This document shows, piece after piece, positions 1 to 64,000 of a DNA stretch of 64,000 bases. Positions within the stretch are counted from its first letter, which is position 1; each line of letters starts with the position of its first letter. Position numbers and translations under genes: made by a program. Location: NCBI GenBank assembly GCA_934654475.1, contig CAKUFZ010000002.1:86-64085 (forward strand), in the 5' to 3' direction. The notes under the pieces are model-generated. The model had not been told where the DNA came from. It searched no databases and was given only the letters and a program-made list of their open reading frames with translations. The DNA comes from an uncultured Coriobacteriales bacterium (GTDB lineage Bacteria > Actinomycetota > Coriobacteriia > Coriobacteriales > UMGS124).

Positions 1-70
1 CCCATAATATGTCTTATGTAAACCTGTATAAGTGAACATAGGAGCATATCTTCATACTTAAAGCGATGAA

Positions 71-112
71 ACAGCGCCCCGTTCCTTGGGATTTCCAGGA
101 ACGGGGCGCTGT
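71..112. terminator. GC-rich hairpin downstream of iorB, possibly a bidirectional terminator
   Basis: Perfect 15-bp inverted repeat acagcgccccgttcc (71-85) / ggaacggggcgctgt (98-112) with a 12-nt loop, followed by gatttt on the + strand. It lies 45 nt past the iorB stop. Confidence 0.5.
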
Positions 113-156
113 GATTTTACGGCGATGACTTTGCGTGCAAAGTGAGTGGCTTCTGC

Positions 157-768
157 TTACTTCTCCTGAGCCAGTGCAAAGGCCTTTAGATTGGCCGCGA
201 GGGTCTTGGGAGGAACGCGGTTCTCGATGGCCTTGTGCCAGGCCTCTTCTTCGATGGGCAGGTACGAGGCTGCACAGCCCAGAAGCGCCACGTTGGAGCA
301 CTTGCGGTTGCCGGCTTCCTCGGCGAGCTCCTCGGCATCGAAAAGCGTCACGTCGTCGGTGCCGTAAGCCTTAAGCGCGCCATCGATGTTTTCGGGCATC
401 GTGGCCAGGCCGCTCAACACGGGCATGGGGATGATCTGGGTGTCGTTGACGATGACATGGCCGCCCGGCTTGAGGAACTCGAGGTTGCGCAGGGCCTCCA
501 TTGTCTCGAACGAGATAAGCAGGTCGGCGCAGCCCGGGTCGCACACCATCGTGGAGACGTTCTCACCGAAGCGCACCGTCGTGGAGACGGAGCCACCGCG
601 CTGGGCCATGCCGTGAATCTCGGAGACCTTCACGTCGTAGCCGGAGAACATGGCGGCGCCTGCAAGCAGATGAGCTGCGGTGATGGCACCCTGGCCACCC
701 ACGCCGCACAGCACGACCGTGATGGGCTTCGCGGGAAAATCGGGATAGAGCGATGCGTTGTTCGTCAT
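157..768 (-). CDS. iorB: Indolepyruvate:ferredoxin oxidoreductase, beta subunit
   Basis: 203-aa ORF with a pyruvate/ketoisovalerate oxidoreductase gamma-type fold signature (VVLCGVGGQGAITAAHLL, HGMAQRGGSV). It sits 6 nt downstream of iorA. Confidence 0.85.
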   Translation of the reverse strand: MTNNASLYPDFPAKPITVVLCGVGGQGAITAAHLLAGAAMFSGYDVKVSEIHGMAQRGGSVSTTVRFGENVSTMVCDPGCADLLISFETMEALRNLEFLKPGGHVIVNDTQIIPMPVLSGLATMPENIDGALKAYGTDDVTLFDAEELAEEAGNRKCSNVALLGCAASYLPIEEEAWHKAIENRVPPKTLAANLKAFALAQEK

Positions 769-774
769 AGGGTC

Positions 775-2556
775 CTACTCCTCGGTCGAGATTGCACCGA
801 AGGCGCAATATTGTTCGCACTGCGAGCAGCCGTTGCACTGCTTTGCGTCGATCACGGCGCGACCGGCGGCATCGCGGCTAATGGCGGGGCAACCGATGCG
901 CACGCAGGCGCCGCAGCCCCTGCAGGCGTCCTCGTTCACCACGCGCTTGGTGCCGCGGACCTTGTACTCCACGACGCAGGGCGACTGGCAGATGACGACG
1001 GAGAGCATGTCGGTGTGGGAGGCGGCGAGCTTGAGGGCGGCGCGGACCTCCTTCACATCGAGGGCGTTGGCCTGGATGACCTCGCCAACGCCGCATGCCT
1101 TAAGGACGCTCGGCAGGTCGAGCTCGCGAGAGGGCCTCCCCTGCAGCGTGATGCCGCTTACGGGGTTGCCCTGGCCGCCCGTCATGGCGGTGGTGCGGTT
1201 GTCGAGGATCACGACGTTGCCGCAGCCCGCGTTGTACACGGCCGAGATGACGCCCGACAGGCCCGAGTGGGCAAACGTGGAGTCACCGATGACCGAGAAG
1301 ACGGGGCGTGCTCCCCCGGCCACCTGCTCGCAGCCGCGCTCCTTCTCCAGGGCGCGAGCGACCTCGAAGCCGTGGCCCATGGACACCGAGGCGCCCATGT
1401 CGATGGCCGACTCAAGCGTGGCGAGCGGCGGCAGGGCACCGAGCGTGTAGCAGCCGATGTCGCCCAAGACGATGGCGCGCATGCGCTTGAGCTCGAAGAA
1501 CGGCACACGGTGAGGGCAGCCGGCGCACAGTGCCGGAGGACGGCCGGGCAGGTTTGCCTCAGCGGCAAGCTTGCAGGCCTCCTCGTTGCAGGCGACCTCA
1601 AGGCCTAGGGCGCGGCGAATGATGGCGGGCGAGAGCTCGAAGGCGCAGGGCAGCGGGCTTGCCCACGCGGCAGGCACGAGACCCATCGCGCGGACGGCCT
1701 TCTCGTAGTAGTCACAGGCCTCCTCAACCACGTACACCTTGTCCACCGTGCCGAAGAACTCGGCGATCTTGCGTGCGGGCAGCGGATACGAGATGCCGAG
1801 CTTGAGGGTCGACGCCTCGGGCACAGCCTCACGAACGTGCTGGTAGGCAGCACCGGAGCAGATGAAACCGATGGTGGTGTCGCGCAGCTCGATCTTGTTG
1901 AGCGGGCTCGCCTCGGCGTACTCGGTGAGCTTTGCCACGCGCTCGTCGGCCACCAGGCGCTTGGGACGGGCGTTGGCCGGCATCATGACCCAGTCCTTGA
2001 TGCTTGTCTCAAAGGTGATAGGCTCGCAAGTCTGGCGCTCCCCTACCTCGACGGGCGTGCGCGTGTGCGAGATGCGCACGGTGGAGCGCACCATGCAGAT
2101 AGTGGAGAACTCCTCGGAGAGCCTGAAGGCCTCCTTGGTCATCTCGAGGGCCTCGGCGGAGTCGGCGGGCTCGAACATGGGAACGCGGGCAAATGCGGCG
2201 TAATTGCGGCTGTCCTGCTCGTTCTGCGAAGAGAACATGCCGGGGTCGTCGGCTGCGAGCAGCACCAGGCCGCCGCGCACACCCGAATAGGCAAGCGACA
2301 TGAGCGGGTCGGCGGCGACGTTGACGCCGACGTGCTTCATCGTCACGAGCGCGCGGTGCCCTGCCATGGAGAAGCCCAGGGCGTTCTCAAGGGCGACCTT
2401 CTCGTTGATGGCCCACTCCGCATAGACGTCGTCGAGCTTGGCGAACGTCTCGAGCGTCTCGGTCGAAGGGGTGCCCGGATAGCCGAAACCGGCGTCACAG
2501 CCGGCTTCCCACGCTCCCCTGGCTATAGCCTCATTGCCGCTGAGCAGCTGTTTCAT
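775..2556 (-). CDS. iorA: Indolepyruvate:ferredoxin oxidoreductase, alpha subunit (TPP-binding, two 4Fe-4S motifs)
   Basis: 593-aa ORF with a TPP-binding region (GDSTFAHSG, GGQGNP). The C-terminal ferredoxin motifs are CRGCGACVRIGCP and CNGCSQCEQYC. Confidence 0.9.
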   Translation of the reverse strand: MKQLLSGNEAIARGAWEAGCDAGFGYPGTPSTETLETFAKLDDVYAEWAINEKVALENALGFSMAGHRALVTMKHVGVNVAADPLMSLAYSGVRGGLVLLAADDPGMFSSQNEQDSRNYAAFARVPMFEPADSAEALEMTKEAFRLSEEFSTICMVRSTVRISHTRTPVEVGERQTCEPITFETSIKDWVMMPANARPKRLVADERVAKLTEYAEASPLNKIELRDTTIGFICSGAAYQHVREAVPEASTLKLGISYPLPARKIAEFFGTVDKVYVVEEACDYYEKAVRAMGLVPAAWASPLPCAFELSPAIIRRALGLEVACNEEACKLAAEANLPGRPPALCAGCPHRVPFFELKRMRAIVLGDIGCYTLGALPPLATLESAIDMGASVSMGHGFEVARALEKERGCEQVAGGARPVFSVIGDSTFAHSGLSGVISAVYNAGCGNVVILDNRTTAMTGGQGNPVSGITLQGRPSRELDLPSVLKACGVGEVIQANALDVKEVRAALKLAASHTDMLSVVICQSPCVVEYKVRGTKRVVNEDACRGCGACVRIGCPAISRDAAGRAVIDAKQCNGCSQCEQYCAFGAISTEE

Positions 2557-2587
2557 CGTGTCCTCTCAATCCCTGGGTCTTTGGAAC

Positions 2588-3775
2588 TTATATCGGCGAG
2601 CCTCCGCCGATGAAGTCGGTGATGGTGTCGATTCTGATGAAAAGGTTTGGCGAGGGTGCATCGATCATCTGGCCGTTGCCGATGTAGATGCCCACGTGGC
2701 CGTCGTTGGGGAATACCAAGTCGCCCGGTTCAAGCTCGTCGATCGAGGTCTTCCAGTCGCCGGCCGCCTGGATGTCGTCTATCTGGTCCCAGGTGGTGCG
2801 TCCGATGGAATATCCCTCAAGGGCGTAGCAGTGCTGCGCGAAGCCCGAACAGTCGTACCCGAGTAACGTGGCATAGTTCGAGTCGTCGCCACCCCACTCG
2901 TAGGGCATACCCAGGCATGCGTAGGCGTTTTCCGTGACGGAACCTTGGGAGATGCCCACGTTGTACACACCTACCGCCTCGCCTGCGTCTGCCGCGCCTG
3001 CGGCAAGGGCACGGGCCGATGCTGCTGCCGTGAGCTGCTCCTGCTGCGCGGAGAAAAGCTGCTGCACCTGCGTGGACAGCTGAGCCACGATGTCGTCGGA
3101 CTCTTGCTTCTGCTGGGCGAGCTGGGCCTCTTGCTCCTGAAGCTGGTTGAGCAGGTTGGTCTCGGTGGCCTGCTGCTCGGTGAGTTCTTGCTGGAGCTCC
3201 TCGAGCCTGACCTTGAGGTCCTTGATCTCGTTGATTGTCTCGACCTGGGAGTTCTGCACGGCGCTTGCGTAGTACGTGCGCGTCACGAAGTCGTTGAAGT
3301 CCGACGAGGCCAGGATGACGTCGAGAAAGCTCAGGACGCCCGACTTGTAGGTAATCTGCAGGTACGCGGCCAATGCGGCCTGGGCGGTCGCAAGGTCGCT
3401 CGTGGTCTGCGTGATGTCGGCCTTGGTCTGGTCGATCTGGGTGCCGATGCGCTTGAGGTCAGTCTGCGTGGAGTGGATGAGACCTTGTGTCTGCTCGAGC
3501 TGCGCGCCGATCTCCTGCAACTTTGCCTGGGCTTCGTCAAACTGCTGCTGAGCGGCGATGAGCTCGTTGGTGGAAGTCGGCGCGGCGGTCGCAGCCTGGG
3601 TCTCTTGTGCCGATGTGTCCTGCTCGCCGGTGTCTTCGACCGTGTCGGTCTGCTGGGCGCCGGCATCGTCTGCAGGCTCGTCGACCGTGTCGGCCAGGGC
3701 AACAGGGACGCTGAGCGCAAGCGTGAGCGCGCCGAGTGCAATGAGCTTTCGTGCATACATGCCGTTGGTTTCCAT
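2588..3775 (-). CDS. Secreted NlpC/P60 cell-wall hydrolase with a long N-terminal coiled coil (PcsB/RipA-like architecture)
   Basis: 395 aa with a signal-like N-terminus (LIALGALTLALSVPVALA) and a Q/E/L-rich coiled coil. The C-terminal NlpC/P60 motifs are YEWGG..DCSGFAQHCY..GDLVF..GHVGIYIG. Confidence 0.85.
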   Translation of the reverse strand: METNGMYARKLIALGALTLALSVPVALADTVDEPADDAGAQQTDTVEDTGEQDTSAQETQAATAAPTSTNELIAAQQQFDEAQAKLQEIGAQLEQTQGLIHSTQTDLKRIGTQIDQTKADITQTTSDLATAQAALAAYLQITYKSGVLSFLDVILASSDFNDFVTRTYYASAVQNSQVETINEIKDLKVRLEELQQELTEQQATETNLLNQLQEQEAQLAQQKQESDDIVAQLSTQVQQLFSAQQEQLTAAASARALAAGAADAGEAVGVYNVGISQGSVTENAYACLGMPYEWGGDDSNYATLLGYDCSGFAQHCYALEGYSIGRTTWDQIDDIQAAGDWKTSIDELEPGDLVFPNDGHVGIYIGNGQMIDAPSPNLFIRIDTITDFIGGGSPI

Positions 3776-3830
3776 ATCGACCTCCCCTGCTGCGCTTGCC
3801 TGTTACATCAACCTGACTATGGTACGCCTC

Positions 3831-5159
3831 TTAGACCGGGCAACCGCCGAAACAATCGCTGAACCAGCATGAACGGTACTGAACGACCTGGCCTTCGTAC
3901 GGCGCGTCGATGAGGCAGCCGCCGCCCTGGTAGATTCCCACGTGACCGGAGTGCGGGAAGATGAGGTCGCCAGCTTCGAGCTGGCTCATGGAGTAGACCA
4001 TCTGACCGCAGGCAGAGATGTCGGCTGCCTGGGAGTAGGTGTCGCGGCCGATGGAGTAGCCGGCCTGGGCGTAGCAGTACTGCGTGAGACCCGAGCAGTC
4101 AAAGCCGGAGGGATCGGTGCCGCCCCACACGTAGGGCACACCGCAGTAGTTCCAAGCAATGCTGGCAACCGAGTAGATGTGGTTGCCTGAGCCACCGGTG
4201 GAGCCGCCCCAATCGCCGCCGGAAGAACTGCCGCCGTTGCCGGAGTCGCCGCCCCAGTCTCCGCCCGAAGAGCCGCCGCTGTTGTCAGTGGAACCGCTGT
4301 TGTCGGGCGCGCTGGAGCCGTTATCGGTGGTGCCGCCAGTGGTTCCGCCATCGGTGCTGCCGCTGTTGTCGGGCGTGGTACCTGCGTTTCCGTTCGAGGT
4401 GCCGGTGTTGCCTGAGGAAGTGCCGCCGTTGGAGCCTGCGGCCTCTTGGGCCGCGCGCTCGGCTGCGGCGCGCTGCTCGGCTATGGTCTCCTGCTGGGCC
4501 TGTGCGATAAGTGCGGTGACTTCTGAGCTCAGACTGGCCGTGTAGCTGCTGTAATAGCTTTCGGTGTTGGCGAGCTGGTCGGTGTAGTCCTGCTGGTCGG
4601 CAAGCAGCTGCTCCTGGGTGGCGCGCTGCTGCTGCAACTCGGCCTCTTCCGCCTCGAGCTCGGCCTTGAGCGTCTTGACGTTGTTGATGGCCTCGGTGTC
4701 GGCGTCGTTGACCTTGTTGGCGTAATACAGACGGCTTACAAAGTCCTCGAAGTCGGCCGAGTCGAGGAGGACCTCGAGCAGGTTGGAGGTGCCGGCCCTG
4801 TAGCTAGCGCCGAGACGTTCGGCGAGGACATCCTGAGCCTCGAGCAGCTCGGACTGCTTCTGGGCGATGGTTACCTCGAGCTCGGCGATCTGGTCGTTGG
4901 TCTGCTGCAGGTTGGCCTGGCACTCAGCCAGGTTGTACTGGGCGATCTCGAGCTGCTCGGTAATGCTCTGCAGTTCGGCCATAGCCGCCTCATACTCGGC
5001 CTGGGCGCCGGAAAGTGCCGCAAGGGTTGCGTCGGTTGCGGCCTGAGCGCCACGGGGTGCGAGGGCACCTCCCATGATGCATGCAGCACCTGCCATGACG
5101 GCGACCTTGCCGAAGTCGCGTCTGGTGAGCTGTCGTGCTTCTGTATTGTTCATGACCAT
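3831..5159 (-). CDS. Secreted NlpC/P60 hydrolase paralog with a Tat-type signal, coiled coil and G/S/T-rich repeat linker
   Basis: 442 aa with a twin-arginine N-terminus (TRRDFGKVAVMAGAA) and a coiled coil. The low-complexity linker has repeated GGSS(S)GGDWGG units. NlpC/P60 motifs are YVWGG..DCSGLTQYCY..GHVGIYQG. Confidence 0.85.
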   Translation of the reverse strand: MVMNNTEARQLTRRDFGKVAVMAGAACIMGGALAPRGAQAATDATLAALSGAQAEYEAAMAELQSITEQLEIAQYNLAECQANLQQTNDQIAELEVTIAQKQSELLEAQDVLAERLGASYRAGTSNLLEVLLDSADFEDFVSRLYYANKVNDADTEAINNVKTLKAELEAEEAELQQQRATQEQLLADQQDYTDQLANTESYYSSYTASLSSEVTALIAQAQQETIAEQRAAAERAAQEAAGSNGGTSSGNTGTSNGNAGTTPDNSGSTDGGTTGGTTDNGSSAPDNSGSTDNSGGSSGGDWGGDSGNGGSSSGGDWGGSTGGSGNHIYSVASIAWNYCGVPYVWGGTDPSGFDCSGLTQYCYAQAGYSIGRDTYSQAADISACGQMVYSMSQLEAGDLIFPHSGHVGIYQGGGCLIDAPYEGQVVQYRSCWFSDCFGGCPV

Positions 5160-5210
5160 GACACTTCCTTACTGGTCTTTGTTTGCTGAATAGTCCGCCT
5201 GATGAGGGGT

Positions 5211-6419
5211 TTAGAGCGGGCTGCCGCCACCGCAGAAGCCATCGCAGAAGTACAGGGTCCTGACCTGCACGCCTCCCGAGGGGATGGAGTCGATGATGTA
5301 ACCGTCGCCGATGTAGAGACCCACATGGTAGATGGAACCGCCGCGGGCATAGAAAACGAGGTCGCCCGCCACAAGGCCGTCGGCACCCACGAGGTTGCCC
5401 TTGCCTGCGACGATGCTGTACTGCACGCCCGACTGGTGGTAGAGCGAGTAGCCGCACGCCCCATACGCGGCGCTCGTAAGACCCGAGCAGTCAAGCGTGC
5501 CATACGGCGTGCCGATGAGGCTGTAGGCAGCGCTCACCACACTGGAGTCGTGAACGCCGGTGCCACCAGAGCTCGACCCGCCCGTGTCCGAACCACCTGA
5601 ACCTGAGTCGCTCGAACCCGAGTCGCCGGAATCCGAGCTGGAACCCGAGTCGCCCGAGCTTGACCCGCCCTGTGCGGCCTGCTCCTGGCGCTGGCGCTCG
5701 GCCTCCTGCTCGGCTGCGATGCGCGCGGCCTCGGCGGCTGCGGCAATCTCGGCGTCGCGCTGGGCGATGAGTGCCTGGACCTCGGAATCAAGCGATGCGG
5801 CGTAGTCCTGCGCGGCGGCAAGGCGTACCGAGAGCTCGTCGAGCGCGGCTTCCTGCTGGGCTCGAAGGTCCTCAAGTTGTGCCTGATGCTCGTAAAGAGC
5901 CTGCTGGTCGGCCTCAAGGGACGCTTTGATGTCCTTGACGGCCTGGATGGCCTCAGCGTCGGCGTCGGAAGTCTTGTTGGCATAGTACAGGCGACTCACG
6001 AAGTCGTCGAAGTCGGTCGCCTGCAGGAGCACGTCGATGAGCGCGACGTTGCCTGCGCGGTAGCTTGCCGCCACGCGGTCGTACAGGATGTCCTGTGCCT
6101 GCGACAGTTCGGCCTGCTTGGCCTCGATGTCAGCCTGGAGCTGGTCAATCTGGGCCTGGGTGTCGTTGATTTGATCAAGAATGTAGTTGTACTGCGCCTC
6201 GGCGTCGAAGTACTGGTCGTTGAGATAATCAATCTGCGCAAGGGCGTTTTCATAGCGCGTCTGCGCATCGGAAAGCGCCGCCTCGGTCTCGGCGGAGGCG
6301 GAGTAGTCGGCGTATGCCGGGGTACCCAGCAGAGCACCGGTGCCGAGGATGGCCAACATCGAGAAAGCCGACGTGGCAAAGGTTCGTCTTGTGATGCCGT
6401 TCAGACTCATGGAGCACAA
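5211..6419 (-). CDS. Secreted NlpC/P60 hydrolase paralog with an N-terminal coiled coil
   Basis: 402 aa with a signal-like N-terminus (ITRRTFATSAFSMLAILGTGALLG), a coiled coil and an S/G/D-rich linker. The C-terminus carries DCSGLTSAAY..GDLVFY..HVGLYIG. The start could also be the internal Met at 6410. Confidence 0.8.
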   Translation of the reverse strand: MCSMSLNGITRRTFATSAFSMLAILGTGALLGTPAYADYSASAETEAALSDAQTRYENALAQIDYLNDQYFDAEAQYNYILDQINDTQAQIDQLQADIEAKQAELSQAQDILYDRVAASYRAGNVALIDVLLQATDFDDFVSRLYYANKTSDADAEAIQAVKDIKASLEADQQALYEHQAQLEDLRAQQEAALDELSVRLAAAQDYAASLDSEVQALIAQRDAEIAAAAEAARIAAEQEAERQRQEQAAQGGSSSGDSGSSSDSGDSGSSDSGSGGSDTGGSSSGGTGVHDSSVVSAAYSLIGTPYGTLDCSGLTSAAYGACGYSLYHQSGVQYSIVAGKGNLVGADGLVAGDLVFYARGGSIYHVGLYIGDGYIIDSIPSGGVQVRTLYFCDGFCGGGSPL

Positions 6420-6586
6420 ATCCCTTCAATCGCTGAAAGGCTATTTTACCAAGCGCGGGCGGCGCATCGCCAAGGGTTGGCAATGTAGGCATAAACCCCA
6501 AGAATGCTTAAAAGTGTTCAGCTTTGGGGCTTGCCCGTTTGGGCGGAAGGATTTCGCGGTTTGCCTGCATACGCGTGTCGATACCG
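6420..6586 (-). promoter_or_regulatory. Long 5' leader of the NlpC/P60 gene run; candidate cis-regulatory RNA (cyclic-di-AMP ydaO-type riboswitch hypothesis)
   Basis: About 165 nt lie between the upstream terminator (6587-6616) and the ATG at 6419. The minus-strand leader contains gcgaaatcc, acgggcaagcccc, tggggt and gccgcccgcgc segments. I did not verify a match to a covariance model. Confidence 0.25.
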
Positions 6587-6616
6587 AAAAAAAAGGGGCG
6601 GATGCCCGCCCCTTTT
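6587..6616 (-). terminator. Rho-independent terminator after the MerR/FHA gene pair
   Basis: Stem ggggcgg (6595-6601) / ccgcccc (6606-6612) with a 4-nt loop. It is flanked by A8 (6587-6594) on the + strand, which reads as a T8 tail on the minus strand. It lies 38 nt past the MerR stop. Confidence 0.85.
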
Positions 6617-6653
6617 ACCTGGTTGCTTCGAGTTTATGTGCTTGGCAGGCGCG

Positions 6654-7349
6654 TTACAGCTCGGCCATACGCTGCACAAGCGTGGAATAGATGGCGTTGT
6701 TGAGCTCGATGAGATGCGCGAGGGTCTTGTCAGGCTGAGCGTCGGCATCTTTGCGAGCGATGATGGCCAGACCCTGCTTGTAGAACGTCACGTCGCGGTT
6801 GGCGCGCTGAATGTGGCTTTTGAGGGTGCGCGTGTCAAAACCATAGCCGCCCAGCTCAAAGGCGGCCTTGACGAGCTCGAGATCGTGGCCGGACACAGAA
6901 GGACGGCCCATGGTGTCGGCCTTGGCGTCGAGGAAACCGGCCTCAATGAGCTCGCCGACGAATGTGGCAGGAACCTCGGCCTGCGCCGCCATCTCGTCGA
7001 TGGGATGATATGCCTGGGCAAACGCGTCGTCTTTGGACTCGGCGGCCTCCTCTGCGGACTCTTGCGCATCAGCGTCGCCGTCAAGGATGCTCAGATATGC
7101 ATCGGGAGACGCGTCAAGCTTTTCCTTGATGACCGCCAAGGGATAGAACTGCGTCTTCTGCATCTGGAGGATGGCCTCGAGACGCGCAATGTCGTGGTCC
7201 GAGTACATGCGGTAGCCGCTCTTGGTGCGCTGCGGCGTAACAAGGCCCTCGCTCTCCAGGAAACGCACCTTCGACACCGTGATGTCGGGATGGTTGATCT
7301 GGAGCTGTTTGACGACCTTGCCGATAGTGTACTTGGGTTCATCCGTCAT
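6654..7349 (-). CDS. MerR-family transcriptional regulator (actinobacterial FtsR-like position next to an FHA gene)
   Basis: 231 aa with a MerR winged-HTH at the N-terminus (YTIGKVVKQL..VSKVRFLESEGLVTPQRTKSGYRMYSDHDIARLEAIL). Confidence 0.8.
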   Translation of the reverse strand: MTDEPKYTIGKVVKQLQINHPDITVSKVRFLESEGLVTPQRTKSGYRMYSDHDIARLEAILQMQKTQFYPLAVIKEKLDASPDAYLSILDGDADAQESAEEAAESKDDAFAQAYHPIDEMAAQAEVPATFVGELIEAGFLDAKADTMGRPSVSGHDLELVKAAFELGGYGFDTRTLKSHIQRANRDVTFYKQGLAIIARKDADAQPDKTLAHLIELNNAIYSTLVQRMAEL

Positions 7350-7383
7350 CGCGTGTGCTCTCCCACCGGGACTCGAAGGCTGC

Positions 7384-7782
7384 TTAGTGCATGTTGAAGA
7401 TCATCTTGAAGGTGCCGATCTGAATCGTCGAGCCGTTGAAGAGCTCGCTCGAAGAAACGATGGCGGCGTCGACCCAGGTGCCGTTGAGCGAGCCCAGGTC
7501 CTCGATGATGGCGCGGCCGCCCTGAATGCTCAAGTGGGCATGGCGGCGCGACACGGTGCGGTCGTTGAGGAAGACCTCGCAGTTCGGGTCGCGGCCGATG
7601 GTGACCTCGGGGATGTCGAGGATGAAGCGCTCGCCGGTGGAAGGGCCGCGCACGATGGTGAGCTCGGCCAGACCGGAATCCTGGGAGCTCATGTCGATGT
7701 TGGGAAGGGTGATGTCGGGCATGAGGTTGAACGACTGGGTCTGGCCCATGATGCCCGTCAGGTTGTTCATGTTCTCGTTCAT
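7384..7782 (-). CDS. Small FHA-domain protein (OdhI/GarA-like architecture)
   Basis: FHA core is TIGRDPNCEVFLNDRTVSRRHAHL..GSLNGTWV. I chose the ATG at 7782, which is preceded by gagggg, rather than the ORF-track start at 7872, which would overlap the upstream gene. Confidence 0.8.
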   Translation of the reverse strand: MNENMNNLTGIMGQTQSFNLMPDITLPNIDMSSQDSGLAELTIVRGPSTGERFILDIPEVTIGRDPNCEVFLNDRTVSRRHAHLSIQGGRAIIEDLGSLNGTWVDAAIVSSSELFNGSTIQIGTFKMIFNMH

Positions 7783-7825
7783 AGTAACCCCTCGTGTGTC
7801 GTGGGTTCGTTGTATGGTTAACAGT

Positions 7826-8977
7826 TTAATAGAAGAGCTGCGATACAAGCGGGCCAAAGGCATGCGACTCAAAAAGAACCGCTTCGCCCTTCTCCGTGCG
7901 AACGGCGCCTGTGGAGCCGGCGCTGTCCTGCCAGGAGATGGTGGAGGTGACCTCGTCAGGCTCGATCATGCCGGCGTCGCTTTCGCTTACCGACACTGAT
8001 CGCGAGGCGTTGTCGCGAAACAGCACAAGGCCGTTTGCGCCATAGCCGACCGACCAGCTCGCGTTTTCGGCAAAGGGCGCATACAGGGTGACGTTTGTTG
8101 TACCGACTCCCTGTAGCTCGGGATAGTGGCTGAAAGCCCAATCGAGCAGCGTGCGTGCGTCTGACCAGCGTCCCTCGCTCTCCTCGCATCCCAAGACGCT
8201 GATGAACAGGGTCTTGGAGCCTAAGGTCGCGCGGCCCACGAAGCAGTTGCCGGCGTTGTAGGTGAAGCCCGTCTTGATGCCGCGCATGCCGGGGTACGAG
8301 TTGCCAAGGGCATCGGTCGATTCCAGCGTCTTGGATTCTCCCCCCACCTGAACCGTCGTGTAGGCCGAGCCCACGATGGAGCTGAAAAGGGGGATCTGCA
8401 CGGCATGGCGCGCAAGCGTGATGAGGTCGAGCGGGGTGGAATGATGCCCGTCCTCGTCGAGGCCGTGGGGGTTGACGTAGTGGGTGCCCGAAAGGCCAAG
8501 TTCTGCGGCTTTGCTGTTCATCATTTCGACGAAGTTGGCGACCGAGCCGCCCACGCATTCGGCAATGCACACCGCGGCGTCGTTGCCCGAGTAGACAAGC
8601 AGACCGTGAAGCAGCTCGTTGAGCGTTGCCTGGTCGCCGGGGTCATAACCGATGAGCTGGCCGTATACGGTATTGACGATGTCGGAGACGGTGTAGACAG
8701 TATCGAGCGAAACGCCGCTTTCCAGCGCAACGACGGCTGTCATGATCTTGGTCGTCGAGGCCATGGCCATGGAGACGTCGCCGTTGAGCGAGAAAAGGAC
8801 GTTTCCGTCCTCGTCTACCACGGCAGCCTCGCGGGCGAACTGCAAGGCAGGATAGTCGTCACCGAAGGCAGACCAGCGGTTGGTGTCGGCATGGGCAGGG
8901 ACGGCGTGGAAGGCACCGGCGGCGGCAAGACACACAAGTGCGCCCAAGCCCAAGAAATCCCTGCGCGAGAGAGACAT
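7826..8977 (-). CDS. D-alanyl-D-alanine carboxypeptidase (serine-type, PBP5/S11-like) with a Tat-type signal
   Basis: SxxK (ASTTKIM), SxN (YSGND) and KTG (IKTGFT) motifs are present. The start at 8977 gives MSLSRRDFLGLGALV. The ORF track allows starts up to 9019, so the start is uncertain. Confidence 0.8.
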   Translation of the reverse strand: MSLSRRDFLGLGALVCLAAAGAFHAVPAHADTNRWSAFGDDYPALQFAREAAVVDEDGNVLFSLNGDVSMAMASTTKIMTAVVALESGVSLDTVYTVSDIVNTVYGQLIGYDPGDQATLNELLHGLLVYSGNDAAVCIAECVGGSVANFVEMMNSKAAELGLSGTHYVNPHGLDEDGHHSTPLDLITLARHAVQIPLFSSIVGSAYTTVQVGGESKTLESTDALGNSYPGMRGIKTGFTYNAGNCFVGRATLGSKTLFISVLGCEESEGRWSDARTLLDWAFSHYPELQGVGTTNVTLYAPFAENASWSVGYGANGLVLFRDNASRSVSVSESDAGMIEPDEVTSTISWQDSAGSTGAVRTEKGEAVLFESHAFGPLVSQLFY

Positions 8978-8990
8978 GGCGATGCGCGGG

Positions 8991-9683
8991 CTAGGCTGCA
9001 TCGTTGGACTGTTCAGCATCAGGATCGCTCCTCAGGATACGCACGCCCCTCACGACATAGATGAGGGCGGCCGCGACGGAAAGAATGCAACCGACATAGA
9101 CAAGCCAGATACCCATGCTCGTCGTGGCGGCTCCAAAGCCGGGAAGGAAAGAGCATTCGAAAAGGTTGAGACCGGGCATGGGGAAGAGGTCGAAGAGCAG
9201 TACGGAAAAGCCTGCCATGAGAATGAACGTGCAGGCCTTGCCGGTGTAGCACACGTCGGGAATGCGCCCGTGCTTCTTCATGAGAACGGCTCCGCCCACA
9301 AACAGCAGCGCATCGCGCGTCACCAGGTAGCAAACGGTCCAGGCGGGAATGCGTGAGGTGACGAGCAGGGCGATGACGCCGCTGAAGATGAGGACGCGGT
9401 CCATCACCGGGTCGAAGCGCTTACCGAAGAGGCTTACCTGCTTGAGGCGGCGCGCGAGCTTACCGTCGACCCAGTCGGTGCAGGCCGCGATGATGAAGAG
9501 CACCACGGCAAGAGTGTGATATTGCTCCTGGGGATAGAGCACTAGGAAACAGGCGGTGAGCACAAGACGGCACAACGTGATGAGGTTGGGAATCGTTGCC
9601 AACGTATGCAGGGGATTGTCGGGTGTACCGGGTTCTGCCGTTGGGTCGACAAGGCCCAAACCCCGTGTGCGATCTTTTGACAT
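8991..9683 (-). CDS. CDP-alcohol phosphatidyltransferase family membrane protein
   Basis: 230 aa and multi-pass hydrophobic. The family motif is DWVDGKLARRLKQVSLFGKRFDPVMDRV, matching D-x2-DG-x2-AR-x8-G-x3-D-x3-D. Confidence 0.8.
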   Translation of the reverse strand: MSKDRTRGLGLVDPTAEPGTPDNPLHTLATIPNLITLCRLVLTACFLVLYPQEQYHTLAVVLFIIAACTDWVDGKLARRLKQVSLFGKRFDPVMDRVLIFSGVIALLVTSRIPAWTVCYLVTRDALLFVGGAVLMKKHGRIPDVCYTGKACTFILMAGFSVLLFDLFPMPGLNLFECSFLPGFGAATTSMGIWLVYVGCILSVAAALIYVVRGVRILRSDPDAEQSNDAA

Positions 9684-9906
9684 GCTGCTCTCCCCTGCTT
9701 ATGCCTGGTAAAAATTCTTGGGATGCATTATACGAAAGCACCCTGCCCCTTTGGACGGGAACAATGCTGCCCTACGAAGTCAACGTGGGAAAAAATAGTA
9801 TTCTACCTGCGTTGGTGTACACATCCGTATACCAACCTTACGGTAGTGTCATACGCGGCCTACAGGCTTCCCACATTGGCTGGCGATGAGGGTGATGCCA
9901 AGAACC

Positions 9907-9938
9907 AAAAAAGCCTGGGACTTCAAGAAGTCCCAGGC
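9907..9938 (-). terminator. Rho-independent terminator downstream of tRNA-Pro
   Basis: Stem gcctgggac (9913-9921) / gtcccaggc (9930-9938) with an 8-nt loop. The A6 at 9907-9912 reads as a T6 tail on the minus strand. Confidence 0.85.
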
Positions 9939-9950
9939 TCTCAGTAAACA

Positions 9951-10027
<77 letters not shown>

Positions 10028-10144
10028 TGCTCAAGTGCGTAGGTAACTATATGTCATCTCTCCTTGGTTGGGCAAGGAAAAGCTTGCAATGTACCTGTTA
10101 TCCACATTTTTGACACAAGATGTCCGAGGAATGCGTTGGAACGC

Positions 10145-10924
10145 TTATCCGTCGGATGGGTCTTGCGCCTGTGCGACGACCTCTTTGGCGACGCGCAAAG
10201 AAAGCCCCGTAGCGAAGCCGCGCCCCATGAGAAAGCGAGCGATCTTCTCCGTTGGGTTCTTGGACGGTATCGCTCGCCTGCTGGCGGCAGCCAATGCCCG
10301 CTCGTACTCCCGATCCTGTGTGAGGCCGTCTAGGGCTTCTTCACCGGCATCTTCCAGCGAAAGGCCGAACCGTTCCAGTTCGCGAGAGATGCGAGCCTTG
10401 CCCCAGCCAGCCCGGGTTTTGGAATTGACAAAAGCCTGCGCATAGCGAGTGTCGCTAATCACACCACAGCGCCTGGCCTTATCCACCGCGGCTTGCGAAG
10501 CTTCTTTAGAGTACCCCTCTTGCACGAGCAGGTTGAGCACGTCCTTACCAGGGCGTTCCCTTGCGCTCAGCTTGGAACAAGCGCGCTCGAAGGCGGCCTG
10601 CTCCAAGGCCGTGCGGGCATATGCCTCGAAATCAGCCGCGTCTTCAAAGGTTTGGCGACCCGAGGCAAACACGCGTCGCGCGTTCGCGGGGATTTCCAGG
10701 TCATGGGTGGCCGTCGGGGTGGCGGCATCACCGTTGTGCGGCTCGTCGGCGAGCAGTTTGCAAAGAACGCGCCTGCCTTTGCAGGGGGATGAAGCATGTT
10801 CTTCCTCTTGCAGGTGCAGGCGCAAGGGTGCCGCCTGGGTATCAGCGGCACCCTTGCGTTGGCGTTGGTGGCGCTCAAGCTCGTCGAGAAGGCATCGCAC
10901 ACGCTCAACCTCGGTCTGCGCCAT
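10145..10924 (-). CDS. recX: Recombination regulator RecX with an extended N-terminus
   Basis: 259 aa located directly downstream of recA. RecX-type helical repeats are present (RYAQAFVNSKTRAGWGKARISRELERFGL..KIARFLMGRGF). Confidence 0.85.
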   Translation of the reverse strand: MAQTEVERVRCLLDELERHQRQRKGAADTQAAPLRLHLQEEEHASSPCKGRRVLCKLLADEPHNGDAATPTATHDLEIPANARRVFASGRQTFEDAADFEAYARTALEQAAFERACSKLSARERPGKDVLNLLVQEGYSKEASQAAVDKARRCGVISDTRYAQAFVNSKTRAGWGKARISRELERFGLSLEDAGEEALDGLTQDREYERALAAASRRAIPSKNPTEKIARFLMGRGFATGLSLRVAKEVVAQAQDPSDG

Positions 10925-10953
10925 GGCACACCTGTTTCAGGTTGAAAGAAAGC

Positions 10954-12030
10954 CTAAGCGTTCTCAACAGGCTCGCCCACAGGGGCGTCCTCATTGGGAA
11001 GCAGGCCGATGGCCACGCGGACCTTGTGGTCGATCTCGTTGCAAAGCTCGGGATTCTGCTTGAGGAAGTCCTTGGCCGCCTCGCGCCCCTGGCCGATGCG
11101 CTCCTGGCCGTAGGTGTACCACGAACCAGACTTGTTGACGATGTTCTCGTCAACGGCCATGTCAAGCACGCAGCCCTCTTTGGAGATGCCCTCTCCGTAG
11201 AGAATGTCGAACTCCGCCTGACGGAAAGGCGCAGCTACCTTGTTCTTCACGACCTTGACGCGCACGCGGTTGCCGATGACGTCGGTGCCCTTCTTGATGC
11301 TCTCGACGCGGCGGATCTCCAGGCGCACGGAGGCGAAGAACTTAAGCGCGCGGCCACCGGTGGTCGTCTCGGGGTTGCCGAACATGACGCCGATCTTCTC
11401 GCGCAGCTGGTTGATGAAGATGCACGTGGTCTTGGACTTGGAGAGCGAGCCAGCCAGCTTGCGCAAGGCCTGGCTCATGAGGCGAGCCTGAAGGCCCACG
11501 GAGCTGTCGCCGATCTCGCCTTCGATTTCGGCACGGGGCACGAGAGCGGCGACCGAGTCGATGACGATGACGTCGATGGCTCCGGAGCGCACAAGCATGT
11601 CGCAGATCTCAAGCGCGTCCTCGCCGGTGTCGGGCTGGGAGATGAGCACTTCGTCGATGTCGACGCCCAAGCGGGCGGCATAGCCCGGGTCGAGGGCGTG
11701 CTCGGCGTCGATGAACGCCACGACGCCGCCCATGGCCTGAGCCTCGGCGAGAATCTCCAACGACAGTGTCGTCTTGCCGCTCGACTCAGGGCCGTAAATC
11801 TCGATAATGCGGCCGCGCGGAACGCCGCCGATGCCAAGCGCTGCGTCGAGCGCCAAGGCGCCGGTGGGGATGGACTCCACCGACAGGGCGTCGGCCGCAT
11901 CGCCGAACTTCATGATGGATCCCTTGCCGAAGCGCTTCTCAATCTCGCTCGTCGTGAGCTCGATCATCTTGGTGCGCTCGTCGCCCTCGGTACGGGCGTG
12001 AATCTCCTTGGAGACTGAAGACTTTGCCAT
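10954..12030 (-). CDS. recA: Recombinase RecA
   Basis: 358 aa with [11 protein letters not shown], Walker [10 protein letters not shown] and IVIDSVAAL. Confidence 0.97.
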
Positions 12031-12189
12031 GTCGATTCCTTCTCGTTATGGGCCGTGCGGGTTGCGTTCCCGTTCGTCGCCACGCAATTCTGCCACGCAT
12101 CGCTGGCAGGTTCCATCATGGCGACAAGTTTTTGGTCACGCGCGGGCGTGACGATCCTGTGACGTATGTGACGCGCAGGGCGTGCGGTT

Positions 12190-13371
12190 CTAGTTGGCGC
12201 TCCTGCTCATGTGCTCCATGAGCATTTCGAGTGCCTTGTCCACGGCTTGTGCGCGCACCTGGGCGCGGGAACCCTCAAAGATGCAGCGCTGGCTTGTCAC
12301 CGTGCCGTCAGGACAGGCCAAGCCCAGGCAGACGCAGCCCAGGGGAGCCTGCGGAGTTGCCCCGCCAGGTCCGGCGACACCGGTCGCGCTGAGGGCGTAG
12401 TCGGCTCCCAGGCGCTTCTTGGCGCCAAGGGCCATGGCGCGTGCCGTCTCTTCGGAAACGACGCCGTCACGCTCCACCTGCTCGGGGTTGAGGCCCAAGG
12501 CGCGGACCTTTTCGTCCACCGTATAGGTGACGGCGCCACCGCGCACGACCGACGACGAACCGGGCTGCGAGGTGAGGGCTGCGCAGACAAGGCCACCCGT
12601 GCACGATTCAGCCGTGCAAACGCTCAGGCCTTTTTCGGTCAAACCCGCGAGGACCTCTCGGGCAAGCGGATGGTCGCCCTCGACCGTGCCCCAAGCAAAA
12701 GCGAGATTGTTGGAAACCTTCTCAGCCTGCTCCTGCCCTTCAGCCTTGGCCGGGGTCGCCGCAAGCAGCGGCCAAGCCTTGGCGAAGTAATCCACCATCG
12801 AGGCAATGGTGAAGAAGACGGCCACAAGCATCAGGGCCCATGCAAACACGCGAAACCACGTGAGCGCAGCCACGATGGGCGACACCATGAGGATGAACAG
12901 GCAGATGGCAACCATGGTGGTCGCGGTCTTGATCTTGCCGAGAATAGATGCCGAGACGACGACGCCGGCCGAGGCCACAAGCATGCGAAGGCCGCTCACG
13001 AGCATCTCGCGGGCAACGATTACAATGGGGACCCAGCTGCTCAAAAGACCCAGCTGCACAAGGCACAGAAGCGCCGCCACAACGAGGATTTTGTCGGCAA
13101 TGGGGTCGATGAACTTGCCGAAGACGGTCACCTCGTTGCGCGAACGTGCCAGGTAACCGTCGAGCGTGTCCGTCAGGCAGATGAGGCCGAACACGACGAG
13201 GGAGACCACCGCGCGCACGGTGAGGCCCATCGGGTCGGTCCCAAACAGGCATTGCTCCCATGGTGTGAGCAGCGCAATGACGAAGACCGGGATGAACAGT
13301 ATTCGAATGACCGTAACGATGTTGGCCGGCGTCCACTCGATGCCGCCATACACCTTGTTAGGCTTGGACAT
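12190..13371 (-). CDS. Fusion protein: CDP-diacylglycerol--glycerol-3-phosphate phosphatidyltransferase (PgsA) domain plus CinA C-terminal (PncC-type) domain
   Basis: The N-terminal membrane domain carries DTLDGYLARSRNEVTVFGKFIDPIADKI. The C-terminal 160 aa carry the CinA signature TAESCTGGLVCAALTSQPGSSSVVRGGAVTY in the same ORF. Confidence 0.8.
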   Translation of the reverse strand: MSKPNKVYGGIEWTPANIVTVIRILFIPVFVIALLTPWEQCLFGTDPMGLTVRAVVSLVVFGLICLTDTLDGYLARSRNEVTVFGKFIDPIADKILVVAALLCLVQLGLLSSWVPIVIVAREMLVSGLRMLVASAGVVVSASILGKIKTATTMVAICLFILMVSPIVAALTWFRVFAWALMLVAVFFTIASMVDYFAKAWPLLAATPAKAEGQEQAEKVSNNLAFAWGTVEGDHPLAREVLAGLTEKGLSVCTAESCTGGLVCAALTSQPGSSSVVRGGAVTYTVDEKVRALGLNPEQVERDGVVSEETARAMALGAKKRLGADYALSATGVAGPGGATPQAPLGCVCLGLACPDGTVTSQRCIFEGSRAQVRAQAVDKALEMLMEHMSRSAN

Positions 13372-13383
13372 GCTTTGCCTCGC

Positions 13384-14727
13384 TTATCGCACGATGTGAC
13401 CAAAGAGCTCGTAGCACACCGACTCGTCAATCTGCACGTCGACGAACTCGCCCATGGCGACGTCGACGGGTCCGAGATGCACCACGCCGTCGGAGTCGGG
13501 CGCCTGGAAGTAGGTGCGGCCCAGGATGTCGAGCTGGCCCTCGTCGTCTTCCTCGTGGGCGTCGACGAGCACACGGACGACCTGGCCCACATGCTTGGCG
13601 GCGCTGGCAAAGCCGTACGTCTCGGCAATGTCGACCATCTGCTGCTCGCGGTCGTGCTTGACGTCCTCATCGACCTGGTCGGCCATGCCGGCTGCCTCGG
13701 TGCCGTCCTCCTGCGAGTAGGCAAAGACGGAGCAGTAGTCGAACTCGGCCTTCTCGATGAACTCGACGAGCTCTTCGAACTGTTCCTCGGTCTCACCAGG
13801 GAAGCCCACGAGCGCGGTCGTGCGCAGCGTGATGCCGGGCACCTCGCGGCGCAGGCGCGCGACCATCTCGAGGAACTCGGAGGTGCAGCCGGTACGGTTC
13901 ATGTTCTTGAGGACCTCGGCATTGCTGTGCTGCAGCGGGATGTCGATGTACTTGACGACCTCCGGGGTGTCGCGGATGGCCGCGACGAGCTCGTCGGTGA
14001 GGCCCTCGGGCTGAAGGTAGAGCACGCGCACCCAGCCGCCGTAGGGACGTACCTCCTGAGCCACGGCCTGCAAGAGCCACGCCAGGTTGTGGTCGCCGGG
14101 CAGGTCATGGCCCCAGATGCCGGTGTCCTGGCCGATGAGGACGATCTCACGCACACCGCCTTCGAGCAGATGGCGCACCTCGGAGAGGATGACGTCGGCC
14201 TCACGCGAGAAATAGCGGCCGCGAATGTAAGGGATGGCGCAGAAGGAGCAGAACCTGTCGCAGCCATCGGAAATCTTCACGTAGGCGAAGGCGGCCTGAA
14301 CCGTACGAACGACCCCGGGGGCCTCCTGGGTGCACTCCTCCACGCCGAGCACGCGCTTGAGGACCGAGCAGATCTCGTCTTCGCGCTTGCAGGGGACGAA
14401 GGCCGCCACGTCGGGCATCTCATGCTCGATCTCGTCGCCGTAGCGGGCGGGGATGCAGCCGGCCATGACGATGGGACAGGTAATGCCGTCCTCAAGTTTC
14501 TCCGCCACGAGGGAGAGCGTCGTCTCGATGCCCTCCTCCACGGCGCTCATGAGAAACGAGCACGTGTTGACGATGATGACGTCGGCGTTGTCAGGGTCGT
14601 CGATGACCTCGAGCTGAGTGTCGGCGTCGATGAGTGCTCTCATGCGGTCGCTGTCGACCTCGTTCTTGGCGCAGCCCAGCGTGATGAAAGCGACGTTTTT
14701 GGTGGTGTTGGTTTGCATATGTTGCAT
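13384..14727 (-). CDS. rimO: Radical-SAM methylthiotransferase, RimO-like (ribosomal protein S12 methylthiotransferase)
   Basis: 447 aa with an MTTase N-domain (FITLGCAKNEVDS), a radical-SAM cluster motif (CDRFCSFC) and a C-terminal TRAM-like segment. The position upstream of pgsA/cinA/recA is typical for actinobacterial rimO. Confidence 0.7.
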   Translation of the reverse strand: MQHMQTNTTKNVAFITLGCAKNEVDSDRMRALIDADTQLEVIDDPDNADVIIVNTCSFLMSAVEEGIETTLSLVAEKLEDGITCPIVMAGCIPARYGDEIEHEMPDVAAFVPCKREDEICSVLKRVLGVEECTQEAPGVVRTVQAAFAYVKISDGCDRFCSFCAIPYIRGRYFSREADVILSEVRHLLEGGVREIVLIGQDTGIWGHDLPGDHNLAWLLQAVAQEVRPYGGWVRVLYLQPEGLTDELVAAIRDTPEVVKYIDIPLQHSNAEVLKNMNRTGCTSEFLEMVARLRREVPGITLRTTALVGFPGETEEQFEELVEFIEKAEFDYCSVFAYSQEDGTEAAGMADQVDEDVKHDREQQMVDIAETYGFASAAKHVGQVVRVLVDAHEEDDEGQLDILGRTYFQAPDSDGVVHLGPVDVAMGEFVDVQIDESVCYELFGHIVR

Positions 14728-14743
14728 GGCCTTCCGGCGACTC

Positions 14744-15244
14744 TTAGCGATAGTTGGTGAACTGGAGGGGCTGACCGTAGTCCTGCTCGCGCAGGAAGGC
14801 GATGACGGCCTGAAGGGCGTCCTTGCTCGGCGAGGAGACCTTGAGCTTGTCGCCCTCGACGGTCACCTTGACCTTGAACTTCGCGTCGCGCACATCCTTG
14901 CTGATCTTCTTGGCAAGCTCCTGCTCGATGCCCTGCACCACGGTGCCGATGACGCGCACGGTACCGGCGCTTGCAGGCTGGGGGTCGCCAAAGGAGACGG
15001 AGGACAGGTCGACCTTGCGACGGACGAGGCGCGTCTGGAAGACGTCGATGACCTGGGAGGCAACGAACTCGGAGGGTGCCTGCACGGTCACAACGCCCTT
15101 GGCCTTGTCAAGCTCGATGGTGGCGTGGGAGTCCTTGAGGTCGTAGCGCTGCACGAGCTCCTTGGTCGTCTGCTGGTAGGCGTTGTCGACCTCCTGCATG
15201 TCGACTTCGGAAACGACGTCGAAGCTGCTGTCTTTGGATGCCAT
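14744..15244 (-). CDS. yajQ: YajQ-family nucleotide-binding protein (UPF0234)
   Basis: 166 aa with a typical YajQ N-terminus (SSFDVVSEVDMQEVDNA) and size. Confidence 0.85.
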   Translation of the reverse strand: MASKDSSFDVVSEVDMQEVDNAYQQTTKELVQRYDLKDSHATIELDKAKGVVTVQAPSEFVASQVIDVFQTRLVRRKVDLSSVSFGDPQPASAGTVRVIGTVVQGIEQELAKKISKDVRDAKFKVKVTVEGDKLKVSSPSKDALQAVIAFLREQDYGQPLQFTNYR

Positions 15245-15307
15245 GTGTCTCTCCTTGTTTCAGGGGGCCATGCGCCCCAATCGGTCAATCAATAGGATGC
15301 AAAGGCG

Positions 15308-16828
15308 TTAACCCTCGTATGAGTCGTCTTCGCCGTAATAGCCGGAATCGTCGTACGAGCCGTAGTCGCTGTAATCCGTGTCGTCGGTCCACTCGTCTTG
15401 AGACGGATCGTACTCGTCCGACCCGTCCTGCGAAGCGGTGTCGGCGGGAGGATCGGGGGCCCACTGGTCTTCGGGAACCGTGGCATTGAGCACGTACGTA
15501 CCGTTCGAGATGGTAGGCGTGACGGAAGTGCCGTTGATGGCAATCGAGACGCCGGTGGAGTCGCTCAACGTCACGGCAAGGGTGCGTCCAATCGTCCATT
15601 CCTGCGTGGACCCAGCTTCCAGGTTGCCCGCATACACGGCGTTGCCGTCGACGTAGACCTCCGCCCAAACAGAGTTTGCCGCGTCGGCTGCAAAGGCAAG
15701 CGAGACCTTGGAGTTCACGGGAATGGCAGTGAGGTCGATGCCGGAGGGATTGAGCTTCGTCGTGTCGACGATCGTGCCTGGCTGAGCCGTTTGATTCGTG
15801 CCGGCCACGCTCGTGACGGGAATGGAGCTGTTGCCCTGCGACTGGGACGCCTTGTTCGTGCACGACGTGGCAGCCACGGCTATCACCACAACGAGCACGA
15901 TGGCAATGACGCCCACAAGAATGAGCATGACGCGCCTGTCGGCCATGATGGTCTGGAGGATGCCCTGGAGCACTTCCGAAACACTCTGCTGTGTGGCATG
16001 CGTCGTTTGGTTGCGTCCTCCCGACCTGCCGCCGCTGCCTCCCTCATACCCGCTGTCGACGTCGAGCGGCTGGGCAGTCTCGCGAGGACGGGAGCTTGGA
16101 CGCTGGCCCTGATATGAACCGGCTGCGGCAGCGCCCGAACCCGTGCGCCTGCCAGCGGTGCCATAGGAGCCCGGCCTCGCCGTATCCTGTCGCGTTCGAA
16201 AATCGGTATAACGGCCGGGCTCGGACTCAAAGCCGGTGTGACCAGGCTGTCTGTTCCTGCTTGCAGGGGCCTCATAGCGACCAGGGGTCGGCGTGCTTGT
16301 ACGGGCCGGCGAGGTGGGACGGCCATATGTGCCGCGGCTGTCCGTTCCGCGCTGGGCACGCGCCTCTGATGAGGCGGACCTTGTGGGCGTGCGCATGGCC
16401 GAGGAGGCACTTTGCGACCTGGCAGTCTGAGACAGTCGGGTGTCCTGGCGGTAGCCGGCGCGCTGATCGGACCGGGTGTCGCGCCGGCGCTCGTCTTGAC
16501 GTGACGCGTCGCGCGAAGAGGCCTGCTGGAAGCGTTCGTCCTGACGGGCATAGCCCTGCTGGCGTGCCTCATATTCGGCAAGCTGCTCGTCGAAGGCGCG
16601 CAAGACCTCGGAAGTGTTGAGGCCCAGGTAGCGAGCGTACGACCCCATCGAGGCGCGTGCATAGCCCTTGGGGGGCATGGCGTCGAAGTCGGTGTACTCG
16701 AACGCCTCGATGACGTGGCGGCGCAGCTTCGTGGCTTCGGCGGCTTTATCGATTGACAGGCCAAGCTCCTTGCGGCGTTTGGCCAGAAGGTTTCCGATGG
16801 GCTGCATGTTCGGCATCTTCTGCATCAC
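15308..16828 (-). CDS. RodZ-like HTH membrane protein with a long disordered linker
   Basis: 506 aa with an N-terminal XRE-type HTH (IGNLLAKRRKELGLSIDKAAEATKLRRHVIEAFE). A roughly 200-aa R/S/T/G-rich region follows, then one TM segment (VMLILVGVIAIVLVVVIAVA) and an extracellular C-domain. Confidence 0.65.
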   Translation of the reverse strand: MMQKMPNMQPIGNLLAKRRKELGLSIDKAAEATKLRRHVIEAFEYTDFDAMPPKGYARASMGSYARYLGLNTSEVLRAFDEQLAEYEARQQGYARQDERFQQASSRDASRQDERRRDTRSDQRAGYRQDTRLSQTARSQSASSAMRTPTRSASSEARAQRGTDSRGTYGRPTSPARTSTPTPGRYEAPASRNRQPGHTGFESEPGRYTDFRTRQDTARPGSYGTAGRRTGSGAAAAGSYQGQRPSSRPRETAQPLDVDSGYEGGSGGRSGGRNQTTHATQQSVSEVLQGILQTIMADRRVMLILVGVIAIVLVVVIAVAATSCTNKASQSQGNSSIPVTSVAGTNQTAQPGTIVDTTKLNPSGIDLTAIPVNSKVSLAFAADAANSVWAEVYVDGNAVYAGNLEAGSTQEWTIGRTLAVTLSDSTGVSIAINGTSVTPTISNGTYVLNATVPEDQWAPDPPADTASQDGSDEYDPSQDEWTDDTDYSDYGSYDDSGYYGEDDSYEG

Positions 16829-19800
16829 TCTCCAGACGGGATGTCGGCGTTGCGGAGCGTCTCAAGCTCGTCGAGGTCAGACACGAGAACGGTTCGCGGC
16901 TTTGAACCCTGGGCAGGGCCCACCACGCCCATTTCCTCGAGCAAGTCCATGACGCGGCCGGCGCGAGCATAGCCGAGCTTCATGCGACGCTGGAGCATGG
17001 AAGTGGAGCCAAGCTGGTTCTCCACGACAAGTTTAGCAGCCTCCCAGGCCAAGGGGTCGTCGTCGCCCGGTCCTGCCGACCCTCCCCTGCCTGTGGGTCC
17101 GGCGGGTTCGGTGGAGGTGTCGAGCGGCAGCTGACCGCCTGCGCTCGGCATGGGGGCCATGGCGCAGGGACGGGCGGCGGGCTGGGACTTGATGTGGTTG
17201 AGAATCGCTGCCTTCTCCTCGTCGGTGACGTTGCATCCCTGGATACGGCGGGGCATGTCGCCAAAAGACGCCTCGAGGAACAGCATGTCGCCGTGGGGCA
17301 GCAGCTTCTCGGCGCCCATCTGGTCGATGATGATGCGCGAGTCGGTGCCCTTCGAAACGCGCAACGCGATGCGGTTGGCGACGTTTGCGCGGATGAGGCC
17401 CGTGACGATGTCGGCGCGCGGGGTCTGCGTGGCGATGACGAGGTGGATACCAGCGGCACGACCCAGCTGGGCCACGCGCACGATGGATGCCTCAACGTCT
17501 TTCTTGGCGACCATCATGAGGTCAGCAAGCTCGTCGATGACGACGACGACGCACGGAAGGGTCGTGAGGTTCGTTTCCCCTTCGGCGATCCTGGCGACAA
17601 GCGAGTTGTAGGAAGCAAGGTCGCGAACGCCCAAGTTGGAGAAGACACGGTAACGCCTGTCCATCTCGGTGACCGCCCACTGCAGTGCCGCGGCGGCCTG
17701 ACGGGGGTCGGTCACGACGGGCATGGCAAGGTGCGGAATGCCGGCATACTCGCTGAACTCGACCTGCTTGGGGTCGACGATGATGAGGCGCAGCTCCTCG
17801 GGTGTGTCGCGCATGAGCATCGACAGGATGATGGAGTTCACAGTGACGGACTTGCCCGAACCGGTGGTACCGGCGATGAGCAGGTGCGGGAGCTTGCCGA
17901 GGTCGGCATGGACGGGCTTGCCGCCGGCATCGAGGCCAACGGCGAAGTCGAGCGGGCCGCCCGTGACGCAAGGCAGCACGTCGCCGAAGGCGACCTCGCG
18001 GCGGCTCTCGTTGGCAACTTCCACACCCACGTAGCTCGTGCCCGCAACAGGCGAGTAGATACGCACGCTGGGCGCAGCAAGGGTGCGGGCGATGTCGTTC
18101 TCCAGGGCGGAAATCCTGTTTACGCGCACGCCCTTGCCGGGGCAGAGGCGATACGTCGTGAACGTGGGGCCTTCGACCCAGTCGACGACATGGGCGTCCA
18201 CGCCAAACTCCGCAAGCGCCGACTGCAACGCGGCAGCAGTCTCTTGGGCGAGCTCGGAGTGCTCCGCAACGAAGCCCTTGCCGCCGTTGGAGCGCCTGGC
18301 CAGTGCCAGCGGGGGAAGCTCGTAGGGACCCTCGTTGACGGGGGCATCCTGCTGGCTTGCCCCGAAGTTGGCAAGAGCCTCGGCGGCCTCGCCGAAAGAG
18401 GCGCGGCGCATGGGCTCCTGGGCAAAAACGCTTGTGGCGTTGAGGCTCGTGGTAGCACTGCGACGCTGCTGGGGAGCCGGGGGCGCCACGACGGGGGCCA
18501 TGGGTTGCACCACATCCGCCGATGCGTCCCCCGCGGGCTCCTCCCAGGGCAGCTCGCACCCGTCGGAATCCTCGTCGAACACGGTGGAGGCGGGGGTCAC
18601 CTCCGCATATGCGTCGTTGTAGCGAGCAGCTTCGACGGCCGTGATGGCGGAGCTGTCAAGAGAGGCCGAATCGCCCTCCCCTACCTGCTGCGCGGGTTGC
18701 ACGCGCATAGGAGCTGCAGGCACAGACGGACGCTTAGCCTCTCGGGCTGCCTCGAAGTCACTCATCGGCTCAACCGGCAAGGCGGCAGCGGGTGCATCAT
18801 CGCGAGGGGCGCATGCTGCGGTCGCGGCCGTAGTGGCAGCCGTGCTGGGCGCAATGGTGCCCTTCTCGGCAATGTATATGTCGTCAGAAGACGCCATCGA
18901 CTCGTCGTAATAGAGCGGGGCACCTGGAATAACGCCCGGGACGAGGCTGTCGGCCTGACCGTCGCCCAGGTCGTTCGGGTCGAAGGCGTCGCGGTTCCAC
19001 TCGTCGGCCGGGTTCCACCAACCCGAGGAGACACGGCGGGCCTTCTTGTTGATGAGCGACTGAGGGGGCTGGGGCAGCGACTCGTCAAGGGCAAACCGCT
19101 GCTCAGGCATGGAGCGCACCTCGAGCACGCGACGATAGTCATCGGCGGGCCCGTATGCGTCGTCATCCTCATAGTCGGCGTCGTCGCGTTCCTGTGCAAG
19201 CAGGGTCGTCTTGGGAGCAGGCTGCACGTGCTCGTATTCAAGGTCGTCCTCGCCGTCAAGGAGCGTCGTCGAGGCGACGCCTGCAGCCTTTGCGCGGCTG
19301 AGAACCGAAGCGGGGGGCGTTGCATAGTCGCGCAGGTCCACGGCCTCGCGGTCGAACGGTATGACCGTGGTAGCAGAGCGTGCGCGGCTCGTGGGCGCGG
19401 CAGTCATGCCAGACTGCGGACGACAGCGGTCGTCAGGGTTGAACAACACGGTGGGCGTGTAGCCTTCAGGCAGCTCATCCTCGTAGAAATCGTTCTCGTA
19501 GCGCGACGCACGGCGCTCGCGAGAGGCACGCCTCTCCGCGCTGCGGGCAAGCGACTGCTGGTGGCGCATGCGCACTTGGGCGACTGCAGAGGAGACATCG
19601 AGGCCGATGATCACAAGGCCTGCGATGGCGATGCCGACGATCACGACAAAGCCGACAATCTGGCCAAAGAGCGAAAGAAGCACCCAGGCGAGGCCGTTGC
19701 CGACATAGCCGCCCCGCGCACGGAGGCTTTCAACGCTGAACAGGATGTTCGCGTCTGCGGTGCAGCCTGCGGTGGTGATGCCGAAGCCGGCCATCACGGC

Positions 19801-20250
19801 AAGGGCCACAAGCAGCAGGCCCACAATGACCCTGCTTGCAACAAGGCCGGCACGCTGGGTGAAAATGGTGACCGACCATGCGACAAGCGCAAGGGGCACA
19901 AGAATGGCCCCGACGCCGAAGAGCGTATGCAGGAAAGCGCTGAGCCCCTGGGTGAGCACGCCGGTTGTGGGGGCAAGCATCGCGATGAACAGAGCCGCGC
20001 CGATGACGGCCACCACGACGCCCGCGATTTGCTGACGCGTCTCATAGTCGAGCAGCGGCGTGCGAGGCTCCGCGGGCATGGCTGGGCTCGGTGCGGGCTC
20101 CACCCGGCGCTGAGCAGACTGGTTCGAGAAGGCAGCCTGCCCGGAGCGAGCCTTGGCGGTCGCCTTCTGCGGGGTCGCCTTCTTGGTGCGCCCTCCGGAC
20201 TTTTCTTTGGTTGTCTTCTGCGAGCTGGCCTCGCTCTTCGGACGACTCAC
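16825..20250 (-). CDS. ftsK: DNA translocase FtsK
   Basis: 1141 aa with N-terminal TM helices, a long low-complexity linker and an FtsK/SpoIIIE motor (GTTGSGKSV, VVVIDELADL). The gamma domain is at the C-terminus. Confidence 0.93.
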   Translation of the reverse strand: MSRPKSEASSQKTTKEKSGGRTKKATPQKATAKARSGQAAFSNQSAQRRVEPAPSPAMPAEPRTPLLDYETRQQIAGVVVAVIGAALFIAMLAPTTGVLTQGLSAFLHTLFGVGAILVPLALVAWSVTIFTQRAGLVASRVIVGLLLVALAVMAGFGITTAGCTADANILFSVESLRARGGYVGNGLAWVLLSLFGQIVGFVVIVGIAIAGLVIIGLDVSSAVAQVRMRHQQSLARSAERRASRERRASRYENDFYEDELPEGYTPTVLFNPDDRCRPQSGMTAAPTSRARSATTVIPFDREAVDLRDYATPPASVLSRAKAAGVASTTLLDGEDDLEYEHVQPAPKTTLLAQERDDADYEDDDAYGPADDYRRVLEVRSMPEQRFALDESLPQPPQSLINKKARRVSSGWWNPADEWNRDAFDPNDLGDGQADSLVPGVIPGAPLYYDESMASSDDIYIAEKGTIAPSTAATTAATAACAPRDDAPAAALPVEPMSDFEAAREAKRPSVPAAPMRVQPAQQVGEGDSASLDSSAITAVEAARYNDAYAEVTPASTVFDEDSDGCELPWEEPAGDASADVVQPMAPVVAPPAPQQRRSATTSLNATSVFAQEPMRRASFGEAAEALANFGASQQDAPVNEGPYELPPLALARRSNGGKGFVAEHSELAQETAAALQSALAEFGVDAHVVDWVEGPTFTTYRLCPGKGVRVNRISALENDIARTLAAPSVRIYSPVAGTSYVGVEVANESRREVAFGDVLPCVTGGPLDFAVGLDAGGKPVHADLGKLPHLLIAGTTGSGKSVTVNSIILSMLMRDTPEELRLIIVDPKQVEFSEYAGIPHLAMPVVTDPRQAAAALQWAVTEMDRRYRVFSNLGVRDLASYNSLVARIAEGETNLTTLPCVVVVIDELADLMMVAKKDVEASIVRVAQLGRAAGIHLVIATQTPRADIVTGLIRANVANRIALRVSKGTDSRIIIDQMGAEKLLPHGDMLFLEASFGDMPRRIQGCNVTDEEKAAILNHIKSQPAARPCAMAPMPSAGGQLPLDTSTEPAGPTGRGGSAGPGDDDPLAWEAAKLVVENQLGSTSMLQRRMKLGYARAGRVMDLLEEMGVVGPAQGSKPRTVLVSDLDELETLRNADIPSGE

Positions 20251-20265
20251 GCGCTGGAACCTGCC

Positions 20266-21948
20266 TTACACTTCCACGACGAACGAAACAATGACCGGGC
20301 GGCTGTGCCAGGTCTCCCAAAGGTGGCTTGAAACGGTGTCGCGCACAACCTTGTCCACGGCCTCGCGGCTCTCAAGCGAGGCGCTGCGCTTGGCAATGGC
20401 CTTCTTCACGCGCTCAGTGAGCAGTGTGACGCAACCAGGAGCCTCGGCGTCAAACGATACACCCTTGGCAGAAAGCTGAAGGCCAACCAAGGTGGATGTG
20501 CGGCGGGAGAACGTGGCGACGACGCTTACCAGGCCGTCTTCCGACAGGCGCTTGCGGTCGGCGAGGACCATCTGGTCGGTGTCGGCGATGCGTAGGCCGT
20601 CGACGTAGATGACGCCCGACTCGACCGTCTTGCCGCGCGTGACGCGATGGTCGCGCATCTCGAGCGACTCGCCGTTGTCGAGGATGAAGATGTTGTCCTC
20701 GTCGACGCCCATGTCCTGGGCGAGCCTTGCATGAGCGCGCAGGTGCGTGGCCTCGCCGTGGACGGGCATGAAGTGCTTGGGGCGCGTGAGCGCCATGAGC
20801 ATCTTCAGCTCCTCTTGGGAGGCGTGGCCGGAGACGTGGACCATGCCGCGGCTCTTGTCGTACACGTCGGCGCCGATCTTGGCGAGGGTGTTGATGATTT
20901 GGGTCACAGCCTTCTCGTTGCCCGGGACCGGCGTGGCCGAGATGATGACCGTGTCGCCCTCTTGAATCTGCAGCGTCTTGTGCTCGCCCGTGGCCATGCG
21001 CGCAAGAGCAGAGAGGGGCTCGCCCTGAGAGCCGGTGCACAGCACGACGACGCGGTTCTCGGGGTACTTGTCGATGTCGAAGGCATCGATGATGTCCTCT
21101 TCATCGATTTTGAGGTAGCCGAGCTCGCGGGCAACGCGGGTGTTGGTGAGCATCGAACGACCGGTCACGACCACCTTGCGGCCCGATGCGATCGCGGCGT
21201 CGCACACCTGCTGGAGGCGATGGATGTGGCTCGAGAACGAGGCAACGAACACGCGGCCCTTGGCGTTGGAGATGACATCGCGCAGGAAGGGGCCGACGGC
21301 GGCCTCGCTGGGGGTGTACCCAGGGCGGTTTGCGTTGGTCGAGTCGCTCATCAGCAGGTCGACGCCCTCGTCTGCGAACCTGGTGAGGGCCGCAAAATCG
21401 GTGCGAACACCGTCGATGGGGGTCTGGTCGAGCTTGAAGTCGCCCGTGTGCAGGACATTGCCGGCGGGGCTCTGGATAAACGCGCCCATGGCTGCAGGGA
21501 TGGAGTGGTTCACCGAGAAGAACTCAACACCGAGCTTGCCGAGCTGCACCCCGTCGCCCGACTTAACTTCCTTGAAGTTGGGGTTCTTGATGCGATGCTC
21601 TTCGAGCCTGCCAGCGATCATGCCGAGCGTGAGCTTCGAAGAGTAGATGGGCACCTTGGGGTTGAGATCCTGCAGCAGGTACGGCAAGGCGCCGATGTGG
21701 TCCTCGTGGCCGTGCGTGATGATGATGCCGCGCAGCTTGTCCTCGTTCTCAAGGACATAGGTGTAATCCGGCAGGATAAGGTCCACGCCGGGATGATTGT
21801 CATCAGGGAACATGAGACCGGCGTCGTCCAAAATCATGTCGTCACCGTACTCGATGACCGTCATGTTCTTGCCGATGCCGTCGAGACCGCCCAAAGGAAT
21901 GACCTTCAGCGCGGGCCCCTTTGCCTGAGTGCTCTTCCGTTTTGCCAT
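20266..21948 (-). CDS. rnj: Ribonuclease J
   Basis: 560 aa with the metallo-beta-lactamase/beta-CASP motif HGHEDHIG and typical RNase J length. Confidence 0.92.
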   Translation of the reverse strand: MAKRKSTQAKGPALKVIPLGGLDGIGKNMTVIEYGDDMILDDAGLMFPDDNHPGVDLILPDYTYVLENEDKLRGIIITHGHEDHIGALPYLLQDLNPKVPIYSSKLTLGMIAGRLEEHRIKNPNFKEVKSGDGVQLGKLGVEFFSVNHSIPAAMGAFIQSPAGNVLHTGDFKLDQTPIDGVRTDFAALTRFADEGVDLLMSDSTNANRPGYTPSEAAVGPFLRDVISNAKGRVFVASFSSHIHRLQQVCDAAIASGRKVVVTGRSMLTNTRVARELGYLKIDEEDIIDAFDIDKYPENRVVVLCTGSQGEPLSALARMATGEHKTLQIQEGDTVIISATPVPGNEKAVTQIINTLAKIGADVYDKSRGMVHVSGHASQEELKMLMALTRPKHFMPVHGEATHLRAHARLAQDMGVDEDNIFILDNGESLEMRDHRVTRGKTVESGVIYVDGLRIADTDQMVLADRKRLSEDGLVSVVATFSRRTSTLVGLQLSAKGVSFDAEAPGCVTLLTERVKKAIAKRSASLESREAVDKVVRDTVSSHLWETWHSRPVIVSFVVEV

Positions 21949-22158
21949 ATACGAACATTTCCTCCTTTATGTCGTTAGCTTATACAAACTGTTCCATAAC
22001 AAAACGCGGCGCTTCAGACGAGTCAGGCTCATCCTTCAGCGCCGCGCAAGCAATCAAATGTGTGTCGATGCCTCTTGCGAGTGGTGTAAGAGCCATCCAT
22101 CATGGTACCCCAGACGGGGCGGGCCCCCTTTGTATGTGGGGGCAAAAACGCAATTTGC

Positions 22159-22956
22159 CTAGAGGCCCATGAGGCACTCGAGACCCACCGTGAAGGGTTC
22201 CGGCAGGCTGGCGACATTGCGAATCGCGAGCAAGACGCCGGGCATGTAGGCCTCGCGCAGCGTGGAGTCGTGGCGGATGGTGAGCGTCTGGCCGGCCGCG
22301 GACATGATGACCTCCTGAGAGGCCATGTATCCGTCGCCGCGGATGGCATGAATGCGCACACCGTCGACCTCGGCGCCGCGGGCGCCCTCGCAACCCGCAA
22401 TCTCGGTCTCGCTGCCGGGGCCGGCGTTGCGCACGCCTCCCCTGCCCTCGGCGATCATGTGAGCGGTGGTGACCGCGGTGCCGGAAGGGGCGTCCTTCTT
22501 GCCGTCGTGGTGCATCTCGACGATCTCGACGTCGGGGAAGAACTTGCCGGCAACCTTGGCGAACTGCATCATGAGGACGGCGCCGGTGGTGAAGTTCGGG
22601 GCAAAGAAGAGCTTGCCGCCCTTGTCTGCGTACTTCAGGGCGAGGGCCTCCATGTCCTGACGGGCAACGCCGGTCGTGCCCACAACGGCGTGCGCACCAT
22701 GGGACAGCACGCACTCGACGTTGGCAAGCACGGCGCCAGGCTGGGTGAAGTCGACCACGACGTCGGCGCCGGTGGCGTCAATGAGCGCGCCCAAATCGTC
22801 GGAGCAGGCAAAATCACCGTCGGCGCAGGACACAACCTGCCCAGCACAATGGGGATCGAAGCAGCCGACAAGCTTGAGGTCTTCAGCTGCGGCCACGGCG
22901 TTGACGATGCAGGTGCCCATGCGGCCCTTGGCGCCAGAAACGATAACCTTAACCAT
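22159..22956 (-). CDS. dapB: 4-hydroxy-tetrahydrodipicolinate reductase
   Basis: 265 aa with an N-terminal NAD(P)-binding motif (VIVSGAKGRMG) and the DapB core HHDGKKDAPSGTA. Confidence 0.92.
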   Translation of the reverse strand: MVKVIVSGAKGRMGTCIVNAVAAAEDLKLVGCFDPHCAGQVVSCADGDFACSDDLGALIDATGADVVVDFTQPGAVLANVECVLSHGAHAVVGTTGVARQDMEALALKYADKGGKLFFAPNFTTGAVLMMQFAKVAGKFFPDVEIVEMHHDGKKDAPSGTAVTTAHMIAEGRGGVRNAGPGSETEIAGCEGARGAEVDGVRIHAIRGDGYMASQEVIMSAAGQTLTIRHDSTLREAYMPGVLLAIRNVASLPEPFTVGLECLMGL

Positions 22957-22973
22957 AAAGTTCCTCCTTAAGG

Positions 22974-23008
22974 AAAAGGGACGTCAGCCCGATAAGTGCT
23001 GACGTCCC
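22974..23008 (-). terminator. Rho-independent terminator between pnp and dapB
   Basis: 11-bp stem gggacgtcagc (22978-22988) / gctgacgtccc (22998-23008) with a 9-nt loop, followed on the minus strand by tttt and then the dapB RBS aaggagg. Confidence 0.8.
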
Positions 23009-23038
23009 CCAACAATAACGCTTAAGTAAAGCTAGAAC

Positions 23039-25297
23039 TTAGCCCTCGTGATGACGGCGGGGCTGACGACGCTCGCCGCCCTCGTTTCCACCCTCGGACT
23101 TGTGGTGGCCACCGTCGCCGGGACGACGACGCTCGCGGGGCTTGCGCTCAGAACGCTCGGAGCGCTCGCCGCGGTCCTCAGAGGACTTGCCGGAGCCGGC
23201 GGGAGCCTCGGGCTTGTCGATGCGGTCGAGAGAGACCTTGCCCTTCTCGTCGACCTCAATAACCTTGACGTGAACCTCATCGCCAACGTTAAGAACGTCC
23301 TCGACCTTCTCCACGCGGCCCTGGGCCATACGGGAGATGTGCAGCAGGCCGTCCTTGCCGGGAAGCAGCTCGACGAAGGCGCCGAAGGGCTGGACGCCCA
23401 CAACGCGGCCGAAGTACTCCTCGCCCACCTCGGGCACCTTGACGATGGCCTCGATGCGAGCACGGGCCTCCTCGCCGCCGGCATCGCAGGAGCCGATGAA
23501 GACGGTGCCGTCCTCCTGGATGTCGATGGTGGCGCCGGTGTCCTCCTGGATGGAGCGGATGGTCTTGCCGCCCGAGCCGATGACCTCGCGGATCTTGTCG
23601 GTCGGGATGTGGATGGTGATGATGTGCGGGGCGTTCTCACGGACGCTCTCGCGAGGAGCGGCAATCTCGGCAAGCATGGCGTCGAGGATGAAGGCACGGC
23701 CTTCCTTGGCCTGCTGGAGAGCCTTGCGCAGAATCTCGAACGTGAGGCCGGTGGCCTTGTTGTCCATCTGCATGGCGGTGATGCCCTCGGAGGTACCCGT
23801 CACCTTGAAGTCCATGTCGCCGAGGAAGTCCTCAAGACCCTGGATGTCGGAGAGAACGACGGTCTTGCCGTTCTCCTGGATGAGGCCCATGGCGATACCG
23901 GAGACCGGGCGCTTCAGGGGCACGCCACCGTCCATGAGGGCAAGACAGCTGCCGCAGGTCGACGCCATGGACGAGGAGCCGTTGGACTCCATGACCTCGG
24001 AGACGACGCGGATGGTGTAGGGGAACTCTTCCTCGGAAGGAATGACGGGCAGAAGGGCGCGCTCAGCCAGGGCGCCGTGGCCGATCTCGCGACGCTTGGG
24101 CGAGCCCATGCGGCCGGTCTCACCGGTGCAGTAAGGCGGGAAGTTGTACTGGTGGATGTAACGCTTGCCATCGATGGGCTCGATGGTGTCGAGACGCTGC
24201 CAGTCGTTGAGCATACCGAGCGTCAGCACGGAGAGGACCTGGGTCTGGCCGCGCTGGAAGAGGCCGGAGCCGTGCACGAGGGGCAGGTAGCCAGGCTTGA
24301 TCATGAGCGGACGGATTTCGTCGGCACGACGGCCGTCAACACGCTCGCCGGTCTCGACGACCATGACGCGCATGGCATGCTTCTCGAGGCTCTTGAGCTC
24401 AACGGGGATCTCGCGGTCGAACTCGGCCTGCTCCTCCTCGGTGAACTCAGCCTTGATGGCGCTCTTGAGCTCGTCGACCTTGGCCATACGGGCCTGCTTG
24501 TCGGCGTCCTTGAGGGCGGCGCTCATCTCGTCGTAGTGGGCGAAGATCTTGTCGTGCACGTAGGAGTTCGGCTCGTCGAGCGGGTACTCCTTCATGACGA
24601 TGGGGCCGTTGACCTCGGCGACCTTCTCGAAGAAGATCTTCTGCTGGTCGCAGAACGCACCGAGGGCCTCCTGGCCGAACTGCATGGCGGCCAGCATGTC
24701 CTCCTCGGTGATCTCCTCGGCGCCGGCCTCGAGCATGCTCACGAAGTCGCGGGTACCGCCGAGCTCGAGGTCGAGGTCGGAGTTGTCGCGCTCTTCGTAG
24801 GTGGGGTTGACGATGAACTCATGGGTGTCGCGGTCGCGGCCGATGCGCACGCAGGCCAGCGGGCCCTCGAAGGGCACGCCGCCCACGGTGAGGGCAGCGG
24901 AGGCACCCATGGTGCAGATGACGTCGAAGGGGTTGATCTGGTCGCACACGAGCGAGGTAGCAACGATCTGCACCTCGTTGCGGAAGCCGTCGGGGAAGCT
25001 CGGGCGGATGGGGCGGTCGATCATGCGGGCAGTGAGGGTCGCCTTGTCGGTGGGGCGGGTCTCACGCTTGAGGTAGCCACCGGGCAGGCGGCCGACCGAG
25101 TACATGCGCTCCACGAAGTCAACCGTCAACGGGAAGAAGTCGTAGTTCTTGCGCTCCTTGGAGACGACGGCGGTCATGAGGACCGTGGTGTCGCCCTGCT
25201 TGACCAGGACGGCGCCCGTCGTCTGCTTCGCGAGTTCGCCAGTCTCGAGGGTGTAATGCTTGCCATAGAGGTCGAACTCGTGTGTAACCTTTGCCAT
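23039..25297 (-). CDS. pnp: Polyribonucleotide nucleotidyltransferase (PNPase)
   Basis: 752 aa with two RNase PH domains, KH and S1 (GRVVGVQPFGAFVELLPGKDGLLHIS), and a basic C-terminal tail. Confidence 0.97.
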   Translation of the reverse strand: MAKVTHEFDLYGKHYTLETGELAKQTTGAVLVKQGDTTVLMTAVVSKERKNYDFFPLTVDFVERMYSVGRLPGGYLKRETRPTDKATLTARMIDRPIRPSFPDGFRNEVQIVATSLVCDQINPFDVICTMGASAALTVGGVPFEGPLACVRIGRDRDTHEFIVNPTYEERDNSDLDLELGGTRDFVSMLEAGAEEITEEDMLAAMQFGQEALGAFCDQQKIFFEKVAEVNGPIVMKEYPLDEPNSYVHDKIFAHYDEMSAALKDADKQARMAKVDELKSAIKAEFTEEEQAEFDREIPVELKSLEKHAMRVMVVETGERVDGRRADEIRPLMIKPGYLPLVHGSGLFQRGQTQVLSVLTLGMLNDWQRLDTIEPIDGKRYIHQYNFPPYCTGETGRMGSPKRREIGHGALAERALLPVIPSEEEFPYTIRVVSEVMESNGSSSMASTCGSCLALMDGGVPLKRPVSGIAMGLIQENGKTVVLSDIQGLEDFLGDMDFKVTGTSEGITAMQMDNKATGLTFEILRKALQQAKEGRAFILDAMLAEIAAPRESVRENAPHIITIHIPTDKIREVIGSGGKTIRSIQEDTGATIDIQEDGTVFIGSCDAGGEEARARIEAIVKVPEVGEEYFGRVVGVQPFGAFVELLPGKDGLLHISRMAQGRVEKVEDVLNVGDEVHVKVIEVDEKGKVSLDRIDKPEAPAGSGKSSEDRGERSERSERKPRERRRPGDGGHHKSEGGNEGGERRQPRRHHEG

Positions 25298-25382
25298 TCT
25301 GCAATCTCCTTCAACTCCGCTCGCCCCATTGCGAGCGGGACCTATGCGCCTGCGCCCTGGCTATCGAGCCTTATGTGGACGC

Positions 25383-25411
25383 AAAACGAAAAGGGGCGCT
25401 AGTGCGCCCCT
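25383..25411 (-). terminator. Hairpin/attenuator between rpsO and pnp
   Basis: Stem aggggcgc (25392-25399) / gcgcccct (25404-25411) with a 4-nt loop, followed on the minus strand by tttcgtttt. It lies 11 nt after the rpsO stop. Confidence 0.75.
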
Positions 25412-25421
25412 AAAAGACAAC

Positions 25422-25697
25422 TTACTGGATGTTGTCGCGAAGCTCGAGCTTAGCGATGAGCTCACGATACTCGTTGATATCGTTGGAGCGGATGTAGCGA
25501 AGCAGCGAGCGACGGTGGCCGACGAGCATCAGCAGACCACGGCGGCTGTGGAAGTCGTGGGGGTGCTGCTTGCAGTGCTCGGTGAGCTCACGGATGCGAG
25601 CGGTGAGAAGAGCGACCTGAACGCGGGGGGTGCCGGTGTCGTTGGCATCCTTGCCGAACTCAGCGACGATAGCGGCCTTCTGCTCCTTGGTGACCAT
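25422..25697 (-). CDS. rpsO: 30S ribosomal protein S15
   Basis: 91 aa from MVTKEQKAAIVAEFG..HSRRGLLMLVGHRRSLLRYI. The ORF-track frame extends to 25817, but the internal Met is preceded by ggaaagga. The start coordinate is derived from the ORF-track frame. Confidence 0.93.
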   Translation of the reverse strand: MVTKEQKAAIVAEFGKDANDTGTPRVQVALLTARIRELTEHCKQHPHDFHSRRGLLMLVGHRRSLLRYIRSNDINEYRELIAKLELRDNIQ

Positions 25698-25958
25698 TGT
25701 GGTTCCTTTCCATCTAACCTGATAAAGACGCCCCTGTCTCAGATGCAATCCGATGGAGGTTGCAACCGGGGCAAGGGTCAAACGCAAGTAAGATACACCA
25801 TCCGCGTTTACTTTCACCTTTCATGCTCCCAAACAGCCCCGTCCACACGAAATCTGCGCTGGATTGAAGGCTCTTCGACTCTGAAAGTTTATCCTGGCGA
25901 AGTCTGTCTCGCGCAAAATCCCACGAGACGAAGCCGACGAGATACGCAAGGGGCGCAC

Positions 25959-26894
25959 ATGGTCACATTCATCTTTGACTTGCTCGGCAATATCCCCAAT
26001 GCCGCGCTCATCTATGCGCAAACGCGCCTGCTGCCCATGAAACACAAGTGGTGGTTTGCGCTCATCGAGGCAGTCCTGGCCGTGTCGGGAATGGTCTTCA
26101 AGCGCACGATAGGCACGCCGGGCTCTCCTGTCAGCCTCATTATCATTCTGCTCAATATATTTGTTGTACCGCCGCTCTTCTACGACAGAAAAATCCCCCT
26201 GGCACGCCGTCTCGTGGCATGTGCCGTCGCCCTGGGACTTCTGTGGTTCGGCGAGATGGCGTGCGGGCTCATCCTCGTTGCATGCGGCTTGCAGTACGGA
26301 GTCGACGACAACGTTGCCGAGGCAATCCCGCTCTACCTTTTCGTCGAGCTGCTTTTTGGCGCAATCATCTTGATCGGTCACAAGCCCCTCCGGGGACTTC
26401 TTGCACGGTGGAACAAGACATACGGTATGTCGCCCATGAGCGAGTCAGATGCAAAACGAGAGCTGATTTTCTCGGCTGTACCCATCTTCCAGGTCTTTTT
26501 CATGTGGGGGATGCTTCTTTTGCTCATGAACGCAAGCGACAAGGAGGGCCAGCTTCCCCTGTTGCTTGTCTCGGTTGCCCTGTTGTTGCTCTGCCTGGTG
26601 GTAGACGCGTTGCTTATCGTTGTGGCACGGCGCTGGAAGCGCACGTTGGAGCGGCAGGCCGAGGCGGAGGCGCTCTCTCACCAGCTTGACGAAGAGCTTC
26701 GCATGTACACGGACTTGAAGCGTCAGCTGGAGAAAACCGCGCACGCCCGCCATGACATGAACAACCACCTGCAGGTTCTCGCCATACTCGCAAAGCAGGG
26801 AGAGCCCGACCGCGCCGTTGAGTATGGCAAGCAGGTTCTTGCGAAGCTGGATGGTATCGAAGCGATGGATGCTGAGAAGGGGGCGGTTCAATAA
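25959..26894 (+). CDS. AgrC/HPK10-like sensor membrane protein with an H-box but no ATPase domain (truncated histidine kinase)
   Basis: About 311 aa from the ATG at 25959 (MVTFIFDLLG), which is preceded by aagggg. About 6 hydrophobic helices are followed by a coiled coil and the H-box HARHDMNNHLQVL. The ORF ends about 40 aa later with no N/G boxes. The upstream part of ORF 25329-26894 is antisense to rpsO and is ignored. Confidence 0.6.
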   Translation: MVTFIFDLLGNIPNAALIYAQTRLLPMKHKWWFALIEAVLAVSGMVFKRTIGTPGSPVSLIIILLNIFVVPPLFYDRKIPLARRLVACAVALGLLWFGEMACGLILVACGLQYGVDDNVAEAIPLYLFVELLFGAIILIGHKPLRGLLARWNKTYGMSPMSESDAKRELIFSAVPIFQVFFMWGMLLLLMNASDKEGQLPLLLVSVALLLLCLVVDALLIVVARRWKRTLERQAEAEALSHQLDEELRMYTDLKRQLEKTAHARHDMNNHLQVLAILAKQGEPDRAVEYGKQVLAKLDGIEAMDAEKGAVQ

Positions 26895-27838
26895 TGGATG
26901 CCGAGACGATCCGGACTGTCGCGTTTGTCTATGCCGCACTCGCCAGCGCCTCTCTGGCGGTGGCGTGCGTTGTCCTTTGGAGACGGCTGCGAACGTCTGC
27001 CCTCTACCGCAGGCTTGTCAACGTCCTCTTCCCCTTGAGTCAGCTGATTCTCTCGCTCTATGCGATATGGGCCGAGTCCGCATATGACCTGTCGGTCGGC
27101 GTGGTCTTTGTCACCGCGACGTTGGGCCTGGCATGTACGGCCTACGACGTCTTCTTCTTTCGCAGGCTTTTTACGGCTGAGGAAGAAGACATCGCCATCT
27201 ACAAGTCGCTTCTGCTGACGAGGCAGCTAAAGGCGATGATGCAGCATGGCGACTATCTTGACGAGCAGGCAGACAATGCGCGTGAAACGCGAGCCCGGCT
27301 GCGCCGTTGCATCGAGGATGCCCTCGAAGGTTTGCAGGGCGGCGATGACGATGCGGCTCAGGCTGCACTTGCGGAAGCAGCGCGCGTGAACACGCCGCCG
27401 GTCAAGTCCCTGTGCGACTCGCCCGTGCTCGACGCCTTGCTCAACGCGAAGTTAAACCATGCCCATGAGCTGGGGGTACCCTTGGAGGTCAAGGTAGATG
27501 TGCCAGAAAAGTCGACCGTGCCCGATGTCGAGCTTTGCGCCGTCTTCGCCAACCTCATCGACAACGCCCTCGATGCGGCGGCGCCCCTTGGTGAGAAAGC
27601 CTTCGTGGATGTGCGGGCCATACCCCGCGCTGGCTGGCTCTTCATTGACGTCCGCAACGCCTGCACCCCGGACACCCTGCCGTACAGCAGCAATGACATC
27701 AGTCCCAAAACCTTCTCGAAGGAACACGGATGGGGTCGCCAAATCGTGGACAAGCTGGCGCAGCGAAACGACGGCACCTTCAAAACCGAAGTCGCCGACG
27801 GCGTCTACAGCGCCCAGGTAACGATGAAGGTGGGGTGA
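26894..27838 (+). CDS. AgrC/HPK10-like sensor histidine kinase (GHKL ATPase domain)
   Basis: 314 aa with three N-terminal hydrophobic helices and a helical linker holding a possible degenerate H-box (MQHGDYLDEQ). The N-box is FANLIDNALDAA and the G-box region is KEHGWGRQIV. Its ATG overlaps the stop of the previous ORF (TAATG). Confidence 0.7.
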   Translation: MDAETIRTVAFVYAALASASLAVACVVLWRRLRTSALYRRLVNVLFPLSQLILSLYAIWAESAYDLSVGVVFVTATLGLACTAYDVFFFRRLFTAEEEDIAIYKSLLLTRQLKAMMQHGDYLDEQADNARETRARLRRCIEDALEGLQGGDDDAAQAALAEAARVNTPPVKSLCDSPVLDALLNAKLNHAHELGVPLEVKVDVPEKSTVPDVELCAVFANLIDNALDAAAPLGEKAFVDVRAIPRAGWLFIDVRNACTPDTLPYSSNDISPKTFSKEHGWGRQIVDKLAQRNDGTFKTEVADGVYSAQVTMKVG

Positions 27839-27944
27839 GGGCGGCCTCAACGCTTTGCCCGTGGACGGGGCGAGGAATCCACCATTCACTCGACCCGTCC
27901 GCGTATACTAGACCCGAAAGCAAGCAGCCCAAAGGAGGACGGAC

Positions 27945-29525
27945 ATGGACAACGCACAAGAGCAGCGCAGGCGCTATCCCGTTGGCATCCAGACGTTCTC
28001 CAAGATTCGACAGGGCAACTATGTATATGTTGACAAGACGGCGCTTGTATACCGTCTAGCCAATGAGTCCGATGGGGCCTTCTTTCTGAGCCGTCCGAGA
28101 CGGTTTGGCAAATCGCTCCTCGTCTCGACGCTTCAGGCGTATTTTGAAGGCCGTCGTGACCTGTTTGGCGGGCTAGCGATTGAGCAGCTAGAGGGCGCTT
28201 GGGAGAGGTACCCGGTTATTCGCCTGGATTTGAGCACGGTCAAGACGCGCGACCCCGAGATTCTGCTCGACCTCCTTGACGCCGCCCTCTCATTCGAAGA
28301 GGCGCAGTGGGGCCGGGACAATTCGATGAAGACGCCCGGATCTCGTCTCATGGGGCTGATTCGCCGCGCCTATGCACAAACGGGCAGGCCCGTCGTCGTG
28401 CTCGTGGACGAATACGACGCCCCCTTGCTCAATGCGGTTGACGACCCGCAGAAGCTTCCTGTTTTCCAGGATGTCATGCGCGAGTTCTTTGCCCCGCTCA
28501 AGGCGTGCGATGAGTACTTGCGTTTCGTCTTCATCACAGGCATCACCAAGTTCGCCCAGCTCAGCATCTTCAGTGAGCTTAACAACCTCACAAACATCAG
28601 TATGCAACCCGAGTATGCAGCCATCTGTGGCATCACCGAAGAGGAGCTGGTCACACAGCTATCTCAAGACGTAGATGGACTGTCTGAGGCGCTGGAGATG
28701 GACAGTGCCGGAACCCTAGCTGCACTTAAACGCCAATACGACGGCTATCACTTCTGCGACCCGTCTCCCGACATCTACAATCCCTATAGCCTTCTCGGTG
28801 CCTTCCGAGACAACAAGATTGGTGACTATTGGTTTGTGACGGGAACGCCGACCTTCTTGGTCGACCTGCTAAAGAAGCAAGAATGGGATATCTCCACCCT
28901 CGAGAGCTGTCAGGCACGGGAGGAAGAGTTTGACGTTCCCGCCCAAAGAATGAGAACCCCTCTTCCCATGCTGTACCAAGGCGGCTACCTAACCATCAAG
29001 AGCTACGACGCTCTCACGCATACGTTTACTCTTGGCATCCCCAACGAGGAAGTCAGCCGTGGTCTCTCGAAAAGCCTGGTAGAGCACGCCTCACCCGGTG
29101 CCTTGCGTGAGCACTACAGTTTCCTTGATGCGTTTTCTACCGACCTGCGCACAGGTAACATCGACCACGCCCTAAAGGGAATGCGAGCATATCTTTCAAG
29201 CATCCCCTATCACCTGGGCTCACGCGATGAGCGGGGTTTCCAAACGAAGTTCTATCTCATCTTTGACTTGCTCGGCATCCAAATCGAGACCGAGTTCAAA
29301 ACGGCGACGGGCCGCATCGACGCCATAGTCAAGACCGACGACATCGTCTACGTCATGGAGTTCAAGTACAACAAGACGCCCGAAGAAGCCCTGGCGCAGA
29401 TTGATGCCAAAGGCTACGCGCTCCCCTTCTCCGCCGATGGCCGACAACTCGTGAAAGTCGGCGTCAACTTCTCCGAGAAAGAGCAGACCATCGATGGGTG
29501 GGTTGTTGGCAAAGAACAAAACTGA
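27945..29525 (+). CDS. AAA-ATPase-like N-domain plus PD-(D/E)XK nuclease C-domain protein (AAA-ATPase_like/PDDEXK_9 architecture)
   Basis: 526 aa with N-terminal YPVGIQTFSKIRQGNYVYVDKT..FFLSRPRRFGKSL and C-terminal GRIDAIVKTDDIVYVMEFKYNK. This pairing is characteristic of the family. Confidence 0.75.
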   Translation: MDNAQEQRRRYPVGIQTFSKIRQGNYVYVDKTALVYRLANESDGAFFLSRPRRFGKSLLVSTLQAYFEGRRDLFGGLAIEQLEGAWERYPVIRLDLSTVKTRDPEILLDLLDAALSFEEAQWGRDNSMKTPGSRLMGLIRRAYAQTGRPVVVLVDEYDAPLLNAVDDPQKLPVFQDVMREFFAPLKACDEYLRFVFITGITKFAQLSIFSELNNLTNISMQPEYAAICGITEEELVTQLSQDVDGLSEALEMDSAGTLAALKRQYDGYHFCDPSPDIYNPYSLLGAFRDNKIGDYWFVTGTPTFLVDLLKKQEWDISTLESCQAREEEFDVPAQRMRTPLPMLYQGGYLTIKSYDALTHTFTLGIPNEEVSRGLSKSLVEHASPGALREHYSFLDAFSTDLRTGNIDHALKGMRAYLSSIPYHLGSRDERGFQTKFYLIFDLLGIQIETEFKTATGRIDAIVKTDDIVYVMEFKYNKTPEEALAQIDAKGYALPFSADGRQLVKVGVNFSEKEQTIDGWVVGKEQN

Positions 29526-29734
29526 TTGCATACAACCCACTTGGCCTTGATATTGTTGTGCTCAAAGCGCGAACCCGCAATGTCCCCGATGATTACACAG
29601 ATTATGTACCAGCTTGCCTCTTTATCAATCCAACTCTATTCGATTTGCCGATGTGACCAAGGCGAAGTGATAGGGGATGGGGGCGCGGCACGCAGAGGAG
29701 GCAACCCCCGCATGGTGCCGCGCCTGCAACCTAG

Positions 29735-31630
29735 CTACCTGTACTTTAAGCCTCCAAGCAAACCCTTCTTGAAGCGCTTGACCTCATTCATGAAGGGCTC
29801 GTACCCATGCTCTACGCCCAGTTTTGCCATCTCGTAGCCTCGCTCGATAGCCCCGTCGCCGGGATTGCGCATTGTTTCGTCGTATTCAAGCAAGAGAGTC
29901 ATCTGAGCAAGGTCGAGATTGTCCGAATCCCCTTGTTCGATTTGTTTGAGACTTGCATTGGCATCTGAACCCAACGCTCGGCGCGCCCACTGGCGAGAAG
30001 CGCTCTCGTTTTCACATACAAGAACAAGCATGGCAGCAGTCACGGGGTCGGGACGCATGGACCAAGATTCCTCCAGGAACCGCACTGACCTCCTCTTGTA
30101 TTCTGCCGACAACGAGGAATCTTCTCGAGACAGTTGGGCGCTGAGGCGAAAGTAGCAGTAGCCTTTTGTAAACGCGCATGCAGCAAGGGTATCGTCCAGC
30201 CCGTCAAGATCTTCGGACTTCAAAGTGTGCTGCAAATCACCGATGTTGTCGTTCTTGATTCGCTTAATCCAGCTTGTCAGCTCGTTGGCACGCACAATGG
30301 CGGGTTCATCTGCTCCGATGCCCTTTTCTGCAAGAAGCAGTATCTTCGACGCGCCCATGAATATCCTGAATAATGACGGGTCGAGCGTGCCACCACGACG
30401 GAAAGCAACGTCGAGCCAGAATGACATTGGGTCGTACTGCTCTGCGCCATCCATATTAGAGGTATACTGCATTACTGCCTTGCTTATCCTGTCTCCTTGG
30501 CCGTTGTATGCCTCAAACCACAAATCTTCATCGATATCAGTATGTCTGACGGGGGCCAAATCAAGACGAGCAAGCTTGTACATAACCTTCGATGTGAAAT
30601 TATCCGAAAGGCCGAACATTGCGCCGTGCGCGAGCAGCCTACCCATCACGATGCTGGCCTTTGTGTCACTCCGAGGCACACCGACACCGAACAGATAGAT
30701 TGCAGCAACGCGAACGTATTCTTGCCAGTCCACGGTATCTTCTGTTGTCTCAAGGTCGATTGGTGCTTCAAGCAGGGCCTGATATCGCGCATTGGCACCT
30801 CGAAGAAACCTTGCATCTTCCAGAAGACCCTGGTCATCTCCTCCATTTGCGACGGCTTTGCGAAGCAACTCAACACCCTGTTGGCACTCGCTTTCATTTG
30901 CCTGCCTGTTGATGAGACAGCAGCCGTATTCAATCATGGCATCGACGTTGCCCGCGTCGGCGGCTTGCCGGAACCAGTTTTCGGCAAGGATGTACGACGA
31001 TGTTATGTCTTCACCCGGTTTGGCATAGTTACCGGATTGGTAATGAGCCCCCAAGCCGAGCATGGCCAGACCCCTTGAGCCGTTTTCGTCCTCCATAGTC
31101 GCGGCCTTCATGAGCAGCTCGTAGCCACGCTCCATGTCTGGCTCGACGGGATAGGGACTTTGGCTCGTTAGAATCATGCCATACTTGTAGCAAGCCCAAA
31201 CGCTGCCCATCTCAACGCCGCGCTCCAACAGGCGGCAGCCCTCGTCCGGGTTTCGCTCAACGCCCCAACCGTCAAAATAGCATAGGGCGAGGTAGTAGCA
31301 TGCCGCACCGACGTGCCAGCGCTCATTTTCGGATGCAGGCTCAGCCTCGCTGGCTCGGCGCAAATGCGTTATATAGGCGTTCTTATCAACGGGAATCTCT
31401 GAGTAAAACCCGTCGAACATAAATGCATACCTGTAGTTGCCCTCAATCGATCCCTTCTGCGCAGCAAGGCCCAACAAGCAACGAACTTTTGCCAAATCTT
31501 GCCCAATCAAGCCCTCGTCGTATTGGCTCTTTATGGAGCGCGCCTCAGAGAGCAGCTTGTCTGGTTCCATGTTTTCATGTTCGGCCTTAAACCCATGCAG
31601 GTTGTATACGTCGAGGTATGAGTCATCCAT
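29735..31630 (-). CDS. Sel1-like (TPR-class) repeat protein; candidate immunity or adaptor protein of the upstream toxin
   Basis: 631 aa with several Sel1-type repeats (AACYYLALCYFDGWGVERNPDEGCRLLERGVEMGSVWACYKYG; AENWFRQAADAGNVDAMIEYGCCL; AAIYLFGVGVPRS). It starts 11 nt after the toxin-like gene. Confidence 0.7.
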   Translation of the reverse strand: MDDSYLDVYNLHGFKAEHENMEPDKLLSEARSIKSQYDEGLIGQDLAKVRCLLGLAAQKGSIEGNYRYAFMFDGFYSEIPVDKNAYITHLRRASEAEPASENERWHVGAACYYLALCYFDGWGVERNPDEGCRLLERGVEMGSVWACYKYGMILTSQSPYPVEPDMERGYELLMKAATMEDENGSRGLAMLGLGAHYQSGNYAKPGEDITSSYILAENWFRQAADAGNVDAMIEYGCCLINRQANESECQQGVELLRKAVANGGDDQGLLEDARFLRGANARYQALLEAPIDLETTEDTVDWQEYVRVAAIYLFGVGVPRSDTKASIVMGRLLAHGAMFGLSDNFTSKVMYKLARLDLAPVRHTDIDEDLWFEAYNGQGDRISKAVMQYTSNMDGAEQYDPMSFWLDVAFRRGGTLDPSLFRIFMGASKILLLAEKGIGADEPAIVRANELTSWIKRIKNDNIGDLQHTLKSEDLDGLDDTLAACAFTKGYCYFRLSAQLSREDSSLSAEYKRRSVRFLEESWSMRPDPVTAAMLVLVCENESASRQWARRALGSDANASLKQIEQGDSDNLDLAQMTLLLEYDETMRNPGDGAIERGYEMAKLGVEHGYEPFMNEVKRFKKGLLGGLKYR

Positions 31631-31641
31631 AGCATGCTCCT

Positions 31642-33252
31642 TTACAATTTGGACCCGAGGCTTATCTGACCGGGGAAAGAGATAATGCTTACTATCTTGC
31701 TATCGGGCAACATAATGTGGACTTTCGGGACAGGTTCGCCGGCCATGGCAACGCCAAGCACCTTGTTCGTTGGGACTTCGATGATGTGTGGCGTGCCTTC
31801 GCGCATGACCTTCCACGGTCCGGGGCACAAGTTGGTGAGTCCGATGTTCCCGCGCCCGTCGCCCACGCATCGAGCTATCACTTTTGCTGGGTCGCCTGGC
31901 GAGGTCAAAACGCCACCCTTCCCGAGGGGAAGGATGCGGTTGCCAATCATGGTGTCGAGGATGATGTCGTGTTTCTGCGCTACATCTGATAACTTCTTGA
32001 TGATCTCGTCGCGCGTCCCTTCCGCAGAGATGAGATCGCTATGGGGAATATTGCCGTGAATAATAGACGGTATAAGCTGCATGGTCCCGTTGTGACAATC
32101 GTGCGGCGTCAATCCCTCGGCTTTCAGAAACTCTTTAACATCGCTTTGAGTCTGGAACCAATCGTACCCCCTATCCTGCATGAATGCCACAGCACGCGCT
32201 GCAAGGTCTGGCGACAGGCAGGATTTCCCAGAAGAGGAATCAAGCATCTGTTTGTATAGCTGCCTATAGTTCTCCCCACGGTCGCCTGTTACCTTGTCAA
32301 GCTTGAACTCACCTTTAGCAAGGTTCCCCGAGAATACAAGGTACCCGTCTTGAAACCGTATGTCTATCGGGCCGTACTGTTGCTCGATTTGCCCCCAGGT
32401 AAGACCCTCAGGGTTGGACTGCGAGGGCACAAAGTTACGGTCGGGTGACCACGTTCCGCTATACGTTGAGTCTGGGCTGTCGCAAGGGTTGCCGGAAGGA
32501 TCAATCCATGTTCCACCCGTTTTGGGCATGTGCGGCGTGATTCCCAAAGACGCGCGAACAAGGTCGAGTTCCTGCGAAGACATGGATGCAATCTGGTCGG
32601 CATAGCCTTGAATGACGCCGCCCACACGCAGCTTGTCCACATCGCTTATATTGCTTGAGATAGCCGGCGACGACACACCGGCCATCTCAAGCGCCGCGCT
32701 CCCCAGACCCCCGGGATGGTTGAGGGCCGAGGTAAGCGGGCTGACTAGGGAGAGCTGCAATGGAGTTCCATCGCGAGAAGCCTCTTGGGTGATTCCAGAA
32801 GAGGGTGTCTCGCCCATCCTAATCGCTGGGGTGTCCATCAATCCGGCGCCCTCGCGAATTTTCTCAACTGCGTGCTCAAGCGTCGCGCACCCTTCACTGC
32901 GCAAGGACTCGCACCGAGATTTCAAAGAAGACATATTGCTTTCATATGTATGGGAAGCACCACTAAGAGAAGCGATTTCATTGTAGAGCTGCCTCGATGA
33001 GGAGCGAAGGCCATCGATCTGCCCTCTAATCTTGTCTCGCTCGTCTGCATCATCGGCCTTATCAAGCTTTCTTTCTAGCTCACGACATGCCGTCTCAGCG
33101 CTTTCGATCCTCTTCTCTAGTCCATCGATTGCCAATTGGGCCTCATGAAGAAGCTCTTTATTGGGTTGCAAGGGCGAGAAGTCAACGCCCCTCAATCCCT
33201 TCGCAAGCTCCTCCATCGCATCAAGACCGTCGAATACAATCGTTGTCCCCAT
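31642..33252 (-). CDS. Polymorphic-toxin-like protein: N-terminal coiled coil, central HNH/EndoVII WHH-like nuclease module (variant), extra C-terminal domain
   Basis: 536 aa. Residues 1-140 are helical/coiled. The segment IRFQDGYLVFSGNLAKGEFKLDKVTGDRGENY...GLTPHDCHNGTMQLIPSIIHGNIPHSD resembles the gyPdF...tgdR..D(F/Y)...tWHH...tMqLVp..iH....H layout of WHH-type toxin nucleases, with PHD in place of WHH. About 115 uncharacterised residues follow. Confidence 0.45.
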   Translation of the reverse strand: MGTTIVFDGLDAMEELAKGLRGVDFSPLQPNKELLHEAQLAIDGLEKRIESAETACRELERKLDKADDADERDKIRGQIDGLRSSSRQLYNEIASLSGASHTYESNMSSLKSRCESLRSEGCATLEHAVEKIREGAGLMDTPAIRMGETPSSGITQEASRDGTPLQLSLVSPLTSALNHPGGLGSAALEMAGVSSPAISSNISDVDKLRVGGVIQGYADQIASMSSQELDLVRASLGITPHMPKTGGTWIDPSGNPCDSPDSTYSGTWSPDRNFVPSQSNPEGLTWGQIEQQYGPIDIRFQDGYLVFSGNLAKGEFKLDKVTGDRGENYRQLYKQMLDSSSGKSCLSPDLAARAVAFMQDRGYDWFQTQSDVKEFLKAEGLTPHDCHNGTMQLIPSIIHGNIPHSDLISAEGTRDEIIKKLSDVAQKHDIILDTMIGNRILPLGKGGVLTSPGDPAKVIARCVGDGRGNIGLTNLCPGPWKVMREGTPHIIEVPTNKVLGVAMAGEPVPKVHIMLPDSKIVSIISFPGQISLGSKL

Positions 33253-33283
33253 GGCGCTCTCCCACGTCGAATCCTAAAAGCTG

Positions 33284-33562
33284 TTAGCAGCTTTCCAGAA
33301 TGTGTCCTCCTTCTTCAAAGCAATCGGCGGAATAGAGCAGTTGCTTCTCGACTGAACCCGCATCGGGAAGTGCGTTCATAATGTTATCGAGGTAGTTTTT
33401 AAGAGCAGCAAGTGCGACAAGACCTTCCCTAAAAGGCATTACAGTCTCCGCGGCATCCACAAGCCCTTTTGCAACACTACAGGTTGATTCGAGATCCTTG
33501 GCGAATTTGTCTACGGTTTGGGCGACCTCACGGATACCTTCGACATCCCACGTTATGCTCAT
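33284..33562 (-). CDS. Small (92 aa) predicted helical protein, unknown family
   Basis: The ATG at 33562 is preceded by a strong RBS, aaggagg, 6 nt upstream. The sequence MSITWDVEGIREVAQTVDKFAKDLES... has helix-favouring composition. No WxG motif is present. Confidence 0.6.
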   Translation of the reverse strand: MSITWDVEGIREVAQTVDKFAKDLESTCSVAKGLVDAAETVMPFREGLVALAALKNYLDNIMNALPDAGSVEKQLLYSADCFEEGGHILESC

Positions 33563-33601
33563 ATCAATCCTCCTTGAAATCCGATTTTTGCCTTGCAATG
33601 T

Positions 33602-33871
33602 CTATGCGATGCCGGCACCCGCCTCCAGAGCGTCGGCTGCCTTGTTCAAATTCACGCACGCCGCCTCTGTCAAATCGGTTGACGACTTAATGGTGAGGTC
33701 GATTTGGTCGCAGACTTCTAGAATTTTGTCATAAGCAGGACATTCAAACATGTCCCCCAACCCCTCGGCAGCTTGCTTGAAATTTTTTGCCATATCGGAA
33801 ATCTCGGGCATTATCGTCGAGAGTGCCGAGGCAAGGTCGCGTATTTCTTGCGGCTCAACTGTAGCTGGCAT
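33602..33871 (-). CDS. Small (89 aa) helical protein, WXG100-superfamily/EspC-like by size and composition
   Basis: The ATG at 33871 is preceded by ggag. The sequence is MPATVEPQEIRDLASALSTIMPEISDMAKNFKQAAEGLGD...LNKAADALEAGAGIA. It resembles a helix-turn-helix hairpin with a central G-rich turn. The family call is inference. Confidence 0.5.
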   Translation of the reverse strand: MPATVEPQEIRDLASALSTIMPEISDMAKNFKQAAEGLGDMFECPAYDKILEVCDQIDLTIKSSTDLTEAACVNLNKAADALEAGAGIA

Positions 33872-34094
33872 ATTGATGCTCCGTTCTATCGTCAACGCCT
33901 GTTCCGTAACGTTCCAAAATCTGGCAGAACCCCTCGGTCTGTTCTCTTGCCTCCTCAATCAACTCAAGCATCGGCTTCACCTTGTTTTCTTGGAATTGCT
34001 CCGCATACCTATCCTGCCAAGCTGCTTCCGCTTTACCCCAAATGTTTCGGATGTCCCCCTCCAGGCCCAAAAGCTCTTCACCTACCAAAGCCAT
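33855..34094 (-). CDS. Small (79 aa) helical protein overlapping both neighbours
   Basis: The ATG at 34094 lies 10 nt upstream of the stop of the FtsK-like ATPase gene, and the gene end overlaps the next start by 17 nt. The sequence is LGLEGDIRNIWGKAEAAWQDRYAEQF.... Confidence 0.5.
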   Translation of the reverse strand: MALVGEELLGLEGDIRNIWGKAEAAWQDRYAEQFQENKVKPMLELIEEAREQTEGFCQILERYGTGVDDRTEHQYASYS

Positions 34095-37000
34095 TCCGAC
34101 CCATCCCTTTCGTCTTGACCGGTTGGTGAAAAGCTGCCCGGGAGTGCGGCAGATTCTTTGGAATCCGGCTCAGTCTCTAAGGGTTTTGCCACCTCGAGAG
34201 GTATGGTCTTGGCCACAGTCTCAACTACGTAAGGTCTGAAGAAAAACTCATGGCCGCTTGGGGTGTGATACACCATCTTGATTTTTGCCTCTTCGGGTTG
34301 GAGCGACGACGCGTTTGATTGCATGCCGATGCTCACCAGCTTCATTCGATCGGCATGCGTCGCAAAACGATGAGCAAAAAGTTCCGCCATATCCAATCCC
34401 CTTGCACCGAGAACTTTGTTGAGGTTTGGAACGGACGTAGAGAGCAAGCATATATGGACGTTGTTCAATGGCCCCCATTGAATCACACGGGCTATCAGCT
34501 CGCGTGCATCATCGGGCGAAGTCTTCGCTTCTTCGCTCTGACCTTTCTGGTGGTTTTCATATCGCACCATTGCCGCGCTTAAGGTGCTAACGCTGCTCGG
34601 CTGTTTTTTCTGCATTGACCTCTCAAACTCATACTGTGCCCTACTCATTTGCTGGCTCAGCTGCTCAAGACCCAAAACAACGATGAGCACGGGTGTTGAG
34701 GAGGCGAGATTACCCTCTTCAGCCCGACGGAAGAGATTGGCAATGGATGTTAAGTCGGTCATCTCTTCATAGTTGGGGAATACATCTCGAAGCGTCTGCC
34801 ATTTTGTTTGCGCAAAGCGCCAAGTCGGGTCGTTCTCAGGGGCAACGACAACGACACGATATCCAAGGCCCTGCTTCGAACAGGCTCCGATGATGGTCGT
34901 CTCCACCAAGTCGAAGGCAAGGTTCATCTCCGGATCAAGCACAAAGATGTTTTGTCCAATATTGCTGTTCAACGCGATTCGCAGGGTGGGATCAACAAAA
35001 CTCGACTTTGATCCTATAGGAACAAGACGAGAGCCCATGATATCAGTAGTCATTCGCTGACAATACTCGGTCCATGTAGGAGCGTCACGGCGAGTCGCAT
35101 CAAGATATTCAAATCTTTCATCCCAAGCTTTGCATGCATCGCCCAAACTTGCCCTGATCCTTTCGTTCGATGCGCACATCGCTTTGTCTTCCACGCATCT
35201 GGTGACACAGCGTATAGGCTTATGCCCGCCATGTTGGATGTAAGCATCGCCCTTCCCTAGAATCTCGAGGTCGGAAGAGTAAGTGGACGAAACCATCGCA
35301 CAAGGCTCTTGCCCGTTGGTGCCCCATGCCAAAAGCACGCGATTCGTCATGTTCGTCTGTACTGTCTTTTCGCCAAGCGCTTGAAGATTTGGGCCGTCTG
35401 TAAGACTCTGGTCGGCGATAAGGACATGCATGCCGTAAGCGCGGCATTCCTTAATCAGGTTCTGAAACTTGCGACTGTAGTTTGAGCTGTCATCTTTATT
35501 TAAGCGTGTGGCAGCCATAACGGCAGCCTGAGCATGAAACTCGTCAATTACCACCAAGAGGTACCGCATGTGCTCCAAGCCCAATTCGGGGTGCTTGGCA
35601 ACATAATAGTTGTATTCATTGATATCCCTGGCACTGGGGACGTTCTCCACCATGAGGGTCTGGCGATTTTTCATCTCGACATCATAAAGACGGTCGATGG
35701 CCACCTTTATGAAGTCCTCGGATGTATCGATTGCGACAAGTCCTATATGCGGGAAGCGCTGGTCAACATCCCTCAGACCCGCAAAATCGCTGCGCTTGTA
35801 ATCAATAATCCAGATTTCAAGGTCATCTGGAGAGTAGTGCGTGCAGGCAGCCTCGATGGCATTACGCAAGAAATACGTCTTACCGGACCCCGTCGTTCCC
35901 GTCACAATGCCATGTACATTCCCGCCCAGGTCAAAGCGCAACATGACGGCATTACCAAGCTCGTCGACAGCCACGGGCAGCTCTATGGCCTCTTCGATCT
36001 TGCTTACCTGCACATGAGCCAAATCAACAACTTCCGTCGGGTTGGCGGCATCACGCTTTTCCTGCGCCTTCTGCACGCTCAGCACAAGCTCGTCTGAAGT
36101 AAGGGCGGAATTGATGGGGTTGATGGGCTTGCAGCCACGGCCGGGGATATCGATGAGGTATCGTGCGCGTCCAGCTTGCGGATCCCAGCTCTCTGTGATG
36201 TTCGTCATGCTTTCGCGCAAAGCTCGCAGTCTTTCGTCAAACTTCTCGTCACCTCGCAGAGCGCTGCCGCACGAGACGAGCACCTGCACTCCGAGCCGCT
36301 TGCCGTCTCTGACGAACGATTCGATGAGGTCGAGGGTCCTAGTTCCAAAATGCTTGTTGGATAAGTCGTTTATCACAACAATCGTCTGCGGAATCGCCTT
36401 CACTGCATTGGCCCGCGCGTTGTATTTTCGCAGGCTTCCAAAAGACGCAATGGCAGGGCCAAGGTCTCCTGTGCGGTTCTCGAGAACGGTATTCATCCTT
36501 CCCGTATCTTGCTCAGTCGAGGCGACCTTAATGATGGTGTCCTCCCGGCGCTCGATACGGGATGACAGGTCGGCAAGCTTTCCCAAAGAGAGGCCGGCGT
36601 TTGTGGGGTCAAGCCAGTAAACCTCGAGGCCGCCCAAGGGCGTGCAACGGATGGCCGTGGACACAATGGCTCGCATCCAGGCGAGTGCCGCCTCTTTGTC
36701 GTTGTCTACCGTGAACCAGCATCCCTGGAGGTTGTCCCAATCAAACGAATAGGGTACGTAAAGGTCGACCCCAGCACCTTTTGCCTCGACCATGCCTATC
36801 GGGGTATACCGAGGAAACTCTGTGACTTGCCTGATTGCACCGAAGTCGGCGTTGCCCAGCACTTGCACGCGATTGGCAATCTCGGCACGACATTGATAAC
36901 CTATACGCTCGGACTCAGTATTTGATTCCAACCGCGCCCTAAGGTGTCGCCTGTCCTCCTCATACTTTGTCTCCAGGTTGCGAAGCTCCCTTGCAATGGC

Positions 37001-37675
37001 CTGAGATGCCGATGTGTCAATCGCTTGGGCATCCGCACGCCGCCGCGCGTCCCTCTCCGCCTCGGCATGCTTTGCGCTCCATTCGTTTTGCAGCACACGT
37101 TGGCGCTTCTCCGCATCGGCTTGCATCGAACGCTCATCTCGATCGATGCGTTTCTGCTCATCTTGCACCATAGCCTTCAGCAAAGAGCACGCCTCATCAC
37201 GCTGCATTGTCCCTTTGAGGTGGAAGAGGCGCTTGAGCCACGTCAAAAAAGATATGTCAGCCATTTGAGCCAGAAGGACTTCAAGCTCTGAATCGGAGGT
37301 GTTTCTTGCGTCTTGAATATGTTTCGGCCATATGGGGGTGTTCGCAAGGTCACCCGGGATGCGTGCAAGGACCCTGGAACAGCGGTCTCGACGATCTTGC
37401 ACGGCACGACGCTCACTCTCAATCTCTGTTGAGAGTACTTGGAGACGAGCGTTGTATTCCCTATCAATCTCGGCAACGCCCTCAACCTGAGGATGCGCCA
37501 GCCGAGCGGCAAGGCTCGCCTCGATGCACTCTGCCTCGCGCTTGCGTCTCATGCAGTCGCTGCGCCTCTCCTCGTATTCCCTTGTGAGGCAATCGAGCCT
37601 TAACTGTCCGTCGTCTGACGCCGTTGCAAAGCCATCGATGCGCGAGGCAATCATCTCGTAGAACTCATCGACCAT
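34082..37675 (-). CDS. Atypical FtsK/SpoIIIE-family ATPase: coiled-coil N-terminus, three P-loop-like modules with only the middle one intact, no TM segment
   Basis: 1197 aa. The middle module has Walker A GIVTGTTGSGKTYF, Walker B YLLVVIDEFH and an FtsK-type RAYGMHVLIADQS. The flanking modules keep beta-strand/Walker-B-like strings (TIVVINDLS; VLIVVLGLEQL) but have no GxxGxGK[ST]. The first roughly 300 aa are E/R/A-rich coiled coil. I saw no hydrophobic helix. Confidence 0.75.
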   Translation of the reverse strand: MVDEFYEMIASRIDGFATASDDGQLRLDCLTREYEERRSDCMRRKREAECIEASLAARLAHPQVEGVAEIDREYNARLQVLSTEIESERRAVQDRRDRCSRVLARIPGDLANTPIWPKHIQDARNTSDSELEVLLAQMADISFLTWLKRLFHLKGTMQRDEACSLLKAMVQDEQKRIDRDERSMQADAEKRQRVLQNEWSAKHAEAERDARRRADAQAIDTSASQAIARELRNLETKYEEDRRHLRARLESNTESERIGYQCRAEIANRVQVLGNADFGAIRQVTEFPRYTPIGMVEAKGAGVDLYVPYSFDWDNLQGCWFTVDNDKEAALAWMRAIVSTAIRCTPLGGLEVYWLDPTNAGLSLGKLADLSSRIERREDTIIKVASTEQDTGRMNTVLENRTGDLGPAIASFGSLRKYNARANAVKAIPQTIVVINDLSNKHFGTRTLDLIESFVRDGKRLGVQVLVSCGSALRGDEKFDERLRALRESMTNITESWDPQAGRARYLIDIPGRGCKPINPINSALTSDELVLSVQKAQEKRDAANPTEVVDLAHVQVSKIEEAIELPVAVDELGNAVMLRFDLGGNVHGIVTGTTGSGKTYFLRNAIEAACTHYSPDDLEIWIIDYKRSDFAGLRDVDQRFPHIGLVAIDTSEDFIKVAIDRLYDVEMKNRQTLMVENVPSARDINEYNYYVAKHPELGLEHMRYLLVVIDEFHAQAAVMAATRLNKDDSSNYSRKFQNLIKECRAYGMHVLIADQSLTDGPNLQALGEKTVQTNMTNRVLLAWGTNGQEPCAMVSSTYSSDLEILGKGDAYIQHGGHKPIRCVTRCVEDKAMCASNERIRASLGDACKAWDERFEYLDATRRDAPTWTEYCQRMTTDIMGSRLVPIGSKSSFVDPTLRIALNSNIGQNIFVLDPEMNLAFDLVETTIIGACSKQGLGYRVVVVAPENDPTWRFAQTKWQTLRDVFPNYEEMTDLTSIANLFRRAEEGNLASSTPVLIVVLGLEQLSQQMSRAQYEFERSMQKKQPSSVSTLSAAMVRYENHQKGQSEEAKTSPDDARELIARVIQWGPLNNVHICLLSTSVPNLNKVLGARGLDMAELFAHRFATHADRMKLVSIGMQSNASSLQPEEAKIKMVYHTPSGHEFFFRPYVVETVAKTIPLEVAKPLETEPDSKESAALPGSFSPTGQDERDGSEWLW

Positions 37676-37708
37676 GACAGCATCACCTTTCCCTTGTACT
37701 AGTGTGCC

Positions 37709-38317
37709 TTAAAGCTCGAGTCCAAGCACGTCGAAGCCACCGTTTGCCAGAAAGACCAGGAGAAGCATTTTTGCGATCTTGGCAAGAACGGCACCCGCTA
37801 TGAATGCAAGCGGAGACTTGCTGAGCCTTCCGCAAACAAGGCCGATGGCATCGGACGCATTGCCTGAGATGAACGATCCGGCAAAGGCGCACGTGAAGAC
37901 GCCGAGACCCCCGCATCCTTCAAGTCGCGCAAGCCAACGCATGTCCGGGCGCACGATCCGCGTCGCTTTGCCGGCCCAATAGCTCGTCACTTCGCCCAGG
38001 CCCGCCCCCAGCCCCGCCGCAAGCGAAACGAAGACAGGGTCAAGAACCAACGACATTTGCACGGTGACAGCCCCGGAAGGCGACAACCCGAACACGCCGC
38101 TGTTCAAAACAAAGCAAGCGACTGCCGTAGCCACATAGCCCAGCGAGGCAAACTGCGCAATCTCATCGCGATAAACAAAGGCGAGAACGGAGGCCACGAC
38201 CATCAGGACAAGAGTGGCGATTCCAAGCAGCACTGGACGATGGCGCTCGATTCTCGTACCTTCATGCTGAATGTCACCATGTGAGTGATTGTTCTGGCCG
38301 GCGCACATCATCTCCAT
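37709..38317 (-). CDS. YqaA/VTT (DedA-related) family membrane protein
   Basis: 202 aa and multi-pass. The segment LAAGLGAGLGEVTSYWAGK resembles the G-x-x-x-G-x-x-x-Y-x-x-G[KR] signature of YqaA-like proteins. Confidence 0.45.
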   Translation of the reverse strand: MEMMCAGQNNHSHGDIQHEGTRIERHRPVLLGIATLVLMVVASVLAFVYRDEIAQFASLGYVATAVACFVLNSGVFGLSPSGAVTVQMSLVLDPVFVSLAAGLGAGLGEVTSYWAGKATRIVRPDMRWLARLEGCGGLGVFTCAFAGSFISGNASDAIGLVCGRLSKSPLAFIAGAVLAKIAKMLLLVFLANGGFDVLGLEL

Positions 38318-38952
38318 CCATGCTCCTGAGAGTAGATGACGAGCAGGTCTAGGTTGGCGCGCTCCACGTCGGTGAAGTTGGGCTCGGTCACGCCCTCGAT
38401 GGGTTGATACCAGGGTCGAGCGTCAAAATACGCGCGATACTTGCCGCCTGCGAAGGGATACCCATATCGTGCATACAGCTCGTTGATTGCCAGGGTTGTC
38501 GTGCGCTCGTCGAAACCCTCAATGTCGGCCCTGTCGAGATACACCCAGTTGGACGGTAGGATGTACCCTTCGGCCTGCGCCTGTGCAATCGCGTCACCAT
38601 TGGGCGTTGAGGTACTGACAATAGGAAGGGACGTATCTGCATTGGCATACTCGTCGGACACGTCTGAATACTGCGCGGTCTCATCCGAATAGGTCGGCTC
38701 TTCTTGAGTGCTTGAAACATCCGATTCGACCGACTCGCTCGAAACAGGTTCGTAACTGCCGTCTAAAAGGATGGAACCCAATACTTCGCTTGAAGCAAAC
38801 TGGTTGGACATGGGCGACAACAGAAACGCCAAAAACACCGCCCCGCCAAGAAGCCCGCCGAAAATCGCCAATCCCCCACTCGGAGTTTTGGGCACGTTGA
38901 AACTGTTCGCGTTGCCAGCCATAGTGGAGCCTCCATTGTTTGTGCGTGACAT
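38308..38952 (-). CDS. Membrane-anchored YARHG-domain protein
   Basis: 214 aa with one TM segment (LAIFGGLLGGAVFLAFLL) and an acidic S/E/T-rich linker. The C-terminal YARHG signature is YILPSNWVYLDRADIEGFDERTTTLAINELYARYGYPFAGGKYRAYFDARPWYQP. Confidence 0.7.
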   Translation of the reverse strand: MSRTNNGGSTMAGNANSFNVPKTPSGGLAIFGGLLGGAVFLAFLLSPMSNQFASSEVLGSILLDGSYEPVSSESVESDVSSTQEEPTYSDETAQYSDVSDEYANADTSLPIVSTSTPNGDAIAQAQAEGYILPSNWVYLDRADIEGFDERTTTLAINELYARYGYPFAGGKYRAYFDARPWYQPIEGVTEPNFTDVERANLDLLVIYSQEHGWR

Positions 38953-38963
38953 ATGTCCTCTCC

Positions 38964-41900
38964 CTATGAATCAAGCAAGCTCACGATGACGACGATTCCC
39001 AGTACCAGCGCGAGAATGCCGGCTGCAATGGTAAGAATGCCCCCGACGATAAGGATGACGAATACGGCAGCAAGGCAAAAAACAGGTGGCAAAAGAACCA
39101 TGGCGAGCCAGAAGTGGGGCCCACACCATGATTTGCTGTTGGCATACCAGAGCCCGACAAGCCAAAGCAAAAAACCGATTACCATACCAGTTGCAAATCG
39201 GTTTGAATAGCTGGTGCTTGTCTCAATCCACTCCCAGACACCCAGTGCAATGAGCCCACCGGCAAGCATCATCGGCAAGATGGTGGACATACCCCACATG
39301 GCCCAATGGCCCGAATTATGCAATCCTTGACTCTCATGGAGATTCTTGTCAAGCAACGCCACAGTGGAACTGTACCCATAAGAGACGACAGGCAGAGAGG
39401 CATTTTGGTCGGCCAGACGCATATAGAATGGCGACGTTTTCTCTCCGTAGGCCCTGATATCCTCATTATATGTTTGACTGAGTTGTTTGAGATCCTTGTC
39501 CAACCCCCTGTATTTGCCGGAAAGGCGTTGCCTGCCAAGGTAATAAAAACTCGCATAGGCAAAGTATGTCACAGCTGACACGAACGTACCAAATGCAAGG
39601 ACATAATCGAAGCCCTCGGGCAAACCAAGCAAGACAAGGAACTCAAAGAGCGAGGGGGCCATAACCGTCCCGCATACGGCAAACGCCACCAAAAGCAAAA
39701 TGCTACCGAGCAGGTACCCCGCCTTGGACTCGCACTGCTCCCTCATGCGCATCTGGAGCTCCATGATGATCTTCTCAAAGTTCTTGTCCCGAGAATCGCC
39801 TTGCGAAGCCTCAACGAGACACACGCCATCCCATTCCGCCGTGCCAGTCATATCCCTCCTGGAGGCGGTGAAGATATCGCGGACGAAGCCACGGGGGACG
39901 GTCTCCCCATAGAATCGCGCACAGAAAAACCCGTCGTCCTCGCTCACGGTGACGTTCTTCTCCGAAGAAACGCCGTAATAGTGCCGCAGAGGAAGTTCTT
40001 CCAAATTGGCTTCGATTCTTTGTACGCATGTATGGGCCGTCTGCTCAAACCCGTCATGCGCCATTTGGGCCACGGATGAGCCGAGGCCCTTGGTTATGGT
40101 GTCGCAACTCCAGTGAAGCCTTGTGGGTGCGGAGGAACCTTCTGCCATCCTGAGATACATGTCAGCATGGCGGGCAGTCCAGACCCAGGGTCCAATGGGG
40201 CCATAATTGATGTAGAACTCCCGCACGACGTCCTTGCTCTCGACAAGCCCCTCAAAGAAGCACAGCGCCTCGGTGGCAAGTACGAGCAGTTCGTGTCCGC
40301 GCGTCAAATCGTCGCTTGGAGCAGAATCGTTAGGGTAGGCTTTGAGCATCCCGAGGAGGGAATCGGCGTCGGTGAACCTGTACGCCACGGACAGCATTGA
40401 CCTGTAAGCATCTTTAGACGCGATGGTTTGATAGAACCTGTACGGCGTGCTGGAGCAAAGCTCAAAGAGCTTGTTTGCATTCTGGCACATCGTTAGCGAA
40501 TCCGTGTAGTTGGCGCTAAAAGTATTCTTGAACAGTAGGCGCGCAAACGAGGCGTCACCGCCATCATCCAGCTGGGCGGCGACCTTCTCAATGCCCCGCA
40601 GCTTCTCGATTACATACCTTTTGCCATCCGAAAGCTGGTCTTCAGTTTGCCAAGGAGAGAGGATCGCCTCGACGCCTGAGCCTTGCTGTTCGGCCGCCCA
40701 AGAGAGCAACCCACTTGCGAGCAGGTCTTTTGCGAGCAGCTCTTTAGACACTTCAGGGTTGTCGATGTTTGCTATAAGGTTTGTGAAAGAAACGTCCTTG
40801 CCTTCCCAACAGAGCAGGTATCTGTTACCGGACAGGTACCAAATGGATTTTGCCAAACCCAAATTTGAGGACTCGCTGCTGTTACGATAAGTGTCCAATG
40901 CATCGGCGGCATCGATTTGCCCGTCGCCGACAAAACTTTGTGAAATATAACCTCGTGAAAACTGCCTGAGAGCGACGGACCAATTGTTCGACAAGGCCTC
41001 TGCAAGCTCTGCGAAGTTCGTATACGTCTTTCCCTCGAACTGATAAGACCATCCCGTTTCCCCATCGTCCGGGTCGACCCATGTAATGGATTCCGGCTTA
41101 TCAACCCAGCTCATAACGGCTTCGAATCCAAGGCGCTTCTTATGATCCCTATACGTCAGACCATATATGAGGCGCCCAAGATACTTGTCTTCGTCGCTGG
41201 TCGGCTGAAAAGGCACGTCACGAGAACCGCTCAGGGCAATACGCTGAAGTGCGAGTTGGTCGTTGGCCTCAATAAGACTTTGATAAGGATGTTTGCCATC
41301 GTTGTAGAGCGTCCAAATCGTATAGCCAAACGCATACCAATCGCTTTCCGGCTGAACTGGCACACCGGGAATGGAGTATCCCACTGTCGCACGCTGCGTT
41401 GTCGTATAGCCGAACTTCTGTCCCTCGGCGCCACCTTCGACAAAGGAAGAGATGTTGAAATCGCCCAGAACAACGCAACCGTCGTACACGAAAAGGTTTG
41501 ACGGTTTTACGTCACGGTGCACAATATTGCGCTCGTGCAAAAAATGCAGAGCGGTTGCCGCGTCTGAGATGACGCAACGCTTGAGATAGCCCTTCTCAAG
41601 GGGCTTTTCATCGAGTCTGCTACATATTGGCATGACTGCGACGTATGCCAGCTCCTCATGCCATCCTGGTCTATCGCTTGTTTGGACGTTGATGGCCTTG
41701 CTCTCAAACGCATAGATCGGCATGAGGTGTGTGGACTGGCACCCGCCGTTTGACGGGTCGCCGGTTATGTCGAGAAGCTCCTTGATGACGCGTTGGTAAT
41801 CTGAGTTATGCCTGGCGTCTCGATCTCTAAGGGAGATTTTAGCCGCATACTCATTGCCTTCGTTGTCTCTTGCGCCAAAGACGCGAGCATAGCCGCCCGA

Positions 41901-42098
41901 ACCGATTGATGTATCGAAATCAATCGTATAGCTCATCTGTGTTGAAGCATTACTCACAACAACGGTTTGATTGGGGTCGGCCTCAAAACAAAAGCCCTCG
42001 TCTGCCAAGGCGGCCGTCTGGTTTGACTGCGCCGCAGTTGCTGAATAGCGCATCGCCGAGGTGCCAGACTGAACCATTGGGACGGTCTCAGATGCCAT
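38964..42098 (-). CDS. Giant Ser/Thr protein kinase with a large middle region and a polytopic C-terminal membrane domain
   Basis: The start is taken at the ATG at 42098, 8 nt after aaggag and 1 nt after the PP2C stop (the ORF track starts at 42140). The Hanks kinase motifs are IGSGGYARVFGA, YAAKI, HRDVKPSN, DFN (in place of DFG) and QPESDWYAFG. The C-terminal roughly 300 aa hold about 7-8 hydrophobic helices. Confidence 0.85.
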   Translation of the reverse strand: MASETVPMVQSGTSAMRYSATAAQSNQTAALADEGFCFEADPNQTVVVSNASTQMSYTIDFDTSIGSGGYARVFGARDNEGNEYAAKISLRDRDARHNSDYQRVIKELLDITGDPSNGGCQSTHLMPIYAFESKAINVQTSDRPGWHEELAYVAVMPICSRLDEKPLEKGYLKRCVISDAATALHFLHERNIVHRDVKPSNLFVYDGCVVLGDFNISSFVEGGAEGQKFGYTTTQRATVGYSIPGVPVQPESDWYAFGYTIWTLYNDGKHPYQSLIEANDQLALQRIALSGSRDVPFQPTSDEDKYLGRLIYGLTYRDHKKRLGFEAVMSWVDKPESITWVDPDDGETGWSYQFEGKTYTNFAELAEALSNNWSVALRQFSRGYISQSFVGDGQIDAADALDTYRNSSESSNLGLAKSIWYLSGNRYLLCWEGKDVSFTNLIANIDNPEVSKELLAKDLLASGLLSWAAEQQGSGVEAILSPWQTEDQLSDGKRYVIEKLRGIEKVAAQLDDGGDASFARLLFKNTFSANYTDSLTMCQNANKLFELCSSTPYRFYQTIASKDAYRSMLSVAYRFTDADSLLGMLKAYPNDSAPSDDLTRGHELLVLATEALCFFEGLVESKDVVREFYINYGPIGPWVWTARHADMYLRMAEGSSAPTRLHWSCDTITKGLGSSVAQMAHDGFEQTAHTCVQRIEANLEELPLRHYYGVSSEKNVTVSEDDGFFCARFYGETVPRGFVRDIFTASRRDMTGTAEWDGVCLVEASQGDSRDKNFEKIIMELQMRMREQCESKAGYLLGSILLLVAFAVCGTVMAPSLFEFLVLLGLPEGFDYVLAFGTFVSAVTYFAYASFYYLGRQRLSGKYRGLDKDLKQLSQTYNEDIRAYGEKTSPFYMRLADQNASLPVVSYGYSSTVALLDKNLHESQGLHNSGHWAMWGMSTILPMMLAGGLIALGVWEWIETSTSYSNRFATGMVIGFLLWLVGLWYANSKSWCGPHFWLAMVLLPPVFCLAAVFVILIVGGILTIAAGILALVLGIVVIVSLLDS

Positions 42099-42099
42099 C

Positions 42100-42900
42100 C
42101 TATGACTCCTTTTCATCGATTGGGGTCGAAATCTCGACAAGCATCACACTTATGTTGTCATCTGAACCGCCAACCAAAGCAGCATTAAACAGACTTACCG
42201 CCTTAGTCTGCAGGTCGACGTCGGCACCTTTGAGCATCTCTTCAATCAGCTGATCAGGCACGCCCTCGGTCAGACCGTCTGAGCAGAGGAGAAAGATGTC
42301 GTTTTCAAACACAGGCCATGCCTTTGAAATATCGACGATGTCCCACCCCGGGCCAAGTCCGAGTGCGCGCAGGATAACATGAGCTTGATTGGTTTGCGCC
42401 CACTCAATCTGCTCTTGAGGCGCATGGATGCTTTCGAGCTGTTGCACAACTGAATGGTCGCCCGTCTGCCGCGCAAGGAAACCGTTACGCATCCGATACA
42501 CGCGTGAATCCCCGGCGTGGAATGTAACGAATTCTCCCTTGGCAATCGCAATTCCAGCCGTGGTCGTTGCCATGGATGTCCCACACCTCCATGACGCGGA
42601 TGTCGCACTCATCTCGCGACTCGTCTGAGAGAGCACCGCGCAAGCCGCCTCGGCCAGACCCCGCGCATCACACCCGGCGTCGACTTCAAACCCCGCGAGA
42701 GCCTGAGCAGCGAGAGAAGATGCCTCGGCACCATGCCCTCCCGCGCTCACCCCGTCGAACACGGCCAGAAGGGTGGGTTCCTCGACCTCGATGCAGCACG
42801 ACCCTGAGGCAAGAACTCCCCCGCCTATGAAAAGCCTGTCTTCGTTCGTTGACTTCACCGCGCCTTTGTCGGTAACGGCGGCGACCTGTATCACAGCCAT
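42100..42900 (-). CDS. PP2C-family Ser/Thr protein phosphatase
   Basis: 266 aa with TDKGAVKSTNEDR, LAVFDGVSAGGHGAEAS, LCSDGLTEGV and GGSDDNISVMLVE. Confidence 0.88.
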   Translation of the reverse strand: MAVIQVAAVTDKGAVKSTNEDRLFIGGGVLASGSCCIEVEEPTLLAVFDGVSAGGHGAEASSLAAQALAGFEVDAGCDARGLAEAACAVLSQTSREMSATSASWRCGTSMATTTAGIAIAKGEFVTFHAGDSRVYRMRNGFLARQTGDHSVVQQLESIHAPQEQIEWAQTNQAHVILRALGLGPGWDIVDISKAWPVFENDIFLLCSDGLTEGVPDQLIEEMLKGADVDLQTKAVSLFNAALVGGSDDNISVMLVEISTPIDEKES

Positions 42901-44873
42901 GCGGAAGCTCCCGTCTCCGTGGAATACACAATATGCCCTCCCTGAGCAGAGGCGTAAATCGTCGCGCCCTGCGGCACTCGCATATCAAATAGGTACTCGG
43001 CAAGCGTGTTGAGGTATTCGGACTCGATGTAGTTGGCGATGCCTCGACCGCCCTTCTCTTTGACATCGGTGGAAAGCGAGGCCTGAACGATTTGGTCGAA
43101 GCAGGTCTGGTCAACCTCGACATGTACACCCTGCTGCTTGAATACGGCATGGTTGACCTGGTCGACTTTTTGGCGGGCAATGAGGGCAGCAGAGGCGTCG
43201 TCGATGTAGTCGAACACAACGACGTTGTTGCCGATGCGACCCAGAAACTCCGGCTTAAACGTCGCCTTCATCGCGGCCATTACTTTGTCGCGCACCGCAT
43301 CGTATGGCTCACCGGGACCGATAAGCGTCTGGTGGTCCACCACATGGCGACCCGACGCGTCATATACCTCGCGTGAGAAACCGATATTGCTCGTAAAGAA
43401 AATGAGCGTCTCGCTGAAATAGACCGTTGTGCCCTGCCCGTCGGTCATACGCCCGTCTTCCAATATTTGCAGGAACTTGTCCATGATGCTGGGAGAAGCC
43501 TTCTCCACCTCATCGAACAGCACGACTGAGAAGGGGTTTGCACGCACGGCGTTGGTCAGTTGACCGCCTTGCGAGTAGCCCACATACCCCGGCGGTGCAC
43601 CGAACAGCTTTTGGTCGGAATTGTCCCCCTGATACTCAGACATGTCGAAACGCAGACAGCTCCGCTCGTCGCCAAAAAGCATCTCAGTGACTGCTTTCAC
43701 TATCTCGGTCTTGCCGGTACCTGTTGGACCGCTGAGGAAGACGACGCCTTTAGGCTTGCCGCCGCCAGAATGCGTGGCCCCCGACAAACCCAAGACGGAT
43801 CGCTTGAGAACCGACACGACGGCATCGACGGCCTGGTCTTGCCCTTTGACTCGTCTACGAATGACATCTCCGGGGTCATGCTCGAGCTTCTCGAGCATCG
43901 TAGCCCACTTGTTTTCCTTGAGACCGTATTTATACACGTCAACCAGTGCAGCGAGATCGGAGGAACCCTGGGTATCGCGGCCGTGCATGCGCCTAAGCTC
44001 GTCAAGCTCCCGCAAGGTCATGGCGTCGGTCATGTCGACGAAACGCTCCGTTTCCGACTTCTCCCCTACGACGAAACCCTCGGTTGGCAGGCTGGGCGGA
44101 ATCATCGTCTGCACATAGAGCTCGCGCGTCGCCCTGTCAGGGTTGGGCACTGTGACAACACGCATGTTGGGATTGCCGTTTACAAACCAATCAGGCAGGT
44201 CATTGCGGCGGCTTGCAACCAGAATGAGGGTATTGCGATCGCTGGACGACCCATCGGGCGAACATACGCGCAAGGCATCGCTTGCCGCAACAAACAGGTT
44301 AGTGAAGAACGCCGTTTCGTCTGGGTCGAGATGCGAAGGCGAGGTGAGAACGCGCGACGCCATGTCGACGACAACGGCAACAGGTTTAGCGACCGGGTGG
44401 CCCGGCTTGTTTCCTCCCAGACGAGGGCCGCCTCCCCCGTCGAGCTGCAACGGGCTTGCAAGGAGCGCACGTATGAGGCGTGAGTCTTGAACAAGGTCGC
44501 TCACCTGGCTGGATTGCGTCTGACGGGCATGCCCAAACGAGTTGACCCTGTCGGATTCCGCCTGCATATCAGCCGCCGCACGGCCTGCTGCCGCAAGATA
44601 GCGCTCGACATCAGATTCCTGGAACATATTGGTGAAACGACGCAACGGGTCGTAATACACGAGCTGATACTCGCCCGATGCGGCATCCTCCGAAAAGACC
44701 GCATGGAGCAGCTCGTTGAGTGTCAAGAAGCCTGCCTGTGCCACGTCGTCAATCGCGTCGCCACCGTCCCAAACAGGATACAGGTCGTTGACGTTGCCCT
44801 CAAAGAGAAAGAGGCTCTTGATGCCCTTGAAGTTGCGCAGCTCGCGCTGCCACTGTTGCCTCTGAATGCTCAC
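42891..44873 (-). CDS. AAA+ ATPase with a ClpA/ClpB D2-like module and a degenerate N-terminal module
   Basis: 660 aa. The C-terminal half carries VKGQDQAV..FLSGPTGTGKTE (Walker A), VVLFDEVEKA (Walker B), PPGYVGY and FTSN. The N-terminal roughly 300 aa lack a P-loop. The GTG start overlaps the upstream stop (GTGA) and is preceded by gggagg. Confidence 0.75.
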   Translation of the reverse strand: MSIQRQQWQRELRNFKGIKSLFLFEGNVNDLYPVWDGGDAIDDVAQAGFLTLNELLHAVFSEDAASGEYQLVYYDPLRRFTNMFQESDVERYLAAAGRAAADMQAESDRVNSFGHARQTQSSQVSDLVQDSRLIRALLASPLQLDGGGGPRLGGNKPGHPVAKPVAVVVDMASRVLTSPSHLDPDETAFFTNLFVAASDALRVCSPDGSSSDRNTLILVASRRNDLPDWFVNGNPNMRVVTVPNPDRATRELYVQTMIPPSLPTEGFVVGEKSETERFVDMTDAMTLRELDELRRMHGRDTQGSSDLAALVDVYKYGLKENKWATMLEKLEHDPGDVIRRRVKGQDQAVDAVVSVLKRSVLGLSGATHSGGGKPKGVVFLSGPTGTGKTEIVKAVTEMLFGDERSCLRFDMSEYQGDNSDQKLFGAPPGYVGYSQGGQLTNAVRANPFSVVLFDEVEKASPSIMDKFLQILEDGRMTDGQGTTVYFSETLIFFTSNIGFSREVYDASGRHVVDHQTLIGPGEPYDAVRDKVMAAMKATFKPEFLGRIGNNVVVFDYIDDASAALIARQKVDQVNHAVFKQQGVHVEVDQTCFDQIVQASLSTDVKEKGGRGIANYIESEYLNTLAEYLFDMRVPQGATIYASAQGGHIVYSTETGASAWL

Positions 44874-45472
44874 ACTGCCTCCCTCGCATGCATGTCCGAC
44901 GGGCGGTCGTGGATTCCGACCGAGATTGCACGGTTCTCAAACACGAAGTTTTGGACCCATCGCCCCTGTCTCATGTACTCCGCATACTTCCGCCGCATCT
45001 TCTCGTTGAGGAAGTTGACGCGTTGGTTATCTGAACCGCGCAAGGCAAGCCCAGCCACGTTGCGCGCGGCGATATAGGGCCCGTCTATAAGAACGTCAAC
45101 GCATGTTCGCAGGCGTAGCCAATTCGCATGGGACAGACAGCGTTGAGCTTCTTCGAGCGTGTAGCCCGTATACAAAAGGACATCGTCATAGACGCTGCGG
45201 ACGGCCTCCAGGCAATCGAGGAGCTCGTCGGGTTGCTCAAGGGGGTCTCCGCCGGTGAGCGTAAGCTCGTGGCAACCATAGGACTCGCCGACATCCAGCA
45301 GGTAGCGAGCGAGGCCGCCCGGTGGCATTTCCTGCGCCTCGGTAGATGTCCACAGCTCGGGATTTGCGCACTCCGCACAACGCTTGGAACAGCCCGCCGT
45401 CCATATCACGGCGCGCCTCCCCGGCCCCAACGTCTCGACAGGGTAGAGAATCCTATCCACGCGCATCGTCAA
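44870..45472 (-). CDS. NrdG/PflA-like radical-SAM activating-enzyme homolog (orphan)
   Basis: 200 aa with ETLGPGRRAVIWTAGCSKRCAECANPELW (CX3CX2C directly before N-P-E-x-W) and LTLTGGDPLEQ, as in anaerobic RNR or glycyl-radical activases. No NrdD or glycyl-radical enzyme is in the window. Confidence 0.65.
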   Translation of the reverse strand: MTMRVDRILYPVETLGPGRRAVIWTAGCSKRCAECANPELWTSTEAQEMPPGGLARYLLDVGESYGCHELTLTGGDPLEQPDELLDCLEAVRSVYDDVLLYTGYTLEEAQRCLSHANWLRLRTCVDVLIDGPYIAARNVAGLALRGSDNQRVNFLNEKMRRKYAEYMRQGRWVQNFVFENRAISVGIHDRPSDMHAREAV

Positions 45473-46490
45473 ACTCTCCTTTGCGCCGCACGCCCCACAC
45501 GGGGCGCACGCGGGCTATGCGCCTCTTGTCCATAATGTCCACGCAACATGGGCAGGAAGCGAGCCGCGAGGACTCGCCCTCCACGAGAAAGCTGTGACCG
45601 CAGCCACCAGGTGGGCAATCGATGAACCAGCCTTCCACCAAATCCGACGCATCGGATTCAGAACCGCCGGAACAGGCCTCGACAGAAGACGGGTCCACAT
45701 TTGAACAAGCGGTTAGACCTTCATCAAAAGACGAGCCTGCACACGTAGCCAGTGCCGGAGCGTCGGACGCTTGTTCCCCATCGCCAGGTACAACCCGCTT
45801 TGAGGAAGAAGCATTGGCGGCCACACCCAAAGGCTGGATATGAATTCGAAACGAAATGTCGGCCATGCGGAGTGTATCGCCATCATGGATGGGAGAATCG
45901 AAGTCGCGACCAAGGTTGATGCTGCCGTTTGGTGTAAACAAGACGGAGGGGTTGCTGCCGGCATGCATGGCAGACCAGCCGGCGCCATAGGGCTTGAACA
46001 GCACATGGGTTCGGCTGATGTGCGCACAATCGGCAAGAACGTCAGACCCGAAGTCGCCTTCACGCCCGACAAAGCCGCCATGAGGACCGATTTCGATAAC
46101 AGCCCCTGTACTCAGCATTTCGAGAAAGAGCCTGGTCGGAGCATCGCTAGCACGCCCTTGGATCGAAGGCGAAGGCATCGGGCTGGAGGGCGAGAGCACT
46201 TGCCCAGCGCAAGGCGAGGGACGGGATGCCGGCTGAGGCGCCTCATGGGCTCCAGATGACGGGCTTTGGCAGGAAGCCAATGGTGGGCAATCCCAAACAG
46301 GTTCCAATGCCTCGGGCTTATATGGTTGAGACTGAAAACGAGGCTGGGATTGGCACTGGGAAACGGAACCCGGTCCAGATGGTTGCCCCGTGCCAGACGG
46401 GCTTTCTACCTGACGTTCGTTGGAACATACCAGGCAGATGTCTGCCCCATCCGGGTTTTCAGTACCGCAAAAAATGCACGTCCACGCCAT
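45453..46490 (-). CDS. FHA-domain protein flanked by N- and C-terminal zinc-ribbon-like motifs
   Basis: 345 aa with N-terminal WTCIFCGTENPDGADICLVCSNE and a P/S/Q-rich linker. The FHA core is FVGREGDFGSDVL..ISRTHVLF..GSNPSVLF. The C-terminus carries CPPGGCGHSF...CPCCVDIMD. Confidence 0.7.
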   Translation of the reverse strand: MAWTCIFCGTENPDGADICLVCSNERQVESPSGTGQPSGPGSVSQCQSQPRFQSQPYKPEALEPVWDCPPLASCQSPSSGAHEAPQPASRPSPCAGQVLSPSSPMPSPSIQGRASDAPTRLFLEMLSTGAVIEIGPHGGFVGREGDFGSDVLADCAHISRTHVLFKPYGAGWSAMHAGSNPSVLFTPNGSINLGRDFDSPIHDGDTLRMADISFRIHIQPLGVAANASSSKRVVPGDGEQASDAPALATCAGSSFDEGLTACSNVDPSSVEACSGGSESDASDLVEGWFIDCPPGGCGHSFLVEGESSRLASCPCCVDIMDKRRIARVRPVWGVRRKGEFDDARG

Positions 46491-46493
46491 GCC

Positions 46494-47915
46494 TTACTCC
46501 GCCTGCCTCTCGACAAGGTTTTCGTCTTCGTAAAAACCAGTCCTGCGACGGCCCCGTGCTGCCTGTGACGGAACAGTCGACTGACCGCAAGTTTGGAAAG
46601 ACACCGAGTTGGACTCGGAAGCGGGCTTATCAGCCGTCTTATTGAGAACAACTCCGTATTCGGCCAGCTCCTGTGACAGCTGCCCAAAGAGGGTGCAGAA
46701 CTGTTGCTGTTGCATCACAAGCTGACGTCTCTCCCACTCGCCTTGCGCAGCGACTCGTTCGATGACCATACCGTCGGGTCCCTCTGCCAAGCCTGGCCCA
46801 TACGAGGCGGTTTCCATCATCACGGCTCCTTGCTGTGGCGAGACGGCAACGTGAATCGCCGTGCCCTGGCTCTCATCGAGATATAGGGAGTGAGGAAATG
46901 CCCCCTGCGAATTAGCAAGGGAGGCAAGCTGAACCGAGCGTTTGACGTTATAGCCATGACGTGCCATCACCTCGTCGATTGCATGGGCGATATAGGCGTT
47001 TCGTGCCGCGCAATCCGCCTCTTTATACAAGGCGTCGCGAAGCTGAGAAAGCATATCGGCGTCTGTCATTTGCCAAAGAGGAGGCAGGTCCGTCGATTGC
47101 ATGTCGAGGGCGTCGCACCGAGCCTTCAAAGCACGGCACTCGTTGTATAGGTCCTCAACCAGCGCGACCTCTTTACTGAAATGGCTGATGAGGCTTTCCC
47201 CGATATTCAGCCTGCCTCGCATCTCTAGGAGGCGTTCCTCGGGATGGGCCGCATAAGCGTCAGCCGTCGCCTTGAGGTCGTCGACATATTTCATGAGAGC
47301 GGCAAGGTGACGCTCCGAAAGCGCGCCGCTCAAAGCAAGTTGTTGAAACGCCGCCCTCTGCTTGGATGCCCGATCGAGCAAGTCATTCAGTGGCTGCACA
47401 TCACCGGCCGATTCTTTGAGGTCCTGAAGACGCCGAAGGACGAGGTCGACGCTGCTCAGAAGTGGTGTGCATGGCTTAGTTTGCTTGACATCGAGGTTTT
47501 CGACGAACTCCATGGCCCTTTTTGTTCGGTCCTCCTGGCGCAAGTAAGCGCCCTCCGCATCGCGCATTCCAAAGGAGATGTCATCCACGCGCCGCCGAAA
47601 GTCGTCAAGCTCCCCGTTCAGCTTCTTTTCGAGCCAATCGTTGTACTCCACAGCCTCCATGACCTCATCGGGATACTTCTCTGATGCAAGACGCGCGAAC
47701 CGCGCCTCAAGTTGACTTGTCATAGAAACGCATCTTTGAAGTTCATTTTCTCCCCAAGCACCCATTGCCCCAGCACGGCGCATCACACCGTCCGCAATGT
47801 CATGAGCCTTGCGGCATGCGCCTTTGACAATCTTGGTATTGCGGTCACGTTGGGCCTGCAGCTGTGCCAGCCTGTATGACTCAATCTTCATCAACCCAGA
47901 TTTAGGACCGCTCAT
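46494..47915 (-). CDS. Hypothetical protein, first gene of the operon (helical N-terminal half, unknown family)
   Basis: 473-aa ORF that ends 3 nt before the next start. About 380 nt of non-coding DNA and a terminator lie upstream. I recognised no motif. Confidence 0.6.
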   Translation of the reverse strand: MSGPKSGLMKIESYRLAQLQAQRDRNTKIVKGACRKAHDIADGVMRRAGAMGAWGENELQRCVSMTSQLEARFARLASEKYPDEVMEAVEYNDWLEKKLNGELDDFRRRVDDISFGMRDAEGAYLRQEDRTKRAMEFVENLDVKQTKPCTPLLSSVDLVLRRLQDLKESAGDVQPLNDLLDRASKQRAAFQQLALSGALSERHLAALMKYVDDLKATADAYAAHPEERLLEMRGRLNIGESLISHFSKEVALVEDLYNECRALKARCDALDMQSTDLPPLWQMTDADMLSQLRDALYKEADCAARNAYIAHAIDEVMARHGYNVKRSVQLASLANSQGAFPHSLYLDESQGTAIHVAVSPQQGAVMMETASYGPGLAEGPDGMVIERVAAQGEWERRQLVMQQQQFCTLFGQLSQELAEYGVVLNKTADKPASESNSVSFQTCGQSTVPSQAARGRRRTGFYEDENLVERQAE

Positions 47916-48295
47916 GACAAGACCCTTTCATCAAACGGGCGCATCAGCAAAACTTCGTTGCCGTGCCCTTTTGTTTGCCAGGTGAATTGTCGTAGATGCG
48001 ACACGCATCAGAGTCTTACTTGCACAACAGGCATCCCAGATGTTCCAACCAGTCTAATCAAACCAGTTGCCGGAGAAACAAACACTTACACATGCTAACA
48101 GTCCTCAAAGAGACGCCAACTCTTCCAGACTTCTCACCGCCGCAACCTGAAGCTTATGTCCATAGCTCATCTACGGCCTACCGCCATATCCAACCACACG
48201 AGCACCAGGAATGGTACCTTGGGAGTCGGGCTGCATACATGTAATGAAGTCAGCAAAATGAGAGGCCCAATTACCCCGATGTCTTGGAATCAGGA

Positions 48296-48333
48296 AGAAA
48301 AAGGTTCCCCACGACGAAATCATAGGGAACCTT
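48296..48333 (-). terminator. Rho-independent terminator closing the radical-SAM peptide operon
   Basis: Stem aaggttccc (48301-48309) / gggaacctt (48325-48333) with a 15-nt loop. An A-run on the + strand (48298-48302) reads as a T-run after the hairpin on the minus strand. It lies about 75 nt past the 71-aa ORF stop. Confidence 0.65.
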
Positions 48334-48408
48334 TCAGATGGTTCCGCCACTCAGAATGAGCAAGAGTGACTGAGAACCGGCCGGACTGTCACCTAAAGCT
48401 TTGCGCCT

Positions 48409-48624
48409 TTAGTAAAACTTCAGATACTCCTGAATCTTTCTTGCAGCGGAGGCTTCTCCCTTACTCAGGGCGACAGAGATTGCGTCTTCAAGTGCCCGAC
48501 GGGCCACTGTGTCGCCTCTGGAATCATCACCGCATTCATCCGCCTTCAGGATGTAGTGCGAAACAAGATTCCATTCATCAGAGGTCAGCTTTCGTTCAAG
48601 CTCACTAGCAAGGCGCGAGTACAT
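48409..48624 (-). CDS. Small (71 aa) helical protein of unknown function, last gene of the peptide operon
   Basis: The ATG at 48624 is preceded by ggtgga, 6 nt upstream. The sequence is MYSRLASELERKLTSDEWNLVSHYILKADECGDD.... Confidence 0.5.
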   Translation of the reverse strand: MYSRLASELERKLTSDEWNLVSHYILKADECGDDSRGDTVARRALEDAISVALSKGEASAARKIQEYLKFY

Positions 48625-48659
48625 GTTTATCCACCGACCCTCTTCAATCTTGTCTGAGC

Positions 48660-48842
48660 TTATTTACCGACGCAATAGAGCATGCACTTGCTACCGCACG
48701 GCGTTCCGCCACCGGGAACAGAATAAGGCTGACAAATGGTGCTGCACGAGGCGAAACCACTCATTCCAAGCTGGCTAACCATTCCGTAGAAATGCCCAGC
48801 AGAGCCACACGTGCCGTAGGAAGCTTCACGAACGATTTCCAT
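48660..48842 (-). CDS. Candidate RiPP precursor peptide with six cysteines
   Basis: 60 aa from the ATG at 48842 (the ORF track uses the GTG at 48851); aggtg lies 6 nt upstream of the ATG. The sequence is MEIVREASYGTCGSAGHFYGMVSQLGMSGFASCSTICQPYSVPGGGTPCGSKCMLYCVGK. It starts 51 nt downstream of the SPASM maturase stop. Confidence 0.6.
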   Translation of the reverse strand: MEIVREASYGTCGSAGHFYGMVSQLGMSGFASCSTICQPYSVPGGGTPCGSKCMLYCVGK

Positions 48843-48893
48843 AATTTTCACCTTTCGAGCATGCCTTCGAATAAGACTTCTTTGCCGACCCGC

Positions 48894-50180
48894 TTATTCA
48901 CTCCTTTCATTGTGTCGCAGGTTGTCCATATATGAAACGGCATCAAAAACCGCATCATAGGTATAGCGAATGTAAGGACAACGACCATATCCAAAGCCCA
49001 TCGCTAGACCCGCATAGCATCCAGCTTGGCACGACGGAAGATACGAGCACTCCTCACATTCTTGTGGAAGGGCCGGATTTGCCCAGAAATCCATTGCGTC
49101 ATTGAACTCAACGCCTGTTTCCAGTGTCCCCACCAGGTCTCGTTTATCTCCAAGAAAATGATCGCATTTCGAAACGAAACCATCGGGGCCAATACAAAAG
49201 TTATTCAATCCTCTGGCACAGCATGAGGCGTTGTTAAAGTTTAAAGGCAAATCATTGACGCTTGTAATTAGGCCCGAATCAATCATGGCATGGAAAATAG
49301 ATTTGTATACCTCAGTCAATTCCTCTTTTTCAAAACAGGACTTGTCTCCAAGCGTACTGTACAGCGGGGCCACATGTGCCGAGAAAAGCTGCGAGTTGGC
49401 AAATCGTTTGCCGAGCATATGGATGAGTCGAAGAACAGAGGAGTGATTGTTTTTATCCGCGTTTATACGCACAGAAACCGCGATGCCTGCGTCAAGAAGG
49501 CAGTCTATACTGTCAAAAATAGAAGAGAGTGTGTAATCTCCACTCACATAGTTTTTTCGCTTCCCGTACTCACTCTCATCGCCGTCGAGAGAAATCTGTG
49601 CATTGCCCACATGGCATCTTTTGAGTAAATGCGCGATATCATCTGTTACAAGCGAGCCATTACTTATTATATCCGCCGTATAGCCAACTTCTCGTTGTTC
49701 CGCATTCTCAATTAGAGCCTCGGAGATTCGTTCGATAAAATCTGGTCGAAGCAGCGGTTCGCCGCCAAACCAAGTCACGTGTATATGCTTTGCGATTCCC
49801 ATATAACTGGAAATAAACTCGACGAGCTTCGGTTCCAAACTTTCAGGAAACGATTGGGACACAAAATCTTGCTCATAACAATAGGGGCACCGCGCATTGC
49901 AGGCAGTGGTGGGCAAAATCTGAAATGCAGCATTGTCCGTAGAGTAGTTATTCACATACCTAAGCGCTTTGACCTTGCCGAGTTCATTTGTTTCAACCGG
50001 AACAAGAAAGCCATTTTGAACAAAAGCCCCCGCTTCCTCTTGGGTCCACTGTCCTTTCTCAAAGCGTTCATAGCAAGCCGAGTCCAACTTGACAACAGCA
50101 GAAGACACCAGATTGAACATCAGGACTTGGTTTTCATTAATCCGACCAACATGGTTATAAAACGAGCGCTTGTAGTCCAT
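48894..50180 (-). CDS. Radical-SAM/SPASM-domain peptide maturase
   Basis: The radical-SAM cluster motif is TTACNARCPYCYEQ. The C-terminal SPASM-type cysteine pattern is CCARG..FCIGPDGFVSKCDH..CEECSYLPSCQAGCYAG..GRCPY. The start is taken at the ATG at 50180, preceded by gggaga; the ORF track uses the TTG at 50207. Confidence 0.8.
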   Translation of the reverse strand: MDYKRSFYNHVGRINENQVLMFNLVSSAVVKLDSACYERFEKGQWTQEEAGAFVQNGFLVPVETNELGKVKALRYVNNYSTDNAAFQILPTTACNARCPYCYEQDFVSQSFPESLEPKLVEFISSYMGIAKHIHVTWFGGEPLLRPDFIERISEALIENAEQREVGYTADIISNGSLVTDDIAHLLKRCHVGNAQISLDGDESEYGKRKNYVSGDYTLSSIFDSIDCLLDAGIAVSVRINADKNNHSSVLRLIHMLGKRFANSQLFSAHVAPLYSTLGDKSCFEKEELTEVYKSIFHAMIDSGLITSVNDLPLNFNNASCCARGLNNFCIGPDGFVSKCDHFLGDKRDLVGTLETGVEFNDAMDFWANPALPQECEECSYLPSCQAGCYAGLAMGFGYGRCPYIRYTYDAVFDAVSYMDNLRHNERSE

Positions 50181-50329
50181 TCTCTCTCCCGAAAACCATT
50201 CGGACAATTTTTCAAATATAGATTAGGCATTGTCAAACCCTTGCAACACCTCGCAACCGAAATGTCGCGTTTATGTTCCAAGTCGTTGGACATTGAAACT
50301 CGCGCACAATATGGCAATCAGGGACCTCA

Positions 50330-50364
50330 ACAAAAACGCCCTCTTCCAGATTGAGGAAGAGGGC
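50330..50364 (-). terminator. Rho-independent terminator after the 169-aa gene
   Basis: 10-bp stem gccctcttcc (50338-50347) / ggaagagggc (50355-50364) with a 7-nt loop, followed on the minus strand by gtttttgtt. Confidence 0.8.
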
Positions 50365-50438
50365 ATAACTTACAGACCCGACTTTGCAGCTTCTCGTTCC
50401 AAAATTGCCGTCCTTGCGACAGGACAACCCATGAGAAC

Positions 50439-50948
50439 CTATTCCCCACCCAAAAGTTCATCAATGGTCTCGTCGACGCACTGTCTTAGGCTGTCGTAGT
50501 ACATCTGCTCTTCTTCAACTTTTCCAGAATCCGTAGTGAGCCCAGTCACAGCTTTGCGAATCATGCCGCTAAGGCTAAAGCCGTCGGATTGATCCGCAAG
50601 GCGCGTACGTTGCATCCCCTTTGAAACGGCGCCGAGGCCAATACCATTGATTTCTACAACAGCAGCAATTTTGTTGAAACCTACGAGGAACCACGCATAG
50701 TCTGTACCCGGAAACGTGAACTTGACACCAGCCTGTTCCTTCTTTGACAGAAGACCCCCAGTCTCAATCAAGCCATACTCCGCCGCCACTTCGATGCCAC
50801 AGCCATCGCGCATTGCAGAGACTACTGCTTCACCCACCTCCTTGGCAACCATGCTCGGCTGGATGTTTGCTGCTCCCCTATAGCGCCTGGTAAGGAAAAG
50901 ATTGGGATGTTTCGAAAGCTGATCTTTGTAGGAAAATAGTACCGCCAT
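50439..50948 (-). CDS. Hypothetical 169-aa protein (monocistronic)
   Basis: The ORF has ggag 9 nt upstream of its ATG and its own terminator. I recognised no motif. Confidence 0.55.
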   Translation of the reverse strand: MAVLFSYKDQLSKHPNLFLTRRYRGAANIQPSMVAKEVGEAVVSAMRDGCGIEVAAEYGLIETGGLLSKKEQAGVKFTFPGTDYAWFLVGFNKIAAVVEINGIGLGAVSKGMQRTRLADQSDGFSLSGMIRKAVTGLTTDSGKVEEEQMYYDSLRQCVDETIDELLGGE

Positions 50949-51392
50949 TAGAGAACTCCAATCTTTAAACGTCCGATATTAGACTCCGCAAGTGTAGATA
51001 ACTTGAGTACCATCGTGTCATCTCCTTACCAAACGGTAGCTTTGATGTTCCAACCTGAAATTGCATGAATACGCCGCTTGAGACGTTGGATGATATGGAA
51101 GGCAATGAACAAGTCACTGGGACGGCCGGGTGGGGTCAGGGTATTGAGCGAAGTAATTGTTCCTCGTCAGCAGAAAACACAATGAATGACGGTCTACCTG
51201 CTATTATGATAAAAAGTTCATCATCTGCTAGGCAATTCAGGAACTCAAGCGGCACCCGTGCCGCCCATATTCTCAAACCCAGAAGTGTCCTCAGATCGCG
51301 TCACATGGATTTCCGGACAGGACACGGCAAAATATCCTGACGGCTCTTCCTGGCCAGTCTATTACCAGTATGAGAGAAATCGCAACGATGTG

Positions 51393-52124
51393 CTACCTGT
51401 CCATCGTTTGGGACAACCTGTTACGCCAGAAATTGTTGAATGAATCTTGTACTTGATGTCGGCGGCCTCGAGCAACCGGGATGACTGTTCCAGAGCTGAG
51501 ATGTACTGTATCTGAATTGAGGCCGACCACATGGCGAACATTGACGATAAAGCTTTTGTGGCATTGGACGAAAGAAGAGGGGAGCATCTTTACCGTGTCA
51601 GAGAGGCGCATGTATGAGCGGACAGTTTCACCGTTAATGAGATGGAACTCCACAATACGCTTCCAGCTTTCAACATATAGGATGTCAGTTGGTTTAACGA
51701 TACGATCTCCTTGGATGCTGTGAATCAGGAGAGGGCCGATACAGCGTTTCGCTGCATTATAAATCGCCTGGTCAATAATATGAAACAGCTCGTCATCACG
51801 AATGGGTTTCATGAGAAAGAACGAGTCCACGATGTTGCGAACGCGGCCGTACATGCCGCTATGACCTGTAACGTAAACAATCTGAGTGCCATGCTCAGAA
51901 AGCCGAGATTCTTTGACAATCGAAACACCATCGGCGTCGTCTTGCCCGAGACAGATGTCGCAAAAAAGGATATCGATTCCCGAAACACTTCTCAGGGAGT
52001 TCAGTTCCTCGGCACTCGCACATGTTGCGATTTCGAAATCATCGGCTTGAGGATGGCGCGATATGCGCTGCTTTAAATCTTCCGCCTGAAGAGAGTTGTC
52101 ATCGAGTATTGCCAGGCGGTACAA
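51393..52124 (-). CDS. LytTR-family response regulator (REC + LytTR DNA-binding domain)
   Basis: REC features are ILDDNS, ILFCDICL, VYVTGH and LMKPI. The LytTR domain is HLINGETVRSYMRLSDTVKMLPSSFVQCHKSFIVNVRHV. I prefer the TTG start at 52124, with gaagggga 7 nt upstream, which gives a typical 243-aa protein. The ORF-track ATG at 52271 would add 49 atypical residues. Confidence 0.8.
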   Translation of the reverse strand: MYRLAILDDNSLQAEDLKQRISRHPQADDFEIATCASAEELNSLRSVSGIDILFCDICLGQDDADGVSIVKESRLSEHGTQIVYVTGHSGMYGRVRNIVDSFFLMKPIRDDELFHIIDQAIYNAAKRCIGPLLIHSIQGDRIVKPTDILYVESWKRIVEFHLINGETVRSYMRLSDTVKMLPSSFVQCHKSFIVNVRHVVGLNSDTVHLSSGTVIPVARGRRHQVQDSFNNFWRNRLSQTMDR

Positions 52125-52214
52125 AACAGCATCCCCTTCATACGGAAACAGAATCAGAACAGAGCTAAAAAACTGCTGTAGTATAAGGATACTAGAGCAG
52201 GATTCGCCTTTTTC

Positions 52215-52225
52215 GGGGGGGGGGG
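52215..52225. repeat. G11 (C11 on the coding strand) homopolymer upstream of the LytTR regulator
   Basis: Counted directly: tttcgggggg gggggatttg gives 11 consecutive G at 52215-52225. Confidence 0.9.
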
Positions 52226-52229
52226 ATTT

Positions 52230-52259
52230 GTTCCGAACTGTAAGTTTGAGGTTCCGAAC
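52230..52259 (-). promoter_or_regulatory. Candidate LytTR-regulator binding site: two perfect 9-bp direct repeats with a 12-bp spacer
   Basis: gttccgaac occurs at 52230-52238 and again at 52251-52259 (GTTCGGAAC on the minus strand). The 21-bp periodicity places the pair immediately upstream of the C11 tract and the regulator gene. Confidence 0.5.
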
Positions 52260-52322
52260 AGCCATCAACAAGACTCATACCGTACAGAACTTCACGTCAC
52301 GCACATAAAAAGTCAACCAGCA

Positions 52323-53816
52323 CTATACCCTACTGATAAGAGCACCATTAGGCCGAACGCCCATAATGACAGCCTGAACAAGGCTTGGGCCATCGATTTG
52401 GTGCTCCCCCACCGGGATGACCACCTCGTGGTGGCTAGCCGTGGTGCCGCAGGCGTTGCCAGTGGCGTCGATCTGCTCAATAAGAACGGGCTCGACGGTC
52501 CCGATGCGGTGAGCAGCGTCGGCACGGCGCAGACGGTCGGCTAGGATGCGCAGGCGCTCAGAACGCTCGCGAATGACCTCGGGGGCGATTTGATCGGGCA
52601 TGCCGGCCGCCGGCGTGTCGGGGCGAGCCGAGAAGCGGAAGGCATGGATTTTGGAGAAAGCAGCCTTCTCGGAAAGCGCTAGGGTCTCCTGAAAGTCTTC
52701 CTCAGTCTCGCCGGGGAAGCCCACGATGATGTCAGTAGAAATGGCCGCTGAAGGCAGGGCTTCGCGGATGAGCGCCACCTTTTCCAGGAACTGTTCAGCA
52801 TTGTAACGGCGCCCCATGCGATGGAGCACACGGGTGGAACCAGCCTGCAGTGGCAGGTGGAAATGCGGCGCCACGCAGTCGGCATTGCGCGCGAACGCAG
52901 CCACAAGCTCAGGTGTGACCTCGGGCGGTTCGATGCTCGACGCACGCAGCAGTGCCCCGTGCTCACGAATAAGCGGCACCAGGCGCTCGATAAGGCCTGC
53001 CAGGTCAAGCGGCGCGCCCTGCTCGTCGACCGAGCAGTATCGTCCCAGGTTGATGCCCGTGAGATCCACTTCGAGCGCACCCTCGCTCAAAACCTGGCGC
53101 ACCTGCTTCTCTATGAGACTGTAGGGGGTTGAAAGCGACTTACCGCGAGCCCTCCACACGATGCAATACGTGCACTTGTTGTCACAGCCGTCCTGCACCT
53201 TCACACCTCGACGGGCGCGAAAGACAGCATGACCACCTGGGGTCGAGAGTGTGTCCTCAGTGCTCAGACAGTCCTCGGCGCTACGCGCCTGCGGAACTGC
53301 GCCTGAGGAAACACTCTCGACCCTTGCAAGGTCATCTTGCTGCATATATTGGAGAGACTCCTGCTGGGAGGGCGAGGATGCCTCATCGCGAGTTCCGCAG
53401 CCGCAAAGCGGCGAGGACTGTTTGAGCAGGGAGGTACCTAGGGGTTCCTTGGTTGCGCTCGCGTTCAATCTGCCCCATTCGCCCAGCGCGTCCTCCACCA
53501 GCACAAGCTTCGCGGGAAGCACGCGCACGTTGTCGCCAATCGCTTCGAGCTCGGCGGGGAACAGGTTTGCCACGCATCCCGTCACGGCAACAAGCGGGTG
53601 CTTGGGAAGGCTTGCGGCGCGGCGCACGGCTTTGCGCGTCTTGGCCTGGGCCTCGCCCGTTACAGCGCAGGTGTTGATGGCAATGATGTCGGCCTCGTCC
53701 TCAGCACACAAAACAGCGCCCGACTGGACGAAGGAGCTCTCCATCCAGTCGGACTCCACGCGATTGACGCGACAGCCTAGGTTGACGACGCAAACGTGCG
53801 GGGCAGTGCGCTCCAT
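52323..53816 (-). CDS. MiaB-like radical-SAM methylthiotransferase (MtaB-like) with an internal insertion
   Basis: 497 aa with an MTTase N-domain (VCVVNLGCRVNRVESD), a radical-SAM motif (CDNKCTYC) and a TRAM-like C-terminus. A roughly 90-aa S/Q/E-rich insert separates the N-domain from the radical-SAM core. Confidence 0.7.
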   Translation of the reverse strand: MERTAPHVCVVNLGCRVNRVESDWMESSFVQSGAVLCAEDEADIIAINTCAVTGEAQAKTRKAVRRAASLPKHPLVAVTGCVANLFPAELEAIGDNVRVLPAKLVLVEDALGEWGRLNASATKEPLGTSLLKQSSPLCGCGTRDEASSPSQQESLQYMQQDDLARVESVSSGAVPQARSAEDCLSTEDTLSTPGGHAVFRARRGVKVQDGCDNKCTYCIVWRARGKSLSTPYSLIEKQVRQVLSEGALEVDLTGINLGRYCSVDEQGAPLDLAGLIERLVPLIREHGALLRASSIEPPEVTPELVAAFARNADCVAPHFHLPLQAGSTRVLHRMGRRYNAEQFLEKVALIREALPSAAISTDIIVGFPGETEEDFQETLALSEKAAFSKIHAFRFSARPDTPAAGMPDQIAPEVIRERSERLRILADRLRRADAAHRIGTVEPVLIEQIDATGNACGTTASHHEVVIPVGEHQIDGPSLVQAVIMGVRPNGALISRV

Positions 53817-54937
53817 TAGGACAGAGCGTCCTTGATGCGCTGCCAGGGCGTGCGCTTCTTGTCTACCGTCTCATCCATGGTGTGAGCGAGCTTCTCGAGC
53901 AGTTCGCGCTGCTCGTCGGTCAGCGAGGTGGGCACGATGACGTCGACGTGGGCGATGAGGTCACCGCGGCCATCGCGACGCATGCGGGGCATACCCTTGC
54001 CGGAAACGCGCACGGTGTCGTCGAACTGGCAGCCCGCGGGCACCACGATCTCGACTTCCTCGTCGGGCATGACGCCGTCGACAACGACGGTGGTGCCCAG
54101 AGCGGCCTGGGCGATGCCGACCTCGACGCGCACGTGCAGGTCGTCGCCGGAGCGCTGGAAGGCCTCGTCGTCGGCCACGCGGACCGACACGATGAGGTCG
54201 CCGGAATGGGCGCCGCGAACGCCCGCCTCGCCAAAGCCGGGCACGCGCAGCTGCTGGCCGTCGGCGATGCCGGCGGGAACCTTCACGCTGACGCGCTCGC
54301 GATCGGGTGAGCGGCCCTGGCCGTCGCACTCAGGGCAGGGCTTGTCGATGGTCTTGCCTGAACCGTTGCAGTCGGGACACACCGAGCGGCTCTGCATATT
54401 GCCGAAGAACGTGCGCTGCTGCGTCACGACCTGGCCGGTACCATGGCAGTTGGGGCAGGTGGTTTCCTTGCCGCCCTCGGCGCAGCCCGAACCATTGCAC
54501 GACTTGCACGGCGACAGGCGGTTGTAGGAAATCTCCTTGGTGCAGCCAGTGGCCGCCTCCTGCAGGGTAATCAGAATAGAGGCACCCATGTCGCGGCCAT
54601 CGAGACGCACGCCGCGGCCCGACGCAGCAGAGCCCCCGAAGAAGGAGCTGAACAGGTCGGACATGTCGAAGCCGCCGCCAAAGATGTCGCTCATGTCGGG
54701 GCCGCCCTGGCCGTAGCCATCGACCGTGCCGTAGCGATCGTAGAACGCGCGCTTGTCGGAGTCGGACAGGACCGCGTAGGCCTCGTTGACCTCCTTGAAG
54801 CGAACCTCGGCATCGGGAGCCTTGTTGACGTCGGGGTGCATGGTGCGGGCCTTCTTGTGGAAGGCCTTGCGAATCGTCGCGTCGTCTGCGTCTCGGTCAA
54901 CACCGAGGATCGCGTAGTAGTCTTTGGTATCAGCCAT
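53816..54937 (-). CDS. dnaJ: Molecular chaperone DnaJ
   Basis: 373 aa with a J-domain ([15 protein letters not shown]), a G/F region and four CxxCxGxG repeats ([32 protein letters not shown]). Confidence 0.93.
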
Positions 54938-55012
54938 GAAAAAGCCTCTTCAACAATTACGAAATCTGAACGCGTGCCTTACAAACAAACCTGAAAACTA
55001 TACCGCCGTGCC

Positions 55013-56101
55013 TCACCACATGCGACCGCATGAGACGAGCGGTACAAATATAACGTAGAGGAAAAGGCCCATGAGGAAGCCCACCAGGAAACGCTTGCCT
55101 GCGCGCTTGGCAAAGCTGCCACCCGTGCCCCTGGCAAACAGCGTGGGCGAGGCAAAGAACGCCACGAAGAGCAGCGGGAATGCCAAGAGGGACAGCACAT
55201 GCATGATGAGCTGCGAGAACAACGTGCATACGAGCACCGCGCACACCACGCCCAAGCCGGTGAAGAGCGCCTCCTGCTGCTGGGTGAGATGCTCGGAAGG
55301 CACCACAAACGAGGCCTTGAGGTCACCGGAGGCACCGCCGCACTTACCGGCATCGCCGGCGCCCGGCACGCGCACCTCGTCGCCGTCATGCGAGGCGGCA
55401 GGCACCTTGACCTCCACGGTGGAGCGGCCCTGACGCGTGCCCGTGCCATGGCACGAATGACAGGCATTCTTGATGATCTTGCCCGAACCCTGGCACACCG
55501 GGCACTGCATCGCGGTGGTGAAGAGACCCATCATGTCGACCTCGGCCTGACCCGAGCCATGGCAGGTGGGGCAAGTGATGGGCTCAGATCCAGCCTCGTA
55601 GCCCCTGCCGTGGCACTCCGGACAGCTCTCGAGATGCGAGTAGGCCACGCGCTTGGTGCAGCCCTTGCGGGCCTCGTCGCGGGTGAGTTCGAGCTGGATG
55701 GAACGCGTGGCACCCTGCTTGCGCGCATAAGGGGTGCCCTGCGGTGCGCGGCCTGCAGAGCTGTAGCCCGCGCCATAGGGGCCGCCCCACGACGTCCAGC
55801 CGCCGAAGGGGCTGTAGCCGCCCGACCAGGAACCCGCACCAGCGGGGCCCGACGCATACGGGTTCTGCGTGGTGAAACCACCGGCCTTCACGGCATCGTA
55901 GCGGGCCTTCTTGTCGGGATCCGACAGGGTGTCGTAAGCCTCGGAAACCTCTTTGAATCGCTCCTCGGCACCAGGCTCCTTGCACACGTCGGGGTGCATC
56001 GTGCGGGCCTTGGCGCGAAACGCCTTTTTGATGTCCTCGGGCGTAGCGTCCTTCGAAACGCCGAGTATGTCGTAGTAGTCCTTGTTGGAGGGGGTTGCCA
56101 A
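55013..56101 (-). CDS. DnaJ paralog with J-domain and zinc-finger repeats but a hydrophobic, membrane-anchor-like C-terminus
   Basis: 362 aa with a J-domain (DYYDILGV..MHPDV) and four zinc-finger repeats (CPECHGRG, CPTCHGSG, CPVCQGSG, CHSCHGTG). The last roughly 90 aa form three hydrophobic stretches (GLGVVCAVLVCTLFSQLIMHVLSLLAFPLLFVAFF..FLVGFLMGLFLYVIFVPLV) instead of the usual CTD II/dimerisation region. Confidence 0.75.
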   Translation of the reverse strand: MATPSNKDYYDILGVSKDATPEDIKKAFRAKARTMHPDVCKEPGAEERFKEVSEAYDTLSDPDKKARYDAVKAGGFTTQNPYASGPAGAGSWSGGYSPFGGWTSWGGPYGAGYSSAGRAPQGTPYARKQGATRSIQLELTRDEARKGCTKRVAYSHLESCPECHGRGYEAGSEPITCPTCHGSGQAEVDMMGLFTTAMQCPVCQGSGKIIKNACHSCHGTGTRQGRSTVEVKVPAASHDGDEVRVPGAGDAGKCGGASGDLKASFVVPSEHLTQQQEALFTGLGVVCAVLVCTLFSQLIMHVLSLLAFPLLFVAFFASPTLFARGTGGSFAKRAGKRFLVGFLMGLFLYVIFVPLVSCGRMW

Positions 56102-56246
56102 AACGACCTAACTCCTCAAGTAGCAGGTAAAGAAAAAACGCTCGCTTTATTCTACCCACGCCGGGCGGCATACATATAAAGCCCAGATACTGGCAGAGGG
56201 GCTGAAAAGAGCCCCAAGGCGAGCCTGACATGCACAAACGGCCTCG

Positions 56247-57575
56247 TCAATCACCTGCCGTGTCCCACATGATGCCGAAAAGCTCGTTACCCAGCAGCCA
56301 ACCTTTCTGCGTGGGACAAAGCGACCCTGCGGCATCAAGCGCAGCCAGCTCGTCTTTGCAGGCAAGTTTGACGGCAGCGTCGAGCTTGTTGCGCGGGATT
56401 CCACGCTCGACAGCACTCTCGAGCACCTCACGGTTAGCGCCCCGCACCATGCGCATGGTCAGCATGAGGTCCTCAGCGGCCGCCTCGCGCGAGGTGAGTG
56501 TCTCCAAAAAAACGCAAGGCCCCGTCGCAGCGCCCATAGCGCGCACGAAAGCTTCCACGTCATCCGGAAACGAGAGGCGCACGCGGGCGGCATCGATCTG
56601 GCAGGCAAGCGCATCGGCCAACTTTTGCGCCGTGGCTGCACCGTCTCCACCCGCGCGAAGGCCAAGCACCTCGCTCACCTCACAAGCAAGGCCAGGCGTG
56701 AGCATCGAAGCCGCCGCAGCTCCCAGGCCCAGGTAGCATGCGCCCGTCCAATAGGCGATGTTGTGCCGGCAAGCGTGTCCCGGCCGTGCATAGCTGGCAA
56801 CCTCGTAGCGCTGCAGGCCCGCCTCCTCCAACATGCAAGCAGCTTCAAGCATCATGTCGGCCTGCAGGTCGGCATCGGGCAACTGCATGGCACCGGCCAG
56901 GACCGCATCGTCGAAGGGTGTGCCCTCCTCAATGGAAAGCGGATAGCAGCTCACATGGTCAACACCTGCAGCGAGTACACCCGAAAGGCTTTCTCGCCAG
57001 CTGGCGGGCGTCTGACCAGGGATGCCGCACATGAGATCGCACGAGAGATCGAACCCGGCCGCTTTCACAACCCGTGCAGCTACCAGGGCCTGCTGGGACG
57101 TATGCGCCCTGCCCAAGCCACGCAACTCCGCATCGCTGAGCGATTGCACCCCCAGGCTCACGCGCGTGATGCCGGCACGGCGCAACCCCAACGCCAAAGA
57201 CTCGCTCAAAGAATCGGGGTTGGCCTCGGAGGTGAACTCGACCAGCTCAGGGCACTGCCGACTGACCTCCCGAGCCAGCCCCACCAGCCACTCCCCTGCC
57301 AACGTGGGCGTGCCGCCGCCGATGTAGGCCGTCTTGACATGGCGGAGCATGCCGGCCGACCCAAGGCGCACGACAAGGTCGCGCAGGCACACAACGTACT
57401 CGGCAATGCGAGCGTCGCCGGCACACGTGGCCTGCGAATAGAACCCGCAGTATGCGCAGCGGCTCACACAGAAGGGAACATGCAGGTAGAGGGCCTCAAT
57501 GACCCCACGCTCCCCTGTAAGGGGGGCATGGGAGGCCTCACCGCCCTCCTCTGCAGGCACGCAATACACAGCCAT
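56247..57575 (-). CDS. hemW: Radical-SAM family heme chaperone HemW (HemN-like, oxygen-independent coproporphyrinogen oxidase family)
   Basis: 442 aa with LYLHVPFCVSRCAYCGFY and GGGTPT. The position next to lepA is typical for hemW. Confidence 0.8.
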   Translation of the reverse strand: MAVYCVPAEEGGEASHAPLTGERGVIEALYLHVPFCVSRCAYCGFYSQATCAGDARIAEYVVCLRDLVVRLGSAGMLRHVKTAYIGGGTPTLAGEWLVGLAREVSRQCPELVEFTSEANPDSLSESLALGLRRAGITRVSLGVQSLSDAELRGLGRAHTSQQALVAARVVKAAGFDLSCDLMCGIPGQTPASWRESLSGVLAAGVDHVSCYPLSIEEGTPFDDAVLAGAMQLPDADLQADMMLEAACMLEEAGLQRYEVASYARPGHACRHNIAYWTGACYLGLGAAAASMLTPGLACEVSEVLGLRAGGDGAATAQKLADALACQIDAARVRLSFPDDVEAFVRAMGAATGPCVFLETLTSREAAAEDLMLTMRMVRGANREVLESAVERGIPRNKLDAAVKLACKDELAALDAAGSLCPTQKGWLLGNELFGIMWDTAGD

Positions 57576-57581
57576 CCTCGC

Positions 57582-58622
57582 CTACTCCATGCCGTGCTCG
57601 CGGACCGCGGCGCGCATATCGTCGATCAAGGACAGGTAGTCGTCGAACGTCGAACAGGACATGGTGCGGCCGCGCCACTGGGCAGCCGAAGGAAGCCCCT
57701 TGATATACCAGCAGGTGACAGGGCGCAGGCGCACCATGTGAATCGCGCTTGCCGCAGCCCTGCGCACATGGAGCTCAAGCGTGTCGAGGCGCTCCATGAC
57801 GCTCGGGGGCTCGGGCAGCACGCCGTCGCGCCACAGGCTGTAGGCGGCGTCGAAGATCCAAGGGTTGCCATAGCTGCCGCGGGCCACAAAGACTCCCTGG
57901 GCACCCGTCTCGCGCAACATCGCGACGCAGCGCTCGGCGCTCATGACGTCGCCCGAACCGATGACGGGCACCTCCACCGCCTCGGCCACGCGCTGCACCA
58001 CGCCCCAGTCGGCCGTGCCCGTGTAGAACTGCTTGGCAGCACGGCCATGCACGGCGATGCCGCAGGCGCCCACATCTTCCAGGCGACGTGCAAACTCGGG
58101 GGCAATCTCGTTGGCCATGTAGACGCCGGCACGAATCTTGCAGGTGACGGGCACAGCGCCGGCCGCCCCGCGCAGCGTCTCCATCACGATGTCACAGGCG
58201 CGCTCAGGGTCTTCCATGAGAGCGCTGCCCTCGCCTTTCTTGAAGACCTTGGGCACCGGGCATGCCATGTTGATGTCGATGAGGGCAAGGCGGTCGCCCA
58301 AACGCTCAAGCACGGCGTGGGCCGCGGGGGCAAACTGCTCAGGCTTGCTACCGAAAAGCTGTACGGCAATCTGCGGCTCGGCATCACCGGGATCAACGAG
58401 TTCCCAGGTCTTCTGGCCACCGTGGGCCAAGCCTGCAACCGACACCATCTCGGTGTAGCAAAGCGGGCACCCATGCTCGACGGCCATCTGGCGGTAGACC
58501 GGGTCGGTCACGCCCGCCATGGGGGCAAGCATGAAAGGGTGCGCGGCCAGGCGGGCACGCAAGGCCTCGCGCTGGTCGCGCACGTCGGATTCTTTTGCGG
58601 GGGTAAATGAAGCCACCGTCAT
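57582..58622 (-). CDS. tRNA-dihydrouridine synthase
   Basis: 346 aa with FMLAPMAGVTDPVYR and a TIM-barrel Dus signature (IDINMACP). Confidence 0.85.
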   Translation of the reverse strand: MTVASFTPAKESDVRDQREALRARLAAHPFMLAPMAGVTDPVYRQMAVEHGCPLCYTEMVSVAGLAHGGQKTWELVDPGDAEPQIAVQLFGSKPEQFAPAAHAVLERLGDRLALIDINMACPVPKVFKKGEGSALMEDPERACDIVMETLRGAAGAVPVTCKIRAGVYMANEIAPEFARRLEDVGACGIAVHGRAAKQFYTGTADWGVVQRVAEAVEVPVIGSGDVMSAERCVAMLRETGAQGVFVARGSYGNPWIFDAAYSLWRDGVLPEPPSVMERLDTLELHVRRAAASAIHMVRLRPVTCWYIKGLPSAAQWRGRTMSCSTFDDYLSLIDDMRAAVREHGME

Positions 58623-58625
58623 CCC

Positions 58626-60434
58626 CTAGTCATCCACCTTGAGGATTGCCATGAAGGCCTCCTGCGGCACGTCGACGCTGCCGATGGCCTTCATGCGCTT
58701 CTTGCCCTCCTTCTGCTTCTCGAGCAGCTTGCGCTTACGCGAGATGTCGCCGCCGTAGCACTTGGCCAGAACGTCCTTGCGCAGCGCGCGCACGGTCTCG
58801 CGGGCGATAATCCTGCCGCCCACGGCTGCCTGGATGGGCACCTCGAACTGCTGGCGAGGAATGATCTCCTTGAGCTTCTCGCACAGCACGCGACCGCGGG
58901 TGTAGGCCTTGTCCTTGTGCACGATGAAGCTCAGGGCGTCGATGGTCTCGCCAGAAAGGAGGATGTCGAGCTTCTGGAGGTTGCTCGCCTGGTAGCCCTT
59001 GTACTCGTAGTCAAGCGACGCATAACCGCGCGTACGGCTCTTGAGCTGGTCGAAGTAATCCATGATGAGCTCGGAGAGCGGCATTTCCCAGTGCATCTCC
59101 ACCGTGGTGGGAGACAGGTACACCATGTTGAGGAAGGTGCCTCGGTGGTCGATGGTGAGGTCCATGACCGCGCCCACGTAGTCCGGCGGCACGAGCACCT
59201 TGACCGTGAGGTACGGCTCCTCGATGCGGTCGATGCGCGAAGGCTCGGGCATGTCCTGCGGCGAGGTGATCTCGAGCATCTCGCGGTTGGTGAGGTACAC
59301 GTTGTACTCTACCGAGGGTGCCGTGGCGATGAGGTCGAGGTTGAACTCGCGCTCAAGGCGCTCCTTGACGACCTCCATGTGCAGAAGGCCCAAGAAACCC
59401 ACGCGGAAGCCGAAGCCCAGGGCCACGGAGGTCTCGGGCGTGTAGACAACGGCCGGGTCGTTGAGGCGCAGCTTGTCGAGTGCATCGCGCAGGTTCTCGA
59501 AGTCCTCGGTGTCGATGGGGAAAAGGCCAGCGTACACCATGGGCTTGACCTCGCGGTAGCCAGGCAGCGCCTCGTCGGCCGGATGCGCGGCGTCGGTCAC
59601 CGTGTCGCCCACGCGCACGTCGAGCGGGTCCTTGAGGCCCGTCACCATGTAGCCGACCTCGCCGACACCCAGGTCGGGCAGAGGCGTCTCGGCTGGGCGG
59701 CGCACGCCGACCTCCTCTGTCTCGAAGACCAGGCCGCTCGACATGAGACGCACGCGCTGGTGGCCGCGCAGGGCACCGTCAACGATACGCACAAGCGCCA
59801 CGACGCCGCGATAGGGGTCGAAATAGGAGTCGAAGATCAGCGCCTTGAGGGGCGCGTCGGGGTCGCCGACGGGAGCGGGGATGTCCGAGACAATGGTCTC
59901 GAGCAGCTCATGGATGCCGTCGCCCGTTTTGCCCGAGACGTTCACGGCGTCATCGCAGGGAATGGCGAGGCCTTCCTCAATCTCGGTCTTGGTGCGCTCG
60001 ACATCGGAAGACGGCAGGTCGATCTTGTTGATCGCGGGGAGGATCTCGAGGCCGGCGTTCATGGCGAGAAGGGCGTTGGACACCGTCTGCGCCTCGACGC
60101 CCTGCGTGGCGTCGACCACGAGCACCGCGCCCTCGCATGCGGCGAGCGAACGGGACACCTCGTAGGTGAAGTCAACGTGACCAGGGGTGTCGATGAGGTT
60201 GAACTGGTAGCGCTCGCCATTGTCGGCCATGTACTCCACGCGCACGGCCTGACTCTTGATAGTGATGCCGCGCTCGCGCTCGATGTCCATCGAGTCGAGC
60301 AGCTGAGCCTCCATGTCGCGATGCGCCACAGTGTTCGTCTGCTCGAGGATGCGGTCGGCCACGGTCGATTTGCCATGGTCGATATGGGCGATGATGGAGA
60401 AGTTTCTGATGTGGGAAGTGTCGTCGGTAGCCAT
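58626..60434 (-). CDS. lepA: Elongation factor 4 (LepA)
   Basis: 602 aa with [24 protein letters not shown] and a LepA-specific C-terminal domain. Confidence 0.96.
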
Positions 60435-60464
60435 ACAACCCGTTTCACGTCTCGGCTCAGGTAT

Positions 60465-60500
60465 AAAAAAAGGGCGCCGGGCACAAAGCCAGACGCCCTT
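60465..60500 (-). terminator. Rho-independent terminator after rpsT
   Basis: Stem agggcg (60471-60476) / cgccct (60494-60499). The A7 on the + strand (60465-60471) reads as a T7 tail on the minus strand. Confidence 0.6.
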
Positions 60501-60522
60501 TCAACACGCTTGTTCTTAAGAA

Positions 60523-60789
60523 CTAGGCAGAAATCTTGTTGACAAGCTTGGCAACGCCGGACTTGCGGTTGGAAGCCTGGTTCTTGTGGATGACGCCCTT
60601 GGCGACAGCCTTGTCCATCTTGTGGTAGCAGACCTTGACGGCGTCGTTAGCGGCCTCGACGTTGCCGGCAGCAACGGCCTCCTGGACCCTGCGAACAGCG
60701 GTCTTGAGCTCGGAACGAACGGCGCGGTTACGGAGACGAGCCTTGGCGGCCTGCTTGTCACGCTTGATCTGAGACTTGATGTTAGGCAC
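60523..60789 (-). CDS. rpsT: 30S ribosomal protein S20
   Basis: 88 aa from the GTG at 60789 (VPNIKSQIKRDKQAAKARLRN...), preceded by gaaggga. The ORF-track frame extends to 60846. Confidence 0.9.
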   Translation of the reverse strand: MPNIKSQIKRDKQAAKARLRNRAVRSELKTAVRRVQEAVAAGNVEAANDAVKVCYHKMDKAVAKGVIHKNQASNRKSGVAKLVNKISA

Positions 60790-60920
60790 TGAAGTAGATC
60801 CCTTCAAATCATAACTATACGGCAGGTTCCGCCTGCCTATCTGCAACTCGTCTAGTATATGCGCTAGCGCTCAAAGATGCCAGTGTTCCCGACAATCTAC
60901 GCAAACACACCGCACGCACA

Positions 60921-62315
60921 CTACATAAACGCTTTGGCACGAGCCCGAAGCGCATCGGGCGTGTTGGGCAAGACGTCGTCAACGACCTCCCGCACGAGGC
61001 GCTTGAGGATATAGCCCACAAGCGGGCCGCGCTCCACGCCCATCTCAAGCAAGTCGGCCCCTCCAATGGCAAGGTCAGCCACGCAGAAGGCGCACCCGCG
61101 CTCGAGCTCCTCCTCGTACTGGGCCTGCACACGGTCAAGCTCCCTCATGCGCTTGTGGATGGCGCGATGGGCATGGGCGAGCGTGTCGGCACGCTTGAGG
61201 CACAGCAGCAGCGAAAAAGCCTCGCGTGCGCCGTCGGCCCCCGTGTTGAGGACCCTGTTGGCACGCGCAAGGGCGCGGCGAATCCCTCGCGGGCTGTCCT
61301 CGATGGGTCGGTCGTGATAATGCACGAGGTACTCCATGAGGCGAACCTCTCCCACCGGCCAGCGTAGGCGCGTGTAGTCCTCCACCAGAAGGCGCGCTCC
61401 CGCCTCTTCATGCCCGTAGAAGTGGCCGCGGCCGTCTTCGCCCAAAACGAAGCACGAAGGTTTGCCGATATCGTGGAGCAGCGTGGCGTGACACAGGGCA
61501 GAAGGCGCATCGGCGGACAAAAAGCCCAGCGCATGCAGGCAATGCTCCCATACGTCATAGCAGTGCCAGCGGCTCTTCTGGTCGAAGCCGACCATGGGGG
61601 CCACATGGGGAACGGCCATTGCGACCACGTCGGGAAACGCGCGCAGCGCATCGACGGCAAAGGGAGCCTCGACGATCTTGCCGTATTCCTGGGCGATGCG
61701 CTCGACTGCCACAGAGGACAGGGAGGGCGCCGTGGCATGGATGGCCGCCGCCGTTGCGGCATCGACCGCAAAGGAGAGCTGCGCTGAGAAACGCACGCCA
61801 CGCATGATACGCAGGGCGTCCTCGTCGAAGCGCCCAAAAGGCTCGCCGACGCAGCGGATGAGCCCGCGAGCCATGTCGGATACGCCGTCGAAGGGATCCA
61901 CCAGGCCACGCGTCGGGTTCCAAGCCACGGCATTGACCGTGAAGTCGCGCCGTGCCAGGTCTTCTTCGATGTTCTTCACGAAGCGCACCGAATCGGGCCT
62001 GCGGTGGTCGGTGTAGGTCCCGTCGGTGCGATACGTGGTGATCTCGATAGGGTCGCCGTCGATGAGAACGGTGACGGTGCCATGGGCCGAGCCCGTCTCG
62101 ATCACCCGGTAGCCGGCTTCAAGAAAATGCTCGCGCGTGTGATACCAGAGCGCGTCGGTGGCGATGTCGACGTCATGGCAGGAACGGCCCAAGATGGCAT
62201 CGCGCACGAAACCGCCCACCACGTAGGCCTGCTTGCCCGCGTGCTCCAAGACCTCGATGGCCTTTTTCGCACTGGACGGCAGCGTTTCCGCCAACCGATC
62301 CTCACATGTCATCAT
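60921..62315 (-). CDS. cca: CCA-adding tRNA nucleotidyltransferase / poly(A) polymerase family protein with HD domain
   Basis: The nucleotidyltransferase motif is AYVVGGFVRDAILGRSCHDVDIAT and the HD motif is LLHDIGKP. The start is taken at the ATG at 62315, with aaggggg 7 nt upstream; the ORF track starts at 62375. Confidence 0.8.
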   Translation of the reverse strand: MMTCEDRLAETLPSSAKKAIEVLEHAGKQAYVVGGFVRDAILGRSCHDVDIATDALWYHTREHFLEAGYRVIETGSAHGTVTVLIDGDPIEITTYRTDGTYTDHRRPDSVRFVKNIEEDLARRDFTVNAVAWNPTRGLVDPFDGVSDMARGLIRCVGEPFGRFDEDALRIMRGVRFSAQLSFAVDAATAAAIHATAPSLSSVAVERIAQEYGKIVEAPFAVDALRAFPDVVAMAVPHVAPMVGFDQKSRWHCYDVWEHCLHALGFLSADAPSALCHATLLHDIGKPSCFVLGEDGRGHFYGHEEAGARLLVEDYTRLRWPVGEVRLMEYLVHYHDRPIEDSPRGIRRALARANRVLNTGADGAREAFSLLLCLKRADTLAHAHRAIHKRMRELDRVQAQYEEELERGCAFCVADLAIGGADLLEMGVERGPLVGYILKRLVREVVDDVLPNTPDALRARAKAFM

Positions 62316-62406
62316 CACGTCGCCCCCTTTCAGCTTTGATTGTCCCATCTTCCCACAACCTGACGTCCTATGCACTAGGAAGCCTCGATTATTATGGTCA
62401 TGCTAG

Positions 62407-63546
62407 ATGAAGGTTCAACTGGGAGGGCTCATGGGCCATATGGAAACAGCGTTCAAGAACATTACAACCCTGAGGGTCGGCGGTCCCATCGCCGATTTCC
62501 GCAGCGCATCCTCCCCCGCCGAGCTTGCGCAGATTGTCACGCAGGCCGACGCACAGTCGACGCCTTTGGTTGTCGTGGGCTGCGGCTCAAACCTGCTGGC
62601 TGGCGACGGCCTCTTTGAGGGCACCGTCGTGCGTGCCTGCGACACCGCGGGACCCGTGGCTTTGGCCAACGCCGCCGGCGACGAGGGCGTCCGCGTCAAG
62701 GTGAACGTGGGATGTGTGTGGGACGACTTCGTGCGCTGGTGCGTGGAGCGCGACCTGGCAGGGCTTGAGGCGCTGAGCGGCATCCCAGGCCAGATCGGCA
62801 GCGCCGTCATGCAAAACCTGGGCGCCTACGGACAGGAAATCGGCACGTGCCTCACGAGCGCCACGCTGCTCGACCGCACCACAGGCGTCGTGGATGTCGT
62901 GGGCCGCGACCGGCTCGGCCTGGGATATCGCACGAGCATGCTGCGCCGAAGCATGGACGAGGGCCAAGACGGCGGCCGCTGGGCGGCCACTCCGCGCTGG
63001 GTTGTTCTCGACGCCGAATTCACTTTGCACAAGCAGGCCCGCAACCACGTGGACCACGCACAGCTCGCCCGTGCCTTGGGCTGCGAGACGGGATGCGAGA
63101 TGGAGCTCGGGGCGATTCGCGACTCGGTGTATGAGGTGCGCGCAAGCAAGGGCATGGTCGCAGACCCCGACCCCGAGGGTCCCTCCCCCATCTATGACCG
63201 CTGGTCAAGCGGCTCGTTCTTCACCAACCCCGTCTTGACGCGCGAGCAAGCCGCCGCACAGCTGCCCGAGGGCGCGCCCCTCTATCCCGCGCATGACGAC
63301 GCGCATGTGAAGACCTCCGCCGCCTGGCTCATCGACCAGGCAGGCTTCCACAAGGGCTGGGGCGTGCACGGCGAAGCTTCGAAGGCCACGTTGAGCACCC
63401 TGCACACGCTTGCGATGACCAACAGGGGCCATGCCACAAGCGCCGACGTCGTCGAGCTTGCACAGGCAGTGAAGGACGGCGTGTACGACAGGTTCGGCGT
63501 GACCCTGCGCCCCGAGACCGTGTTCGTAGGCACCTCGCTGCACTAA
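62407..63546 (+). CDS. murB: UDP-N-acetylenolpyruvoylglucosamine reductase
   Basis: 379 aa with an FAD-binding N-terminus (TTLRVGGPIADF, VVVGCGSNLL) and SGSFFTNP. The start is uncertain, with alternative ATGs at 62431 and 62440. Confidence 0.9.
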   Translation: MKVQLGGLMGHMETAFKNITTLRVGGPIADFRSASSPAELAQIVTQADAQSTPLVVVGCGSNLLAGDGLFEGTVVRACDTAGPVALANAAGDEGVRVKVNVGCVWDDFVRWCVERDLAGLEALSGIPGQIGSAVMQNLGAYGQEIGTCLTSATLLDRTTGVVDVVGRDRLGLGYRTSMLRRSMDEGQDGGRWAATPRWVVLDAEFTLHKQARNHVDHAQLARALGCETGCEMELGAIRDSVYEVRASKGMVADPDPEGPSPIYDRWSSGSFFTNPVLTREQAAAQLPEGAPLYPAHDDAHVKTSAAWLIDQAGFHKGWGVHGEASKATLSTLHTLAMTNRGHATSADVVELAQAVKDGVYDRFGVTLRPETVFVGTSLH

Positions 63547-63604
63547 CAAGGGACCGCGCTCGCCAGGTGGCTCGACCCTTCGCTTCCCAGGTGCGCCAAA
63601 CACG

Positions 63605-63642
63605 AAAAGCCCCCGCTTGCTTCAATGCAAACGGGGGCTTCT
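63605..63642. terminator. Bidirectional hairpin terminator between convergent murB and efp
   Basis: Stem gcccccg (63609-63615) / cgggggc (63632-63638) plus an inner ttgc/gcaa pairing. It is flanked by aaaa on the left and ttcttt on the right. Confidence 0.75.
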
Positions 63643-63681
63643 TTGCAAGCCTCAGATGGGAAGGAATCCCAGCTCGGAAGA

Positions 63682-64000
63682 CTAGACGCGGGAGATGTAC
63701 TTGGCCTCGCGGGTGTCAACCTTGATGCGGTCGCCCACGTTGACGAACATGGGGACCTGAACGGTGGCGCCGGTCTCAACGACAGCGGGCTTGGTGCCGG
63801 ACTGGACGGTGTCGCCCTTGAAGCCAGGCTCGGTCTCGGTGATCTCGACCTCGATGAACATGGGGGGCTGGACAGCGTAGAGCACGCCGTTGGCGTACTG
63901 CATCAGGCAGACGTCGTTCTCCTTGAGCCACTTGGCGTCGTCGCCCACGGTAGCGGTCTCAACGGGAATCTGCTCGTAGGAGTCGTTGTCCATGAACCAG
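63682..64000 (-). CDS. efp: Elongation factor P, C-terminal part (gene runs off the window end)
   Basis: The translation ...MDNDSYEQIPV..GDTVQSGTKPAVVETGATVQVPMFVNVGDRIKVDTREAKYISRV matches EF-P domains II-III. The Met at 63993 is internal. Confidence 0.9.
   Translation of the reverse strand, partial: WFMDNDSYEQIPVETATVGDDAKWLKENDVCLMQYANGVLYAVQPPMFIEVEITETEPGFKGDTVQSGTKPAVVETGATVQVPMFVNVGDRIKVDTREAKYISRV

Follow-up and report, generated by a model that had tools for sequence, protein, structure and literature searches.

In 2024, Garrett, Higginson and Palmer (PMC11217815) described type VII secretion loci, the subtypes T7SSc-j, that may carry a membrane kinase, a PPM phosphatase, a separate FHA protein and even an AAA+ ATPase. 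Closest to the locus analyzed here are T7SSd, from Olsenella and Bifidobacterium, and the kinase-, phosphatase- and FHA-bearing T7SSe and T7SSj (PMC11217815). This locus, a 14-gene run on the minus strand (29735-47915), lies in the window, a stretch of 64,000 nucleotides from an uncultured Coriobacteriales bacterium, and fits none of the subtypes T7SSc-T7SSj (PMC11217815). An earlier note on this DNA had presented the gene combination as unrecognized. Kinase, phosphatase and FHA genes within type VII loci have been known since 2024 (T7SSc-j; PMC11217815), and to that extent the idea is not new, whereas the cassette with radical-SAM and AAA+ genes and the ATPase without an anchor are. A literature search found no description of the six-gene cassette formed by g1-g6 (cassette A). 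The genes are listed below in transcription order; g7-g14 constitute module B.

g1, 46494..47915, minus strand: 473-aa cytoplasmic helical protein, first gene of cassette A (position, alignment, AF2 model)
g2, 45453..46490, minus strand: zinc-ribbon/FHA/zinc-ribbon protein, cassette A (weak DUF7577 match; FHA orthologues)
g3, 44870..45472, minus strand: NrdG-like radical-SAM activase-type enzyme, ~200 aa, cassette A (Fer4_12, Radical_SAM)
g4, 42891..44873, minus strand: 660-aa AAA+ ATPase, cassette A (AAA_2, ClpB_D2-small)
g5, 42100..42900, minus strand: PP2C (Stp1/IreP-like) Ser/Thr phosphatase, cassette A (PP2C_2, Stp1_PP2C)
g6, 38964..42098, minus strand: 1044-aa Hanks-type membrane Ser/Thr kinase, cassette A (Pkinase, hydrophobic segments)
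g7, 38308..38952, minus strand: single-pass membrane protein with extracytoplasmic YARHG domain, opens module B (YARHG)
g8, 37709..38317, minus strand: polytopic VTT/DedA-like membrane protein, module B (sub-threshold VTT_dom)
g9, 34082..37675, minus strand: 1197-aa FtsK/SpoIIIE-family ATPase of EccC/EssC type, module B (FtsK_SpoIIIE, PDB matches)
g10, 33855..34094, minus strand: small 79-aa protein, module B (orthologues at same position)
g11, 33602..33871, minus strand: 89-aa candidate WXG100-superfamily helical hairpin, module B (sub-threshold WXG100)
g12, 33284..33562, minus strand: 92-aa second candidate WXG100-like partner, module B (sub-threshold WXG100/WXG100_2 in orthologues)
g13, 31642..33252, minus strand: 536-aa toxin candidate, module B (WHH/Colicin-DNase homologues)
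g14, 29735..31630, minus strand: 631-aa cytoplasmic Sel1-repeat protein, module B (Sel1)

Recomputation from the coordinates confirmed the run, with all 14 ORFs, their strand and every junction as the earlier note had described them: from g1 to g8 gap 3, overlap 20, overlap 4, overlap 10, gap 1, gap 11 and overlap 10 nt, and from g8 to g14 gap 33, overlap 13, overlap 17, gap 39, gap 31 and gap 11 nt. The overlap of 20 nt between g2 and g3 presupposes a TTG start of g3, with an ATG two codons further downstream. The kinase is 1044 aa long from the ATG at 42098, and its maximal ORF, from a TTG, is 1058 aa; g10 has 79 aa in the window and 60-68 aa in relatives. Nearly all domain calls made in the note held: Fer4_12/Radical_SAM, AAA_2 with ClpB_D2-small, PP2C, Pkinase, YARHG, FtsK_SpoIIIE and Sel1 were above Pfam/NCBIfam thresholds, the FHA domain of g2 was found by way of orthologues only, and g8 and g13 stayed below threshold.

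The full gene order is kept in L002-L004 (ATPase identity 86%) and in L001, where the ATPase and kinase are 54-60% identical to those of the window; the stretch from the C-terminus of g9 through g13 is kept in L096 at ~35% identity. Such retention of gene order in relatives down to ~35-54% protein identity indicates more than chance. The genes g1-g6 occur in the same order at >85 other loci, the hosts being Collinsella, Adlercreutzia, Slackia and Atopobiaceae as well as MAGs of Oscillospiraceae and Treponema. In the loci of Slackia, Oscillospiraceae and Treponema the order is identical and each gene shows significant homology, and the order recurs in L094, L095 and 80 genome loci; cassette A with conserved neighbors is present in about 50-60 species-level Collinsella genomes. 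No FtsK-like, small-helical or toxin gene was present within 10 kb of cassette A at those >85 loci, and profiles of g7-g14 gave no match in the other cassette A loci. Module B occurs only in the lineage of the window, where it has so far never been met without cassette A, and the GAIO21 sample series (L091-L093, L096) holds both.

The earlier note had regarded the run as one 14-gene system in which the kinase, phosphatase, FHA, AAA+ and radical-SAM genes were supplied for secretion. The gene-neighborhood check that it proposed splits the locus: the kinase, AAA+ and NrdG-like genes do co-occur elsewhere, whereas the FtsK-like gene accompanies them only in this lineage. Because g1-g6 co-occur robustly across three phyla without g7-g14, sequence comparison indicates that two units, cassette A and module B, are joined here as a chimera rather than forming one system. 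The signaling, AAA+ and radical-SAM genes of cassette A are thus an old, widespread and pre-existing set and were not supplied for a secretion system.

The first protein of cassette A begins with five residues (M1 S2 G3 P4 K5, MSGPK) that are invariant across the alignment of its homologues, and its C-terminal tail is basic. Its AF2 model (pLDDT 77) shows long helices (6-319) and a small alpha/beta domain (324-420); homologues stand at the same position in the Slackia, Oscillospiraceae and Treponema loci. No match to g1 was found in Pfam, NCBIfam or PADLOC, or in the PDB by fold or by sequence. The g2 protein of the window has a weak DUF7577 zinc-ribbon match and no Pfam FHA call of its own; its FHA assignment follows from homologous proteins of L007, L009 and L094, which hold the corresponding position and carry PF00498. 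The radical-SAM protein g3 (Fer4_12 at 2.8e-28, plus Radical_SAM) is 43-47% identical across three phyla and resembles glycyl-radical activases (NrdG, PflA) in size, in profile and in a CX3CX2C cluster motif read from the sequence. However, NrdG, its best NCBIfam match, scores 91 bits, under the 126-bit cut-off, and cassette A encodes no protein with a glycyl-radical domain.

The AAA+ protein g4 (AAA_2 at 6.6e-50) belongs to a family of >120 full-length clusters with 42-60% identity. Residues 1-345 form a family-specific N-terminal domain without Walker A and without a PDB sequence match, and residues 370-650 make up a D2-type module of the ClpB/ClpV kind, active and equipped with a GYVG pore loop, which aligns with ClpB and with TssH (TssH 3.6e-66); a conservation map of the family supports this division. 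The phosphatase g5 (PP2C_2; Stp1_PP2C at 5.5e-35) is absent from Adlercreutzia-type cassettes (L013, L025, L071, L083-L087). The kinase g6 (Pkinase at 7.3e-20) has HRD and DFN motifs; its middle region is conserved and cytoplasmic, and its C-terminal domain is a polytopic membrane domain. Homology with the Slackia kinase reaches approximately residue 834, and the about 4-5 hydrophobic segments give a topology as in other Coriobacteriia cassettes.

Module B opens with g7 (YARHG at 1.2e-9; single TM at ~residues 27-45), which a profile search of the cassette loci found only in the window and L001-L004. YARHG has been described as an extracellular domain that often occurs together with kinases and for which peptidoglycan binding has been hypothesized (PMC3355149). 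The lineage-specific g8 has several hydrophobic segments and a VTT/DedA (VTT_dom) match of 31.7 bits, below the cut-off of 33.9. The ATPase g9 (FtsK_SpoIIIE at 2.5e-15) consists of a ~250-aa N-terminal coiled coil and a single recognizable active P-loop domain (566-830). A hydropathy scan showed no membrane helix, neither an FHA domain nor FtsK alpha or gamma domains were present, and an internal repeat search detected none; the AF2 model (pLDDT 38) was unusable. The top NCBIfam matches of g9 are EccCa, EssC and EccCb, all under cut-off, and its top PDB matches are EccC 4nh0 (8.6e-18), then EccC5 and YukB, compared with 3e-5 for FtsK and 5e-3 for a coupling protein. Its remote relatives adjoin Pfam WXG100 genes. 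By sequence, g9 thus groups with type VII secretion ATPases and not with coupling proteins or cellular FtsK. As the earlier note had observed, the canonical type VII membrane parts are absent (no matches to EssA/EssB/EsaA or EccB/D/E/MycP among the 14 genes) and the ATPase lacks TM and FHA segments; no YukD/EsaB-like protein or LXG domain was called among the 14 genes either.

The layout that the note had recognized downstream was confirmed: after the ATPase come small helical proteins, then a nuclease toxin and finally a repeat protein, which is cytoplasmic. No Pfam or PDB match and no family was found for g10, whose place in L001, L002 and L096 is taken by an orthologue. A conserved central G..F.CPAY motif is present in g11; WXG100 is the top Pfam match in three orthologues, near full length and sub-threshold (3e-3, 7e-4, 0.015), and in the PDB the family profile best matches S. 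aureus EsxA 2vs0 (full length, E 0.027). For g12, which has no PDB sequence match, the L096 orthologue has WXG100 as top match (full length, E 0.002) and the L001 orthologue WXG100_2 (E 0.018). Two of the three small proteins (g11, g12) are thus candidate WXG100-like proteins; none of the three passes the curated WXG100 threshold, and the WXG motif is absent, including from g11.

The toxin candidate g13, in which no TM was found, comprises a helical or coiled-coil region (1-140), a linker, a WHH/colicin-DNase-type HNH nuclease domain (~235-420) and an extra, nearly invariant tail domain (420-536), so that the nuclease domain is not at the extreme C-terminus. Its H-D-C-H-N...N..H motif was read from the sequence. 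The protein itself is sub-threshold for nuclease, and its homologues score above the cut-offs of Pfam WHH and Colicin-DNase; the 147 library matches of region 235-420 are mostly C-terminal ends of other proteins. An A-[D/E]-x-hydrophobic-x-x-G motif ends the helical regions of g11, g12 and g13, and the best profile-profile matches fall exactly on it. The Sel1-repeat protein g14 (Sel1 at 1.3e-14; no TM or signal-like segment) directly follows the toxin gene in L001 and L002 too. From this position it is a candidate immunity or inhibitor protein for g13, for which its 631 aa would be unusually large.

With about even confidence, we propose that cassette A and module B are a co-transcribed chimera in which module B carries out type VII-style export of the toxin, gated by cassette A. 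The membrane Hanks kinase and the PP2C phosphatase would set a phospho-threonine mark to be read by the FHA/zinc-ribbon protein g2, and g4 would be a ClpB-D2-type threading AAA+ protein with an inactive N-terminal tier. In module B, the EccC/EssC-type ATPase, which would have exchanged its membrane anchor for a coiled coil, may be recruited to the membrane proteins g6, g7 and g8. The small proteins g10-g12 would bind the helical N-terminal targeting region of g13, and g9 would recognize the complex, the motif shared by g11, g12 and g13 being the candidate signal. Export would be gated by the kinase/phosphatase/FHA switch, and cytoplasmic g14 would neutralize the toxin in the producer. Precedent supports the export reading, since kinase, phosphatase, FHA and AAA+ genes are present in type VII loci and small WXG100-related partners adjoin toxins there (PMC11217815). 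The type VII affinity of g9, the WXG100-like small proteins, the nuclease family of the toxin, the shared motif and the tight junctions between the units speak for the proposal as well. The anchorless g9 counts against it, as the ATPase is membrane-bound in all type VII subtypes described, and so do the single recognizable NTPase domain, the lack of a WXG motif and of any WXG100 match above threshold, the toxin domain that is not C-terminal, the size of g14 as an immunity protein and the missing EsaB, LXG and membrane parts.

Because cassette A works without module B in >85 genomes, its link to secretion may also be incidental. These loci favor a reading that we judge unlikely, in which the units are unrelated neighbors: cassette A would be a housekeeping envelope/stress signaling module of strict anaerobes, and module B, inserted downstream and read through, either a self-contained island of toxin and immunity genes or an orphan locus for type VII-style substrates and an accessory ATPase. 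The great rarity of module B and its ATPase family (only 3 clusters of close g9 relatives in 5.8 billion proteins, nothing in JGI metagenomes) and its slightly lower GC (0.538 vs. 0.561 for cassette A in the window; 0.60 vs. 0.65 in GAIO21 contigs) agree with this. However, the g6-g7 gap of 11 nt, the g7-g8 overlap of 10 nt and the g8-g9 gap of 33 nt leave no room for an independent promoter or terminator, consensus scans gave nothing above chance, the junction between the units is kept in L001 at 54-60% identity, and module B has so far never been seen apart from cassette A in the same lineage. A role of g9 in a mobile element, as conjugative coupling protein or as DNA translocase, is very improbable. 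Its FtsK/SpoIIIE-family P-loop domain and the low GC of the island would suit such a role, but no relaxase, type IV secretion or integrase gene was found in the 14 genes or the scanned island flanks, the cell's true FtsK, with alpha and gamma domains, is encoded elsewhere in the window (16825-20250), and coupling-protein structures match g9 far more poorly than EccC does.

A further alternative, possible though doubtful, is an intracellular anti-phage or abortive-infection system, in which cassette A would sense infection or envelope damage via its membrane kinase and FHA switch, the FtsK-like ATPase would act on DNA or a protein complex inside the cell, and the nuclease g13 would be an internal effector restrained by g14 until triggered. 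The missing membrane anchor of g9 is in line with this, as is the GC of the island (0.54-0.56 vs. 0.63 in the flanks). The genes downstream of the kinase vary between lineages, like swappable effectors, and cassette A adjoins TIR-domain genes in Treponema and in 8 Collinsella loci, and a KAP NTPase and an IS110 transposase in L095. The kinase and ATPase domains match the defense models MAD6, MAD8, SspH and HerA, and the AAA+ domain the candidate models PDC-M37B and DolB. The best PADLOC matches, kinase MAD6 and ATPase MAD8, belong to the anti-phage system MADS (Maestri et al., bioRxiv 10.1101/2023.03.30.534895); however, defense-model matches are confined to generic kinase or P-loop domains, MAD7, the methylase (methyltransferase) and the specificity subunit are absent, and PADLOC gives no whole-system match. 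Moreover, g9 scores higher with EccC (66.6 bits) than with FtsK, the DNA pump (25 bits), and has WXG100-linked remote relatives, the small proteins look WXG100-like, and cassette A, in its many Collinsella genomes, looks lineage-core rather than like patchy defense.

The locus can be compared with described secretion systems. The resemblance to type VI PpkA/PppA/Fha control and ClpV/TssH, a membrane kinase, PP2C and FHA reader next to a ClpB-family AAA+ protein, is an analogy only; type VI structural genes are absent here, and g4 has neither the ClpV N-domain nor an active D1. With the LXG/Lap/immunity modules of T7SSb (Klein et al. 2024, PMC10801868; discussed in PMC11217815), the locus has in common that two to three genes for small helical proteins immediately precede the toxin gene, that the toxin is helical at its N-terminal and enzymatic at its C-terminal side, and that a gene which would protect the producer comes next. 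It differs from those modules in having no Pfam LXG, DUF3130 or DUF3958 calls, an extra 115-aa domain after the toxin domain and a 631-aa Sel1-repeat protein as putative immunity protein. With T7SSc-j, the locus has in common an EccC/EssC-type FtsK-family ATPase, small WXG100-related proteins by a nuclease toxin with a candidate immunity gene downstream, an active-site-intact membrane Ser/Thr kinase, a PPM/PP2C phosphatase, a separate FHA protein and a single-pass membrane protein, as well as an AAA+ ATPase (TsfV in T7SSf) and an Actinomycetota (Coriobacteriia-related) host, as in T7SSd. In contrast to these subtypes, no protein here is above the WXG100 threshold, a ubiquitin-like TsxB and a TsdI-like large surface protein are absent, g9 has no TM helices or FHA and one recognizable NTPase domain instead of four, the g2 FHA protein lacks DUF6382, and the AAA+ protein is ClpB-D2-like, not TadZ-linked. 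A radical-SAM enzyme and an MSGPK helical protein are present here, and the kinase/phosphatase/FHA/AAA+ cassette is, in most genomes, independent of type VII genes.

Fourteen ORFs, numbered here g1 to g14 in the direction of transcription, were counted on the minus strand between 29735 and 47915 from the ORF list and translations, and every junction recomputed from the coordinates reproduced the gaps and overlaps listed in the earlier note. The 20-nt overlap depends on a TTG start for g3, and the 1044 aa of the g6 kinase are counted from the ATG at 42098, the longest ORF having 1058 aa. The small protein g10 is 79 aa long in the window vs. 60–68 aa in relatives. Of the domains that had been claimed for the run, the following scored above curated profile thresholds: Fer4_12/radical-SAM (g3), AAA_2 with ClpB_D2-small (g4), PP2C (g5), kinase (g6), YARHG (g7), FtsK/SpoIIIE (g9), and Sel1 (g14). 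A hydropathy scan showed about four to five C-terminal transmembrane segments in g6, one in g7, several in the VTT/DedA-like g8, and no membrane segment in g1–g5, the g9 ATPase, the g13 toxin candidate, or g14.

The run is made up of two evolutionary units, unit A (g1–g6) and unit B (g7–g14), since g1–g6 recurred widely and local profile searches of loci from GTDB species representatives matched g7–g14 only in four contigs of close relatives (L001–L004). All fourteen genes had been taken for a single system; the linkage within g1–g6 held up across genomes, and that of g1–g6 with g7–g14 as one system did not. Tight co-directional packing concealed the two units, and each gene needs its own check of neighbourhood conservation. 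Among 5.8 billion proteins searched, g9 had close relatives in only three clusters (97, 86, and 54% identity), after which came remote EssC/EccC-like proteins, and a JGI metagenome scan with the g9 alignment found no relatives. The whole 14-gene order was kept in L001–L004, the contigs of the 86 and 54% relatives, with identities to the window in L001 ranging from 88% for the AAA+ protein down to 34–54% for the ATPase and small proteins. A diverged 2.9-kb contig from another sample series (L096) carried the g9 C-terminus, the three small genes, and the toxin gene, all about 35% identical and in unchanged order, and three contigs of that series (L091–L093) carried g1–g6, with the AAA+ protein 70% identical.

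Unit A is far more widespread. The g4 AAA+ family comprised more than 120 full-length clusters at 42–60% identity, and the six-gene order was identical in Slackia heliotrinireducens, an Oscillospiraceae MAG, a Treponema MAG, an Atopobiaceae genome, and a metagenome contig. Each of the six genes in the compared neighbourhoods was homologous to its counterpart in the window, the g1 counterpart being ~450–480 aa long. The N-domain of g4, which is specific to its family, retrieved 80 loci in a scan of GTDB species representatives, mostly of Collinsella, the others belonging to Adlercreutzia, Eggerthellaceae, Enterorhabdus, Coriobacteriaceae, Atopobiaceae, and Oscillospiraceae; local profile searches found g1–g6 in order in essentially all of them. 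The PP2C gene was missing from the cassette in eight loci of Adlercreutzia, Eggerthellaceae, and Enterorhabdus (L013, L025, L071, L083–L087), where the kinase gene directly follows the AAA+ gene. The genes 3' of the kinase varied by lineage:

Slackia and Adlercreutzia: small single-pass proteins
Treponema: a 510-aa polytopic membrane protein
L094, a further cassette contig: 289-aa and 1942-aa proteins
Collinsella (L015–L082): four conserved genes without a Pfam match, encoding about 208, 418, 301, and 359 aa

The four Collinsella genes were found in 48–54 loci (e.g., L037, 16305–20210), so that the conserved cluster of this genus comprises at least ten genes. TIR-domain genes were present a few genes from the cassette in 8 of about 55 Collinsella loci (e.g., L037, 20223–20972). 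They were also present immediately upstream of it in the Treponema MAG (L009, 2417–7200), together with an NB-ARC/TPR protein. In another locus (L095), a KAP NTPase and an IS110 transposase flanked the cassette.

In the window, the run lies within a lower-GC stretch of about 25.7 to 52.3 kb (gene GC 0.46–0.61 vs. 0.63 in the flanks), bordered by housekeeping genes: recA, the true ftsK, RNase J, and pnp on one side, and miaB, dnaJ, and lepA on the other. An integrase, a relaxase, and a tRNA gene were looked for at the borders and none was found, and consensus scans for promoters and terminators gave matches not above chance. The low-GC stretch also encodes a histidine kinase and a LytTR response regulator, one at either end, an AAA-ATPase_like/PD-(D/E)XK protein, and a radical-SAM/SPASM peptide maturase with a Cys-rich 63-aa ORF. 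The genes concerned, including those of a RiPP-like cluster directly upstream of the operon (48660–52271, minus strand, GC 0.46–0.51), are:

16825–20250, minus strand: genuine chromosomal FtsK, with FtsK_alpha, FtsK_SpoIIIE (206 bits), and FtsK_gamma
27945–29525, plus strand: 526-aa AAA-ATPase_like and PDDEXK_9 nuclease-superfamily protein, convergent with the operon end
48660–48851, minus strand: Cys-rich 63-aa ORF, candidate precursor peptide of the RiPP-like cluster
48894–50207, minus strand: radical-SAM/SPASM peptide maturase of the RiPP-like cluster (best NCBIfam matches TIGR04463, Clo7bot, and CefB types)
50439–50948, minus strand: 169-aa protein of unknown function in the RiPP-like cluster
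51393–52271, minus strand: LytTR response regulator of the RiPP-like cluster

The position of the 526-aa gene is kept in L002 and L003. The histidine kinase (25329–27838, plus strand) consists of two adjacent ORFs, one with a SPOB_a-type dimerisation part and one with a HATPase_c_5 part; both genes also exist in L002 (311 and 314 aa), and the 521-aa ORF annotated in the window probably reaches too far, across rpsO. In the relative L092, this histidine kinase and the LytTR regulator (123–2352) lie directly upstream of g1. Because of this arrangement, we propose that such a two-component system may control the cassette.

Within unit A, the g6 kinase has HRD and DFN motifs and the beta-3 lysine, and its C-terminal polytopic membrane domain is common to all Coriobacteriia versions; a PDB profile search with its middle region was negative. 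The g5 phosphatase aligned with Stp1/IreP end to end, and g2 is an FHA protein with zinc ribbons on both flanks. The radical-SAM protein g3 (Fer4_12, 99 bits) combines the features that define the core of glycyl-radical activases of the NrdG/PflA type, namely a CX3CX2C motif, read as C-SKR-C-AE-C, and a best NCBIfam match to NrdG covering profile positions 13–151 of 154. No Gly_radical/PFL-like domain was found in g1–g14 or in the conserved gene set of the cassette loci of other taxa; the PFL gene that neighbours the cassette in L094 lies on the opposite strand and is unrelated to it. The AAA+ protein g4 fits a ClpB/ClpV D2 profile, with both Walker motifs (A and B) intact and GYVG in the pore loop. 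Only this D2 tier aligned with ClpB (residues 336–650 to ClpB 561–852), and g4 was rejected as a ClpB/Hsp104/ClpV disaggregase with two active tiers and an N-domain. Its N-terminal 345 residues are conserved within the family, lack a Walker A motif, and had no Pfam or PDB match; from the motifs NTLxLV and PNPDR, we read this part as a putative degenerate AAA-like tier.

The first protein of the cassette, g1, was predicted (pLDDT 77) to form long helices, with a small alpha/beta domain after them. It matched nothing in Pfam, NCBIfam, or PADLOC, a PDB profile search returned only Ala/Arg-rich repeat noise, and a Foldseek search of the PDB with the model gave no hit at E ≤ 0.001. In the family alignment (A4), the first five residues, MSGPK, were invariant from Coriobacteriia to Oscillospiraceae and Treponema (L005, L007, L009, L011, L014, L089), with the deviating MSGSVGD in Collinsella, and a basic C-terminal tail ending in REMR was conserved as well. 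Since both free ends are conserved, recognition of g1 by the AAA+ or the radical-SAM enzyme is suggested. A literature search on the domain combination of the cassette returned only Kaur et al. (2020; PMC7159879), in which the cassette is not described. The six-gene cassette is unnamed, its first gene belongs to no Pfam family, and no paper on it was found; of the two units it is the less expected one and has the wider relevance. A radical-SAM activase and a ClpB-type unfoldase under Ser/Thr phospho-control form an unexplained combination that is now directly testable.

In unit B, the g9 ATPase showed a branch affinity to EccC/EssC within the FtsK/SpoIIIE family. Its best NCBIfam matches were EccCa, EssC, and EccCb, all below trusted cut-offs and hence to be read as branch affinity, not orthology. 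The top PDB matches were EccC 4nh0 (8.6e-18), EccC5, and YukB, with FtsK at 3e-5 and a conjugative coupling protein at 5e-3, and the genes of its best remote relatives, P0005 and P0004, adjoin Pfam WXG100 genes. The genuine FtsK at 16825–20250 identifies g9 as an additional, divergent member of the family, distinct from the cell-division translocase. The coupling-protein match of 5e-3 vs. 8.6e-18 for EccC, together with the genuine FtsK elsewhere, led us to reject g9 as a conjugative coupling protein, a placement against which the earlier note had advised checking; with profile and structure-database matches favouring EccC/EssC, conjugation is excluded for practical purposes. In agreement with what had been stated for g9, the hydropathy scan detected no transmembrane segment in g9 or its relatives P0001–P0002. 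P0003 had one marginal hydrophobic segment near residue 926, which is not an N-terminal anchor, and the remote EssC-like P0005, P0006, P0008, and P0009 had two transmembrane segments each at about residues 205–260. The N-terminus of g9 is a coiled coil of about 250 residues, the sole confident part of an AF2 model which, at pLDDT 38.5 from a 4-sequence alignment, was unusable for counting P-loop domains. One FtsK domain was detected (566–830), and hhalign between segments gave no significant internal repeat; on our reading of the sequence, Walker-B-like strands may be present in 286–545 and 851–1160.

Two of the three small proteins gave a WXG100 signal that was consistent but never significant. 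WXG100 was the top match of g11 over nearly the full length in three orthologues (E 7e-4 to 0.015, below the 27-bit cut-off), and WXG100 or WXG100_2 that of g12 over the full length in two (E up to 0.018, below the cut-off). Once the most diverged orthologue had been added, the best PDB match of the g11 profile was S. aureus EsxA 2vs0 (whole length, E 0.027), and PDB profile searches with g10 and g12 were negative. The third small protein, g10, could be placed in no family. The WXG motif was absent from g11 and g12, and none of the 14 proteins had a YukD-type Pfam match (ubiquitin-like EsaB/YukD/TsxB). The helical regions of three proteins terminate in a common motif, A-[D/E]-x-hydrophobic-x-x-G(A/G)G, at the same positions in L001 and L096:

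g11, residues 73–88
g12, residues 73–88
g13, N-terminal part, residues 120–137

The only profile–profile matches among these proteins fell on this motif (E 0.013 and 0.002), and no homology beyond the short terminal motif was found among g10, g11, g12, the g13 N-terminus, g1, and g9. The A-[D/E]-x-hydrophobic-x-x-G core suggests a candidate recognition signal.

Residues 235–420 of g13 matched 147 proteins in a library of 1.84 billion, mostly at C-terminal ends. As sampled homologues of this region exceeded the Pfam WHH and Colicin-DNase cut-offs (52.7 bits for each in the homologue P0160), g13 carries a predicted HNH-type nuclease toxin domain (WHH/colicin-DNase). Its own score of 19.2 bits was below the cut-off, and the catalytic motif HDCHNG...HGNIPH was conserved; the nuclease-like toxin of the earlier note was borne out by the homologue scores and the His/Asn motif. 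Unusually, a 115-residue domain follows the nuclease domain (residues 420–536; window 31642–32000), which was almost invariant between relatives differing by 46% in the ATPase and was lacking in the 147 homologues. The C-terminal two thirds of g13 were also far better conserved than its helical N-terminus, which is likewise unusual. A PDB profile search with the g13 family returned only coiled-coil noise, as did an LXG search with the N-terminal 210 residues of three orthologues, and membership of the LXG toxin family was rejected. The Sel1 protein g14 is cytoplasmic, with no transmembrane segment, and is always encoded directly 3' of the toxin; its position alone suggests an immunity role.

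Instead of export, the locus could serve intracellular defence. This alternative would accommodate the soluble ATPase, the domain-level PADLOC matches to MAD6, MAD8, SspH, and DolB, the TIR genes found near unit A in Treponema and some Collinsella, and the lineage-specific genes after the kinase, but it sits poorly with the WXG100-linked affinities of the ATPase and with a unit A that is near-constant in Collinsella and has conserved neighbours there. MADS comprises MAD6, MAD7, and MAD8 with methylase and specificity genes (bioRxiv 10.1101/2023.03.30.534895); with only domain-level mad6 and mad8 matches and no methyltransferase in the locus, membership was rejected. In EAD NTPase conflict systems, the core NTPase and the effector carry the same EAD (Kaur et al., 2020; PMC7159879). 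An EAD9 match on g13 of the window was sub-threshold (22.6 bits, cut-off 25) and absent from the L001 and L096 orthologues, for which reason an EAD9 adaptor was rejected; similarity between the g13 N-terminus and g9 was not detected. Mere adjacency of two unrelated units, the other alternative, is consistent with the independent existence of unit A, whereas the tight junctions between the units, conserved at 54–60% identity, count against it.

For the type VII-like reading, we infer export from the sequence. It is possible, though in our estimate rather unlikely, that unit A represents a molecular machine, new and widespread among anaerobic gut bacteria, that accepts lineage-specific outputs, here a type VII-like export route with a soluble motor. 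A switch of membrane kinase, PP2C, and FHA protein would control the threading AAA+ and the glycyl-radical-type radical-SAM enzyme, both of which would act on the helical MSGPK protein g1; Gly3, in the disordered and invariant N-terminus of g1, might carry the radical. Output modules would be interchangeable and lineage-specific; in the lineage of the window they would supply a new type VII-like export route, whose soluble motor ATPase would be recruited to the membrane by the phospho-switch in place of anchoring. If the export reading is true, the locus would be the first type VII-like example to run on an EccC/EssC motor that is not embedded in the membrane, and it would inform the docking and gating of type VII motors. 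The cassette is conserved in Coriobacteriia as well as in MAGs of Oscillospiraceae and Treponema, and many members of Collinsella, a genus common in the human gut, carry it.

Phospho-regulated type VII-like loci are already known as a kind, since many of the subtypes T7SSc–j include kinase, phosphatase, and FHA genes, and in this respect the idea is not new. The kinase of such subtypes is a membrane protein, the phosphatase is of the PPM type, and the FHA protein is separate; T7SSf also has an AAA+ ATPase. Throughout T7SSc–j, the ATPase is membrane-bound and contains four NTPase domains, a ubiquitin-like protein is present except in T7SSd, and a WXG100 protein is present, T7SSi being without a clear candidate (Garrett, Higginson and Palmer, 2024; PMC11217815). 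Candidate toxins in T7SSc–j loci adjoin small WXG100-related partners and immunity genes, and T7SSd is hosted by Olsenella and Bifidobacterium (PMC11217815). Pfam and NCBIfam searches of our locus gave no match to EssA/EssB/EsaA, EccB/EccD/EccE/MycP, or TsdH/TsdI, in line with the absence of canonical membrane parts reported before. The single-pass g7 resembles TsdH in topology only, and a TsdI-like protein as in T7SSd is lacking. In contrast to T7SSc–j, the ATPase is anchorless and has no FHA domains, and no component exceeds the WXG100 or YukD threshold. Because the ATPase lacks the membrane anchor, the locus was not assigned to any subtype and is described as working like one without membership. 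It further differs in adding a radical-SAM enzyme, a ClpB-D2-type AAA+ protein, and the MSGPK protein, and in that its regulatory genes form an independent, much more widespread cassette. The resemblance to type VII toxin loci stands, and the notion of a single system with purpose-supplied regulators does not: the locus is best seen as a phospho-regulated type VII-like toxin locus grafted onto an undescribed, widely conserved signalling/AAA+/radical-SAM cassette.

Follow-up and report, generated by a model that had tools for sequence, protein, structure and literature searches.

A divergent WHH-family nuclease with a predicted FHA-like tail in a type VII-like ATPase cassette of a Coriobacteriales bacterium

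The protein encoded at positions 31642..33252 (minus strand) of the window, i.e., of the whole 64,000-nucleotide stretch of DNA that was analysed, is a divergent variant of an already known toxin family and not an enzyme of a new kind. Judged by its relatives, its nuclease module belongs robustly to the WHH/Colicin-DNase His-Me-finger family. With a confidence only a little above even, the protein is regarded as an effector made of three parts, a helical targeting domain, a divergent WHH-family DNase, and an FHA-like tail, which would be the cargo of a type VII-like ATPase cassette.

The nuclease module and its catalytic motif

The effector gene (P0001) is an open reading frame of 536 aa plus stop codon, according to both the ORF list and the translation. 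It has an ATG start codon with a ribosome-binding site, GGGAGAG, 6 nt upstream, and orthologues are found in four metagenome contigs which carry the same operon (92%, 90-93%, and 68% identity). The frame is real as the sequence-only reading had given it, and both strings quoted there occur in the translation, IRFQDGYLVFSGNLAKGEFKLDKVTGDRGENY as aa 298-329 and GLTPHDCHNGTMQLIPSIIHGNIPHSD as aa 380-406.

The nuclease module comprises aa 241-427 (31972..32532, minus strand) and was delimited by phmmer, profiles, and the AF2 model. Searches by word index for homologues, whether of the full protein or of aa 241-427, gave two close orthologues and nothing else, and relatives beyond these two were recovered only with exhaustive HMMER searching. 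The exhaustive phmmer search with aa 236-536 yielded 162 relatives, with E values down to 1e-17 against proteins which pass the Pfam WHH threshold at 43-68 bits. Among the 59 aligned relatives, 58 match Pfam WHH (PF14414) at E <= 0.01 (best 6e-19) and 56 match Colicin-DNase (PF12639) at the same level (best 9e-19). The query itself reaches 19.2 bits with PF14414 (E 1e-3; aa 388-405, 18 residues), below the gathering cut-off of 25.1, the orthologues P0003, P0004, and L023 are likewise sub-threshold, and PF12639 gives no query match at E <= 1. Against a custom profile built from 56 relatives, the query clade being left out, the query scores 115.5 bits over aa 241-415, end to end (profile positions 2-141 of 145). 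The profile search of the PDB leads to 8bd1 and 8h8a-c, which are WHH toxin domains of the Rhs type, and in the alignment W-H-E falls on W-H-H. With the full protein, phmmer against the PDB gave coiled-coil noise only, and Foldseek with the full-length model gave nothing significant, coiled-coil proteins dominating and FHA chains being among the matches. The resemblance to WHH domains is more than chance, because the relatives match Pfam WHH and Colicin-DNase and the query in turn matches the profile of these relatives. The WHH-type HNH/EndoVII module first proposed from the sequence therefore stands, with the curated Pfam match remaining sub-threshold.

Along the module, the elements follow one another in the same order as in the known Tox-WHH/Colicin-DNase domains (RhsP CT 8h8a-c, 8bd1, and Y. 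pestis YPO3609-CT): an aromatic-P-x-F strand, an R..N element, a T-x-H-x dyad strand, a tMQLvP strand (TMQLIP in the query), and an H....H helix. Largely the same succession had been noted in the sequence-only reading. The fourth His, which is experimentally essential in the WHH toxins YPO3609 and RhsP, is kept in the query as H404. Conversely, the query departs from Tox-WHH by a clade-specific 25-aa insert at aa ~340-365, before the dyad strand, and by a module followed by a domain of 109 aa instead of standing at the protein end. Its delivery context is not Rhs/T6SS either, and its candidate partner is a 631-aa Sel1 protein, Sel1 not being among the known WHH immunity families, for which SUKH, Imm28, and Imm37 are named.

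The most evident divergence concerns the catalytic motif, as T-P-H-D stands in the query at the place of T-W-H-H in WHH toxins; the alignment to the solved WHH toxin domain 8bd1 bears out this earlier observation. It had also been stated that the name-giving residues are replaced. Pro383 and Asp385 are indeed real, but the loss of the second His is not special, since 117 of some 130 relatives, most of which are genuine members of Pfam WHH, carry W-H-E. Besides these 117 WHE motifs, the tally among relatives comprises three PHD and one each of PHE, WHD, and PHH. As W-H-E is found in the whole clade, only the change from Glu to Asp is lineage-specific at the second-His site; Asp also occurs in P0059, where the Trp is intact (WHD). 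At the Trp position, Pro is present also in P0004 and in P0143, the latter having an intact HH dyad, and the residue varies (R/C/F/I/L) in other relatives, mostly of an ATPase-linked clade. Altogether, five near-invariant family positions are altered in the query, namely, W383P, E385D, P305L, G406D, and G407L. The query reads H-S-D-L in place of the H-x-G-G found in at least 90% of relatives, and hence the "HxG" of the Tox-WHH signature "WHH, L, H, HxG" (Zhang 2012) is lost. According to the alignment, the replacement of Trp by Pro (common to P0004 and P0143), that of Glu by Asp, and the loss of the trailing HxG are the lineage-specific changes. No discussion of this large WHE clade of Pfam WHH members was found in the literature consulted.

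The core of the module (aa 380-406; 32035..32115, minus strand), identified by alignment and AF2, is predicted with a pLDDT above 90 as strands 381-385 and 390-395 followed by helices 396-399 and 407-427, a beta-beta-alpha-metal layout. H384 is assigned as the first dyad His, D385 as the general-base position, and H399 and H404 as the helix ligands; residue roles, including that of the second dyad His in activating water, are those of Zhang 2011. H384, H399, and H404, which are invariant in the 59 aligned sequences, would hold the catalytic metal of the DNase module, and Asp385 (Glu in the clade) would replace the water-activating second His of W-H-H. A comparable metal finger of the H-N-H type, together with a co-transcribed and tightly coupled downstream protein, is known from the DNase-immunity pairs of colicins E7 and E9. 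The present module differs in its much shorter spacing, the first helix His coming 15 residues after the dyad His, in its candidate partner, a large repeat protein, and in the uptake/translocation domains, which are unrelated.

From the residues that are conserved, the nuclease module is probably catalytically active. The sequence-only reading had left an active variant and an inactivated module side by side, and the latter is judged the less likely of the two because H384, H399, N401, and H404 are kept, in all four members of the query clade, because the module evolves under purifying selection (dN/dS 0.13-0.18), and because the AF2 confidence is high. A degenerate pseudo-nuclease, in which catalysis is lost and the fold serves as a scaffold for DNA or protein binding with the FHA-like tail and Sel1 as functional partners, would account for a Pfam WHH match which is sub-threshold and confined to 18 residues, for the substitution of five near-invariant positions including the Trp, the Glu, and the GG after the last His, and for the unusual presence of extra domains behind a toxin module. 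It is nevertheless considered improbable, given that Asp for Glu is a conservative change seen next to an intact Trp, that Pro for Trp is seen next to an intact HH, and that the family profile is matched over its whole length.

The C-terminal extension and the N-terminal hairpin

In the query, 132 aa follow the last catalytic His, as against 10-20 aa in most relatives, so that the module is, as had been noted at the outset, not at the extreme C-terminus. The extension proper (aa 428-536, 109 aa; 31645..31971, minus strand) is confined to P0001-P0004 and the L023 allele of the same operon. A Pfam search of aa 422-536 gave nothing at E <= 1, including the FHA family PF00498, a sequence-profile search of the PDB with the tail gave chance matches only, and the tail model found nothing in the BFVD viral library. 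P0121, a repetitive SdrD-B/CarboxypepD_reg protein, matches the tail six-fold, and this match was rejected as compositional.

AF2 predicts ten strands in the tail, the same in the full-length model (pLDDT 50-80) and in a domain-only model (pLDDT 68) made from an alignment of four sequences. The top Foldseek neighbours in the PDB are the FHA domain of APLF and FHA1 of Rad53, with TM scores of 0.55-0.60, a probability of up to 1.0, and E values of 0.05-0.1, together with SMAD MH2 and IRF domains. The FHA fold is that of an eleven-strand beta-sandwich. On these models the tail is predicted to be a non-catalytic FHA-like beta-sandwich. Of the residues by which FHA domains bind phosphothreonine (G-R, S-x-x-H, and N), the canonical S-x-x-H is absent, C-P-G-P-W being found in the query and S-P-E-R-W in P0004; by mapping of the strand register, we infer that VGDGR and PTNK could supply the FHA Arg and Asn. 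The conserved loops (VGD.. and GL.N..P..WK) would sit where FHA domains bind phosphopeptides, and the tail may provide a link from the effector to the kinase of Hanks type and the PP2C phosphatase encoded in its operon or, alternatively, to the Sel1 partner.

The possibility that the last 109-115 aa form a second toxic or enzymatic domain, which would make the protein the two-headed effector that the sequence-only reading had entertained, draws on the strong conservation of the tail, with a dN/dS of 0.08-0.12 and 96% identity to L002. Such conservation is not accompanied by any match to a catalytic family or, more generally, to a Pfam family, a PDB sequence, or a viral fold. In the model the tail folds as a small beta-sandwich, the structures nearest to it being interaction domains, and its invariant residues (Gly, Pro, Leu, Val, Trp, and Lys) include none of catalytic type. 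A second enzymatic head is consequently given hardly any credence, and the tail is taken further as a putative interaction domain.

The N-terminal domain (aa 1-140; 32833..33252, minus strand) is modelled by AF2 as a long helical hairpin with helices 10-21, 32-65, and 69-135 (pLDDT 90-97), in keeping with the helical character that had been ascribed to it. It is the presumed docking domain for the small proteins and the ATPase described below. Pfam searches found no LXG or WXG match in the effector N-terminus, where only coiled-coil noise and a sub-threshold match to EAD9 (PF19962; aa 39-82) appeared; the latter lies inside the coiled coil and was set aside as noise. The resemblance to the N-termini of effectors of other cassettes is weak by non-iterative profile, 6-16 bits against a maximum of 5-10 for shuffled sequences, and after this control the link obtained by iterative jackhmmer was down-weighted. 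The linker which follows (aa 141-240; 32533..32832, minus strand) is predicted to be disordered at aa 144-166 (AF2 pLDDT below 50) and then to form short helices. A recombination breakpoint lies within it, at about aa 170-200: nucleotide identity to L003 falls from about window position 32750, and the block of high identity to L002 starts at 32643.

The ATPase cassette and the Sel1 gene

The effector gene is the last member of a cassette which begins with an FtsK/EccC-like ATPase and continues with three small WXG-like proteins, all on the minus strand. The ATPase (34082..37675; 1197 aa; FtsK_SpoIIIE 2.5e-15) has a coiled-coil head and one Walker A motif. A transmembrane (TM) helix is absent from all of six orthologues, each of which has a single Walker A. 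It matches NCBIfam EccCa, EssC, and EccCb with E values of 1e-16 to 1e-21, far below the cut-offs, and its database matches beyond a handful of orthologues are largely annotated as EccCa/EssC. The three small proteins are helical. The first, s1 (33855..34094; 79 aa, 60-75 aa in relatives), is assigned by orthology to s1 of L002 and of L006, a gene of 75 aa which precedes the ATPase in L009, and one of 67 aa in L025. The second, s2 (33602..33871; 89 aa), has orthologues across cassettes and resembles WXG100 proteins, with sub-threshold matches to PF06013 (E 0.003, profile positions 4-82 of 86) and TIGR03930 (E 0.03). The third, s3 (33284..33562; 92 aa as called in relatives), has a sub-threshold match to DUF6507 and orthologues in L002, L006, L007, L009, L024, and L025. 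As a set, s1-s3 and the ATPase are orthologous in L002, L003, L006, L007, L009, L023, and L025. The operon also encodes a membrane Hanks (Ser/Thr) kinase, a PP2C (PPM) phosphatase, and an AAA+ ATPase. The FtsK/EccC-like ATPase would be the dedicated motor of the cassette, and by position and analogy the hairpin of aa 1-140 may dock the effector, with s1-s3, onto it.

The system is rare, since of 401 genomes taken as a sample of the phylum 2 have the ATPase, and it sits in a low-GC island (52% against 62-64%). The host of the cassette is a gut Coriobacteriia genome. No further loci were found in scans of genome contigs and of metagenome contigs, nor were orphan toxin or Sel1 cassettes found in the genome of the window. 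All other nuclease-bearing cassettes carry the WHE clade. In L025, an effector of the same layout has instead a papain/C39-like C-terminal domain (Pfam E 0.003, sub-threshold), with a 170-aa gene 8 nt downstream; this arrangement would match polymorphic-toxin organisation, though the homology of the N-terminal domains between cassettes is weak.

Among known systems, several features are shared with the LXG toxins of T7SSb and their Lap partners. These are a helical N-terminal domain joined by a linker to a C-terminal toxin, two or three partner genes for helical proteins of about 90 aa immediately upstream, an FtsK/EssC-type ATPase in the locus, a C-terminal half of the ATPase which co-varies with the downstream small genes as in essC variants (L023 allele), and a different toxin domain on a distant cassette. 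Tox-WHH domains are themselves known on WXG/LXG toxins of T7SS. However, the cassette shows no match to LXG (PF04740), TIGR04197-type, or Lap families, WXG100 being matched only by s2 and below threshold. Unlike its T7SSb counterparts, the ATPase has neither TM helices nor FHA domains and only one Walker A, genes for EssA, EssB, and EsaA were not found, and the FHA-like module is on the substrate and not on the ATPase. No FtsK/WHH system of this kind is described by Kaur et al. 2020.

In operon content, a close parallel is offered by T7SSc-T7SSj (Garrett et al. 2024, PMC11217815), especially the kinase- and phosphatase-bearing T7SSc/d/e, with which the operon shares the combination of an EssC-like ATPase, WXG-like proteins, a membrane Ser/Thr kinase, a PPM phosphatase, an AAA+ ATPase, and an FHA-type module. 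These new variants commonly carry kinases, PPM phosphatases, FHA domains, HNH toxins, and Lap-like WXG partner genes, and T7SSd occurs in Actinomycetota such as Olsenella (PMC11217815). Every described variant, however, has a membrane-bound ATPase with four NTPase domains, whereas the present one is soluble, and TsdH/TsdI-like and YukD-like components were not seen in a non-exhaustive search.

Downstream of the effector lies the gene for a 631-aa Sel1-repeat protein (29735..31630, minus strand; Pfam Sel1 1.3e-14). The two genes are tightly coupled, as the Sel1 start is 11 nt past the toxin stop and its own AGGAG site is overlapped by the TAA stop codon of the effector. The Sel1 protein has no predicted TM segment, and it is divided into an allelic, variable part (aa 1-420; 30371-31630) and a constant part (aa 421-631), with a dS relative to L003 of about 1.0 for the former and 0.04 for the latter. 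In the block formed by the C-terminal half of the toxin and Sel1, dS is 0.3-1.0 compared to an operon baseline of 0.06. Identity to L002, a distant lineage, amounts to 81-96% for the C-terminal half of the toxin and to 81% for Sel1, as compared to 33-62% for the system proteins. The C-terminal half of the toxin and the Sel1 gene are therefore a recombining block exchanged between diverged systems, and such exchange fits a toxin-partner pair.

A role of Sel1 in immunity is plausible because the gene travels with the toxin C-terminal half between diverged systems, and on sequence grounds the protein may be the most likely cognate inhibitor or immunity partner, cytoplasmic and translationally coupled to its target. 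The co-variation is not strict, since L023 joins the nuclease allele of L003 with the Sel1 allele of the window; strict toxin-Sel1 co-variation was rejected on a four-allele matrix which shows shuffled combinations, alleles being shuffled within the species. Ordinary WHH relatives carry classic genes in the downstream immunity position. In the cassette-linked relatives L007, L008, and L009, no same-strand gene follows the nuclease, which is odd for a secreted nuclease toxin.

Export or intracellular action

Export of the effector by a non-canonical type VII-like route, for interbacterial antagonism, is favoured by at most a narrow lean from an even balance. No export channel was found, because the ATPase is TM-less, because EssB/YukC (PF10140) and EccB (PF05108) are absent from the 96.6%-complete genome, and because the minimal cassette of L009/L010, which lies between hypF and hypC with an Xre-type HTH gene, has no membrane protein. 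These same features would be expected of a cytoplasmic anti-phage, anti-plasmid, or abortive-infection system in which nothing is secreted and the TM-less ATPase, s1-s3, and the nuclease act within the cell. The small proteins, the ATPase, or Sel1 would then keep the nuclease inactive, and a signal would release it through the phospho-switch of kinase, PP2C, and FHA-like tail; the Sel1 repeats, in turn, could be a variable sensor and not an immunity protein. Hypervariable repeat domains are typical of defence sensors. The lack of a downstream immunity gene in L007, L008, and L009/L010, the rarity of the system, and its low-GC island point in the same direction, as do the generic PADLOC matches of the ATPase (mad8, SspH, HerA) and of the kinase (mad6, PD-T4-6).

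On the other hand, PADLOC gave no match to a known defence system and left the nuclease, Sel1, and s1-s3 without any model match. The great majority of known WHH domains belong to exported polymorphic toxins, ordinary relatives keep their immunity-position genes, and a helical-hairpin effector beside WXG-like partner genes matches the layout of T7SS LXG/Lap substrates. Moreover, the papain/C39-like effector of L025 is also followed by a tightly coupled gene, and the wider matches of the ATPase are those of EccC/EssC. An intracellular defence role, including an inhibited nuclease and a sensing Sel1, is thus held to be unlikely, though it retains appreciable weight, and export remains the preferred reading. 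A more elaborate reading is entertained only tentatively. It holds that a type VII-like machine not described so far, with a soluble EccC-like ATPase, has the nuclease as its dedicated cargo, that Ser/Thr phosphorylation gates the release or export of the effector via the substrate-borne FHA-like domain, and that the WHE/PHD clade runs on a carboxylate in place of the general-base His.

Should the WHE and PHD proteins prove to be active, WHH-type His-Me-finger toxins will require a broader catalytic definition. The presence of a toxin module and an FHA-like domain beside a Hanks kinase and a PP2C phosphatase makes phospho-control of an effector directly testable, a theme which has recently been noted for new T7SS variants. 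The cassette, found in very few genomes, makes it less easy to tell secretion systems apart from systems of intracellular conflict. As the organism belongs to the same Coriobacteriia order as Arabiibacter, the ecological setting is likely to be interbacterial antagonism or defence within communities of this kind.

The nuclease module

The effector is encoded on the minus strand at 31642..33252 by an open reading frame with an ATG start and a 536-aa product, its coordinates being exact in the ORF list and translation. A Shine-Dalgarno sequence, GGGAGAG, lies 6 nt upstream of the ATG, and the TAA stop runs into the AGGAG site of the following gene, whose start lies 11 nt further on. Both motif strings picked out by the sequence-only reading are found in this frame, at aa 298-329 and aa 380-406.

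That reading had proposed a WHH-type nuclease module. Pfam WHH (PF14414) matches the effector only at aa 388-405, with 19.2 bits, under the gathering score of 25.1, and NCBIfam and PDB sequence searches return coiled-coil noise only. An exhaustive phmmer search with aa 236-536 against 1.84 billion representative proteins yielded 162 relatives (28 at E <= 1e-10). The alignments cover aa ~241-421, and the matching stretch is C-terminal in most relatives. At E <= 0.01, Pfam WHH is found in 58/59 aligned sequences (best 6e-19) and Colicin-DNase PF12639 in 56/59 (best 9e-19), the two models overlapping on one and the same module. A custom profile of 56 relatives, with the query's own clade left out, scores the effector at 115.5 bits over model positions 2-141 of 145 (aa 241-415), and Rhs WHH toxin domains of known structure (8bd1, 8h8a-c) are likewise retrieved by the family profile. 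Given the relatives' Pfam matches, this profile score and the Rhs domains retrieved, assignment of the module to the WHH family is robust at the sequence level. The proposed module was borne out as to family. The low Pfam score comes from divergence within a short model of 43 positions.

The family motif T-W-H-E aligns residue for residue with V-W-H-H of 8bd1. W-H-E is present in 117 of ~130 relatives with a recognisable motif, P-H-D in the query clade (P0001-3) and P-H-E in P0004, while R-H-E, F-H-E, I-H-E, L-H-E, W-H-D and P-H-H occur in one relative each. The replacement of WHH by PHD noticed earlier is therefore real, but the missing second His is not specific to the effector. The first His of the dyad is a metal ligand and the second directs the hydrolytic water (Zhang et al. 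2011); together with the W-H-E tally, these roles mean that the clade as a whole carries a carboxylate where the canonical general base would be, and Asp385 in place of the clade Glu is a conservative change.

The module is probably an active variant, as judged from sequence conservation and modelling. That it is a catalytically dead pseudo-nuclease appears improbable, since H384, H399 and H404 are invariant in 59/59 aligned sequences, dN/dS over the module is 0.13-0.18 (Nei-Gojobori, three pairwise comparisons) and the AF2 model, built from a 63-sequence alignment, has pLDDT above 90 for aa 241-427. In favour of a dead module are the lineage-specific departures from the family, namely the substitutions W383P, E385D and P305L and the absence of the G-G that otherwise follows the last His, an element included as 'HxG' in the Tox-WHH signature (Zhang 2012). 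In the AF2 model, strands at 381-385 and 390-395 lead into helices, a beta-beta-alpha layout. The fourth His, equivalent to H404, is needed in YPO3609 and RhsP, as established by mutagenesis.

The C-terminal tail

The nuclease module does not lie at the extreme C-terminus, as had been noted: 132 residues follow H404, compared with 10-20 in most relatives. Among phmmer-retrieved proteins this extension is shared only by P0001-P0004, and the fourth allele, L023, also has it. The tail (aa 428-536) matches no Pfam family, no sequence-level FHA support was found by PDB sequence-profile search, and a viral structure library gave no match. A repeated match to P0121 was set aside, P0121 being a repetitive SdrD-B/CarboxypepD_reg protein.

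In AF2 the tail forms ten beta-strands, the same in full-length and domain-only models (pLDDT 50-80 and 68). The top Foldseek matches in the PDB for the isolated tail are APLF (5w7w, 5w7x, 5e50), Rad53 FHA1 and an engineered FHA, with TM 0.55-0.60 and probability up to 1.0 but E-values of only ~0.05-0.3; the related SMAD-MH2 and IRF folds are also among the matches, and the same APLF chains appear with the full-length effector. By strand register, the invariant residues VGD, GL.N..P..WK and VLG.AM.G would fall on the phosphopeptide-binding loops of FHA domains; the canonical FHA S-x-x-H is missing. No part of the effector is under tighter constraint than the tail (omega 0.08-0.12), which is 96% identical to the otherwise distant L002 allele. 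The tail is best read, from the models, as a non-catalytic FHA-like interaction module. The two-headed effector suggested earlier is thus unsupported, the tail having no Pfam match and being FHA-like by predicted fold, and a second toxic head in this position is most improbable.

The surrounding cassette and its variants

Upstream of the effector gene, on the same minus strand, are encoded a 1197-aa FtsK/SpoIIIE ATPase (34082-37675) and three small helical proteins, s1 (33855-34094), s2 (33602-33871) and s3 (33284-33562). The best NCBIfam matches of the ATPase are T7SS EccCa, EssC and EccCb, all far below cut-offs, and beyond its orthologues many database matches of its motor are annotated EccCa or EssC. 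No TM helix is found in any of six orthologues, and all six have a single Walker A; the ATPase family (window, L002, L009, L013, L024, L025) has a ~300-aa coiled-coil head. It was found in 2/401 genomes sampled from the phylum. s2 matches WXG100 at a sub-threshold E of 0.003 and is the sole such match in the window genome (~2.0 Mb, 47 contigs), where EssB/YukC and EccB are absent. Further products of the operon are a Hanks kinase whose C-terminus is polytopic, a PP2C phosphatase and an AAA+ ATPase resembling ClpB. Across the operon region (~28000-52000) GC is 0.48-0.57 and the flanks have 0.62-0.66, a drop that suggests a horizontally acquired island.

The order ATPase, s1-s3, effector recurs in five other loci (L002, L003, L004, L005, L023), and in L006 s1-s3 precede the effector on a short contig that ends before a complete ATPase gene. 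Each of s1, s2 and s3 is orthologous across the compared cassette loci; s2 and s3 stand before P0006 and, at a contig end, s3 before P0018. A minimal cassette (L009:3446-9796, also L010), between hypF and hypC, consists of s1, a 1252-aa ATPase, s2, s3 and a WHE nuclease. Its nuclease, P0020, of the closest clade, is without the FHA-like tail; in L009 a divergent Xre-type HTH gene stands alongside the five genes, and kinase, membrane protein and downstream immunity gene are lacking.

Kinase, ATPase, s2 and s3 are present and the nuclease absent in L024 and in Arabiibacter massiliensis (G246, the genome encoding P0156), which belongs to the same order as the window genome; these systems (L024:13885-16519; L013 of G246, 9400-11250) also contain YARHG and VTT. 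Downstream in L024, in the nuclease's stead, are a 465-aa radical-SAM enzyme, a 37-aa ORF and a YbjN-like protein. G246 carries an 81-aa ORF and a ~370-aa acidic protein with the common C-terminal motif D-Y-x-[IV]-W-x-V-x-x-A-D-G. A distant cassette well represented in metagenomes (L025:5261-15752; ATPase cluster of 48 member sequences) encodes vWA, PP2C, s1, an 871-aa kinase, a 1113-aa ATPase, s2, s3 and a 365-aa effector; in having vWA, kinase and PPM together it recalls T7SSc. This effector is laid out like that of the window, with a helical hairpin and a G/A/T-rich linker, and its C-terminal domain resembles papain/C39 peptidases (Peptidase_C39_2, E 0.003, sub-threshold; GTCGLVSC...H). A 170-aa gene starts 8 nt after it, and a 54-aa gene also follows.

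The candidate Sel1 partner and the proposed mechanism

The gene downstream of the window effector encodes a 631-aa cytoplasmic Sel1-repeat protein. Beside it, on the opposite strand, lies an AAA-ATPase_like/PDDEXK_9 gene (27945-29525), as in L023; in two metagenome contigs (L003:13682-14704, L004) a DDE transposase (DUF772/DDE_Tnp_1) lies 3' of the Sel1 gene. Ordinary short WHE relatives have tight downstream genes in immunity position, for a 139-aa protein and a 151-aa DUF6985 protein; no same-strand ORF follows the nuclease gene in L007, L008 or L009. The start of the DUF6985 (PF22481) gene, L017:1346-1801, abuts or overlaps the stop of the 369-aa WHE toxin P0012, and this adjacency puts DUF6985 forward as a candidate immunity family for the clade.

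Nucleotide identity of the operon to L003, a close lineage, is 96-100%; it drops to 87-91% from ~32750 (toxin aa ~170-200) and to 74-83% over Sel1 aa 1-420, returning to 99% at the Sel1 3' end. Against a dS baseline of 0.06, the toxin C-terminal half reaches 0.3-0.4 and the Sel1 N-terminal part ~1.0. Since omega in the block is 0.11-0.16 despite the raised dS, the block represents imported allelic material, not relaxed selection. System proteins of the distant L002 are 33-62% identical; for the toxin C-terminal half the figure is 81-96% and for Sel1 81%, so the block has been exchanged across diverged systems. In a four-allele matrix, alleles are shuffled within the species: L023 combines the nuclease allele of L003 (99%) with the Sel1 allele of the window (98%). 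These patterns support functional coupling of the toxin C-terminal half and Sel1; Sel1 is a candidate immunity protein, a role that the mosaic data do not prove. The immunity families listed for Tox-WHH are SUKH, Imm28 and Imm37, with Sel1 not among them.

Inside this species-level lineage, L023 also differs at the ATPase C-terminal half and s1-s3, which form an allelic block of their own (77-89% amino-acid identity): L023:12000-14400 is 74-85% identical in nucleotides to window 36478-33282, against 96-99% for the rest of the operon. The block is reminiscent of the essC C-terminal variant modules known from T7SSb (cf. PMC5994694).

The best-supported reading, from sequence and models, is a polymorphic-toxin-like effector with a nuclease head, an FHA-like tail and a Sel1 neutraliser. 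Recognition by the EccC-like ATPase would go through the helical N-domain and s1-s3, toxicity would reside in the WHE/PHD His-Me-finger DNase, the tail may tie the effector to kinase/PP2C signalling or to Sel1, and Sel1 would neutralise the effector in the producer cell. This matches new T7SS variants that carry kinases, PPM phosphatases, FHA modules and vWA proteins, as well as AAA+ ATPases, HNH toxins and Lap-like partners (Garrett et al. 2024, PMC11217815). In those variants, however, every ATPase is membrane-bound, and the TM-less ATPase here favours the main rival, an intracellular conflict or defence system. Absence of the T7SS membrane core from the genome and minimal cassettes without immunity genes or membrane proteins speak for it too; PADLOC returned generic domain matches only on the operon. 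Such a system is a serious if rather unlikely alternative to a polymorphic-toxin-like effector.

What stands of the sequence-only reading is a WHH-family toxin module in effector position; the second toxin that it listed as one option gives way to an FHA-like tail. The effector is a member of a known toxin family, a new variant whose delivery or regulation context is unusual and rare; what is truly new lies mostly in the cassette around it.

Follow-up and report, generated by a model that had tools for sequence, protein, structure and literature searches.

A predicted EssC/EccC-like ATPase without a membrane anchor, and the conserved 14-gene cluster that surrounds it in an uncultured Coriobacteriales bacterium

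What does an ATPase of the secretion-motor type do when nothing in it appears able to hold it in a membrane? The question is raised by a gene in a 64,000-nucleotide stretch of DNA (the window) from an uncultured Coriobacteriales bacterium. An initial annotation had placed at 34082-37675 an FtsK/SpoIIIE-type ATPase with a coiled-coil head and a single intact P-loop among three modules; the open reading frame is present at exactly these coordinates on the minus strand, and encodes 1197 amino acids from an ATG preceded by GGAAAGG. All of the motifs reported for it were located: GTTGSGKT (aa 593-600), LLVVIDEF (706-713), RAYGMHVLIADQS, TIVVINDLS and VLIVVLGLEQL. Judged from its sequence and predicted structure, the protein is a relative of the T7SS motor EssC/EccC that lacks a membrane anchor, and only the middle one of its three modules is predicted to be active. 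Its parts are as follows.

34082..37675, minus strand: EssC-like ATPase ORF, 1197 aa, without a TM helix
36821..37675, minus strand: N-terminal helical/coiled-coil head (aa 1-285; AF2 helices 4-59, 66-104, 159-213 and 222-272)
36041..36820, minus strand: module 1 (aa 286-545), degenerate FtsK-like (hhalign against module 2; AF2; Walker A in 0 of 88)
35171..36040, minus strand: module 2 (aa 546-835), predicted active FtsK/SpoIIIE ATPase domain (Pfam PF01580, E 2.5e-15)
35876..35899, minus strand: Walker A GTTGSGKT (aa 593-600), with G593, G596, G598 and K599 invariant in 88 sequences
35540..35560, minus strand: Walker B LLVVIDE (aa 706-712), with D711 and E712 invariant
34181..35170, minus strand: module 3 (aa 836-1165), degenerate FtsK-like (AF2 and Foldseek against EccC; weak hhalign)
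34082..34180, minus strand: disordered C-terminal tail ending in conserved SEWLW (pLDDT < 50 for aa 1168-1197; alignment)

Pfam detects the central FtsK_SpoIIIE domain only (aa 566-758, E 2.5e-15). The AF2 model (mean pLDDT 85.5, pTM 0.69) nonetheless bears out the claim of three modules, as the same order of strands and helices occurs three times, and Foldseek matches the model best to the cytoplasmic domain of T. curvata EccC with its three ATPases (4nh0; 1009 columns, E 4e-25). With 88-sequence profiles, modules 1 and 2 align in register (hhalign probability 95%, E 3e-8); modules 2 and 3 are collinear over 224 columns but weakly so (E 2e-3). The P-loop position is occupied by VDNDKEAA in module 1, where TIVVINDLS is the Walker-B-like strand, and by LDPEMNLA in module 3, where the strand is VLIVVLGLEQL; module 3 also has a disordered insert (aa 1027-1048) and terminates in the conserved family motif FRPY. 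GTTGSGKT is the sole Walker A in the whole protein. After alignment, a full Walker A was found in none of 88 family members in module 1 and none of 88 in module 3, and module 2 keeps both Walker A and the DE pair of Walker B in 88 of 88; the remaining invariant residues of the catalytic site are likewise kept in this central module only. Degeneracy of the flanking modules across an 88-member family is therefore not the decay of one gene.

The reported absence of TM segments also holds, the Kyte-Doolittle maximum (19-residue window) being 1.19 against a threshold of 1.6; as positive controls, the same scan recovers TM helices in the neighboring kinase, YARHG and VTT proteins. The coiled-coil head proved to be a helical region of about 270 residues, rich in E, R and A, with long helices between aa 4 and 272 (AF2, pLDDT about 65-87). 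It carries a conserved short-helix tip (aa ~105-158, SF.TWLKRL.HLKGTM.RDEAC...) that is invariant in a relative at 54% identity. In alignments, the tip falls at the site of a TM hairpin in four TM-bearing relatives (P0005, P0006, P0008 and P0009), the hairpin itself being gapped in the query.

Profile comparisons place the protein with EssC/EccC rather than with DNA-pumping FtsK. Against PDB profiles the E-values are 1e-51 for EccC, 1e-41 for EccC5 and 1e-40 for YukB, compared with 4e-22 for FtsK, 8e-17 for TcpA and 7e-07 or weaker for HerA. Module 2 is closest to D1 of EccC/EssC (matches to 4nh0 D1, EccC5 and YukB), and matches TIGR03924 EccCa at positions 400-663; the NCBIfam scores lie far below cut-off for both EccCa (74 vs 509 bits) and EssC (59 vs 778 bits). 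The initial annotation's interpretation thus stands as to kinship, the missing TM and FHA segments and the one active module between two degenerate ones, but not in its implied uniqueness. The ATPase belongs to a large family of about 85 representative clusters with the same single-P-loop layout, most members of which have no TM helix, and Bell and colleagues (2024; eLife, PMC11090510) have already described EssC-like ATPases with an N-terminal coiled coil of >200 aa, no TM or FHA segments and the central domain alone active. By their account, Anantharaman, Iyer and Aravind (2012) had touched on this architecture earlier. The family is known, then, though not one with an experimentally defined role.

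Set beside the T7SS ATPases, namely EccC (T7SSa), EssC/YukB (T7SSb) and TsxC of subtypes c-j (Garrett, Higginson and Palmer 2024, PMC11217815), which include its closest solved structures and sequences, the protein shares tandem FtsK-like modules. It differs in its coiled-coil head, in lacking both TM helices and N-terminal FHA domains, and in having one P-loop in place of two or three; its cluster has no EccB/D/E, EssA/B or EsaA. The TM-bearing sister clade (~1300 aa, one member annotated from a Chthoniobacter MAG) is collinear with it over all three modules and likewise begins in a coiled coil, with shared landmarks in PxG..DP..G of module 1, the central P-loop plus DEF, and the C-terminal FRPY. 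A two-helix TM hairpin sits inside the coiled coil of that clade, where the query has its conserved soluble tip. Operons of the clade run WXG100 / ~190-aa / 70-aa / ATPase, and both its WXG100 partner and its ~70-aa W..W.D partner have counterparts at the query locus; they are minimal, however, and lack the kinase, PP2C and YARHG genes found here. Hairpin and WXG100 operons in these collinear relatives point to a membrane-embedded secretion branch beside the soluble one.

The gene lies in an operon-like, conserved, low-GC cluster of 14 genes, the rest of which are given here in order of transcription; the ATPase gene falls between the VTT/DedA-like gene and s1.

46494..47915, minus strand: coiled-coil protein of 473 aa that opens the cluster and matches no family (L012 ortholog, 30% identity)
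45453..46490, minus strand: 345-aa protein with N-terminal zinc ribbon (Zn-ribbon matches), low-complexity linker and FHA-like domain
44870..45472, minus strand: small radical-SAM activase-like protein (Fer4_12, PF13353, E 2.8e-28)
42891..44873, minus strand: ClpB/ClpV-D2-like AAA+ ATPase (AAA_2, E 6.6e-50; ClpB and TssH models sub-threshold)
42100..42900, minus strand: PP2C phosphatase, 266 aa (PF13672; Stp1/IreP-type, E 5.5e-35)
38964..42140, minus strand: Ser/Thr kinase with long linker and C-terminal polytopic TM region (Pkinase, E 7e-20; TM aa 805-1058)
38308..38952, minus strand: YARHG-domain protein, 214 aa, one N-terminal TM helix (PF13308, E 1.2e-9; TM aa 25-49)
37709..38317, minus strand: polytopic membrane protein of 202 aa, VTT/DedA-like (PF09335, E 2.3e-7, narrowly under cut-off; TM scan; synteny)
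33855..34094, minus strand: s1, helical, 79 aa, carrying the motif W-x8-W-Q-D and resembling ~70-aa proteins beside related ATPases
33602..33871, minus strand: s2, 89 aa, candidate helical hairpin of WXG100 type (Pfam WXG100 over the full length, E 1.3e-3, sub-gathering)
33284..33562, minus strand: s3, 92-aa WXG100-like helical candidate (WXG100, E 0.19; DUF6507, E 0.04; weak)
31642..33252, minus strand: 536-aa protein with coiled-coil N-terminus and C-terminal HNH/EndoVII (WHH-like) motif PHDCHNGTMQLIPSIIH
29735..31630, minus strand: Sel1-repeat protein of 631 aa that may serve in immunity or as an adaptor (Pfam Sel1, E 1.3e-14)

The entire set is kept in relatives down to 27% identity, with the VTT/DedA, YARHG and kinase genes directly upstream of the ATPase gene in those at 54% and 27%. 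Membrane proteins occupy that position in the window, L001, L012 and L013, the last with a related TM-less ATPase of another lineage whose gene is preceded by one for a polytopic membrane protein. The kinase ORF runs to 1058 aa from a TTG, its relatives being called at 1044 aa. The 345-aa protein shows a GR...SR.H...N..GD pattern and 36% identity to a 259-aa protein of L012 with a weak FHA Pfam match; the radical-SAM gene is kept in L001, L003 and L012, and the AAA+ protein carries a 330-aa N-terminal region of no characterized kind.

Downstream, s1 is translationally coupled to the ATPase gene, the final 13 nt of which overlap its start. Its counterparts are L001_s1, L011_70 and L015_75, and its W..W.D motif is common to the ~70-aa proteins adjoining both TM-bearing and TerY-P-type ATPases, to which BLAST similarity is weak (E 0.002 and 0.014, using the L001 ortholog). 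The L001 ortholog of s2 is locally similar to a true WXG100 protein in L010, s3 is weakly similar to the L011 WXG100 protein, and across 12 such small proteins the family that Pfam matches most often is WXG100. The 536-aa protein is, from its sequence features, probably a cargo or toxin. It has coiled-coil matches and a sub-cut-off WHH match (E 1e-3), and its nuclease assignment comes from this 18-residue sub-threshold match, with the motif PHD in place of the expected WHH. Two homologs only were found, so that polymorphism of the cargo is not demonstrated. A Sel1 gene follows in the relatives, and L014 likewise has one; in the equivalent slot, L014 has three small proteins, a clear Colicin-DNase/WHH toxin and then a SUKH immunity gene, a classical polymorphic-toxin cassette.

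The best explanation, to which we give about an even chance, is a phospho-regulated, T7SS-like toxin export module with a soluble motor that docks on membrane partners. The ATPase would be the motor of an EssC/WXG100-type module, from a soluble branch in which the long coiled coil stands in for FHA domains and TM helices. As in FtsK-family ATPases it would form a hexamer whose middle ring hydrolyzes ATP, the two "dead" rings serving as scaffold and as docking sites for substrate or regulator, like D2/D3 and the DUF domain in EccC. The coiled-coil head, its conserved tip lying at the site of the hairpin in relatives, may dock the motor onto a membrane complex of the kinase TM domain, VTT and YARHG; such putative coupling through the polytopic kinase, VTT/DedA-like and YARHG proteins is plausible. 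The YARHG domain has been described as lying outside the cell and possibly binding peptidoglycan (PMC3355149). Threonine phosphorylation, through kinase, PP2C and FHA, might gate assembly or firing, and the small helical proteins might form a composite signal that targets the 536-aa nuclease-like cargo for export against competitors, with the producer protected by the Sel1 protein.

Export is favored by WXG100-type partners and a helical-N-terminus, toxin-like substrate with small helper proteins, as in T7SS; by kinase, PP2C, FHA and AAA+ accessories of the sort that T7SS subtypes described in recent work commonly have (PMC11217815); and by WXG100 neighbors, which Bell and colleagues took as a sign of secretion (PMC11090510). 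Against it, T7SS ATPases described to date are all membrane-bound (PMC11217815), the cluster has no recognized ubiquitin-like TsxB/YukD component, the nuclease match of the 536-aa protein is sub-threshold and polymorphism of this cargo undemonstrated, and in the family's TerY-P-type loci (L014, L015) membrane proteins are few or absent.

A possible, but distinctly less probable, alternative is an intracellular conflict, defense or toxin-activation machine whose soluble hexamer never meets the membrane. A phosphorylation signal (kinase/PP2C/FHA; e.g., on phage attack or envelope damage) would trigger the ATPase to unfold the nuclease or extract it from its helical chaperones or the Sel1 inhibitor, and activation inside the producing cell would give an abortive-infection-like outcome. 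The confirmed TM-less state and the low-GC island are consistent with this. So is the placing of homologs within TerY-P triads and also, as published, within the type IV restriction loci called CoCoNuT, where Bell and colleagues suggest a non-canonical mechanism (PMC11090510). PADLOC gives sub-family-level matches of the ATPase to mad8, SspH and HerA, and of the kinase to mad6, MkoA and PD-T4-6, but these reflect generic domain similarity and no complete known defense system is present. Three membrane proteins directly upstream, one of them bearing a YARHG domain that presumably lies outside the cell, argue for export instead, as do the WXG100 genes of the TM-bearing clade and the L014 cassette, which is typical of exported polymorphic toxins (PMC3113570).

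It is very improbable that the protein is a DNA translocase (FtsK/SpoIIIE, SftA, TraB or TcpA type) with a role in segregating chromosomes or in conjugative DNA transfer. Bacillus does have a soluble translocase of the FtsK kind, SftA, Pfam does detect an FtsK_SpoIIIE domain, and structure and sequence searches match FtsK motor domains and TcpA significantly, in keeping with a shared superfamily and the fold of module 2; but EccC/EssC beat both by about 20-30 orders of magnitude. FtsK and TcpA proteins combine one motor domain with either TM anchors or a gamma domain that binds DNA, unlike the query, with its two degenerate modules, its coiled-coil head and no Pfam match to an FtsK gamma or winged-helix domain. 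The context differs too, with WXG100-like proteins and a toxin-like gene as conserved partners and no relaxase, replication or partition genes in the cluster. Least credible is membership of MADS (methylation-associated defense system), in which the ATPase would be Mad8 and the kinase Mad6 (PADLOC E 8.6e-18 and 1.7e-23; kinase against NCBIfam antiphage_MADS6, E 2.7e-14), which is effectively refuted because no methyltransferase or other Mad component occurs in the ten flanking proteins scanned, the kinase scoring 52.6 bits against an NCBIfam cut-off of 460 and the 314-position, single-domain mad8 model covering module 2 only.

What looks new is the locus, a 14-gene set previously undescribed; the coiled-coil, TM-less EssC-like architecture itself is already in the literature. 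The ATPases of Bell and colleagues adjoin WXG100 and coiled-coil-nuclease genes and belong to modules associated with TerY-P triads and with CoCoNuT loci of type III-A (PMC11090510); a comparable known case is the H. pylori WxG/FtsK island (PMC4978471). With those ATPases the query shares, as predicted from sequence, the coiled coil of >200 aa, the lack of TM and FHA segments and three ATPase-like domains with the central one active. With their loci it shares two neighboring small proteins of WXG100 type, of which one has no WxG motif, a downstream coiled-coil-nuclease fusion followed by a further protein, and a Ser/Thr kinase and PP2C nearby. Identity to direct relatives of this type (P0048 and P0056, in Pkinase-VWA-PP2C contexts) is only 17-20%, however, and the cluster has no vWA (TerY) or McrBC/CoCoNuT genes. 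To judge by GC content and the flanking genes, its host would be a high-GC Gram-positive bacterium of Eggerthellaceae type. Its kinase bears a polytopic TM domain in place of a zinc ribbon, its nuclease-like domain is HNH/EndoVII-like where theirs is D-ExK, and it adds YARHG, VTT/DedA, ClpB-like AAA+, radical-SAM activase, Zn-ribbon/FHA and 473-aa coiled-coil proteins.

The window ATPase is encoded on the minus strand at 34082-37675, in an open reading frame of 3594 nt (1197 aa) with a plausible ribosome-binding site. The initial annotation had described an FtsK/SpoIIIE-type ATPase that lacks transmembrane (TM) segments, begins with a coiled-coil head and retains one intact P-loop, and closer analysis bears out each of these points. 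The Kyte-Doolittle profile of the protein peaks at 1.19 (19-residue window), below the usual threshold of 1.6; the proteins encoded upstream served as positive controls, the kinase and VTT proteins each showing several TM segments and the YARHG protein a single one. GTTGSGKT at aa 593-600 is the sole Walker A motif, and a single canonical Walker B (LLVVIDEF) lies at aa 706-713. A Pfam scan recognized one FtsK_SpoIIIE domain (aa 566-758, E 2.5e-15) and no FHA domain. The first 285 residues are rich in Glu, Arg and Ala, and in a confident AF2 model this head is helical across aa 4-272, consisting of long helices at aa 4-59, 66-104, 159-213 and 222-272 with a cluster of short helices as a joint. 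The short-helix tip (aa 106-143; 37246-37360, minus strand) carries a family-wide pattern, P..L...P...LL..I.D.SF....KR.....G (alignment A3), occupies the position of a TM hairpin in a sister clade, and may act in docking. At the other end of the protein, the stop codon overlaps the ATG of the first small downstream gene (s1, 79 aa) by 13 nt (34082-34094). The C-terminal SEWLW is invariant even in a homolog of 54% identity, and could be a docking motif or merely reflect the dual-coding constraint.

Detection of the two modules proposed to flank the central motor required deep alignments. With an alignment of four close homologs, module-against-module comparison by hhalign detected no similarity and AF2 gave an unusable model (pLDDT 38.5); the prediction was rerun with 88 sequences. 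Comparison of 88-sequence profiles matches module 1 (aa 286-545) to module 2 (aa 546-835) with 95% probability (E 3e-8) and in register, such that the P-loop lies opposite VDNDKEAA and the Walker B strand opposite TIVVINDLS. Module 3 (aa 836-1165) gives a weak, collinear match over 224 columns (E 2e-3). In the AF2 model from the 88-sequence alignment (mean pLDDT 85.5, pTM 0.69), a single pattern of strand and helix order occurs three times. In a Foldseek search the model aligns best with Thermomonospora curvata EccC, over the cytoplasmic domain with its three ATPases (4nh0; 1009 aligned columns, E 4e-25); D2-D3 fragments of EccC and EssC rank next, ahead of FtsK motors and TcpA. Walker A and the DE pair occur in module 2 of 88/88 family sequences and Walker A in module 1 or module 3 of 0/88, which argues that the degenerate modules are an old, selected feature. 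Walker A motifs number 3-10 in giant relatives (P0077, P0041-P0072; 2100-3075 aa). P0077 has TM helices followed by a run of three active FtsK domains, and the profiles of modules 1 and 3 match at the two ends of this run; the degenerate modules thus act like conserved "end-caps" on a motor whose length varies.

The likeness to EssC/EccC is also evident when the family profile is compared with all PDB sequences, where EccC (4nh0, 1e-51), EccC5 (1e-41) and YukB/EssC (1e-40) outrank FtsK (4e-22), TcpA (8e-17) and HerA (7e-07 or weaker). The NCBIfam models for EccCa, EssC and EccCb all match the window ATPase far below their cut-offs (for example, TIGR03924 with 74.4 bits against 509, and TIGR03928 with 59.1 against 778). 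Sequence comparison favours equating module 2 with EccC D1, its nearest relative by sequence; where module 2 matches the EccCa model, it does so at the end of that model. Module 1 may correspond to the EccC DUF domain or to D1, and the latter equation fits both the Foldseek three-on-three (D1-D3) alignment and the numbering of Bell et al., who number the active domain as a D2 homolog (PMC11090510). No significant match was obtained between the module 1 profile and the DUF region of EssC proteins of the canonical FHA type. The domains of the window ATPase are most similar to those of EccC/EssC (TsxC), but those proteins are TM-anchored and have P-loops in more than one of D1-D3, whereas the window ATPase has no TM segment and a single Walker A.

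Such a protein architecture is not new, as it has already been described computationally. Bell et al. 2024 (PMC11090510, section 10) discuss FtsK-like EssC homologs with three ATPase domains, of which the central one is predicted to be active, and with over 200 residues of N-terminal coiled coil instead of FHA domains and TM helices; according to that article, Anantharaman et al. 2012 had touched on this architecture before. The window ATPase has these features in common: the coiled-coil head, no TM or FHA segment, and three domains with the central one predicted to be active. Two WXG100 genes, one encoding the WxG motif and one lacking it, and a coiled-coil-nuclease fusion adjoin the ATPases of Bell et al., who note that secretion is implied, yet that a different mechanism appears likely because the TM domains are missing; they regard the associated TerY-P triad as accessory, not core (PMC11090510). 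WxG and FtsK genes with the TerY-P triad and an LHH nuclease have been noted in the H. pylori pan-genome (PMC4978471). Homology of the window ATPase extends across all modules to members found in the TerY-P context, namely P0048 (E 2e-47 to family profile positions 325-1150) and P0056 (E 1e-38, positions 8-1051), both adjoining Pkinase-VWA-PP2C genes. The window cluster differs from the triad in having a kinase and PP2C with no vWA domain among the scanned neighbours. Garrett et al. 2024 define T7SS subtypes c-j, in all of which the ATPases are membrane-bound and in many of which kinase, PPM phosphatase, FHA and AAA+ accessories occur (PMC11217815); none of these subtypes matches the gene set of the window cluster. 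Published work describes YARHG as a kinase-associated domain that is extracellular and possibly binds peptidoglycan (PMC3355149), and a literature search found neither a paper linking YARHG with FtsK nor one on an Eggerthella system of this kind. The 14-gene locus, which combines a membrane kinase and YARHG, VTT, ClpB-like and radical-SAM components, appears to be undescribed.

Close relatives of the window ATPase are few. Among 5.8 billion clustered proteins only three close homologs were found (97, 86 and 54% identity), and the next group (P0033-P0039) falls to 23-28%. GTDB-representative genomes held no close homolog, the sole match (23% identity) being in an Escarpia endosymbiont MAG. A word-indexed search with a 22-sequence profile yielded canonical EssC-like proteins for the most part and did not reach the true family; an exhaustive HMMER search of 1.84 billion representatives produced 14,838 matches, among which about 85 proteins of 1000-1360 aa form a family with one mid-protein P-loop. 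The 14-gene locus is confined to a few metagenomic contigs and a single NCBI assembly record, the related locus in GCA_900169505.1 residing on a record of 3.38 Mb. All readable loci of relatives follow a common gene order.

Gene order common to the readable loci of window ATPase relatives
Slot 1: 473-aa coiled-coil protein
Slot 2: Zn-ribbon/FHA protein
Slot 3: Fer4_12 radical-SAM activase
Slot 4: ClpB-like AAA_2 protein
Slot 5: PP2C
Slot 6: Ser/Thr kinase with polytopic C-terminus
Slot 7: YARHG protein
Slot 8: VTT/DedA-like protein
Slot 9: ATPase
Slot 10: three small proteins, 65-100 aa
Slot 11: 350-540-aa protein, then a Sel1 protein in closer loci

More distant loci vary this theme. A collinear clade of about 1300 aa has a two-helix TM hairpin within the N-terminal coiled coil, where the window ATPase is gapped and has its conserved soluble tip; the operons of this clade read WXG100, a protein of about 190 aa, a 70-aa protein and the ATPase. 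Locus L014, with a TM-less ATPase and Pkinase-VWA-PP2C, continues from the ATPase through three small proteins, a Colicin-DNase/WHH toxin and SUKH immunity to a later Sel1 gene. In L015 the Pkinase-VWA-PP2C triad lies downstream of three TerD genes and beside a TM-less ATPase, and in L013 a TM-less ATPase is downstream of a polytopic LRR membrane protein.

The window cluster is tightly packed as an operon with translational coupling; promoter and terminator scans were at chance level. The W..W.D motif of s1 is common to proteins of about 70 aa in other clades, with weak BLAST matches (E 0.002 and 0.014, both for the L001 ortholog of s1). Of the other two small proteins, neither of which has a WxG motif, s2 (89 aa) matches Pfam WXG100 over its full length (E 1.3e-3, below the gathering score) and s3 (92 aa) at E 0.19; both have weak links to bona fide WXG100 proteins of related loci. 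Comparison of the small-protein profile with the PDB is dominated by designed helical bundles, with HP0062, EsxA, ESAT-6 and CFP-10 at E 0.02-0.4. The 536-aa protein that follows (31642-33252, minus strand) has a clear coiled-coil N-terminus and is a candidate nuclease on the basis of its motif and of a WHH match below threshold (E 1e-3). A homolog search with it found only its two orthologs, and an EAD9 match (E 7.6e-4) was judged a coiled-coil artefact. The ClpB-like AAA_2 protein has a single AAA+ domain, of D2 type, and its aa 1-330 (42891-43880, minus strand) have no family match.

We give roughly even odds to a putative export function, that of a phospho-regulated T7SS-like module. The window ATPase would assemble into a hexameric stack in which one ring works, the two inactive rings (modules 1 and 3) would serve as docking platforms, and the coiled-coil head would couple the motor to membrane partners. 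Kinase, PP2C and FHA protein would constitute a phospho-switch, s1-s3 would be targeting helpers for the coiled-coil/HNH-like 536-aa protein as cargo, and the Sel1 protein (631 aa; 29735-31630, minus strand) would confer immunity. A cytoplasmic defence or activation machine is a distinctly less probable reading; should there be no export, the locus would show an EssC-type machine in a new cytoplasmic role. A DNA translocase is highly improbable: FtsK/SpoIIIE translocases have a gamma (winged-helix, KOPS-binding) domain, for which the window ATPase has no Pfam match, and the context lacks DNA-transfer genes. Membership in the MADS defence system (Mad8/Mad6) can be dismissed with similar assurance, as domain matches are generic, MADS6 scores 52.6 bits against 460, and the ten flanking proteins scanned include no methyltransferase or other Mad component.

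Within the export reading, a more specific and rather speculative proposal is an as yet undescribed type VII-like secretion subtype of gut Coriobacteriia-type Actinomycetota, in which a soluble EssC-type motor is recruited on demand. Recruitment would proceed via threonine phosphorylation, with the Zn-ribbon/FHA adaptor as reader, together with the coiled-coil head. The translocon would comprise the polytopic Ser/Thr kinase, the DedA/VTT-family protein and the possibly peptidoglycan-binding YARHG protein, and the ClpB-like AAA+ protein and radical-SAM enzyme would prepare or modify cargo.

All T7SS ATPases studied so far are membrane proteins, and the anchor-less branch of about 85 representative clusters, whose anchor was lost or never present, is experimentally uncharacterised. 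The main value of the locus is as a tractable test of how a TM-less EssC-type motor functions, since it offers three candidate membrane partners, a complete kinase/phosphatase/FHA switch, an apparent toxin, a candidate immunity gene and the related locus in GCA_900169505.1. If export is true, motor and channel of a T7SS can be separate proteins, which under the subtype proposal would be the first such case; if the nuclease toxin is exported, it would add an interbacterial weapon to a group of probable gut Actinomycetota.

The entire 14-gene cluster lies within a region (28000-52000) of GC 0.48-0.59, compared with 0.62-0.66 in the flanks, which suggests horizontal acquisition of the island. Beside the cluster, 48660-52271 (minus strand) looks like a small RiPP-type cassette: a radical-SAM/SPASM gene (48894-50207, minus strand) is directly followed by a 63-aa ORF with eight cysteines (48660-48851), and a LytTR-type regulator (51393-52271, minus strand) lies upstream. 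Radical-SAM genes recur beside related ATPase loci (L015, 13090-14598; L017, 4816-6225; window, 44870-45472) and are of three types: the Fer4_12 activase, an rSAM-SPASM gene, and a PqqD and rSAM pair. In L003, whose ATPase is 97% identical to that of the window, a DDE transposase (18106-19128) comes after the cluster, in a neighbourhood that differs from that of the window (LysR, cytochrome c3 and molybdopterin oxidoreductase genes). In the window (27945-29525) and in L007, an AAA-ATPase_like/PDDEXK_9 gene follows the cluster.
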